A DNA stretch of 46,058 nucleotides, the filler included, from Catajapyx aquilonaris (lineage: Eukaryota), in assembly GCA_000934665.2 (NCBI GenBank). It is 2 parts of 2 records of this genome, joined end to end, with 100 filler letters (N's around TTAATTAATTAA, not from the genome) between each part and the next. Parts side by side here need not be neighbours in the genome. Positions count along the whole stretch, not along the records: positions 23,096 to 46,058 come from JYFJ02005775.1; 1 more part is not named here. The stretch is one strand, 5' to 3'. This document shows positions 1 to 46,058 of the stretch, piece after piece. The notes under the pieces are model-generated. The model ran no database searches. It worked only from the letters and a program-made list of their open reading frames with translations, and had not been told where the DNA came from. The position numbers and the translations under genes are program-made. How positions within the stretch are numbered: the stretch's first letter is position 1; each line of letters begins with the position of its first letter.

Positions 1-446
1 GCTTACAAGCTATACATTGCCTCCCCAAAAGTGGCATTCACAGACTTCTTGTTGTGTCTTTAGCTATACAATTGAGGCCAACAGGAGTGAAATTGCACGC
101 AAAATAAAAAGAATGCAATAGAAAAATAATTACACAAAATAAAAGACAAGCAGGTTATGGCACACAATGCACAAGACAACCAACTTGTGGCAGTGTTAAC
201 AAAATATCCGGCAACGGTCATGTTTTACAATTGGCACTGCTGACTAGTCATACTGAAATGCGTTTACAACTCAGCCCGTACATCTGCAGTCAACTGCATA
301 CTCCTCAGTGGGAATGATGTGCAGGTAATATCCCAAAGCAGGGGGTGGACCCAAAGAAATGTTAAATAATATCACGATGGAAAGAATGCCTCGCTAGTTC
401 TAATCAATTGCAAAGCCTCTGCAAAATCTCCTCTGCTACAGACGTC

Positions 447-463
447 TTACGTCGGACACAAAA
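447..463 (-). CDS. Unc-76: Unc-76 last coding exon (VLCPT*); 3' UTR continues toward position 1
   Basis: Acceptor CTTCCAG|TT TTG TGT CCG ACG TAA gives the conserved FEZ C-terminus LCPT. Confidence 0.93.
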
Positions 464-3400
464 CTGGAAGAGAAAGAGGAACATGAGACAAACTGAAACA
501 TATACACACACCATCTACCTACCCTTCAATATGTAGTCTGTCAGAAGAGTCGGTACTGTGGGACTGTCTTCATTTATAGCTTTCAGAACTGAAATTTATG
601 CAAAGGCATTGTACTATAGCAAACAAAAAGACAATTTTGAACTGCAGCAAAATTCAAAGTTGCCTCAATATATTTTTCCAATATACAGTAGTACTGTACA
701 TCACAGTAAAGAGTCAAAAGTGCCTAAAATTATCTACTTACTCTTTATGAGGACTTGCAGGGTTGGGTTGTCTGGAGGTCCTGCACCCAAATGGTAAGGG
801 ATGACAGTGGTCAAGTGCTGCAAAGAAAAAAATTAACCATTGACAAAAACATTAAAAATACATAACCTTCTGCTACCAGAACATTATAATTAAATTGTGG
901 GTGTCAGATCAATATTTTTATAAATCTGAACTACTGAACTGTCACATTGCATATTTTTGTTGATGAAAAATTACCACGGTTCTCAATGTTACAGCATGTC
1001 ATGTCAGACCTTTCTTTGGTTTTCAACCATCCTGTAATCTGAAGAGCACTATCATTGACACTGAACTCACAGGAAATGTACAACGTTTATGTCACAATCT
1101 GATGAAGCATGGTGTTATCAGAAAAATGGCAAAGGAAGAACTCATATAAACTGCTTCCAAGGTATAATATGAGGCTACACAAGAAGACAGATGTACAAAA
1201 TACCAAATAACAATGTTAGCCAATATCCCTGCTGTAATGTATTCAGCCTGACATAGTACCGATATCACATTGTTAGTAATACTGTTGTCATTGTGGGCAT
1301 TCAATGTTGTTGCGTCCATAGGAAAAACCATCGAAGTGACAAAAAGCGACTTCTGAGAAAAATGCATTTGAAAATATTCTCGATGTAGCACTTGTCCTTT
1401 TACTCGGAATGAAACATTATTATACCAATATATGGAACTTTTTGTGGAGAATTTTATGGTTCATAATAAATTAATCTACTACATGTCATTTTGGGAGGTC
1501 ACCGGAGGTCATGTAGATAGATGGTTTTTACTCAGCAATCTGTAAATGTACTATTACTATTTTGCACAAAACCATGTATCTGCACTACACTAGGAGTGAA
1601 AGATCTTTAAAATGGCAACAAAAATTCATGAAACTATCAGCTGTTAACTTTATTTACTCAACGCTTCTGGATAGATAAGTATGAGAGGTCTCAGATCAAA
1701 AGCGGCTAAGTAAAAAAAAACTGGTCGTAAAATGAGCAAAAACTGATGGTTACTTAACTTTCACTCTTTCAATCTTGAAACTTTTTGCGATTTGATGAGA
1801 ACAGCAATCTCCTTGTTTTTAAATAACAATTCAGTAATAAATTGTTCAAATTGCAGTTTCAAAAATTTTCCTGGAGTGACCAATATGTAATACATCATTG
1901 AACCACGTGACAATTCATTTGGACATCCACACACGACAATAAAATTTAAATTGGGATCTCTTCCAACTTAATGCGGTTTATCTTTTTAACTGGCCATTGA
2001 CATAAGTATTTACAATTACCTAGGTGGAGTTCTTTGATCACGCTGTCTCATAAAAGTAATAACATGCGGTATGAATTTTTAAAGCAAAAATATTGGTGAA
2101 ATTTGGATGCCAGTTGAGGTGACCACATTGACGGGACCCGTTTTGTGCACAAAATGTTTTTATATCTGGCTAATATCACAATTCGCCTCTCTAGATTTTG
2201 CGGAAATCTCAAGAATATATATATATATAAACAGACACACCTTATGTTAATTAAGAAATTATTAACCCTCTGACCGACATGTACGTGATTTACGGACACT
2301 CACTTTAATTTATTTTTTTTGCAAAGAATCTATCAATTCTAAAGGAATGCGGTTTTCGGCATATTCACAAGCAAACCCAGCAGAATTCACCACAAAAATC
2401 ACATGCTCGAGTGCTTTGTCGGACTTTATCGTATGAAGCCACCTTCCGCTAGCTACAAGGTGGCTATATTGGAAAAGGATCTTTGCGCAGTGATACAGAT
2501 TGTATGAAGCTTAGCACAATTATGGGAATTTAGCAATTAATTAGATTGGTTTCTAAGCAATATTTTGCGTATAATCGTTCTTTGAACCCGTAAACTTCAC
2601 CGCTACGTTTTTTATGATTCCCGAGTAGCCGCAGAGAAATAGTTATAGCTGTTATGCTACACAAGGCCTAGACTGTGGGAGCTGTGCAGTGGATCTGGCG
2701 GGAGCGGCCTTTCAATGCAGTTCGAATGATATATGAGGCATAGGGCTAACACGAGCCGTTGGTGAGATATGGATTTTTAAATCTACGATTACGTCATCCA
2801 TGAGTCATTGAGGCGGAAGTAGCGGCGGAAACTTTTGTTACGCCCAGCATCTCCATTAATTACAGGAATAAGTGTTCCAAAAGTTATGGACAACAAGACA
2901 GACAGTCAGGCAATATAATAAAACCCAGTGTTAGAAGTTGAGGTAATATGCTGATTTGTGACAAGAGTGCAAACTTAAATTCGCTCTCCTGAAAAATTAC
3001 TCCTTTGTCAGTTATGTTTTTCCACCACACCTCTCAAATGTGACTCCATGCACAGTCAATTTGATACAAGCTGCAAGTGTGTTGTGGAATATGGTTAGGC
3101 ACCGTTCCACTGATTTTGACGCAGGTGATCACATAAACTGTAACAGGGAATGATAGGAGGGTCAAGGAGCCAGCATGGGAACTGAAAGTGGTTGGCCGTT
3201 AACGCTGGTTATTACACTACCCGTCTATTACTATACATCACTGAATTGTGAGGTTGTCACAATCTTGTGCCTACCCTACTACTATTGTTTTCATCCACAA
3301 ATACAGGGTGGTTGAAAAATAATGCCCCGATTCTAAAACCCTATAACTCGAATACTTGTAGCCATATCTTAATGATTTCAGTTTTGAAATGCTAAGAAAG

Positions 3401-6400
3401 GTCTAAAGTTTTGGTCTCACCTTAGTGTGTTTTGATATGAGCTCCATTTGTCGCTCGGAAAATGTAAATATGGTAATAGGTGTCGTGCCTAACCCGATCA
3501 GTCATGCCTGGAGTCACCATTGTGATCCTATCCTGTATGTGCTAGAGATGCCTGATCTTTTCACCATACACAGTCAATCATGGTAAGATCTTGGCTTCTG
3601 GGGAGGCTAGGAATGGGGAAACTTCTCATTCAAGGCATTGCACACTGGGAGGCTGAACAAATGAAACTTTTCTACAGCAGGTTTGTTTCGTGGATGAGGC
3701 GATTTTTTATCTGAATCATCAAGAACAATGGGTGTGGTGTAAAGGCCATAATATCAGGCACCTACGGCTACGGGATAGGATTGCAACGGTAGCTCCAGAT
3801 ATGATTGAGAGGGTTTGGCGCGAGACCGAATACAGCTTTTTTATCTGCCGAGCGATAAATAAAGCTCATATCGAAACAAACTTAGGGGAAACTAAAACTT
3901 TCGACCTATCTGAGCATTTCAAAACTAAAATCATTAATATATGTCTTTCAAGTTATAGGGTTTTAGAATCAGGGCATTCTTTTTCAACCACCCTGTACTG
4001 TATTATTGTCCAAACTGGTTGATAAGTGGTCAATAAAGAACTCTAGTTTACTATTAGTCTTTACAGGTACAAAGCTAATTGCTATTAGATGGGACTATGA
4101 AGAAGATGAGAAAGTCACCCTCATTGCCTCTAATGATCTAACATCATTTACATCCAGCCTTTAGGCATAATCATTTATGAATCAGAGGTAAGGACTAACT
4201 TGGCTGGCTCCCTGAAAACTGAATGAGCTCCACATCAGTAAGCAAATATCATTACAACTCCCTCCCTTACACAGTCCAGCCAGGGAATGAATGACAAAAG
4301 AAAAATAGTCATGAAACTCTCGGTCATTCCAATGTCCACAGAGAGTGAGCAAAGAAGCTGAAACTTCAGCAAAAAGATACATGTAACGTACATTTGTTCA
4401 CTAAAAGGTGACAAAATTATAGCAAAACAATATGTCTCAGGTAAGTAGCCATTCATCTGGTATCTGTTAAATCATCCCCCAACTACAGCAGAGAGCACTC
4501 GCCTTTCCTGAGGAGATGGCAACTGAATTAAGCCCTTTGAGCCTGCAGTGAATATACAGTTGTTTCAGAATTAAGCTTGCATTAATAGTTTAAAATGTCA
4601 CATATTCTCCTGCATCAGGATGGTATTCCTGAGCCAGCCGATTTGAGTTGGTTAGAAGCAGTCGTATAATGCCATAATGTTCAGAAGAAGAAAACATTCA
4701 CTTCCCCTTACTCCCTTTTCTCCCCCTCAGGAGGACAATATGACTTGTGTTCATACATTACATTTCTGCAGATACAAATGCCTGCATAATTGAAGGGGTC
4801 GGTGCAATACTGCCCTAACCCTCCCAAACCTGATTTTGAGAAAACTGCAGTTGAAAGTTTGAGAGGCCATATACATCCCATATACCATGTGACTTATTTC
4901 ATTTGATTTCTCAGTGACCGATGGCAGAAACTGCACAATTTCAATGGATTTTATTAGATACATGAGTGTAGTACATGGAAGTGTGCTTAACTCAATTTGT
5001 GTCATTTGGTGGGTTAGGGCGGTATTGCACCGACCCCTTCAATTATGAAACACACTGCATATACTTGAGCTAATGCCTTATGGCAGTCTTGGCCCAAACC
5101 CGAAAACAGTAGGCTACATTAAGATGAGTGTGTTATCGCCCGATGTTACTGTGCTTGGGTTGGGGGAAGGGAATTACTTCAAATAAGACAGCATGTCAGA
5201 ACTACCACAAGACAGAGGTTCTAATATACAGGGTGTTCCAAGTTCATGGGTTGTTTTTAGTTATAGGAAATTTCACGTGAAGCTGTTATTTTTTGTAGCT
5301 CGTTGTACCCCGATCCAGATGCTATAGATCCGGATATAGATCGGTAAACATAAGAATGAAACCGAGTGTGGCGCACATGATGCAATCCTGGAATTAGAAG
5401 TGATATGTGCGTAAGCATGATATGATCTTATTTCTGACACTGGCATGGCTATACAGATCACTTCTGATACCAGTATTGCATCCTGTGCGCCATGGCGATG
5501 CCCACTCGGTTGCGTTCTTATGTTGACCGATCTATATTCTATAGCAACTGCTACATTCGACCACCTGGGAGTAATGGGGCACCTGGATTGGGGAACAACT
5601 AGCTACTACTTTGGGCGATATTAGTGATAACTCAAAATGACCCACAAACTTGGAACATCCTGTATATGCATATTGGAAAATATTAGTTTTTCCTTGAGTT
5701 TTGCTTATTTTTTAGGTGAAATAAGCATTGTCATTGATACTGCCTGCTGCTGAAAGACCTGGTCTTTCCTGCAATAACCATATTATGCTTACAAGTCTAT
5801 GTGCATCTCTAAAAATAATCAAAACCCATAACATAGTGGACTCATTTCAATCTATTAATGAGTCCAATCAATGTTGCTGTGGGGTTTTCACCATGCCAAA
5901 AAAAAGGTCTGCATGTGCCTCCCAATCCTTTTTTCCCCAGACACTGAATAACTCAATAACCTACTGAAATGGTGCCACCAAAGAGCTTCAAATAGTGTTG
6001 TATTGACCTCTATACAGGGTGTTTCAGAGTCACGGGTCAAGCAGACGCGAGGGGGTGGGGAAAAATCATAGGGGGGCAACAACCCCGGTCGGTTTTATAA
6101 AACAATTAGAAATACGGCGGTAATCAATTTATTTATTACGGCTGTATGGCGTGACATCACATCCTTTCTGTATTCGAATTGACTGGCACGGAGTGGCAAA
6201 TGCAAGGCAAATGCATTGGGTTGTACCTGGTTGATGGGTTTTTAGCCTTGCGGGTTGCACTGAAAAAGGCGCTCTCATGCTACACCGGCAGGGTACTGTA
6301 ATAATAATAATAATAATAATAATAATATAATAATTCATACCCCGTTATCAGCCGGCGGCTCTTTTTAGGGGGGAATTTTTGTTTTGTCTGGAACTCTTTG

Positions 6401-6611
6401 CTTGCATTTTTACTTATTGCTTTTTGGGAGAGGATAGGAAAGGAAGGGGGCGGCTGTGGCCTGTTTATTAGAAAACAACTCCGGAATTCTCCTGGAGAAA
6501 CCGTGGGAAACCACAGAAAACCACGGTTAGAGTTGCCGGCACCGGGATTCGAACCCAGGACCTCCCGATTAGCAGTCGGACGCCTTATCCACTATGCCAA
6601 CCTGCTTCGGT

Positions 6612-6682
<71 letters not shown>

Positions 6683-9600
6683 TTGTACTCCATGCTAGAG
6701 CCATGGGCCCTCTTAGGGGGGTGGGATACCACCATATTTTTTTTTATCTGGAACTCTTACTTTCGTTTTTACTTCTCTTATATGGGGATGGGATAGGGAC
6801 GGAAGGAAGAGGCTGTGGCCTATAATTACGGACAAGACCCCAGAATTTTCCTGGTGAGACCATGGGAAACCACAGAAAACCACGGTCAGGGTCGGCGGCC
6901 CCCGGGATTCGAACCCAGGACCTCCCGATTAGCAGTCGGATACCATATCCCCTCCGCTACCACTGCTTCGGTTAATACTACACCGGCAGGGTACTGTACA
7001 ACGTAGTGTACTACTGTACAGTGGTGTGTTCAGTACCCTGCCGGTGTAGCATGAGAGCGCCTTTTCCAGTGCAACCCGCAAGGCTAAAAACCCATTCAAC
7101 CAGGTTCAACTCACTAGTGCACCTGCCAGTCTGCGCCAGTCAATTCGAACAGAAAGGATGTGACGTCACGCCGTGCGGCCGTAATAAATAAGTTGATTAC
7201 TGCCGTATTTCTAATTGTTTTATAAAACCGACCGGGGTGTTGCCACCTACCATTTTTCCCCACCCCCTCGCGCGCACTTGACCCGTGACTCGGAAACACC
7301 CTGTATGCCAATAAAATATGTTGGAAAGACTATTCCTGACAGGGAGGAATGTCTAACTTCACAAATCACACCAAGAAGTGCAAGTGAACCATCTGGTAAG
7401 GGAGATGGAATTGAGAAAGAGATAGCTGGTTGCTTGCCACACTGCCTCTAACTTTCTCCCCTTCCATGCACAACTACACAATATTTTTTAAAGCCTCATG
7501 TAAAAATAGGTGTCATTCTTAACCCCTTTGCCCCCAGCTATACTGCCATTGCCTAGATTTTCGTTTCTGTTACACTTACATGTACTCTGAAGATAAAAAA
7601 TAATATACTGTATTTTACAAATAATAACAGCTATACTTACATGTTCATGCTCAACGCTATGTATGTGTTTGAAACAATTTTCCTTGTCTCTAGAAGACCC
7701 TAAATTAATTTTCAAAAATAATAACTTGAAATTCAAGTACTACTGGCCAACTGTTAGGCCATCGCCTAGATTTTCACATACATGTACTCAAGATAAGGAC
7801 ACGATATCTTACTAAATAATAACAGCTATACTTACACGTTCATTGAAAATGCTATGAATGTGTTTGAAACCATTTTCCTCCTCTAGAAGCTCCTAAATTA
7901 ATTTCCAAAAAGATAGCTGTATTTTTTTTAAACCGAAATTCGACAACTGCCGGCCAACTGTTAGGCTGATTTGAAGGGTGACATGCAACCAAGTTTAAAG
8001 TGCCATCTGCCTTGTTTTGCATTTTCCTGGTGTTTTGAGTTCAGCGTGACATTCTGCGCAGAATGGTACTAGTTTCACTTGCTAGATGGAAGTGGAAGCA
8101 TTGTTTTGGGACTGCTTTAGGGTCGTTCTGCAATAAGGTTATATGTGCCGATGGAACAAATAAAGCTCTCTCCTGAAAAGTTGCTATTTTGGTACTTGAG
8201 ACATTGTAGCAGGTCACCCTTCATTTAATTATGAAATACGTTAAAATATACCAAATATTAACCTCGAGAAGCTTGCCAGACGAAGTTGCTGATATTGTTG
8301 TACTTTGCGAGAAATATATTATTTCTTATCTGCAGCTTTCCTGTTACTTCGGAAATCTCCCAAATTCCTTTATTTCTTGTGAAGTACAACGATTTCAGCA
8401 AATTCGTCTGGCACTATTAATAATGGATACCCCGTGATAGGCCTCTTAGGGGATCGATCATATTTTATTCAACCGTCTTTAATCATTGCCTGCGCTGTGA
8501 AGGATTTTGATTGTGGGAGGAACCCCGAGAAAACCCACGCGAACACGGAGAGAACCCATCGAAATTCTATCCACATAAGTATCCTCCGTCCGACCCGGGG
8601 ATCGAACTCGGGACCTTCGAGGTGAGTCGTCTGGCACTATTCTCAAGGTTGTTATTCCATGTATTTTACCGTATTTCATAATTAAATCAGCCAAGTAGTT
8701 GGCCGGAAGTACTCCAATTTCAGGTTTTTCAGGAATCTTTTTGGAAATTAATTTAGAGACTTCTAAACGAGGATAATTGTTCCAAACACATTCATAGTAT
8801 TTTCCATGGACATGTAAGTACAGTAAAACTTCTATAAGTCGAACTTCCCTAAGTCGAAATTCTCTATAAGTCGAAGAAAAATATGAGCTTGGTTGGTCAC
8901 AATGTAAAATAGGAAATAAACTTCCTTAATTCGAATTTCTATAACTCGAAGTGCAGGCAGGGATATCAATGCATTTTCAGTCTCCCTAAGTCCAAGTTCA
9001 TGTTGGCGAGTACGGAAAATTGTCTAATTTCCCAGCCGAAGGCTCTAGAGTAGGCCACATGTACAGAAAGGCTGGATTTCCTGATCTCTGTCTACCAGAC
9101 GTACCGAAAGAAGTGTTTGACTCGATTGTGACAATTGAATCCTTGAATCTAAGAGTATAGGTAAATGTCCATAACAGATTTTTTTCCAACAAAACAATGA
9201 GGAACATTGTAAGTGTGATAGTGACAGTTATTTTTAAGTTTTTAACACCTTTTGTCGCTGGATATAAAGGTAGGTTTCCTTAGAGAGTTTCTGTGTTTTA
9301 AAAAATCCAAACCTCTCTAACTCGAATTTTCTATAACTTGAAGTTTTTTTCCTGGCCCCATGAAGATTCGACTTATAGAAGTTTTACTGTATAACTGTTA
9401 TTTTGTGTAAAATATCTTGTCCGTATCTTCAGAGTACTCGTAAGTGGAAAAGAAGGCGATGGCAGGTATAGCTGGGGGCGAATGGGTTAAAGGAATGCAC
9501 AGTTGAGTAATCAGGGTGCATTCTGAAATTCAAATTAATACACCCTGATAATATTTATGGGAATAACCTTTAATAAAGTCAGTTGCCAGCTGACAGCCAC

Positions 9601-12600
9601 TGCTCAAAGAAAAATCATCACTGCACTATCAGAGGGTTAAAAACACTCCCTGCTTTCTTCCCAAACTCCCCCTCCTCCAACAGATGTCAAGGCAACGGCC
9701 TTAACTAAGCCACCAAACCCATTAAAATCACTTGCCCTAGTGCTGAATTCAATCGATCACTTACTCCTCCCTCTCTGCCATTCCTTCAGCAAAGATGCAG
9801 ATGCCTACACAAGTGCTAAGTAAAAGTGCAATAAAGAGTATTATTTGTACAACAGGGAAGCTATCAAAATAAATATGATTTTAATTATGGCAATGATGAT
9901 GTACTAATTTAAAATGTTTAACGGCTTGCAAATCATCCAAAATGGCACACTCCAGGAACAAGCTACAGGTCAAGCAAGAGGGATGTCACAGCACCATACC
10001 ATACTGGTCCACACAATTCATGCATTCAAAGCAAACATTTCAGTTCTTCTTGAAGGGTAATGCTTTCACAATCAAACATAAAATCTACCTTTGTGCATAT
10101 GCAATTTCCTTAGATTGAAGTGATCTGCTCAATTTAACTTGTCTACACAAAAAAGTGGTCAAATTGTGCAAGATAACTTTCATGTGTAATGTGCAGGAAA
10201 AATTCATCACTATGCAATGTGCACCTATACCCTACTGCAGCAATAATGGGTATAATGGACAATAATAGGTACCATAAAATTTAAAGATGGCTTCTTACAA
10301 GCTTTTAATTGTCATGCATGAATGTTGTTTTCACCTTTGGATCCACTCCATTTGGGCCAGTCAGTTTGGTGTTTTTGTTCTTTTTCTTCTCAATGTTGTA
10401 CTGCCTTCGCTTGTTCTGCACCGAGAGCAACAAGGAAATAAATGTATTTTTGAGCTCCTTCTCATACTCCAGCTCATCTCGTAGTGCCAGTTCTGAGATG
10501 AGGGTCTCTGAATATTCCTTGATCAACACCTCCAGCTCCATGTAAAGCTCATTGAGTTGGCCAACAGTCAATGTTTGAAGTTCTGGAAGGAATGCTCTCT
10601 TTCAGATTACATCACACAAACATAAGGCAGTATACTCACTTTCTTCATAAAGGGGAGATGCTAGATGCTCTTTACCATGCACTTCAATGGAGTCTGCAGT
10701 TTCAAAGTAGGATCCATCAGAATCAGGGGAGCATTCAGTTGAAGGAGTTTCCTGAAAGGTAGAATTTTCTTTGAGTTATGCCCTATTAGTAGATGCGATA
10801 CCTACTTGTACGAATCTCACTCTATACTAGCTATATACATAACACTCTACACCAACATGTTGTTATAGCCATGAAATGGTTCTGACAGACCTCTGTTGGC
10901 TCCATAAAGCCGCCAAGAGAGGTTTTAGAATTTCTTTACATTTAGATGAACCCGAAAGATGAATTTAAAATATATTAATCTAAAACCTCCTTGCAACCTG
11001 CACTTGGATATTGCCATGTTTGCCCAGAATGATGTGACATTCGGAATTCAAACATCAGAGACAGGACATATTTGAATGCCAAAAGTAGCCAGCACCTTTT
11101 TTTTCTACAATAGATTTTAGCTGCAAACATTTCCAATCCCCAGGAAATAACAAGGAAGTGGGAGTCTGTCAGGCAACTTCTAACGTGGAACTGCAGAAGT
11201 GAATTTGTTCAAAAGAAGTGGCTCAGTGAACAGGCCATTAAGCCTCTTTCACACTAGGACACCACAGACTCGTGGCCATGGCAGCGCCGCCAGTTCTTTG
11301 CATTGCTGCAAGTGGAGCCTTTCACACGTGGTGGTGGCCGCTTCCTTGACAGCGCTGCCCATGTGCCCCCAGATATGCTGGTGGCAGGCAAGGCGATTTC
11401 TGGGCTACTGGCTGGCCATGCCACCACATGTTTGCATTGGATCATATGAAGCCTTTCACACGAGACACGAGTTTTCTTGCGGCCAGATGTGCATTTTGAG
11501 ACTATAGCTCGGCTGGAACAAATCTGCAACACGCAGAGGAGCGCTGCCTAATTTATGCGGCAGCGCTGCCACGGTGACCTCGTGTGAAAGAGGCCTTAGT
11601 AGATCATATGAAGTTTGCCATGAGTGCAAATCTCCAATATTCTTCAAACTCTGTAGTTAGGTAGTCCACCCTGTAGCAATGAAAAAGGTTATTTCTTGCA
11701 TAATTCTGCATTTAAGGCTTAAAACAAGGTATGGTAGGGCTCAAGGCCCATACACACAGGCCGTTGACGGTTTTGGTCGTTGGTCGCGTTGACGCCGCGG
11801 ACCAATCATGGTCCACGGCGTCAACGCGACCAAAGACCAAAACCGTCAACGTCCTGTGTGTAAGGGCCTTCAGATTTTTAAAGTTTGACCTTCACCAATT
11901 ATATTTACAATGATTTACAAAATGTCAGGAAAAGCACTTTTCTTAACATTGTGTACCCATCTCGAGTACAATTTTTTTTTTGTCCCTAATTGGTTCCTTT
12001 ACATTAGCATGTTGCACATACAAACTAATTTCTTTCTCTTGGTCAAATGAGGGATGTCCTGCCTGACACAACAAGTGATGAAGCAACCAACACAACACTA
12101 GTTAGATTTTATTGTTAAAAATGTGTTGAAAGTGAACCTAACCCACTCCCAACCTTTACCCACCATATCCAACCATTGAATCCTGCTGCTACTGTCATAC
12201 AGCTGAAACAAGGGACCACTGTGAATACATAGTGCATACTGTAGCATTAGTAAAACATCCTGCATGAATCAAAATCCTGAAATTCCTTTGGGAAGCCCAG
12301 GCAACTAAAAGCTAACTGACTTGGCTTCTGGAATAAACCGAGCTATTAATAGACAAGTTAAATTTTTTGCAACAACTTAAGTATAGTAGAAGCGTAAAAC
12401 AAGACTGGAATGGTAATTGCAATGTGTGACCTATTCAGAATTTTGCAATCAACACTTGATCCTAATGCATTCATTATTTCGATTCATATATGATGTTTCA
12501 CTAATACTGCAGTATATTTATTCACATATATTCCCTTATTACCACTATGACATCAGAGGAATTCCATGGTTGGATATGGTGGGTAAGGGCAGGAGTGGAG

Positions 12601-15600
12601 AAGGTTAACTTTTGATACATGTTCAGCAATAGAATCTAACTAATGTTCAGCTAGTTGCCTCATCCTCATAGTGCCTCATAATGTCTCATTCACTCCAAGG
12701 AAAGAAGCTTGCTTCTATAAACAACACAATCATCTAAGGAAAACCAAAATTGGGTACATAATTGTACTCCTGATGGCTGCAAAATGTCAAGAAACTCATT
12801 TTACACAGAGTTTGTGAACATCAAACATTTGAAATCCAACTACTTCGACCCCTTTTAAGCCATAAAGACACCATTCTGCAAAAATAACATTTATGATTAT
12901 TCATGAAATGAATGATTACTTACTACTGACACAATACTTTCAAGGATGCTTAACTTGCACCTCTTATGAAAAAGTGTCTGAAATTATTGAAACAATGGTA
13001 CATTCTTGGCATCAATAAAAGCCCACAAAATGTACAGTAGCCTGCAGGCAGGGGTGTCGTGGAGGGGTCATGCCAGGTGTACAGTGGTGGAAATTAATGG
13101 AGAAGAACAAGCATTGCCTCCTGGCAGAGATTTTCCTCTACATGAACCAGCTTCATGTAGATGAAAATCTCCACCAAGAGGTGATACTTGTGCTTCTCCA
13201 TTAATTTCCATTACTGTACAGCATGTACCCTACCAACATTTTCCTACGACACCCCAGCTGTAGGGGGAATACAAAAAGCCTACGGATCAGCAAGAGGTGG
13301 AAGAAACTGTTCATGGAGAAAAGTGTCAGCCTCCATCCAGGGGTTGCAATACAGGGTGTTTCAACTTTTTTGTCTGAACAGTTATCGGAAAATTGCATGT
13401 AGCTGCTACTTTATAAGCAGCTACTTGCAACCGGTGACTTGTCGGAGGAATGGGGAATGGGGAAAAAGAGGGTCACACATCCCATGGCATGTGTGACCCT
13501 CTTTTTTCCAGGCTTGCCCCTCAATTTTCAGCCGGCAGCACGTATGCCACTTCAACCTACGATTTGCAGGCAATATTCCCAGTTCCTCCGAAAAATCCCC
13601 GTTTGCAAGTCACTGCTTACAAAGTAGCAGCTACGTGCAATTTTCCGATAATAGTTAGGACAAAAAAGTTGAAACACACTGTACATTGTAAACCAGCAGA
13701 AAAGGGTTTCTCAACCCAACTTGTTATATAGGGCAGAGTAATGTTGAGAGTTGGAATTTTATTCTGTTTTAAATCAGATTTTAATTGTAATGCTAAAGTG
13801 TTGCTGCACAGCATGGTCTTAGAATACTAAGGTCTGGACACTCCCTCTTATCGCCTGCCAGGGCATTTTGCATGAGGTGCTCACCTGAGAGCCCATGAGA
13901 CAGCTTTTCATTGTGCTATGATGTGGCGACCCTACCGGACTACGCTGTACTAAGGTAGAAGAGAAGCCGCTACATGCGGGCCCAACATGGCCGCCAGCGA
14001 CCATGTTGGGTCCCTCAATGTAGCCCTTCCCTTTTGTACCTATAAAGTTCAGCCTAGTCCGGTAGGGTCGCCACATAATAGCACAATGAAAAGCTGTCTC
14101 ATGGCACTCTCAGGTGAGCACCTCATGCAAAACGCCCCAGCAGGCGATAAGATAAGATTGTAGGGGAAGTGTCCGGGGGCTGCTGCACAGTAAACTCCAC
14201 TCCGTGGACAGTTGGTAGAATTGCACCCACCCCTCTCTCCACTTAATGTAAGCCCTGCTTCCATCACACATCCCTGTTGTCAGTGGACAGTTGGGTAAGA
14301 AATGGTCAGGTAGGAGGTGAATAATTTATACTGGCACTATTGTAGCTTCTAAGTAACAGAAGGCATTGGTTAGATGATACTTCACCAAAGCCTTATCGTT
14401 CAAAATACTCTCTACAATATGGTTGCACATGGTAAACTGATCTGCTTACACTGACTGACCCTTGCATAATATGAGGTTTAACAAAAATGTAACACTGCTT
14501 ACAGAAATTCTGATTAGCTGCTTTCTAATAATGAGAAAATATTATGTTTCTTGAAGTGTTGAAAGTACTGCGGCCTTTTATACCCAATGCTGTCCTTTGA
14601 ATGAAAGCAGTGTCTCCTTCCTCTCAACCCTGTACCATAAAAATGAAAGGCTCGGGGCACACATTTCCAGAAGATAATTCTTGGCCATTCAATGTGGTCA
14701 TTGCTGAGGCTCATGGATGTTTGTAACAGTAAACATATTAGAAAAAAACCACACTTATACACATAGGTGGGGGAAATACCATTGTGTGGTGCCATATTTT
14801 GTTATTTCAGATGCAAAGAGCAGCAGTTACTTTCAACTACTAAAAGTATGCTAATATTTTATTATTGGAAAGCAGCTAAAAAAGCAGAGTTTTATAAGTA
14901 GTGTTCCAAAATTTGTGGAACTAGACTGTATATTTTAAGTAGTTTTTAAAAAATTCAAAATAGAAAAGAATATTAGCAATCACTTCCTATTCAAATGCTA
15001 AATGCATCATGCTACTTCACAAAGTTAACAAAAACAATAGAACATTTTAAGCCTGTGTCATTACTCTCGAGGTTAATAATAATAATAATAATAATAATGT
15101 TTATTACCCAACCCTGAGGCCTAGGCCATATGGGCACAATATACAGTCTAGTTGAATATCACAGAATATAATACTCTCGAGATTATGTGTGGCATACTGT
15201 ACCTGCATCATGTCATCAATTTCCTTTATGACTTCCTCGGCTGTTTTAACTGGTTCTTGGTCTTGATGTAGTCCAGAAAGAATCAGGGAGTGCATATCCA
15301 GATCACTGGCCACAGCTTCATCTTCATCTGTGAGGTCAAGGTCATCTTCAGGTGATGGCTGATCCTGGAAGGTCACAAAGCTCAAGCAATTCTCTTCCAA
15401 ACGTATCAAAAATCATTAGTCCTATGTTCCCTTAGGGCAGTGCTTCCCAATCTTTTCCATTGGCGATCTCAGAACATCGACTCATAAAATTCGTGACACC
15501 TCATTTCCAATTCAACCCCCACCCACCCTCCGCGATATTAGCCTTTACTAATGAAAATAATATTGATAACTATTGTCGAGTATCTGAATTGTTCTGTAAC

Positions 15601-18600
15601 TTACCTTATGGGCATAATTTCAAGATAGATTTAATCATTTTGTGAAAGAAATTTGTTATCCTCCCTCGCAACCCACAGTTTGGGAAGCACTGCCTTAGGG
15701 ATTACACCATCGTGATTAATCCTAGAATATGATGGATTAGTTGCTTAAATGTTTCTTCATTCAAAAATAATAATGTAACTACAACCCAACATCAGGTTGT
15801 TTGTTAAACTAAATTGTATCAAAGCAACAATTGAAGACATAACTTGCACAAAGGGCCCAACTCCCAAAAGGATGCCCCCAGTTGGATTTGGCTGAAACTT
15901 GGTCAGTTAATAGACCTTGTCCTCAGGGTCAATTGTTCTGAAGGCTGAAGAAAATCTACCGTGCCGTTTGGCCGCTAGAGGCGCTGAAAGTCGGAATTTC
16001 AAAGTTGTCCGAACTTGGTGAAAATGACGCACACTGTCGAGTTCGATGAGCTGAGTCGAATGCGCCATGGGATCATTTTCTCTTACAAACCATTTGACCA
16101 TGATACTGATAAATTAGACTTCAACATCGGGCCTTTTACTGGGACTATAAGGGTGGATTGCAAAAACGAAGTTTAAACAGCGCCTCAATTAGATCGCGGT
16201 TTAAGGGCCAGTTTCACCGAGCTCAGTATCAGTCAGAAAGAAACCTGGTTTTATCATATACCGAGCTCGGTGAAACTGGTTCTAAACCAGGGTTCCGTTT
16301 GTAAAGACGTGGATTAGCCTCGAGACGGGGTTTAAACCGCAGTCTAACTCAGACCACCTTCGAGGGTGGTTTAAACTGGGTTCAGACGGCAAAATGAAAT
16401 CGGATGGGCTCAATTACTACCGTGATCTTCGACTTCTGCAGTAATTGAAGAGTCGACCAGCTCGCTGTAGCGTCGTGCACCTCCGGATTTTGCATAGACC
16501 CTATGTACTATACTGTATGTATTCATCTACTTCCAGAGGACCCAATAAGGACCATTATCTTGCATGTAGCCTGCGATACACTTTTATGTCGAGGCTATTA
16601 TAGTTTATAGACCTACTTATATTGTCACCTATACATATATAAAACTAACTATAACTACCAAATGGTTTGTCAGAGAAATTTGTCCCGTAGCGCATTCGAC
16701 TCAGACCTCTCTCACCAAACTACCAACTCACCAAACTCTACAGTATGCGTCATTTTCACCTAGATCGGACAACTTTGAATTTCCGACTTTCAGTGGCTGT
16801 AGCAGCCAAATGGCATAGATTTTCTTCGGCCTTCAGAACAATTGACCCTGAGGACAAGGTCTATTAACTGACCAAGTTTTAGCCAAATCCAACTGGGGGC
16901 ACTTTTCCCCCAGTCCTTTTGAAAAACCATTTTATTGCGGATTCCTACTCTTGGAGTCGGGCCTCACAGCCCTGGTGAAGATCAAGGGCCAACGTCAATC
17001 AGAAGTGCCTTAAAATTGAATGTGATGCTTTGCAGTACATTGCCAGTTGGGCCCTTTGGCAACTGACTGGGCGTAAATCAGATTGTGATTATGAATTATG
17101 AAATAATTAACATAGGATGGAAATAAAACTGGTCACACCTTTCTTTGTAGTATTACTTTATGAATATGATGTGTTCAGATGGACAGGCATGACTATACCA
17201 CTGTAATTTGCAACAGAAAATGTTGGTGCGGGCATTCACTTGCCAAAGGGCCCAACTCAACTGATTTTGACTTTCAATAGACTCTGACCTATTGCTTTCC
17301 AGTAGATGATGTCTATGCCACTAGGTGTGTATAATGGTGCCCTATGAACATCATAAATCGGGAAACTCTAAATGGAGCAATTACGCATATAAGAAGTTTT
17401 TAGTCTCTCCTGAAAAATTTCACCTCGTGGAGTTGGGCCCTTTGGCAAGTGAGGTCTTCAATTGAATCACCAGCTACCATCATTATGTACATGTTCTTGT
17501 TACATTATTCCACACAATTTTTTGAATTAATATCTGGTGTACTGTACACCTTCTGTGTCTTACCCGATATATCTTTTCTAGTCACTCGATCCTCATCTAG
17601 GATACATCATACATGATATAAGTGTCAATTTAAATTAATTGAAAAGCTTAATTGTATATTTTAAAAATTAGAAGTGAATATTTGTAAATCATATCTTCAT
17701 TAATTTAAAGTAACATTATATTAAAAATTTAAATACCTGTTTCTCATTCAAATTCAGAGCAGGCATGTGAAGTTTTCGTGCATAGGATTTTGACCAGTCG
17801 ATGGGAAGAATGTTGCCAAAGTTTCCTGTGATCGTCCACCACATTCTGAAAGAGGGAAACACTGCAGTTGTGCTCAACAGATCAAAATGGTTGCAAAATA
17901 CTGATTCATCCAATGACCTTTTGAGTATTATAGTGTTTCATGAATCCCCCTTGCCCCCAAGCGAAAAACATGTTAACACACATCTTTGGCTACTGTTGCA
18001 CACAATCACCATGTCACTTAAGATACTTGTGCCATTTCATGTGCCTCTTGCACTCTGTCCACACTTTCTGATCGTGAAAAATTCCTTCAGGTTGCAAAAT
18101 AAGTGAAAATCACTAAGTGCCAGGTTGGAGATGTATAGAGAATGCCTAATATCCAACTTGAACCTTTTTATGAGTATCCATAACAAGGCACAACTGCTTA
18201 CTGTAATCCACTCAGTGCATCATTCATGCATTAAAGTGGGAACACTTTCACCAACTCCCATGCACTTGCGACCTTGCACCTAAGAAATTTTACACCTACT
18301 ATCACCACTTCAAGATTTGTAGCAGGTGAGATTCTAGTGAAGACTGGCAGGCAAAAAAAATTGGCTCGGTGATTATTGTTTTTGATTTTGGTACACAAAA
18401 AGCTGTCCCAGAAAAGTGCCTTAATCATCATGGTGATCGTACAAAGCAATAGCTAAAGGTACATGGACAAAGTTGCATTTGAGGGGAGTGCTTGAAATAC
18501 TTTATGCCAGAAAGTATTATGTCTGCCTAAGCAACACTCGAAACACAACTTGCTCTAGCTAGTTGGCCTGTCTGTAGAAGCAATGAATACATTTGAATCA

Positions 18601-19342
18601 TGATATTTGATGAAATGTAATGCAATATCAACTGTAAAAATTTTGAATTAAGCCTTAAGGACAAAAGTCGTTATGTTGTTAAAGGGTACATGGAAGTCCC
18701 TAATCTTCTAAACTAAACATCTAAATTTCTAAACTGACATCTCTCATAATGAAATGGATGTCCCCAGTTCATCAGGCAAACCCACGTCAAGTCCCTCCAT
18801 ATAAGTGGTGAGCACCAGATCTGACAACCATGTCTGCTTTGGTCAAGTTTTACTTTGTCAGGCACGCAAATCCTACCGAACTCGCTTTGACATGCTCCAT
18901 AGTCCTGCAGTTACTCGAGCTGCATCTCGCAACCCCAACTCCCCCCAAATAATGCAGATGGTTAGCAGCTTGCTGCACCACACCCATTCCCCACAACTCA
19001 CTGGCATTCATTCATAATCTCTTCCTGCGTCCTGACTTGCACGGGCGCCACCTTCTCCATGTTCTCATCATAGTTGCAGAAACACTTGGTGATCTTGTCA
19101 TCAAAGGTGTTGACCAGGTCCTCCAGAGAGCCTGAGAAAGTCTCGGTGAAGTTGTCCGTGAAGCTCTCCACCACCAGGCTGTTGTCGTTGGACTCGTGCA
19201 CCATGGCGGCCTGCAGCTCCTTGTTGGAGTTCTTCAGGTCCTGCGAGCTCTGGAACTCGGCTAGGTCCACCCATTCCTCCGACTCGAACTGGGCCAGTGG
19301 TGCTTCGAACTTGAGCTCTGCCATCTTGCTCACGTCGCGCAT
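447..19342 (-). CDS. Unc-76: Unc-76 / fasciculation and elongation protein zeta (FEZ) homolog, full spliced CDS span (8 exons, 1131 nt, 376 aa)
   Basis: The spliced translation MRDVSKMAELKFEAPLAQFE...SLEDLVNTFDDKITKCF...EEIMNECQMWWTITGNFGNILPIDWSKSY...DLDMHSLIL...EVIKEIDD...LNELYMELEVLIKEYSETLISELALRDELEYEKELKNTFISLLLSVQNKRRQ...LTTVIPYHL...ILKAINEDSPTVPTLLTDYILKVLCPT* matches the insect Unc-76/FEZ family. All 7 introns are GT-AG and exon phases are consistent. Confidence 0.96.
523..588 (-). CDS. Unc-76: Unc-76 coding exon 7 (ILKAINEDSPTVPTLLTDYILK)
   Basis: Acceptor TTTCAG|TT, donor G|GTAGGT, 66 nt. Confidence 0.95.
742..817 (-). CDS. Unc-76: Unc-76 coding exon 6 (HLTTVIPYHLGAGPPDNPTLQVLIK)
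   Basis: Acceptor TTTGCAG|CAC, donor A|GTAAGT, 76 nt. Confidence 0.95.
3304..3995. mobile_element. Tc1/mariner-derived foldback MITE with transposase C-terminal remnants
   Basis: TA-flanked TIR CAGGGTGGTTGAAAA and long imperfect inverted arms. The right arm encodes LRDRIATVAPDMIERVWRETEY..ICRAINKAHIE, a mariner-type C-terminus. Confidence 0.85.
4785..5047. mobile_element. Palindromic MITE, superfamily unassigned
   Basis: ~40-bp inverted ends CATAATTGAAGGGGTCGGTGCAATAC... / ...GTATTGCACCGACCCCTTCAATTATG. Confidence 0.7.
5229..5662. mobile_element. Tc1/mariner-type MITE
   Basis: TA|CAGGGTGTTCCAAGTT ... AACTTGGAACATCCTG|TA, with an internal imperfect palindrome. Confidence 0.8.
6301..6611 (-). 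mobile_element. tRNA-derived SINE copy 1 with (TTA)n tail
   Basis: Minus-strand head has an A-box (TGGCATAGTGG), an anticodon-like arm (CCGACTGCTAATCGG) and a B-box (GGTTCGAATCC). (AAT)n on + at ~6301-6330. Confidence 0.85.
6613..6972 (-). mobile_element. tRNA-derived SINE copy 2 with long (TTA)n tail
   Basis: Same family as 6301-6611 (shared CCGGGATTCGAACCCAGGACCTCCCGATTAGCAGTCGGA). (AAT)n at 6613-6682. A 21-bp TSD (6280-6300 / 6978-6998) flanks both copies. Confidence 0.85.
8419..8626 (-). mobile_element. 5'-truncated tRNA-derived SINE with V-SINE-like central domain
   Basis: 15-bp TSD TCGTCTGGCACTATT (8404-8418 / 8627-8641). B-box GAGTTCGATCCC. Body GTTCTCTCCGTGTTCGCGTGGGTTTTCTCGGGGTTCCTCCCAC. 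Confidence 0.8.
8821..9389. mobile_element. pogo/Tigger-type MITE
   Basis: TA|CAGTAAAACTTCTATAAGTCGAA ... TTCGACTTATAGAAGTTTTACTG|TA, with repeated subterminal TAAGTCGAA / TAACTCGAA motifs. Confidence 0.85.
10335..10582 (-). CDS. Unc-76: Unc-76 coding exon 5 (coiled coil KLQTLTVGQLNELY...GVDPK)
   Basis: Follows a 57-bp intron. Acceptor TTCCAG|AA, donor AAG|GTGAAA, 248 nt. Confidence 0.96.
10640..10751 (-). CDS. Unc-76: Unc-76 coding exon 4 (ETPSTECSPDSDGSY...LASPLYEE)
   Basis: Acceptor TTTCAG|GAA, donor A|GTGAGT, 112 nt. The SPLYEEK motif corresponds to the insect Unc-76 PLYxEK motif. Not in the ORF track. Confidence 0.9.
11241..11595. mobile_element. PIF/Harbinger-type MITE
   Basis: TTA|AGCCTCTTTCACAC ... 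GTGTGAAAGAGGCC|TTA, 3-bp TTA TSD. Confidence 0.75.
11744..11869. mobile_element. PIF/Harbinger-type short hairpin MITE
   Basis: TCA|AGGCCCATACACACAGG...CCTGTGTGTAAGGGCCT|TCA, a near-perfect 126-bp palindrome. Confidence 0.85.
13049..13256. mobile_element. Palindromic MITE (hAT-like ends)
   Basis: CAGGGGTGTCGT ... ACGACACCCC. Internal arms GGAAATTAATGGAGAAG / CTTCTCCATTAATTTCC and ATTTTCCTCTACATGAA / TTCATGTAGATGAAAAT. Confidence 0.65.
13352..13681. mobile_element. Tc1/mariner-type foldback MITE
   Basis: TA|CAGGGTGTTTCAACTTTTTTGTC ... GACAAAAAAGTTGAAACACACTG|TA, with long inverted arms. Confidence 0.85.
13828..14178. mobile_element. Palindromic non-autonomous DNA element, superfamily unassigned
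   Basis: Long inverted arms, e.g. TTTTGCATGAGGTGCTCACCTGAGAG / CTCTCAGGTGAGCACCTCATGCAAAA and ATGTGGCGACCCTACCGGACTA / TAGTCCGGTAGGGTCGCCACAT. Confidence 0.75.
15072..15171 (-). mobile_element. Very short 5'-truncated retroposon 3' end with (TTA)n tail
   Basis: 10-bp TSD TACTCTCGAG (15062-15071 / 15172-15181). Minus strand ends AATAAACATTATTATT... Confidence 0.7.
15203..15364 (-). CDS. Unc-76: Unc-76 coding exon 3 (DQPSPEDD...EVIKEIDDMMQ)
   Basis: Acceptor TTCCAG|GAT, donor CAG|GTACAG, 162 nt, phase 0-0. Confidence 0.94.
15438..15692. mobile_element. hAT (Charlie-like) MITE
   Basis: 8-bp TSD CCTTAGGG on both sides, TIR CAGTGCTTCCCAA. Confidence 0.92.
15828..17464. mobile_element. Composite of three nested inverted-repeat elements
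   Basis: Outer ends CAATTGAAGAC..ACTTGC.CAAAGGGCCCAACTCC and its inverse at ~17430-17464. Inner long inverted arms 15873-16901. Innermost Harbinger-like GGGCCAGTTTCACCGAGCTC palindrome 16205-16282. Confidence 0.75.
17737..17845 (-). CDS. Unc-76: Unc-76 coding exon 2 (MWWTITGNFGNILPIDWSKSYARKLHMPALNLNEKQ)
   Basis: Acceptor TTTCAG|A, donor CAG|GTATTT, 109 nt, conserved FEZ motif. Confidence 0.95.
19002..19342 (-). CDS. Unc-76: Unc-76 coding exon 1 (MRDVSKMAELKFEAP...EEIMNECQ)
   Basis: ATG at 19342 (alternative ATG at 19324). Donor CA|GTGAGT at 19001. Phase 2. Confidence 0.92.
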
Positions 19343-22300
19343 GTTGCAAGGCGGCGGCGGCGGCAGCGACGGCGACGGCGGCAGTGGCCGTCTACTGGCG
19401 CCGCCTCCTCCTCCTCTTCTCTGGTGGCGCCTGGCTGCACGACTGCTACGCCCGAATCGATCTGTCGACGGAAAAGTGCGTGCGTCCTTCATGCACCCCC
19501 ACCCCGCCTGCTCTGATCCCTCAGGCATCCCACACGGCCAGGGAAAATATTACAGTATTTAGCGGGTTTGGGCTGTGGACCGCTTCGCCCACCATGGTCG
19601 ATACCGGGTACCGTAATCATGGTGGGTCGACAATGCTGCTGGGAACAACTTGTGCTCTCAATTTTTGTAGACGGCGCGGCGCGGAGATGGCATCCCTGCT
19701 GGTCACGTGATCTACACCAGCCTGCCAGTGGCTGATTGTGGCCACGTGACCAGCAGGGTTGACGCAGTAGCCATTTAAAATTGGGACATAATTTTCAAAT
19801 CCATATTTCTCTGTAATGTCGGCAAAATTTAAGATACGATCGTACGTCACCCGAGCGACCAAACCGATAGTCGAGCGTCTATTATCAGGCAATCAAATTC
19901 ACAGGATCTTGGCTCAGCGTCCTCTAATCGGATTATTGTCAGCAAAATTGATATCATTACTGCAAAACGTCTGGGGCTGAACATCGTGCGTAATGTGGCG
20001 AATATGGTTACGGGATTTGAATTTCAAAGCGACCAACTCTCGCCTGGTTTGAATAGTCGTCGGCAAAAACTTGGCGGAATGATAATTATCATTCCGCCAA
20101 GTAATAATTACTCCAGTGACAATGCTTGCTCCTAAGGCTGTATTCATAATTTAACAATTCGGACGGATACCGAATGGAAATGTCAGCAATACTTTTGTAC
20201 TAAAGGAAACGACGCGTTGTGCTTTCTGAGTGATTTACATAAAAGTGAGAGATTTTGCGTACTTAATGCATCCACAAATATTACGGGCTGAAGCGGCATT
20301 TTCATCGTCAAAGTGGAAATCAATGTTGCCTTCTGAACATCGCCCTAAAAGGATATCGACGCAAGAACTTTCCTTTTAAAGTACCATCAAACGCCTTTAC
20401 AGCCTTTACACGTTCAGTTTTGTTCCTCAACTTTTTTTCCTCCGCCATCAACCCGCAGCTTCGAGCAAATTCGATAGTCCATAGCACAAATGTCGTATCT
20501 AATTTGCCACGAAAAAATCTGGCACATAAACTTTCAACTAGAACTTGGCTTTAAAATACCTGTAGGTCCGCTGCAGGAGTCAGGAACATTAGTTTGGCTG
20601 CCACACTGCTGAATAATGTACACAGAAAATCAAACTTTATGGAAGTTTGGTGCAGCCTCCATTGCTCCGGAATATCGATTCGCTTCATGAATATTTACAA
20701 AGTTGACTCACCATTAGAGCGAAATGATAACGTAACCCAACCAGATAAATGATATTCGGTCCATATTGTCCTACCTTTAAATACGCTGAAGTCAAAGATC
20801 AAGATGTCGCCGTGCAAAAAAACAAAGTTGAATTTTCGACTTTGAACGCGCTGGTGTGATTACCTGGCACCGCCAATCATGTCCTGCTACAGGCAGGCCG
20901 CTATTTAACGATAGAAAAAACAATCGTCTAAGGTTGTTAATCTTCACCCTCACTATAGTCACAACTCAGTCATCTTGAGCAGCTGAAACCTACGGCCAGG
21001 CCATCACGTGTTGTCACACTGTCAACACCCCCATACACTCGAACAGAGTGACGTACTGTACTTTATGACCCCTTGTCATATACAATCCTATCGAGCGAAT
21101 TTTACTACCTTAGCATGTAATTTTTCACCTATATCCGCCTCTATTTCTGATTCGATAATAACCCTAATATGTCAACGTCATGCATCAACTTGGCATTTCG
21201 CATGTCCATACAAAACTCGCCCTCCGCGCTTTACACAGGCAATGCATTGTTGCTTTCAAACGTGTTTCAAACACACCACACAATACTAGTCACATTCATT
21301 TTAAAAATAGCCTAACAATGCGGAATTGTTGTTGTTGTTGTTTCGACAGGAAGGAACCGCAAATCCAGCTTTGCTTATCAGGCTCCCCCATTCGTCTTCG
21401 GATAGACCCGAATGGGGGTGCCAAAATTGGAAAACGCCTGCAAAATGTCAGGTTTGTGCCGGTTGCTTCAGCCACTGTAAATGGCGCAAAAAGGGCCTTT
21501 TAACACGGATCGCTAGCTTGGACTCCCCCAACAAAATGCCAAGTGCTGTTTTTGTCACGAAATGTCAGGACGGGGGAGGAGCCCGACGTGGGAGGTTTGG
21601 ATTCCGATGGGCCCCCGCATGGCCGCGCTTTTCATTCCTATTGTTGCTTTCCGCTTACTGTCGGCATTGCCTTCACGCTTCATCAGTTTTTTCCCACAGG
21701 CACGCAGATATCCATACTATGGAGGTTTTGCCGCCTTTTTGAGCCTATCCATGCGGAAGGTCTGCTCGAGCGATGTTGCAAGTACAGGGTGATGCACTGC
21801 CCATGTAGAAAAGGACCAAAAAAAAAGGGCCTCAATTCTGGCGGATGACCGTAACAAATGGCCAAGGTCAGTCAAATCTCCATACGAGACTAGCTCATAG
21901 TCCATCAGGGTCGCAATGATAAGCACCAGCTGCGCGCGGTCCAAAGATCCGGAAAAGTGTCGAGTGAGTCACGCGGTTTCTGCTGCAATAATCATGCTGT
22001 CACTCTGCTACAGGGTGCGCCAAAAGTCGCCTACAAATCCGGATTCACCCTACCTCCCATGAGTCAATAACGACTCCATCGACCTGATGCAATTAAACTG
22101 CAGAGCCAACAGAGTTTGTTGGCCACCTGCACGAAGAAGCATTTTTTTTCTTCTTTTTTTGTAACTCTCAACCCACGAAAATCTACGATGATATCACGAC
22201 CACTAGACGGCTCCAGACTAGTTGGCGACCTGGACTTGGAAATGGACGATCGAAATGCTGAGCTGGTGGATATTCCCCGACACGGAAGCAATATTGTTTT

Positions 22301-22995
22301 GCAGGGTCGCTACTGCATGGTTACGCCATGGCAACCCTATTGATACATGGGTCGAGTAAGGGGGAATATCAAATGGCTGTATGAGTCCATCGAGTTGGCT
22401 GGAATACTGCAACGATACTGTACCAGGTGTATTTCAAAACATATGTCAACGGGGGGTATTTCGGGTTCAATTTGCGTCTGACAACTTCACTTCAAAATAC
22501 CAGATGGGCATAGCCAAAGGGTTGCCCCCTCCTTCTAAATCATGGAAAACCACAAAAGCAAAATGCATAATAAAATCAGTAGATTTACTATACAGGTACG
22601 AATTTAAATTTAAATTTTCCAATATTTTTGACCGATCCCCATTAAGATCCTCCTATGAGTAGGCCTATAGGGGAATGTAATAACCCGACCTCCAGTGTTA
22701 TCCGACACCAGTGCCCTTCACTATAATGTCACTTTTGTCTGCCCAATTTTTAAATAATGCGAGTCAATTATTGCGAGTTATATCCGGGTCTCACGTTGCA
22801 ACCAGCTTTTTGCACATCAGTGATATGCACATCAGTGATATTGTCGATGCCTGTGGCTGGTATCAAAATCGAAACCCACTCGGCGGGTATGTTTCTCCCC
22901 AGGCTGAATAAAAATTGATTGTCAATGGTTTCGAATTTTATGGCCCCAAAATCTGAGCTCAAGTTATGATACAGTCCCAAGGCCGTACACCCCCC

Positions 22996-23095
22996 NNNNN
23001 NNNNNNNNNNNNNNNNNNNNNNNNNNNNNNNNNNNNNNNTTAATTAATTAANNNNNNNNNNNNNNNNNNNNNNNNNNNNNNNNNNNNNNNNNNNN
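22996..23095. other. Artificial assembly spacer (44 N + TTAATTAATTAA + 44 N)
   Basis: Exactly 100 bp and symmetric. The central 12-mer gives stop codons in all six frames. Confidence 0.95.
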
Positions 23096-23699
23096 TAGAA
23101 TATTAAGCCCCATTTTGCATGTATGTAGGACGCATAATTAGAGAAATTATCGGGTTAAATTGTAAACATCAGAATAGAAAAGTTTTTGACTTAGTCATTT
23201 CTCGTGACCTATGGCGGTTATCTGGTTAGAAAAATATGTCCCTGTGATCTTGACAAAATACGATCCTAAGTGCCAAATTGCGATTTTCTATTTAAAAAAA
23301 AGTCTGGTGAACATAGTTGTATGATCTCACATGGAATTACCCAACTAGAAATAAGTTGAACGAATAAGTAGCGGCGCTCTCAAACAGCGACCCGGACAGT
23401 GCGGCCACTTGCGGGACAGTGCGGCCAAGGGACCGCGCCCGTGACCGGTGAGCAGAGTGTTGTGGATTCCGGAACATCGCCAAATAAACATGTCCGTAAC
23501 CCGGCAGCGCCCAGGATTACCAACACATAAACACAAAAGCACATAAACAGTCGCGACATTACTTTTGCGGTCAATAGTACATGGACATGGTAGTTACTCC
23601 CTTGATGCAATGTGCTTTTCTTTGGTGTTACCTTGCCATTAGTGAGTTTGTTAATATATTCGGAGGCTGTGGGTGCGTAGCATCTACTGCATGCTTCAT

Positions 23700-24300
23700 G
23701 TTGAACAGCCATCTCTATGCAGCCTTTGGGACATGAAAAAGGCACAGCATCCTCTTGCTTGAAGGCCGCACATCTCTTATGGCATTTGCTTCAGCATGAC
23801 TGTCATTTGTGAGGAACACTTTTGGGGATAAATTCCCACCAAATGCAATGTTGCCGCATGCCTTCAAGTATAATGAAATCCTGCCCTGTAAAAATTATAA
23901 AGGCCATGATATTACTCGGAAGATAGCCTATGTAAGAAAACAGAGAGCCACTCCTGATATGCACAAGACCGTTATGAACTATTTGTGGCTAGTGTAAATA
24001 TGCCTTTCTTTTGAAATGCAAAGTATTTTTTTTAAATCATTATTACACAAGAATAGTAACTTTTACTTGTAGTCTGTTTCTTTCTGGCTTGAGGTAATAA
24101 TGACCCTGAGTGGTACTCCACCTGCAGCACAAAAAGTCAGAAGAAATCTGACAGAAAGTCCTTTCTGAGTCACAGGAAGAAGTGCTATCCATAAAAACAA
24201 TGTCACGGGCAACCGGTAGGGAATGAGCACGTTGGATAATTGGAGTCACTATCACCACAGCAAGGGGTTCTTGACGAAGGGTTCTTAGGATTGATCCCAT
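23700..24300 (-). pseudogene. MULE (Mutator-like) transposase fragment
   Basis: AVVIVTPIIQRAH...IVFMDSTSSCD, and AFGGNLSPKVFLTNDSHAEANAIRDVRPSSKRMLCLFHV (CxxH motif), with stops. Confidence 0.8.
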
Positions 24301-24844
24301 TTTATTCATGCTCAGGAATGTAGGTCATTTTCTGGGCTTCTTTCAATCTTGAGTGACTCGCTTAGGCATTATTCTGTGGTTCTATCCGGATGACCATGCG
24401 GTGGGCTAGTGGCCATGTTGGCGCTGGCTTTTTTCTGGAAACACAGCAGATGTCAGTGACATTTGCAGTTCTTCTAAAAAAATCATCTGACATTATTGGT
24501 GTTTTTGTGTAAGCCTCATGTTTTCATTATGGGATATCATTGTTGACATTCGCTGTTAATGCGTAATATTTTAACCAGGCAAAGAGTAGGCTTGGAAATA
24601 CCCATGGGAAGCATTATTTCGAATTTGATGATTTTTGACATTTGTTGTTTTTGGAAAAAACCCTTCAAATGTTTACTTTCTCGACAAAGTCAAAGGACGA
24701 GAGCACGTTGGCCTCATGTTGGTTGAGACCTTTGGTTGTGCATAAATCATGCGCGAGACTTGTGATACGATTCTTGGTTGTGTTTACTGCTTCCGAACAT
24801 TTTGTCCGCTTGTTAATTTTTGGAGTCAAATATCTTGACTCGGG

Positions 24845-24960
24845 ATGATTCACCAATGCCTCGACTGTTTCATTGCAAAACTGGTATCGGGCTCGGAATT
24901 CTGCTGGCCTGTACTTTTCGAAGGGATTCAACAGGGGTCGGAACTCATTCATGGCCTGCA
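24845..24960 (-). pseudogene. PIF/Harbinger (HARBI1-like) transposase N-terminal fragment
   Basis: NPFEKYRPAEFRARYQFCNETVEAL resembles the Harbinger N-terminal F..RYRF.KETV motif. Confidence 0.55.
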
Positions 24961-25399
24961 ATTTGCACATCCCATATAATAGCACATGTCCAAAAATAAA
25001 TGCTCTTTAACCTGTGTGTAAGTAAACAATGCAAGATATTTCTGCTGCAACAATTCTAATGCTGCACCACACTCAATGAGTTGCCTTCTGTGGTGCAGTG
25101 TTTTCACTTATATCGGAGTGTGTCCAGTGTGGACGGTGCGGGTGTCCACAGAAGCCCCTCCGTCCAAGAGGAGTCTGCACGTCTCAACCATACCACTCCT
25201 GGCAGACCAGTGAAGGGATGATCCTTCCCTCCACGTCCCTTGCGTCCACCTCTTCGTGTCCAGTCGCGTCCAGAAGAGACCGACAGATGTCCACCTTGCT
25301 GACTTGAAAATTGACCTCTATACCAGGTCCCATTTTTGGCAGACCTGGCACACTTAGCCATGCATATGAAGCAAACTTTGCTGAAAATCTTACCGTACG

Positions 25400-25815
25400 T
25401 GGGACTTTTAGCCAAGGTAAAGAGATCTTTGGTAAAGTTTTGCACAACATGGTTTGCACACTGAATATTTTTCAGTAGCAATCCATATGGTATACCGTCT
25501 CCATCCCCAATGAATTTCTTCAACATGAGTCCATAGCCTCCCTTGCGCAATGGAGGAACCCTTCCAGGATGATGTCAGATTCCATCTGCGTGGATGCCCC
25601 CATCCAGTTGCGAAAGCAAGTATGGTCTCCTGGTTCCTCATCTTTGTTTGCCGCTCTGGCGCACACCACACAATACGTGTTTCTCACACCAAGATATAGA
25701 AGTTTCTTGGCATGAAATGACAATGGCGCGTCCGGACTTCGTAGTATACCGATGGTCGTAGGAACGCTGGCACCAACCGCCATCCACAACTGCAGTAGTC
25801 CACGAGTGTGTGGCT
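25400..25815 (-). pseudogene. Arthropod Mutator-like transposase fragment (frameshifted)
   Basis: Across three frames: AVVDGGWCQRSYDHRY; LYLGVRNTYCVVC...HTCFRNWMGASTQMESDIILEGF; KFIGDGDG...IQCANH. Confidence 0.8.
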
Positions 25816-27069
25816 TCATTCCATAACATCCGCCATTCTCTCTCGAAAAGATAATGTACTGATCATGATAATGTAAGTTAATAATATATTCATGGGGAGG
25901 AGAGAGAATAAAATTACGACATTATTCATTGTTGTGCCTAAATATTGCTGTTTTCTGTACACAAGAAAGCTGCTGTGAAGGGTAATGTTTATCAAGACTA
26001 ATTGCAATTATTCAAGGCGGGAGAGACTTGTCTTTATCGTATGAAAATGTAACTATTTATGGATGTGTATGGTGTAATGGTATGTGATGCACGTCCTTTA
26101 TTGAATGGGATACATTCCAGCATATTTGCATTGAAATGGATTGTAATTGAAATATTCGCAAATGTGTAGCCTTAACACAACATGATTATGCCAAAACTAT
26201 AATCTAGTTAGGAGGGAATTGACTGACACCATGGTTATTATTTAAAGAATAATCTGAAGTATATAACCTGAAGAAATTAACAAGCAAATGTGCACAAATT
26301 AATTTCAATATGTACATGAAAATTTATGATGTCCTCTTGACCATTCAATTTCGAAAATATTTTAACAATGGATAACCCCAAATAAGTACTTGGCGCAACA
26401 TTGCACTTACACGCGATAAAATTATTGAAGTTACCTAGATGTTTTTGAAGGTATTTCTACACATTTCATTTATTGTAAATGTAAATTGGAGAGAGGATAT
26501 CTCAGCTACCTCAATATCCATACTGCACCTAGTGTGTAATTCATATTGTGCTATAATAAATGCAATTGCCAATTGTAACTTATAAATTTTCAGTTGTGAC
26601 TTAACTAGTGCTTCTGCTTTGGGCCATCAAGAGAACCTACCAAGACTGCAAGGACTCACAAATGGGCATAACATTATTTTATTGCAAACATGAAACTGAA
26701 ATAAACCATGTATATTTACATATCATAATGTCATATTCTTTGTATTCACCAATCTTGTCATCAGCAACTCAAGAATTGGCTGCTCATATTGATTCTGTAC
26801 AGCTTAGTTTAGCCAGTTGAACAAAATAACCATTATTGCTCCACACACTTAGAAATGTTTAGTCGAAAACGACTCAAATTTAATCAAAAATGTCTAAGGC
26901 ATGTATTGAAAATAGCCCCGAATAAACATTTAGGCATTTTGACTAATTTAGTCAGAAATGACTAAAGTAAATGTCACCCTTGCACATGTGTCAGCAATGT
27001 CATTCACCACCAGCATGCTCAGGAACAGAATGCCAAGATTTTCTGCTGCTCACTTCATTTGTCCAAATA

Positions 27070-27339
27070 ATCTTCGATGGTACTGCTGTGGGGTGGAGAC
27101 TTTTTTTTAGCGTACGGCAATCCTGCGATGTCTAGATGTTCACTTTCCACAAAATGCACAGAACAAACCTTTTGTGTGTTTGGAAATCCGGAAGTGTGGT
27201 CCCACATCACGCTTTATCCTCAAAACCCACTGTTTTGACAGCAGCTGTTAGTCACCTCACGTTATGGGAATGAATGAAAGGACACACCGGATTTGTCTCT
27301 TGACTCATTATTGCAATCATGAACACAGCAGTGGGGCAT
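27070..27339 (-). pseudogene. THAP zinc-finger domain remnant
   Basis: MPHCCVHDCNNESRDKSGVSFHSFP*...KQWVLRIKRDVGPHFRISKHTK/VCSVHF...AVP is the C2CH THAP signature, with a stop and frameshifts. Not in the ORF track. Confidence 0.8.
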
Positions 27340-27919
27340 TGTCCGAATGTGTTTGGTACTAGTACTGTGCACCTGAAATGCAAAGAAAGTGTGTTAATAA
27401 TGTCCTGGATGAGAAAATGGAAAGGTCTGCCTACCTCATTCACAGTGCTTCATTTCGTCAACTCTGGGGCGGACTCCTCAGCAGCCTTCATGCTGCCTCT
27501 GGACCGGAGCTCCCCTCTCGACCTCTGGGGACAGACTCAAAGACTGCCTGCTGTAATAGTATCTCGATTTCCCCCAGTTTTCAGCTATCTTAATTGCTGC
27601 CAGCTCAGCCGCACCCCTGCTGACTCAATGTCTTCTGCTTGAATTCCTCAAATCACTCGTCCTGGACTTGTCACCTCAGCCCTGCCCTTATTGTTGCTCA
27701 TCTTCCGCAGTCCCTGATTTTTGGGTTATTTCACTATTCCAAGAAGGCATGGAGGCGGTCTTCTCTCAATGCGGGCATTGCACCCCTGCTTGATGTGCTT
27801 CTCGTAAGCCCCTTTTGAAATGTACTCCTGCAAACAAGTGCAATTTTCGTAAGATACATTATCACTCGCGCCCAACTCGGAAGTCTGGATACATGGGATA
27901 CATTGGATTGGACTGTTAG

Positions 27920-28602
27920 TTGGCTGTTGTGCCAGCTTAGTGAGATTACCAGACCACATTGCTTCATCTGACATATGCCTCTCGTGCACACTCCTCCCAT
28001 AAGTTCCCATGTCGGGTGTTAGCATTACCTGCAAGATGCCCATGCCAAGTTGAATTAACTTTATTTTCCCAGTTAGCCCCCTCCCTCTACCCATAGGTAA
28101 ATATCTGGTAGCAAATAGAGCCTGTGATGCACATCCTTCGTGTCTCCTTCCACTGTTCCTTTTTCTGGTCCGGAGTATTCTGGCATACCGACATGACTTC
28201 TTGTCAAAATTGTTCAGTACCCCATCACTATTAATATTTGCAGCTAATGTGTTGCCTACCGTTCCGATGTGCTCTATGTTGTTATTGTTTATATGTTGGT
28301 ACAGAAAAACAATCTCGGGTTGAGCAGCTGTCATGTTGGAATGGTCCAACAACAGTTCACCATCTACTAGCCGACCCTGTTCATGCGGAGTTATGGCAGA
28401 GTCAGGACAGCATTTCAACAGTTTGTTTTTGAACTGCTGCAGAAGTTCTGCTGGTGCTGGCTGTGGCCTACTCCTTTTTGAAACGTGACACAAATCTTGG
28501 ACAACTGTTGTTTTATACATGTGGACACTTTCCCCCTTCATTTTTGCCCACATTCTTTCAATGTCGGTTGTGCTGAAATCCTCTAACGCTGTAATGGTCA
28601 AC
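27920..28602 (-). pseudogene. Transposon-associated YqaJ-like (lambda exonuclease family) protein fragment, N-terminal part
   Basis: LEDFSTTDIERMW (segment typically following a SWIM finger), then in a shifted frame CQNTPDQKKEQWKETRRMCITGSICYQI and KQCGLVIS. Confidence 0.6.
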
Positions 28603-29139
28603 CTGTGTAAAAAATAATAAATAATAAAAAATAATTCAGAGGTAGAATCTGACAATTCATATTTCTTCTTCCTAATTAGAGGCTATAAATTCAAATATGA
28701 TAAGCCTGAAGTGATGGCCTAATAAACAGAAATATATTGACACATTATCCTGCCTGTGCTCAGTTACTGTGACCCTAACTGAAACTTCACCAAGAACGGA
28801 GGGATGCATACCAGTCATGTCAGAAATAGTCCCTTATGCCATTAACACATGCAGAATGCATTCCTGTAGCGCCTAGTTCCAGGTTGTCTAATTTTATGGC
28901 GAGGCATTGTTGACCGCTATGGTACCCTACATATAGAAAAATACCATTGCAACCCAATGTTAGCCTTCAGGTTGTAAGCTTCTTCCTATTTTGACTGGGT
29001 TGTGTAACTTTGACCACTGGTCAAAGATACCCCACAGTTGATTGAACAATGACAGGGTTGTAATTGTTATTCTCTAACTCCCATATGCTACAGTTTTAAG
29101 GAAACCAATCAATACCAATGTGATAAGTGATAAATTCCA

Positions 29140-29545
29140 AACCTGCCGGTCACTTGCACACAGCCGTAAGCCTGACTGCCACACATATTGCCTTGTGCCT
29201 TACACTGGCATTTCAGTGTCTCAATGAGCTCTGAAGGAGCTGGGTCACCATTATCAATTACAGGAACGGGGATTCCATCCTTCATATTTCACCCATATCG
29301 AGTTATATATCCTCTGATTCATATGAGGGTGCATTCTGGTTACAAGCTTTCCGCAGCATAAACCTGAAGATGGGCTCGAAGAACATCCTGCAACAAGTTA
29401 GAGGATGTTGGTGGTAAGGCCATGACTTTGGGACATTTCTTGTTAGTGAATATCTTGAATCTAGCAGATTCCAGTGATGTCGTAGGAGATTTACTGTATC
29501 AAGCGATGAAATAGGTTATAGCTGCCTCCATTAGATCATCTGATG
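29140..29545 (-). pseudogene. Academ-like transposase C-terminal fragment (LPPT motif + Cys-rich finger)
   Basis: SLESARFKIF...MALPPTSSNLLQDVLRAHLQV...GWNPVPVIDNGDPAPSELIETLKCQCKAQGNMC. Confidence 0.6.
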
Positions 29546-29599
29546 TAGCGCCAACGACATTCTTGTATTTTCATGTCAAAGTATTTGTCGAAAATGTCC

Positions 29600-31180
29600 A
29601 CATCTCCAGCATCCAGAATTTATTTCATCCAATCCCCCCCCCCTCCCCACCAGGTCAACCCTTCTTTTATTTCCCATGTCAACAGTATCTTCAAGGCTGA
29701 GCAATGCAGTGAGCATCTCAGCACCTGACACATTGCTGCCCCTTGGAGGCTTGATCCGTGAGTTAGCCGAGAGGAGTCTGTACAGCTGGATAAATTGTGT
29801 AGGGTCTGGGTGATGGTTAGATCCACATGATTCCCGCATATTTCATAAGCAGTGGTGCTAGTAATGATGTGAGAATAAGTAGGGGAAGCTCTTGTACCTT
29901 GGGACATTTTTACATTTAAAATTTTAAACTTTGGCAATATCCGTTACTAGTCCTTTATGAGGCAGTGGATAAAGCACATACAGGGTGATCCGAAAGTTTC
30001 TCCCCCCATATTTGATGAGATTTCTCAGTAAGTACACATATTTATTTACTAAAAACAGATACAAATGGTCTATGGGATTAGTATTTAGTATGTCCACCAT
30101 TGTTTGCTAAGCATTCTTGTATTCTTTTTGGGAAACTCTCGATCAAATGAGTTGCGTACTCCTGGGTGATAGAAGCCCATTCTTCTTTTACACGGGAAAT
30201 CAATTGTTCACGTTTTCTTGGTCGCGGCTAGACTTAAAAACACTCTCCTGAAGGATGACCCAGACATGTTCTATGACATTAAGATCAGGAGAATTTCCAG
30301 GCCAGTCTTCCCATACATTATGAAGTTTTCCTTGATGGCACTCATTGTCATCCTTGCCGTGTGTGCTCGTGCTCCATCTTGCATGAGGACACTGAAGCGA
30401 GGCTTTGGAAACTGATGTGGGTCATCCATGGTCATCTTCAAGACTGGCAGGATTTCATTCCTGTAATATTCACCATTCAGTTTCCTTGGGTGCCACAATA
30501 TGCAGGTCCGTTTTTCCATACCGTGATATTCCACCTGCAACCATGATCTTGAGGGGAAATTTTGGGCAGGTTACAGGAGAGATGGTTGATGGATCTGATG
30601 TCCTGATTTTTCGATTTTGCGAGTTGGGCTTTGGTTGCAGTTCCACTGGAGATTCATCAGTGAAAAGGATGTGTGCACGCTTGATTCTCCCGGCAGCGTT
30701 GTCATCAGCGTACCCTTCCTTCACCATCCGCTGGCAAAATTTTATATGGTCATCAATGTTCTTCTGACTGAGAGGTGGTTTTACAGGTTGCTTGGGTGGC
30801 ATCCAGTATAACATCCTTGTCTTCAGAGATGGAATTGAGGCCACAAGTGTTGTGGAGATACTCCACCAGCCCAAGCGTACCCTCAAGAGTAACCAAAAGA
30901 CCCAGTTGTGTCTGGTGTCCCTTTCGCTTCTTTGCAATCTCTTTGCCACTGCCACAGATACTCACTGAATTCTTGGATGGACTGGAAATGGACCACAATT
31001 CATTGGAAACATAGTCCAACATAAGGTAAATCCACCTAAGTTGTAGTTCCTGGAATTCATTGCGTCACTCAGCTTATTTATTCGCTCAATGAAAGCAATG
31101 TTTGGTTCACAGCCTTCAAAACCTTCAGTTTGCCTTTGAAGAAAACGCTGCATGGTGCGTGCAACCTTGCCACTGAAGAA
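29600..31180 (-). pseudogene. P-element/THAP9-like transposase fragments, interrupted by a Tc1 fragment
   Basis: FFSGKVARTMQRF..GFEGCEPNIAFIERINKLSDAMNSR; TQLGLLVTLEGTLGLVEYLHNTCG; RESCGSNHHPDPTQFIQLYRLLSANSRIKPPRGSNV. Confidence 0.85.
29981..30815 (-). mobile_element. Tc1-like (DDE) transposon, 5'-truncated, retaining one TIR
   Basis: ILFTDES ... LMQDGARAHTA ... WPGNSPDLNVIEHVW ... RIQECLANNGGHTKY* (stop 30078-30080). TA|CAGGGTGATCCG end at 29981. Confidence 0.88.
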
Positions 31181-31298
31181 CTACAAGGAGATGTAATAAC
31201 CGAAATGAATATTTTCATGAGCAAGCTAGAAATTGTCCCTGAATTCACAGATTTTTATTGGGGCTACCTGGTGCATTGGATTGCTTGCTACTTGCTAT

Positions 31299-31850
31299 CA
31301 GGCCCGTAGCCAGACGTTTTGGTCTGGGGGCGCAAAAGAAATTCTGGGGTGGCCCCTCCCCGTCTCTGAATCTCTCGTGTAGTTCCTCCAGCGTTTGATC
31401 CATGGTGGGTGGGGGAACAACTGGATTTCTGTCCCGAAGAAAAAAAATAATCTTTCGCTGCAGAGCAGTTGAACTCCCGGTAGACGTGATGAAATTACCT
31501 TTTCACTGTCATCAGTGCCTTCCCCTACTGCTGCTCTTGATCCAATGCTGCACAGCAGAATGGAATTGCTGAATCTGTGGCTGAGTTTTACGATTGTCTT
31601 TTTTCCACATATCGCAGATGTATCAGCGGACGTGTTTCCTTAATCTTCGGCTTCACAAACTTTCTTGTAAGCGTCAGTGGCAGTACGCGAAATGTCTTGA
31701 AATGCGCTGTCACATCTCAAACTTATCAGCGCTTCTTCAGTCGGACGAAACAAAGCAACAACCTTGGAGAGATCAGCATCCTTTGCTTGAAGTTGCTGAT
31801 TCGCTGGCTTCAATGTTCCTAATATCACTCGCATCATTTCCGCTGTGGTC
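31299..31850 (-). pseudogene. hAT (ZMYM1/TTF-type) transposase fragment next to a hAT-like terminus
   Basis: ILGTLKPANQQLQAKDADLSKVVALF...LISLRCDSAFQDISRTA. hAT-like end CAGGCCCGTAGCCAG at 31299. Confidence 0.6.
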
Positions 31851-32019
31851 TTCTAGACTACTAATAGAATAAATAGATAATTCCTCACACCAGGACAAGC
31901 CAATGTGGGCCACTGTTTTGTAACAGTAAAAAATCCGCAGTGAAAAGTTTAAAATAATACTCAACGCTCCCCCAAAAATGCAGTGACTCTCTCGATCGCT
32001 CTCTCTCTCTCTCATCGTC

Positions 32020-32200
32020 ATTGTCTCCGTCCAGATATCAGTTGTAAGCACAATGCTTCAGCATGATTTGAGAATGTCTCCAACCTTTGCCTTCAGCATG
32101 GCATGTTTGGCTTCAAGCATTTTTGTAGTGGTCTTCTCACGTGGCAGTTGGTACAATGGATTTAACTTCTTCACAAAAGTTTTAAACCCCCTCTTATCTT
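32020..32200 (-). pseudogene. hAT (Ac/ZBED-type) transposase fragment
   Basis: GFKTFVKKLNPLYQLPREKTTTKMLEAKHAMLKAKVGDILKSC*SIVLTTDIWT (first catalytic D motif). Confidence 0.8.
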
Positions 32201-32209
32201 TTCAGGTAC

Positions 32210-32900
32210 AAGTAAACTCATGAATGCAGATAGAACATGCTGAGCACCTTTGTTGGGATGCACAAATCGCCCGTGTTTATTCAGTGAAATACTCTGCGCC
32301 TGAAAGTGAAAGTACCACGTTCTGCATATTTCCATAATTACTAATAGTACACTTATATGATCTTGCCTTTAGTGAGTTTGACCAGCAGTTCCACTCCGCA
32401 CGCATCCGCCATGTCCATAAGCCCATCAGTGAGTTTGTCAATTCAGCGGCTGTGAATCCCATGCAGATAGGAGTACTTGAGGATCTTATGGGGTGCGTTA
32501 GTATTTGCTTCTGCTCCATATGTATGGCAATAAGACTATTCTTGCTCCAAAACGGCCAGCAAAAAGTTGTAAGTTTTTTTTTGCAGAATCTCCAAATTCC
32601 TTATCATGTGAAGTTTACCTTGCCAAGCCCTCCCCATATGCTTCCATGCACGAAAGCAAGAAAAAGAATTGAATCTCTAGCTAGGGCCTGTTCTTCCTTG
32701 TCACTGAGGCACCAGGCACCTGCGATATTTTCATGAAACACATCTCGTACAACAACAAATATTACCTGGAAATCATAACTGTTAGTCCCATGCGTGGAGT
32801 CAAGAAATATGACCTTAACCCGGTGCGATGTTGGAATTATTAGATTGGATGACAAGAATGAAATAGTCATTCGTTTTCAAGTCATTGATATTAGTACCCT
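32210..32900 (-). pseudogene. MULE transposase fragment with SWIM remnant
   Basis: VIFLDSTHGTNSYDFQVIFVVVRD...AWCLSDKE; HMGRAWQGKL; HKILKYSYLHG; degenerate Cys/His C-terminus. Confidence 0.8.
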
Positions 32901-33944
32901 GTTTTCCACATTGAAACTTTGCAGGAACATTAGCTGGCTGTCTCCACACCATATTGAGGCACAGCTTTGTTGGTTTAGGCAGTTTCCTTGAAACATTGGG
33001 GCCCATCACCAAGATGGATTCGCTTGACAGCCAAATTGAAGTGGCAAGTCTGTCAGATCTTGGGAACGAGCACTGCATTTTTAGATGGTTCTGGGAGTCC
33101 TAATTCTCGTCGGTATTTGCTTTACCGAGTTTTTCTTGAACATACAAGTGTCAAAAAAGTTCGCGTTTTTTACAGTTTTCTTATTATATGAGACGCCTAA
33201 AACCCAGTAGAGGGCAAACCATATCACGATTTCTGTGATGCCTTCTTCACGCACACTAACTCGACTCCATCGAGGTAAAGCGTGAAAGTGCTATCTGCAT
33301 CAAATAGTTGGTGGGTGTAGCAATGGTCACTGCCAGATATGGATATCTCCCGTCGGATGGTAAAACCCTATATTTGAGTTTTCAGCAACTTTTCAGGAAA
33401 AAATATTTTCATACAAACCCTTCCCGTTCGGTTCCTATAACAGTTGTAACGAGTATGATAAGTGTCATGGGGTACTTTTAAATGCTGAATCCAATCATTT
33501 GGACGAAATCTCGCTGAAAGCAGTAGTTTGACCTCAGTGGAGTATATATTGTTTTACCATCTTGCTTATTGAAGTCACATTTTGGTAAAACACCATATAT
33601 ACCATTTGTTCTGTTTTACCATCGTGCATTTCAGTTAACTTAATATGCCGGAACATGTCAAACTGCACAATACACATCGTATAATCACCTGTAGTCCTGC
33701 TTTACACTTTCGCATCACTTACAGCACGTCTAGGGATGTACTGGAGGAATAATAATCACCATGAAGCAATAAATAGCATAAGCCGTGTTAAGGTTTGAAG
33801 AGTCTGGACATTGCAGCCATTTTATTTCTGTATAATTTATACACCCCCTCACAAAGGCCAAGACTGACGTATGAATATTGTGATCATTGCCAGTTCGTTT
33901 ATTCGCAATGATTCCCCAGGTCAGTGCTCTCCTCGCTTTCAGGA

Positions 33945-35600
33945 AGAGACATCCAAAACTGCCTCCTGGTTTCAGGCAAAGTTTTTGAACTATTTTGTTC
34001 TTCTAGGCAGCGTTGATGCCTCTAGGAATATTCTTTGTTGTGGATGGAAAGCAAGGGCGACGGTTCTTCTTCATGGCATCAACGCGAGTAAGGACACTAT
34101 AGTCCTTGTCGTAAAAGCTGGTTTTGTACCTCAATGAGAATGAATGTCGCTGAAAGGTGATTTCGCACATAGACGACAAAAGTGGCATAGCGTCGAGTCG
34201 TGTCGTTCTTTCCTTTTCTGACTCTAAATGTACTTTCAAAATTGTACATCTCTTTGGCCGTGAGCATGACAGCACTGCAACCTACTGCAGACTCCTTGCA
34301 CACATTGCAGACGCTGCGTCTCCATCTCTTCTAGCTGGACACCAGGGGGGAGAAGAACTGGGTCAGCCCCACCCCCTGGTATGTGGGACGTCACAATGTA
34401 GCCAAAGTATCCATCTATACAGTAACATTGACCACAAAAGAAGATTGGGATTTTTTAAATCAAGTTTTATTAAAGGCACATAGGCACATTATGTATTCCA
34501 TCTGGTAGCCTTCCAACTCATTTTGCTTGAACCTTACGCCCCTCTTTGGACTGTCAGGCTTGCTCGGGCGTGTGACAGGTTTCTCGTGCACATAAACAGT
34601 GGGTATGGAGTTCAAGACAGTATTTCCAAATGAAAGTAAGGTTTTAGGGCCGTTTTCTCGAACAGTGGTTCAAATGTAAACCGGGTTCAAAGCCAGTTTA
34701 ATCCCTGATTTGATTGTTGTTAGGCTGTTGTCAAGGGTTTAAACCGGCTTTGAACCGGGTTTACATTTGAACCACTGTTCGAGAAAACGGCCCTAAGGGG
34801 ATTATAGAAAGGTAGGAACGGGCATAGGTCAGCCGGGTGTTGGCTCAACCCATAGGCCGGGCCAGTGGTCCTCTCAGCAGGGGAGGACCTAAAGGCCACC
34901 TACGGAAAGCATGATGGGACAACGCAGAAAGAAAAATCACATGACAATGCCATATTCCAATACGCTGGGTCGAGATGTGTGGTAACATAAAACGGAGGGA
35001 TGAGTCCAGAGCAGTGTAACAATTTAACCGATCGAGGGGTTAAAGTAAAGTGGTCACAGGAGCAATGAATATTGGCACTTGCCTATGTCACCTGTGTGAT
35101 CTGCCAGAGAGAGTACTTCACGGTTGAGGTTTTTGGTACGGCTGTAATGGCTTTCACGCGCTGGCAACTCTTAAATGAAATTCCTAATTCTGTGCCGACA
35201 CTCTTAGCTTGTTTTATTGGCCGGTTCGTGGTGTCCACGAAGATCATCCAAGCCTTGTCGGAATGACTCACTTTCTTGCTGAGCCGATTTTTCTTGATTC
35301 CATGCGGGCATATAAAGGCCTTCTGGGAGACATACACCTCCCTTGCTTTCAAAGGTATGTAATATAAGAACGTCCATTGTCGCTCACTTAGTGCATTTTT
35401 TTTTTTTGCGAGGACGCCTTTGTGCAACCTATGTAAGAAAATTAACATTTTGTACCCACCATGTTCCCATTTTAGTGTTTCCCAAAAGATATTTTGCTCA
35501 CTTTCTTTTGCTTTATACAGCCTTGCAGGTATACATTTTGCATCTGATGGTCTCCCATCCGTTTAAATTTTTCAAAAATGTCAATTTTTTTTTTACAGGA
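33945..35600 (-). pseudogene. Two collinear fragments (35280-35600 N-terminal; 33945-34260 C-terminal) of a Sola-like DNA transposase
   Basis: IFEKFKRMGDHQMQNVYLQGCI...RQWTFLYYI...VSQKAFICPHGIKKNRL, and FQRHSFSLRYKTSF...PRGINAA*KNKIVQKLC. Family assignment is from memory and tentative. Confidence 0.5.
34647..34793. mobile_element. PIF/Harbinger-type hairpin MITE
   Basis: TTA|GGGCCGTTTTCTCGAACAGTGGTTCAAATGTAAACC ... GGTTTACATTTGAACCACTGTTCGAGAAAACGGCCC|TAA. Confidence 0.88.
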
Positions 35601-35994
35601 AAACTTGACAGCACTTAACAGCGGCATTGAAAATCTCTCACTGTGTTGGTACGGGTCCTTAGTCGTAAAACGGGTTTCGTTCGCACAACAGTGTAGGGTC
35701 GTAAAACCGCTGCTCGGATATGATTTCACACGTAACCCTAAGATGCCCCCCCGCCTCGCAAAGCGAGTCACGTCATAAAACTGCACAGTACCCACAAAGG
35801 CAACTAACCTTCTTATCCATGATGGTCTTTGCATCCTGTTCATTGACGAATGTGACGGTCGCGAAATTGTATTAGTGTGCACAGAAACACACGTAACCAT
35901 ATGTTGTGTACCCAAAAGCAGCCCGCTACACTGTGTATGCATGAAAGCACACGCAACCAGGGGAAAGTGGATGATGATGATGATAATAATCTCA

Positions 35995-36200
35995 CATGGT
36001 CATGTGCTTCTACGGCTACAGTCAGCAGTTGGTTGAACATTGAAGGTACTGTCTGGAAGGTTCCATCAACATGAAGTTGGCCATTGCCCTGCATGGCACC
36101 TTTCACAATCCTTGTGGATTGAAAAATTACGGCTGTTACAGTGCCATTATTCTCAGTGGCTGCCAGAAAGAAGCGATATTGTGGTAGTTCTCGCAATTTG
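35995..36200 (-). pseudogene. MULE transposase fragment (first catalytic D)
   Basis: AVIFQS...QLHVDGTFQTVPSMFNQLLTV. Confidence 0.85.
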
Positions 36201-36689
36201 ACGACTTAGTCATCCGAAGATTCCGAAGATTAATTGGGGAAGTCGTGGCAAGCTCTCCTTCGCCTCTTCCTCATCGAATTTTATACATTGGGAAACCCAA
36301 CGTCCCTTGAAGCCTGCGGGTCCCTGCAAATCCACATATACTAATGAAATTGGTGATTGCATTATGGGAAAAGAGGGTTCCTGTACAGAGTGCAGATCAT
36401 AGGCTAATACCATGCAAATGTATACAGAGCCGGCCCATGGGGGAGGCGGGGGGAACATTTGTCATTTTTTCATTGGCCCACTATAATATAATAAAAATTC
36501 ATTCTTGCATCATGTGTAAGATTCTTGAACCGAACACACACTGGTATGTTCGTTTTTCATTACGAAGAACACGTGACTTAGGTCTACTGATAATTATACA
36601 CACACACACACCTTGTAAAGAGTATTCCCGAAACTACGCTATCTGTTAACAACATGTGCGCCTCCGTCTTCGATAAATGCCTTCTTGTG

Positions 36690-36805
36690 CGGGGAGAGCT
36701 GGCGAATGAAGTTCTCCACAAAGACGGATTTTCCACAACCCGTTGGTCCTGAAACAATAGCTGTGAATGGGTGTTGAAAGGAGACTCGTACGATTCCTCC
36801 TCCAT
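36690..36805 (-). pseudogene. Maverick/Polinton packaging ATPase N-terminal fragment
   Basis: FQHPFTAIVSGPTGCGKSVFVENFI (Walker A), immediately downstream of pPolB on the same strand. Confidence 0.85.
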
Positions 36806-37114
36806 GTCTGACAGTGTCTGGCCGTGCTTGACCGTGTCTGAACTTGAACTGTATTTGATTACAAATATACACAAAATATATGCATATACGAACATATACA
36901 CTGCACATGCATGGTAATTATAACAACACCGACAAACAGACAAACCAAGCTAGATGTACTATGTATACTATAGTGTATGTACAATTTTTGCAATATATAC
37001 AGCGTAAATGCATAAATAAATACACAATAATTTGGTACAATTGGTTTATAAATCAGAAAGTCTGGGTGTGAGACACTGCCTGGTCACTGCTCTGAACACA
37101 ATCTGTACCCAATC

Positions 37115-38250
37115 GGTACCCATACGGACGGGAGTCGTGTCCTTGCCTGACTCTTGTCATATACGATTTTATAGGTCTTTTCGACTAACCTTGTTACCAC
37201 AGAGGGATCTCGCAACCTCTCAATTTTTCTCGGGTCGCGAATGAGGTATGAAGATGGCCCCCTCTCCTAAAACCATGCCTTTCAGGGTCTCCAGGTTGAC
37301 CAGCTGAGAGGTCCTGTAATTCTGCCTGATTCCTTTGGCTTTAAGGCACACCGACTCTTCCCCCAGCTCGTTTTTAACAATGTAACCATAGTTCTTGGGC
37401 CCACCAGAGCAGAAGAGGGTTATGGATGCCCCAGGTCCATAGCCTTCAAGCTCGTTTGTAAGTTCGCCTAGATAATATAATCGCCGGTAGGCAAAAGCCT
37501 CTCACCGGGACGGGTATAACGCTGTCAGTGTCGCAATAAAGAGTGCGGTCTTTCAACTCGTGCAAATACTCGTACAACTTTAGGCGAGCCTGAGCGGTGG
37601 TAAAGGCCCCTAGAATGACGTTTGTTGTTGGATGGCATAAGGGCTTGCTCGTGACATACATTGTGTCACCCACCGGTATAAGAGAGGTTACCTCACACCC
37701 CGGCTCGAGGAGAACCTCCCATAGATGTTGGGCAGTATGCACAACTCTGGTGCGCGCTTTCGCAGGATTCAGAGCGTATCTACCCCAAAAACTGTTTAAC
37801 ATCAATTTTGCGAGTTCTCTCAGACCAGGATTATTACAAATTCTAGTGCATTCGAGTGTCACCCCCTCTCGAGTCTCATAATCGCGAATGTACCGCGCCT
37901 TGTCCTCGTTGGTGTTACACCATTTAGGCCAGCCTGATGCCTCCGGCTTCATTTTTAGGAATGTGTTTATGTAAGACCCAAAAAGTCCCATATTACCAGT
38001 GGGGCTCTTGGATGGGATCGCGGTGCTGCTGTGAGACTATTATTTCCACACCTCGTAGAACTCTTATGATTTTATATCCCCAATTCTTGGGCCTTTCGGA
38101 GTTCCAGTGACACCCAGGTGCCAATATTAGGGCCCTCTCGTTGTCTGCTGCATGCTTTCCACGCACTTTCTGCATAGTGTAAAGACGAGTTTGCCACCGA
38201 TCTTACTCCCCAACACCGGTTTGTCCAGACCAGTCTTTATGATCACTCCC
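37115..38250 (-). pseudogene. Maverick/Polinton protein-primed DNA polymerase B, C-terminal half (frameshifted)
   Basis: GKLVFTLCRKC..GTWVSLEL; GLFGSYINTFLKMK.EASGWP; AKLMLNSFWGR; TTAQARLKLY..LYCDTDSVI; LGELTNEL..FCSGGPKNYGY..LKAKGI. Confidence 0.93.
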
Positions 38251-38294
38251 GGACTACCAACTGTGTCGTCCACCGTCCAGGTGACCCTGTGAAA

Positions 38295-39144
38295 CTAATA
38301 ATATACTCGGTCAAAAGAATCAACGTTTCTGCGGCATACTGGGCACCTGTGCGGTAGTGGGAGCCCCCATCTGTTTACCATACGGAGTCTCTCTCATTGC
38401 ACCCATGGCAGACGCACAGATGCGTGCACGGAGCATATAATATGCATTGCCTGGCTTCGAGTAGGCAGCAGACGCAGATCAAGGGATTCTGGCCTGCTGC
38501 GTGTGCTGGCTGCTGATCTGCTGCCTGACCTTCCGGCTCAAGATTTTGGGTCCAGTTGGTTGCATGTGCTGTCCTAGCGAGGAACTCGCGGATGCTGCAC
38601 TAATTCCTGGCTAACCTTTGAGTCGCCTGAGTGATTCTCTTGTCCTGCAGGATGTACTTATGTTTCTTGTTTCGGGCGATCTGGAGGCCTCCGAGGGAGC
38701 GTGTGAAATCCTGCCGTGATGACAGTTTCACGTCGCGGAGTTTCTCTGAAATATTTTGGAAGCGTCACGTAAGGTCTGGAGTGCAAAATTATAACCCTGA
38801 AACAACAATGAGGTTGATTAATTACCTAATAAGGCCCACACACTTGGATGGTACCCAATTTGCCGGAGGAGCTTGGCGTGGAAGCTCTCCACATTGTTTT
38901 TGGTCCTCCTCTGTTGGGAGTGTACTGACAGAATGTGTGGTCCATACCCCTTGACCCAGAATTGCGTAACGTAATAACGGATGAAGGACCGGCCCAGTGC
39001 TGCTGACTGTGGACTGAGAAGGTCAGCATCGGCTTCTAACACTTCTACCCCCTCCATTATCTTCTCTGGGGGTAGCAGTGGCAGAGCCATCGCCATTTTG
39101 ATGACGAGGGCTAGCCTGGGGTCCCCTCCAACTGCGGTGGTCAT
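38295..39144 (-). pseudogene. MULE transposase C-terminal region fused to a C3HC4-type RING finger (two exons: 38826-39144, 38295-38745)
   Basis: MAMALPLLP...RRTKNNVESFHAKL..HPSVWALL|EKLRDV...RITQATQRL..IREFL...CVCCLLEARQCILYAPCTHLCVCHGC.../CPVCRRNVDSFDRVYY*. GT-AG intron 38746-38825. Confidence 0.8.
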
Positions 39145-39147
39145 ACC

Positions 39148-39345
39148 CCAGTGAAAATATCCATAAGATTTTTATGGATATTCATGACATTTTTCTTGGA
39201 TCCTACGGTTAACCATAATTTCCTGATGAACCTATGGATATCCATAAATTCCAACTTGGATATTGTGTATGTTCATAACATTGCTCCAAGGATTTCATGG
39301 AGATCCATAATTTCCTTCATGGACCTGTGAATATCCATGAAATCA
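39148..39345. repeat. Degenerate ~30-bp tandem array, probably a DNA-transposon subterminal region
   Basis: About six units with core TGGATATCCATAA/TGA, directly abutting the truncated 5' end of the MULE fragment. Confidence 0.55.
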
Positions 39346-40299
39346 TGTTTTTCTCAAAAATCACATTTTGTTAGAAACAATAACGTTTTCCAGCTGAGGG
39401 ATTCAAATAAATACGATAAATATAGCTGTGGAGCTAATATTTATTCAACGCAGGTGAGACAATATAGGAAGAGTAGTAATTGTTAGCATTAAACAGGTTG
39501 GAACGAATACATTTTGTGACACTCTTGCGACGTATTTGCGTCACATAATAAACTGTGGATCCATTGTACTTCAGTTTATTCAGTTACAACGTGCATTACA
39601 ATCAACGTCAGGGAATGATGGTGAGATGGGCGAGAAGTGAGAGGTAGGGAGTATTTGTCCAGTCCCCAGGATATGCTCCCGGGGAACTGGCCTGGAGCAT
39701 TGGTGGTCGCCTGGTTAAATAGTCGGGTCGGCACAAAGCATGATGGGTATTCAAGTAGGTAAGGTAGGAGTTACGTCATCATCGGCGTGCATGATGGTTA
39801 TGATACACTTCTAACACGATATATACATGGGTAGAAAAGTGGGTCAGTTACCCCAGCCACAACGGTACATCTTACTTATGAAAATGGAGGAGATAACAAC
39901 ACATTGAAATGAAAGGGAAGGTGAAAGGGAAAGTCCAAATGACCTTCGGGAGTCCGGAAGGGTCACAGGAATCCAGGAAGGTCACACACCTCCCTCCGGA
40001 GACACAACCCACCCATCAACTTTAAAGGTGGTTATAATGGGTTTGTTCCATTCGTTATTGGTACGCACAAAATAAATAATCAGGACGATGCAAAAGGGCA
40101 ATGGTACCCCGTCCAAAATAGGAAAACTGATGTAGGTTGATTATGTATGATAAACTAAACATCGCCATCCCCAATCTCTGGTGAAACACCTCCGCACGGA
40201 AGGGGGGGGGGGCACACTAAATAGATNAAATAGATGGTGGGCGTCCTTGGTCGGCGTCGTCGTCTGCCTCGTACATCACAGGGAGAGCGGTGGCTTCGT

Positions 40300-40560
40300 T
40301 CGCTTCTGAGATTACAGCTACTTGGTCAGCTGCCAGGTGATTGAACATCTCGATATGCAGGGAAAAAGCATATGGGCCGTTGCTGGAACCATCTGATGGG
40401 ACAGCACCCACCAACATTTGTCGAGTAATGTTAATGGAGCACTTCCAACAACTTAGAAAGTCCAATCCCAGGATTACTGGGGTTGTAGAAGGCGAGAAGT
40501 TCAGTTTCCACCCAAGTCCCAATTCATCACCTAGGTGACTTGAGTAGATTATGGTCATGA
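40300..40560 (-). pseudogene. LTR-retrotransposon-type aspartic protease C-terminal remnant
   Basis: PVILGLDFLSCWKCSINI (ILGxDFL motif). Confidence 0.5.
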
Positions 40561-40824
40561 AGTTGTTACTGTGTGGTTGGAATTATTAGTATGTAAAGGC
40601 TACGGACTTCTTAGAGTGAACAGACACGCCCCCCCGGGCGAACCAATGGGGTCGCTGTAACCGTGGGTCACAGTAAGGTTGCCAGGCGAAATACATATAA
40701 TACAATAGAGACAATAATATAGAGGTTTGTTTGGGGGCGGGGCCATGGGCCCAGCAGTTCACTCTAAGGAATCCGTTGCCTATAATATGGGTTATATTTT
40801 GGTGATTAATACAAATATTCTGGC

Positions 40825-41244
40825 ATGAACAGGAGATGCAGCGAAAATGCCTTTGGCATTATGTCAGCCAGGTGGAGGGTGTTCCGGCGTCCACTTCTCC
40901 TGACGCCTGTGAATGTCGATAGAGTTGTGAAGGCCTGCGTGGTTCTGCACAACTTTCTGATGCCTAAGGAGCGTGAACCAAGGACACTAAGAAGATATTG
41001 CCCCCAGGAGTATGATGCTAAACTGGCAGACAATTACAGACCACATATTGCCACTTGGCGACGGGATCTGCAGCGTGAACCATGCAGGGGCCTGCGAGAT
41101 TTGCCAGGAACTCATGCAAGAAATTTTTCCTTGGATGCATCGCAAGTCCGCAACACTTTTGCCACCTACTTCATGTCACCAGTTGGTGCAGTTTCATGGC
41201 AATGGAAACTTCCTGGTGTGAGGAGGGAGATCTGTGTCATATGA
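40825..41244 (+). pseudogene. PIF/Harbinger DDE transposase C-terminal fragment
   Basis: RRCSENAFGIMSARWRVF...VVKACVVLHNFL...ASQVRNTFATYFMSPVGAVSWQW. Confidence 0.9.
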
Positions 41245-42479
41245 AAACCAGGCGTAATTCATTCTGCATGTCATTTATTAATTATTGGGCATGTCCACGT
41301 ATTTGTGTACTACATTTAAAATTTCTCGCCTGCACTCACGCTTCAATGAGCTGCTAACTCCTTCCATCTCCTCCCCCAGGTACAGGAGAAATGGAGCCAC
41401 AGTCTCTTGCGTCAGCTTTCTGTGAATATGATACATTATTTAGCTATTTGTATTGGAAAATCACACAACTCAATGGTGCTTTACGTGCTAACATCTGCCA
41501 TCGCCTCATCCAGTGTAGCAAGTGCACTTCTCTTTACAGGCTTCTTTGCCAGAGATGTGGTGGCAGTTGAGGACATTGCACTACAGGTGTTCATGTCATC
41601 GGGGGTGTTGGCTGAGTCACTTATCTAACCATTAAAAATGATAACATGCAGTTACTCATTATTGAAACATCTTCCTAAGATAATGGAGGTTCAAATATAC
41701 CAAGGCCACCAATTCCGGAGACTGGTGGCACCAGTTGCACCACCCACTAAATTTTGTACTCCAACAAGTCCACACCTAATGTCCACTGCTCACATTGCCC
41801 CAGCATTAAGAGAAGTATGGTAATTTTGATCATTGCAACATTGCTCAGGCAACTACATTGTAGCCTGACTCAGTCTGCAATGTAGGTTAGGTTAATTGAA
41901 AACCTGGCATAGTTTAATAAAATAATGAAACCAAAATGAATTAGCTAATGAATGCATTAAGCTGATCTTGAATTTTTCTGACCTCAAACCCTCTCCAGCG
42001 GAGCGATAGCGGAGCTGGGCGCTTATTGTGGGTTTCTGTATCCGCAACATTTACTGTCAAGTCTTGTGGCGCCGCAGGCCAACTAACGTTATTGTGGCTT
42101 TGCCACATCCGCAACACCCACATCTACGAACACACAACCCCCAAACTACGTTTAAAATTACCGCGGATATTCATTCACTCAACAATGGGAGTAAACTGTT
42201 TCAACAAAGGAACACTTGTTTATTTTCATTTATTCATTGTTATTACTTGCAATTTCAAAATTCAATTATCTCCTGCACCATGCATTTCCGCACATTAGGA
42301 ATAGTGTCATTCGACTCATCTCATCGAGTAGATTCAGAAAATATATAGAAACCTGGAAGACTTTGGCGGCTCTAAACTGCACCCTTACCCAAAATTATAT
42401 GTATTAGTTTTCCGCCTTTGGTGCAGGCATTGGTGCAATTGAAGCTGCGTTCACACGCGAGTTGTTGCACTCCATACCC

Positions 42480-42770
42480 TGAAACCACTAGAAATTGGCG
42501 TTCTTTTGCATCCCTCACCTGCTCAGGGGTCATTTTCCTGAGCATACTCGCAATGTACCCAGTGATGAAATATATGTCATCCTTCTGCTGTGCTACAGCC
42601 CGACGCTCGTTCATGGTCTGCAGGGTGCTGACTATTGCAGCATCCACGGGGTCATCATTAGGCTTATTAGGCCTGCGCTTTTTACCCTGCCATGCAGGAC
42701 CTGGCGTGTTGTCCTCTGATTCTGGTTCTGCTGATTTATTCTTGGTCCCTACTGATCCCATCATAGGAGA
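42480..42770 (-). pseudogene. Harbinger accessory (MADF/Myb-type) protein C-terminal fragment with BESS-like helix
   Basis: KKRRP...DPVDAAIVSTLQ...DDIYFITGYIASMLRKMTPEQVRDAK, convergent with the Harbinger transposase. Confidence 0.55.
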
Positions 42771-43485
42771 TGGTGTAGATGTTTCCCACACTGCGGAACA
42801 GCTACGGAGAAAACACTCCGAGCTACCGACAAAGGCTCCCCAATACTTGTACGAGTACAACACACTCCGTACAATCCCAAGGGCAAAGATTATGAGTGGC
42901 CCCAGCGAAAACAGGGCACATGCAGCCCCGCTGGAGTAACAACACCGCACCGTCTGAACTTCCAATTGTGCGATAAGCTTAAGAAGAGATTCTGCGATAG
43001 TTGATGCACAGCGTTGCTGTCGCTCAAATTATCATGAAATATAGATTTCTCGACTTGATCCGCGATATTCCATGTACTCTGTGCTCAACTCGTAAAAATT
43101 TCCACTTCTTGACACCTGCTGCTGAATATGAGAGTTGGGTACTCCGATGCTTTCACCAAGTCACATGGAACTGTAGGCTACATACAAAATAAACACCAGA
43201 TTCTGGAACGATACTTTATGAAATCATGTTGCATAATCAAAGTGTGGAGCACATAATAGTACTGAGAAAACCTTACATAGCACTTGTGACTTATTTGGAG
43301 CTATCACAATTAAATATGGCATCTTTGTGCATTCCATAAAGCTACATGTGTACAATAAATGATAACTTACAAATACTGTAAATTATTCTTTAGGGGGCAC
43401 CTCATCACAGAATGACTCAACTCAAAGACACTCAACAGACATAAAAACATCACACAAGGCAACGAACGCCCTGACCCCGCCGACG

Positions 43486-44334
43486 CACAGTGGGATGAAA
43501 TCGAAAAAAAACATGCCAATGGCAAAGAAAGCCTCATAAAATAACTGGATCTATACGAAAATCAGGAATATGGGGTTCTTCTGGTCGCGGAATTCAAATC
43601 CGTTGCTAAAAATTCAATATTCAAAGTTTCAGTCTTGATGTCCGCCATATTGGATCCGCCATTTTGAATATTGAATTTTTAGCAACGGATTTGAATTCCG
43701 CGACCAGAAGAACCCCTTATTCCTGATTTTCGCATAGATCAAGTTATTTTATGAGGCTTTCTTTGCCATTGCCATGTTTTTTTTCGATTAGGTCCCACTG
43801 TGCGCCCCTCCAGGAAGAAACACATATTGTTTCCAGATGGGCACCTTTCGACATCTGATATTTTTTCGCTTGTGTCAAACAGGGTAATAGCCATCGGGTG
43901 ACGTAAAAACGAACACCCCATCTCACCCCATGCTTTTTGAATCTCCACCACTTGTTGGTAATTATCAGTTAATTTACCGATAATGCTTGCTTGCTTCTAC
44001 AGAGGTCAGGAATGCCTGCGGTACGGTTTTTTCGTGCCAGTTCGACGGAACAATGTTTTTGCTACTCTTACTGAAGAAATTTTTACCCTTTATTAATGTT
44101 TATAACTATCAGGGGATACCTTTGTAACATGGTCGCAATGATTTGGATTAGGTGTGAATGAAATGCAGGATTTCTGGGCCGTGAATAAGGCTTTATGAGA
44201 TGTTCAAACCTGACATCATTATCCATACATGATGGCCTTGATACTTTAGAACACATCTACGTGGATTGCGGACCCATCCAAGCATCTCTATAAAATGGGT
44301 TTGCCATGTTTTTTTTCGATTTCATCCCACTGTG
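43486..44334. mobile_element. Transib-type non-autonomous element
   Basis: TIR CACAGTGGGATGAAATCGAAAAAAAACATG. 5-bp TSD CGACG (43481-43485 / 44335-44339). Internal palindrome 43486-43802 ends in a third TIR. Confidence 0.85.
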
Positions 44335-44789
44335 CGACGTGTTTGGCACCACCCTTGCACCTCGTCTACCCCGTCAGGAACGCCCCCTCTACTCGCCGGG
44401 GCTCCTCGCCCCCAAAACACACCCTCAACAAACACAAATGAATTCAAAATTAATGGGTTCCGATGCACTACCCTGCCAGAAGTGCAACCACAATATATAC
44501 ATTTTTGATAATGAAAACAACAAGAAGAAAAAACCAAGAAAACACGGGGGGGGGGGGGGAATCACCTGATAATAATTCTTTAGTGTTGCCACTTAACTTT
44601 ATATCGCTGTGGACACTTCAGAAGTTGAAACCACAACAATATTGGTGTCCCCAAAACCATTGCCTGTAATAATAATGTATCGAAATATCTACACGCGGAA
44701 TAACGGTGTATATAATGTGCTTAGCCCTCAAAGAATCTCTCACTTACTCACGCAATCATCCAAAACGTCCCCACGTTTTCGCTTTCTAC

Positions 44790-45245
44790 TTGGAGCTGTC
44801 TTCTTCACATTCTGAAGTTCTGAGCCTTCAGAATGTGCTCCGGATCACGAATCCGCAAATTGCGATAAAATCGCGAATCCGCCATCTCGGGAAGAAGGCA
44901 GCCACGAAAGAAGGCTTCCAGCTTGGGGAACATCTGATCACTCCAGAAGGCATCGTCTCTCTCAATTCTTTCTACCATGATTCCACGATGGGTGTACAAT
45001 GTACATCAGGAAATAACACCACTTCCTTCCCGTGATGTGCAACTGCCCTTGAACTTGGTAGTAATAATGATGAGAGCGCTTCAGGTGCAGGTTGCCTTGA
45101 CCGTCGACTGTGCAGGAAGCTCTACTCTTTGGGATAGAATCAATGCCCTCAATCGGATCCATGTTCCTGATGGTGAAGGGACACTTCACTTCCAGCAAAC
45201 CGTCATCGCCAATCAAGCCATCAGGCGAAGTGGCGATAGTCCAGG
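44790..45245 (-). pseudogene. YqaJ-like viral recombinase / lambda-exonuclease domain (transposon-associated), frameshifted
   Basis: ATSPDGLIGDDGLLEVKCPF...LKRSHHYYYQVQGQLHITGRKWCYF...ERIERDDAFW..MFPKLEAFF..CLLPE. Confidence 0.9.
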
Positions 45246-45717
45246 CAATTTATAGTTTGACCTGGGCAAAATTGCTCCATAAGGTTTCTGAACGGTTTCC
45301 AGTTCAGAATCCATTGCTGAATAACATATCCAAAGTCCGCCAAAATCGGTCCAAGGGAACACCCCCAAAAATTGACAAAATGGCCCCCAAGCCACATTTA
45401 AGTAAATAATTTTTTACTCCGAAACCAAGGCTTGAGGGACATTTTGTGTTCAGTTCGAATGAGTGTAGAATGGTGCGAGGATTATTTTGGGACCATTTCC
45501 GGCCATGTAGGGGTCATAGGTCACTGACCAGGTCAAATTATGTGCAATACAGTCTCTGACCTCCAGCATATTCATGCCTGCACACTCGCAAGGCGGGGAA
45601 GGGAATGGGGTTAGGATTCAGCGCGCTCAAGAAGCTGACGAGGAGTGTCAGTTGCTGGTGAGCTTCAGCAGAAAGGGATGGCCAGCGAAGCAACATGTTC
45701 CTGTAGTCATCAAGCGA

Positions 45718-46058
45718 TATTGGGCAGAGCGAGGTTCCTTCACCATCACGCAAGACTTACTCCTGAAGGATGGACGGATTGTCATCCCAACTTCGCTGAG
45801 GGCCGAGATGTTAGATCGCCTGCATGAGGGACATCAAGGCATCTCTCGGTGCAGGGAACGCGCCAAGCAGTCGGTGTGGTGGCCAGGTTTGAGCGTGGAC
45901 ATCCAGAGGAAGGTGGAATCATGCTTGCCCTGTATCCAGAATCGAGTGCCTCGGAAGGTTACGATGCTTTCCATGCCGACACCAACCAGCCCATGGGAGC
46001 GGGTGGCAGTGGATATCCTCCAGGAGATGGGACAAAATTATTTGCTGGTAGTCGATTA
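45718..46058 (+). mobile_element. Ty3/Gypsy integrase (HHCC zinc-binding domain and start of core), runs off the window end
   Basis: LLLKDGRIVIPTSLRAEMLDRLHEGHQGISRCRERAKQSVWWPGLSVDIQRKVESCLPC...PWERVAVDI...YLLVVD. Confidence 0.92.

What the first reader, a model, noticed from the sequence alone, without database searches (positions are those of the whole stretch)
23096..46058. Strand-biased patchwork of transposon coding fragments: candidate uni-strand piRNA cluster dominated by DNA transposons
Seen: about 22 short (0.1-1.1 kb), decayed coding fragments from more than 10 TE groups, mostly lacking their own termini and abutting one another, with no host gene. About 20 of 22 are on the minus strand; only the Harbinger transposase and Gypsy integrase are on plus. 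A naive two-sided binomial gives p~1e-4, which overstates the case because some fragments come from the same element. Known: uni-strand piRNA clusters such as Drosophila flamenco accumulate TE fragments antisense to a long precursor. Inference: a + strand precursor here would give antisense piRNAs against MULE, hAT, P, Tc1, Academ, Sola and Maverick elements. That would be a cluster aimed mainly at DNA transposons and polintoviruses rather than at LTR elements.
Basis: partly seen in the sequence, partly recalled or inferred. Interest (0 to 1): 0.75.

Follow-up and report, generated by a model that had tools for sequence, protein, structure and literature searches.

The report
Strand-biased transposon graveyard, unproven piRNA cluster
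This 23-kb stretch of an arthropod genome is a patchwork of dead jumping-gene remnants that mostly point the same way, the layout of loci that make small silencing RNAs, but no RNA data could be brought to bear to show that it works as one.

Summary
The block 23096-46058 is a patchwork of short, decayed transposon coding fragments with no recognisable host gene. The minus-strand bias is real but weaker than reported. I found tool support for 13 separate fragments, 11 on minus and 2 on plus, not about 22 (20:2).

The strand-blind Pfam scan gives 9 of 116 minus ORFs against 2 of 121 plus ORFs with transposon-type hits (Fisher p=0.031). Depending on which fragments are merged, the two-sided binomial p is 0.02-0.11, not 1e-4. 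MULE, hAT, P, Tc1, Maverick, Harbinger and Gypsy integrase are confirmed. Academ and Sola were not found.

A homology-free signal agrees with the bias: the unannotated 12 kb of 23.1-40.2 kb has T>A on the plus strand (z=-3.7).

The block starts at an artificial linker (N44-TTAATTAATTAA-N44, 22996-23095). It is therefore a separate sequence piece, and its flanks and promoter are unknown.

The piRNA-cluster reading fits the layout but is untested. Earlier unchecked notes describe three other one-way transposon arrays in this genome. I put a uni-strand piRNA cluster at about 0.4. The rivals are chance and an ordinary long plus-strand transcription unit.

The parts
22996..23095 (.). Artificial-looking linker N44-TTAATTAATTAA-N44. 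It marks a join between two sequence pieces, so the block begins at a piece edge.
   Evidence: sequence read directly
23718..23894 (-). MULE transposase domain fragment (MULE-C)
   Evidence: Pfam MULE E=1.2e-5, profile 60-98/99; tile E=1.4e-4; own MULE profile positions 145-182, E=0.033
25107..25921 (-). Mutator-like transposase fragment spread over three frames, collinear with the profile (150-317 of 357)
   Evidence: Pfam Mutator E=4.8e-14 (25523-25921) and 0.0029 (25641-25862); 0.012 for 25107-25574; tile E=8.5e-6 spanning 150-316
27127..27330 (-). THAP zinc-finger domain broken by stops. It may be the front of a transposase; which element it belongs to is unresolved.
   Evidence: Pfam THAP E=1.1e-5, 26.5 bits (cut-off 23.9) on the read-through tile 26096-27594 minus, residues 89-156
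29579..29842 (-). Possible tail of the P-element-type transposase (RNase H C-terminal part). Weak.
   Evidence: Pfam TNP-like_RNaseH_C E=0.19. Counted only as part of the P fragment.
30203..30961 (-). Tc1/mariner-type transposase fragment, lying between the two P-element pieces (nested insertion in the same orientation)
   Evidence: Pfam DDE_3 E=1.7e-5 for 30203-30421; tile E=3.7e-4. The upstream ORF 30473-30961 had no Pfam or PDB hit and is assigned from a recalled DDE motif only.
30965..31180 (-). P-element-type transposase fragment (GTP-binding insertion domain)
   Evidence: Pfam TNP-like_GBD E=1.6e-7; tile E=1.7e-6
31950..32198 (-). hAT transposase N-terminal fragment
   Evidence: Read-through P0164 matches one 508-aa protein, P0165, at E=6.1e-8. 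P0165 carries Dimer_Tnp_hAT at E=7.2e-12. tblastn of P0165 residues 13-94 gives E=4.5e-12.
32607..32876 (-). MULE/ZSWIM-type RNase H-like fragment
   Evidence: Pfam ZSWIM1-3_RNaseH-like E=5.3e-4; tile E=0.006
35843..36331 (-). MULE transposase core fragment (MULE-B), covering the part just before and into the MULE domain
   Evidence: tblastn with 150 fetched MULE relatives: 9 matches, best E=3e-6 to P0128 residues 56-163. Own MULE profile E=2.7e-12, positions 58-117. No Pfam hit.
36642..36917 (-). Maverick/Polinton-type packaging ATPase fragment (Walker A region)
   Evidence: Pfam Adeno_IVa2 E=6.3e-4 and other P-loop families; same frame as the polymerase fragment in tile 36596-38093
37449..38036 (-). 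Maverick/Polinton-type protein-primed DNA polymerase B fragment
   Evidence: Pfam DNA_pol_B_2 E=2.4e-5; tile E=1.7e-4
38298..39171 (-). C-terminal half of a MULE transposase with a C-terminal RING finger (MULE-A)
   Evidence: ORF 38821-39171 has 366 relatives at E<=1e-3. 11 of 12 long relatives scanned carry MULE, 5 of 12 RING, 4 of 12 FLYWCH. Own profile: 38603-38764 E=3.5e-6, 38378-38599 E=2.3e-4. Pfam RING E=7.4e-4.
40810..41241 (+). Harbinger/PIF-type transposase C-terminal fragment
   Evidence: Pfam Plant_tran E=9.3e-6 and DDE_Tnp_4 E=1.3e-5; tile E=7e-5
44965..45249 (-). YqaJ-like exonuclease fragment (mobile-element or virus type; element family unresolved)
   Evidence: Pfam YqaJ E=2.6e-7; tile E=1.3e-5
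45520..46056 (+). LTR-retrotransposon integrase N-terminal zinc-binding region. Runs off the window end.
   Evidence: Pfam Integrase_H2C2 E=8.5e-16; tile E=7.4e-15
23096..40200 (.). Sub-block in which all 10 supported fragments are on minus and the plus strand has T>A, including in unannotated DNA
   Evidence: AT skew -0.047 overall; -0.045 in the unannotated 12,050 nt, z=-3.7

Best explanation
The block is a nested pile of old, broken transposon insertions. They are mainly cut-and-paste DNA transposons (at least four MULE fragments, hAT, P, Tc1) plus a Maverick remnant. Their orientation is polarised towards the minus strand over at least 23.1-40 kb.

The most likely reason for the polarity is that the region is, or was, read as one long plus-strand non-coding transcript. 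Its processing into piRNAs would give guides antisense to these elements. That makes it a polarised uni-strand piRNA cluster. In such a locus, insertions that place the transposon antisense to the transcript are kept, and sense insertions are tolerated mainly far from the promoter.

Shown: the fragments, their families, their orientation, their decay, the nested Tc1-in-P arrangement and the compositional asymmetry. Inferred: the transcript, its direction, and any piRNA production.
For: - Orientation: 11 minus and 2 plus supported loci. Strand-blind Pfam count: 9 of 116 minus against 2 of 121 plus ORFs, Fisher p=0.031.
- Independence of the fragments. Four MULE-superfamily fragments cannot all come from one copy. 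The C-terminal half (38298-39171) lies upstream of the core fragment (35843-36331) on the coding strand. The core fragments at 32607-32876 and 35843-36205 cover the same profile region. The families are unrelated and there are no large direct repeats, so duplication of one unit is excluded.
- Both plus-strand fragments lie at 40.8 and 45.5 kb, the 3' side of a plus-strand transcript. [quoted passage not shown] They also state that de novo candidates chosen by LTR enrichment plus strand bias made one-strand piRNAs in both species (2 of 2) that had small-RNA data.
- Plus-strand T>A skew extends through the unannotated DNA of 23.1-40.2 kb (z=-3.7) and is absent from 40.2-46.1 kb.
- Leads, not tested here: earlier notes describe three other one-way transposon arrays in the same genome.
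Against: - There are no RNA data of any kind for this locus, so the defining property is untested.
- The bias is modest once fragments are merged into insertions (p=0.022 to 0.11), and the case was selected from a scan of very many windows.
- Three of the eleven minus loci came from searches started only from minus-strand ORFs.
- AATAAA occurs 17 times on each strand in 23096-40200, above the shuffle mean on both (7.3 and 8.9). Poly(A) hexamers are therefore not depleted on the proposed precursor strand.
- No intact or recent insertion is present (the largest transposon ORF is 196 aa). The locus shows no sign of recent trapping, and old fragments may be too diverged to guide silencing.
- No promoter can be named, because the block starts at a piece edge.
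- In Rhodnius, uni-strand clusters do not have polarised transposons (PMC11614815 passages), so polarity is not a general arthropod cluster feature.
- The skew could simply reflect the purine-rich sense strands of undetected minus-sense remnants.
Confidence: 0.4

Rival explanations
1. This is ordinary repeat-rich, gene-poor DNA in which the orientation excess is a chance run, noticed because a very large scan selects extremes.
For: - With conservative merging the split is 8:2 to 9:2, p=0.11 to 0.065.
- Only 27% of the block is annotated.
- Poly(A) hexamers are symmetric.
- All fragments are old and broken, as in any transposon graveyard.
- One other claimed one-strand array in this genome was not confirmed on follow-up (e1-7594389; unchecked note).
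Against: - The strand-blind ORF-level test gives p=0.031.
- The compositional skew in unannotated DNA points the same way (z=-3.7; Mann-Whitney against the left piece p=0.004).
- Both exceptions cluster at one end.
- Three other windows of this genome are noted as one-way arrays (unchecked).
Confidence: 0.27
2. The block lies inside a long plus-strand transcription unit that is not a piRNA source, such as a giant intron of a host gene or a long non-coding RNA. Sense-oriented insertions were removed by selection because they disturb splicing or termination.
For: - The polarity and the T>A excess on the plus strand fit it. Recalled, not from a call: human introns show T>A on the sense strand.
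- CpG observed/expected is 0.62 in the block. That is closer to the methylated-looking FEZ gene body (0.47) than to the CpG-rich 19.6-23 kb stretch (0.94).
- An earlier follow-up on another array in this genome judged this reading almost as good as the piRNA one (e1-7596252; unchecked).
Against: - No exon or host-type domain on the plus strand in 23 kb.
- Recalled, not from a call: intron orientation bias is usually moderate and weakest for DNA transposons, whereas here it is about 85% and carried by DNA transposons.
- AATAAA is not depleted on plus.
- The flanks are unknown.
Confidence: 0.2
3. The piece is an assembly artefact: a collapsed or chimeric repeat contig whose order and orientation do not exist in the genome.
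For: The block begins exactly at a piece edge and consists only of repeats. One isolated N lies at 40227.
Against: The fragments are diverged, unique and of unrelated families, with almost no internal repeats. That is not what collapsed young repeats look like. A misassembly would not by itself create polarity.
Confidence: 0.08

Closest known systems
Drosophila flamenco and flam-like unistrand piRNA clusters (PMC10643416; passages read)
   Same: Many unrelated transposon remnants are packed together and polarised on one strand. The opposite-strand insertions lie towards one end. Such loci have been predicted from strand-biased transposon content alone.
   Different: flam-like clusters are defined by antisense Gypsy-family LTR elements. 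Here the polarised fragments are DNA transposons and a Maverick, and the one LTR-type fragment points the other way. Their piRNA output, promoter and somatic expression are shown; here none is. Those loci were detected with 100-kb windows; here 23 kb is visible.
Uni-strand piRNA clusters of the bug Rhodnius prolixus (PMC11614815; passages read)
   Same: They are arthropod clusters transcribed from one strand. They contain DNA transposons (Mariner-like elements among the most abundant; hAT, SPIN and OC1 copies).
   Different: The authors state that transposons in those clusters are not polarised. This block is polarised, and its small-RNA output is unknown.
Unidirectional flamenco-like cluster of Aedes aegypti rich in endogenous viral elements (PMC7161354; search listing and start of abstract only)
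   Same: By its title, it is a one-direction cluster outside Drosophila compared with flamenco.
   Different: Its content is viral fragments with small-RNA evidence. I did not read the paper beyond the listing.
Ordinary nested transposon graveyards of heterochromatin
   Same: Decayed, truncated, nested fragments of many families, without termini and without host genes.
   Different: Such regions are not expected to show orientation bias or a strand skew running through unannotated DNA.

Membership tests
flamenco-like (polarised) uni-strand piRNA cluster | Abundant 23-30 nt piRNAs mapping to one genomic strand | not testable with these tools
   No whole genome is held.
flamenco-like (polarised) uni-strand piRNA cluster | Dense transposon remnants with strong orientation bias | tested here: met
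   11 minus and 2 plus supported loci. 9 of 116 against 2 of 121 ORFs, p=0.031. All 10 loci in 23.1-40.2 kb are on minus. Significance is modest (p=0.022-0.11 by locus).
flamenco-like (polarised) uni-strand piRNA cluster | Enrichment of Gypsy-family LTR elements antisense to the transcript (criterion in PMC10643416) | tested here: not met
   There is only one LTR-type fragment (integrase, 45520-46056), and it is on the minority strand. The polarised fragments are DNA transposons and Maverick.
flamenco-like (polarised) uni-strand piRNA cluster | A single upstream promoter driving a long transcript | not testable with these tools
   The block starts at a linker between pieces. No RNA data are available.
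flamenco-like (polarised) uni-strand piRNA cluster | Extent of tens to hundreds of kb | tested here: inconclusive
   At least 23 kb is visible. It is cut by a piece edge on the left and by the window end on the right.
nested transposon graveyard | Fragments of many families, decayed, truncated and lacking their own termini, with no host gene | tested here: met
   At least 9 groups. Stops and frameshifts run throughout. No terminal repeat pairs. No host gene recognised.
intron of a plus-strand host gene | Flanking or internal exons on the plus strand | tested here: inconclusive
   No host-type domain on plus within the block. The flanks are not available.

The most novel reading that the evidence does not exclude
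This arthropod keeps a set of flamenco-style polarised uni-strand piRNA clusters, and this one is devoted mainly to cut-and-paste DNA transposons and Maverick/Polinton elements rather than to retrovirus-like LTR elements. If so, orientation-selected one-strand transposon archives would be neither a Drosophila speciality nor tied to Gypsy control.
Probability: 0.3. Interest if true: 0.6.

Novelty: new member of a known kind. Interest (0 to 1): 0.4.

Why it matters
Polarised one-strand clusters are well studied only in Drosophila, where they guard ovarian somatic cells against Gypsy-type retroviruses. In the one other arthropod paper I read (Rhodnius), uni-strand clusters are not polarised.

A polarised archive of DNA transposons and Mavericks in a distant arthropod would show that selection on insertion orientation acts more widely and on other element classes. 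It would also give a sequence-only handle for finding such loci.

As it stands this is a candidate. The layout is suggestive, the statistics are modest and the function is untested.

Tried and rejected
- Whole genome: none is held, so there is no genome-wide orientation background.
- Whole-frame read-through translations of 3.8 k residues scanned with Pfam gave nothing beyond the ORF scan, with lower scores. Shorter tiles added only THAP, plus a weak YqaJ N-terminal hint at about 27958-28155 minus (E=0.047).
- A loose Pfam scan (E<=1) of 132 unexplained ORFs added only two weak collinear hits: Mutator at 0.012 and TNP-like_RNaseH_C at 0.19.
- The 318-aa ORF 27729-28682 has no relative among 477 candidates of 174-557 aa and no look-alike in the scan's notes.
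- ORF 35843-36205: the word-based search found nothing. The fetched MULE set later matched it.
- ORF 42375-43028: only a weak BESS-like lead (score 0.87, below the useful range).
- ORF 35475-35999: no usable atlas hit. ORF 35086-35562: no look-alike in the notes.
- Three searches of solved structures (Tc1-like, hAT-like and P-like ORFs) gave only chance-level rows or none.
Whether Pfam holds models for them was not checked, and I had no transposon protein library, so this is not evidence of absence.
- My early idea that the block shares a bidirectional promoter with the FEZ-like gene was dropped. A linker separates the two pieces.
- Poly(A) hexamer depletion on the plus strand was tested and not found.
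- Rfam and tRNA scans found nothing in the block.


Full report
**What the window is.** The 46,058-base window is not one continuous stretch. At 22996-23095 there are 44 N, then TTAATTAATTAA, then 44 N. This looks like an artificial spacer with stops in all six frames, placed between two sequence pieces.

The left piece carries a FEZ-like host gene on the minus strand. Four ORFs between 10308 and 19549 match Pfam FEZ at E values from 2.3e-31 to 8.5e-14, collinear with the profile. The finding's block, 23096-46058, starts exactly at the piece edge and runs off the window. It therefore cannot be assumed to adjoin the FEZ gene, and neither flank of the block is visible. Earlier notes of the scan call this genome arthropod (unchecked). 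No whole genome is held.

**Strand-blind annotation.** I took all 410 stop-to-stop ORFs of 50 aa or more in the window. Of these, 237 start in the block: 121 on plus and 116 on minus. All were scanned against Pfam.

Transposon-type hits at E<=1e-3 on minus:
- MULE, 23718-23894 (1.2e-5)
- Mutator, 25523-25921 (4.8e-14)
- DDE_3, 30203-30421 (1.7e-5)
- TNP-like_GBD of P-type transposases, 30965-31180 (1.6e-7)
- ZSWIM1-3 RNase H-like, 32607-32876 (5.3e-4)
- Adeno_IVa2-type ATPase, 36642-36917 (6.3e-4)
- DNA_pol_B_2, 37449-38036 (2.4e-5)
- RING, 38378-38599 (7.4e-4)
- YqaJ, 44965-45249 (2.6e-7)

Transposon-type hits on plus:
- Plant_tran/DDE_Tnp_4 (Harbinger type), 40810-41241 (about 1e-5)
- Integrase_H2C2, 45520-46056 (8.5e-16)

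That is 9 of 116 minus ORFs against 2 of 121 plus ORFs (Fisher p=0.031). Weak hits that are not transposon-type (Ank, SH2, a viral nucleoprotein bundle, DUF1289, Pelovaterin) lie on both strands, and I treat them as noise or unresolved.

I then read all six frames through their stops, with X at each stop, in 15 tiles (90 tile-frames). This recovered the same families and added one: a THAP domain on minus at about 27127-27330 (E=1.1e-5, above Pfam's cut-off). No new plus-strand family appeared at E<=0.05 apart from one chance-level terminase row (0.046).

**Targeted searches.** These were not strand-blind, because I started them from minus-strand ORFs only.
- ORF 38821-39171 has 366 relatives at E<=1e-3 in the full HMMER library.
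- Of 12 long relatives scanned, 11 carry a MULE domain, 5 a C-terminal RING and 4 a FLYWCH finger.
- tblastn of the 150 fetched relatives against both strands of the window hit two places only: 38390-39171 minus and 35927-36331 minus (best E=3e-6).
- I built a profile from 31 of these relatives and searched it against all 1,570 ORF pieces of 20 aa or more on both strands. It placed 38298-39171 on profile positions 191-483, 35843-36205 on 58-117 (E=2.7e-12) and 23718-23894 on 145-182 (E=0.033).
- A read-through of 31776-32291 minus matched one protein at E=6.1e-8. That protein carries the hAT dimerisation domain and maps back to 31950-32198 minus at E=4.5e-12.

**How many independent insertions.**
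- The polymerase and ATPase fragments are adjacent and in one frame, so I count one Maverick.
- The RING belongs to the MULE C-terminal half.
- On the coding strand, the MULE C-terminal half (profile 191-483) lies upstream of the core fragment (58-117), so they are not one collinear copy.
- The cores at 32607-32876 and 35843-36205 cover the same profile region, so they are separate copies.
- The Mutator-type fragment matches a different Pfam model (PF20700).
- The Tc1 fragment sits between the GBD piece and a weak RNase H C-terminal piece of the P-type transposase. This reads as a Tc1 inserted into a P element in the same orientation.

This gives 11 minus and 2 plus loci (two-sided binomial p=0.022). 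With Pfam only it is 9:2 (p=0.065). If THAP is merged with the Mutator fragment, or the two collinear MULE pieces are merged, it is 8:2 (p=0.11).

Academ and Sola were not found by any search.

**Structure.** None of the coding fragments has its own terminal inverted or long terminal repeats. The only strong inverted repeats in the block are two small foldback elements, at 34644-34796 and 43481-43804, the latter with a partial copy at 44301-44339. There are no large direct repeats, so the same-strand fragments are not copies of one duplicated unit. Only 6.3 of 23.0 kb is annotated.

**A homology-free signal.**
- Plus-strand AT skew is -0.047 over 23096-40200 and +0.011 over 40201-46058.
- After masking every annotated fragment, the remaining 12,050 nt of 23096-40200 still show -0.045 (z=-3.7).
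- 12 of 17 one-kb windows are negative, against 8 of 22 in the left piece (Mann-Whitney p=0.004).
- The purine skew turns positive at 39.1-41.1 kb, around the plus-strand Harbinger fragment, and at 45.1-46.1 kb, at the plus-strand integrase.

There are two possible readings. Much of the unannotated DNA may also be minus-sense remnants. Most, though not all, annotated fragments are purine-rich on their sense strand: the AT skew on the sense strand is zero or positive in 10 of 15. Alternatively, the region may carry a transcription-linked mutational asymmetry. I cannot separate the two.

**Against a long plus-strand transcript under selection.** AATAAA occurs 17 times on each strand in 23096-40200, above the dinucleotide-shuffle means on both (7.3 and 8.9). 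Every fragment is old, and the largest transposon ORF is 196 aa. There is no sign of recent capture.

**Other context.** CpG observed/expected is 0.62 in the block. It is 0.47 in the FEZ gene body and 0.94 in 19.6-23 kb. This suggests past germline methylation of the block but does not discriminate between the readings.

**Literature.** In PMC10643416 (passages read), flam-like clusters were found de novo from LTR enrichment plus strand bias. Both candidates with small-RNA data made one-strand piRNAs. [quoted passage not shown] In this block both plus-strand fragments lie at the right-hand end, which fits a left-to-right plus-strand transcript. That boundary was chosen after seeing the data.

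In PMC11614815 (passages read), Rhodnius clusters are uni-strand and contain DNA transposons, but their transposons are not polarised. Polarity is therefore not a general arthropod cluster trait. PMC7161354 was seen only as a search listing.

**Earlier notes of this scan (unchecked leads).** Three other pieces of the same genome were judged one-way transposon arrays, and one claimed array was not confirmed. If the three hold, polarised arrays recur in this genome, which raises the prior that this one is real. None of them has RNA support either.

**Verdict.**
- The patchwork and a minus-strand bias are real, but weaker than stated.
- The piRNA-cluster reading fits the layout and remains untested. 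I put it at about 0.4.
- Chance is at about 0.27, an ordinary long plus-strand transcription unit at about 0.2, and misassembly at under 0.1.
- It fails one defining feature of the flamenco family (antisense Gypsy enrichment). If functional, it would work like flamenco without being a member of that family in the strict sense.

Noticed in passing
window 22996-23095: N44-TTAATTAATTAA-N44 spacer. The window joins two separate sequence pieces, so features on either side should not be read as neighbours.
   Followed up: yes
window 10308-19549, minus strand: FEZ-like (fasciculation and elongation protein zeta) host gene. At least four coding exons are collinear with Pfam FEZ (1-43, 42-79, 74-132, 166-238 of 240). 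The gene body is CpG-poor (o/e 0.47), and the stretch at 19.6-23 kb is CpG-rich (0.94).
   Followed up: partly
window 6534-6605 minus; second degenerate copy 6895-6953; inverted repeats 6012-7306: A tRNA-Ser(GCT)-like sequence (Rfam 42.3 bits) lies inside a nest of inverted repeats, with an 88% identical partial second copy 360 nt away. It looks like a tRNA-derived SINE or a MITE composite rather than a working tRNA gene.
   Followed up: no
window 3302-3997, 13078-13683, 13846-14152, 15873-16901: Several MITE-like inverted-repeat elements (arms of 46-178 nt, 78-98% complementary) in the left piece, around and within the FEZ-like gene.
   Followed up: no
window 38298-39171 minus; relatives P0022, P0026, P0027, P0059, P0077, P0138: A widespread MULE transposase family carries a C-terminal RING finger, often with an N-terminal FLYWCH finger. 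One relative (P0100) has a HECT domain and another (P0135) a Ulp1 protease domain. A ubiquitin-ligase-type domain on a transposase may deserve its own look.
   Followed up: partly
window 36596-38093 minus: The Maverick polymerase tail and the packaging ATPase Walker A region lie in the same reading frame about 500 nt apart. This suggests an internally deleted Maverick copy.
   Followed up: no
window 27729-28682 minus: The longest open frame of the block (318 aa) has no detectable relative and no Pfam hit. It lies in the most strongly skewed kilobase (purine skew -0.13). It may be an unknown transposon gene remnant or a chance frame.
   Followed up: partly
window 34644-34796 and 43481-43804 (partial copy at 44301-44339): Two small foldback elements with 95% complementary arms (63 nt and 142 nt) inside the block. 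They could give hairpin RNAs if transcribed.
   Followed up: no
window 25111-25317 minus: A single ankyrin-repeat-like stretch (Pfam Ank E=4e-4) just downstream of the Mutator-type fragment. It may be a host fragment captured by a MULE, or chance.
   Followed up: no
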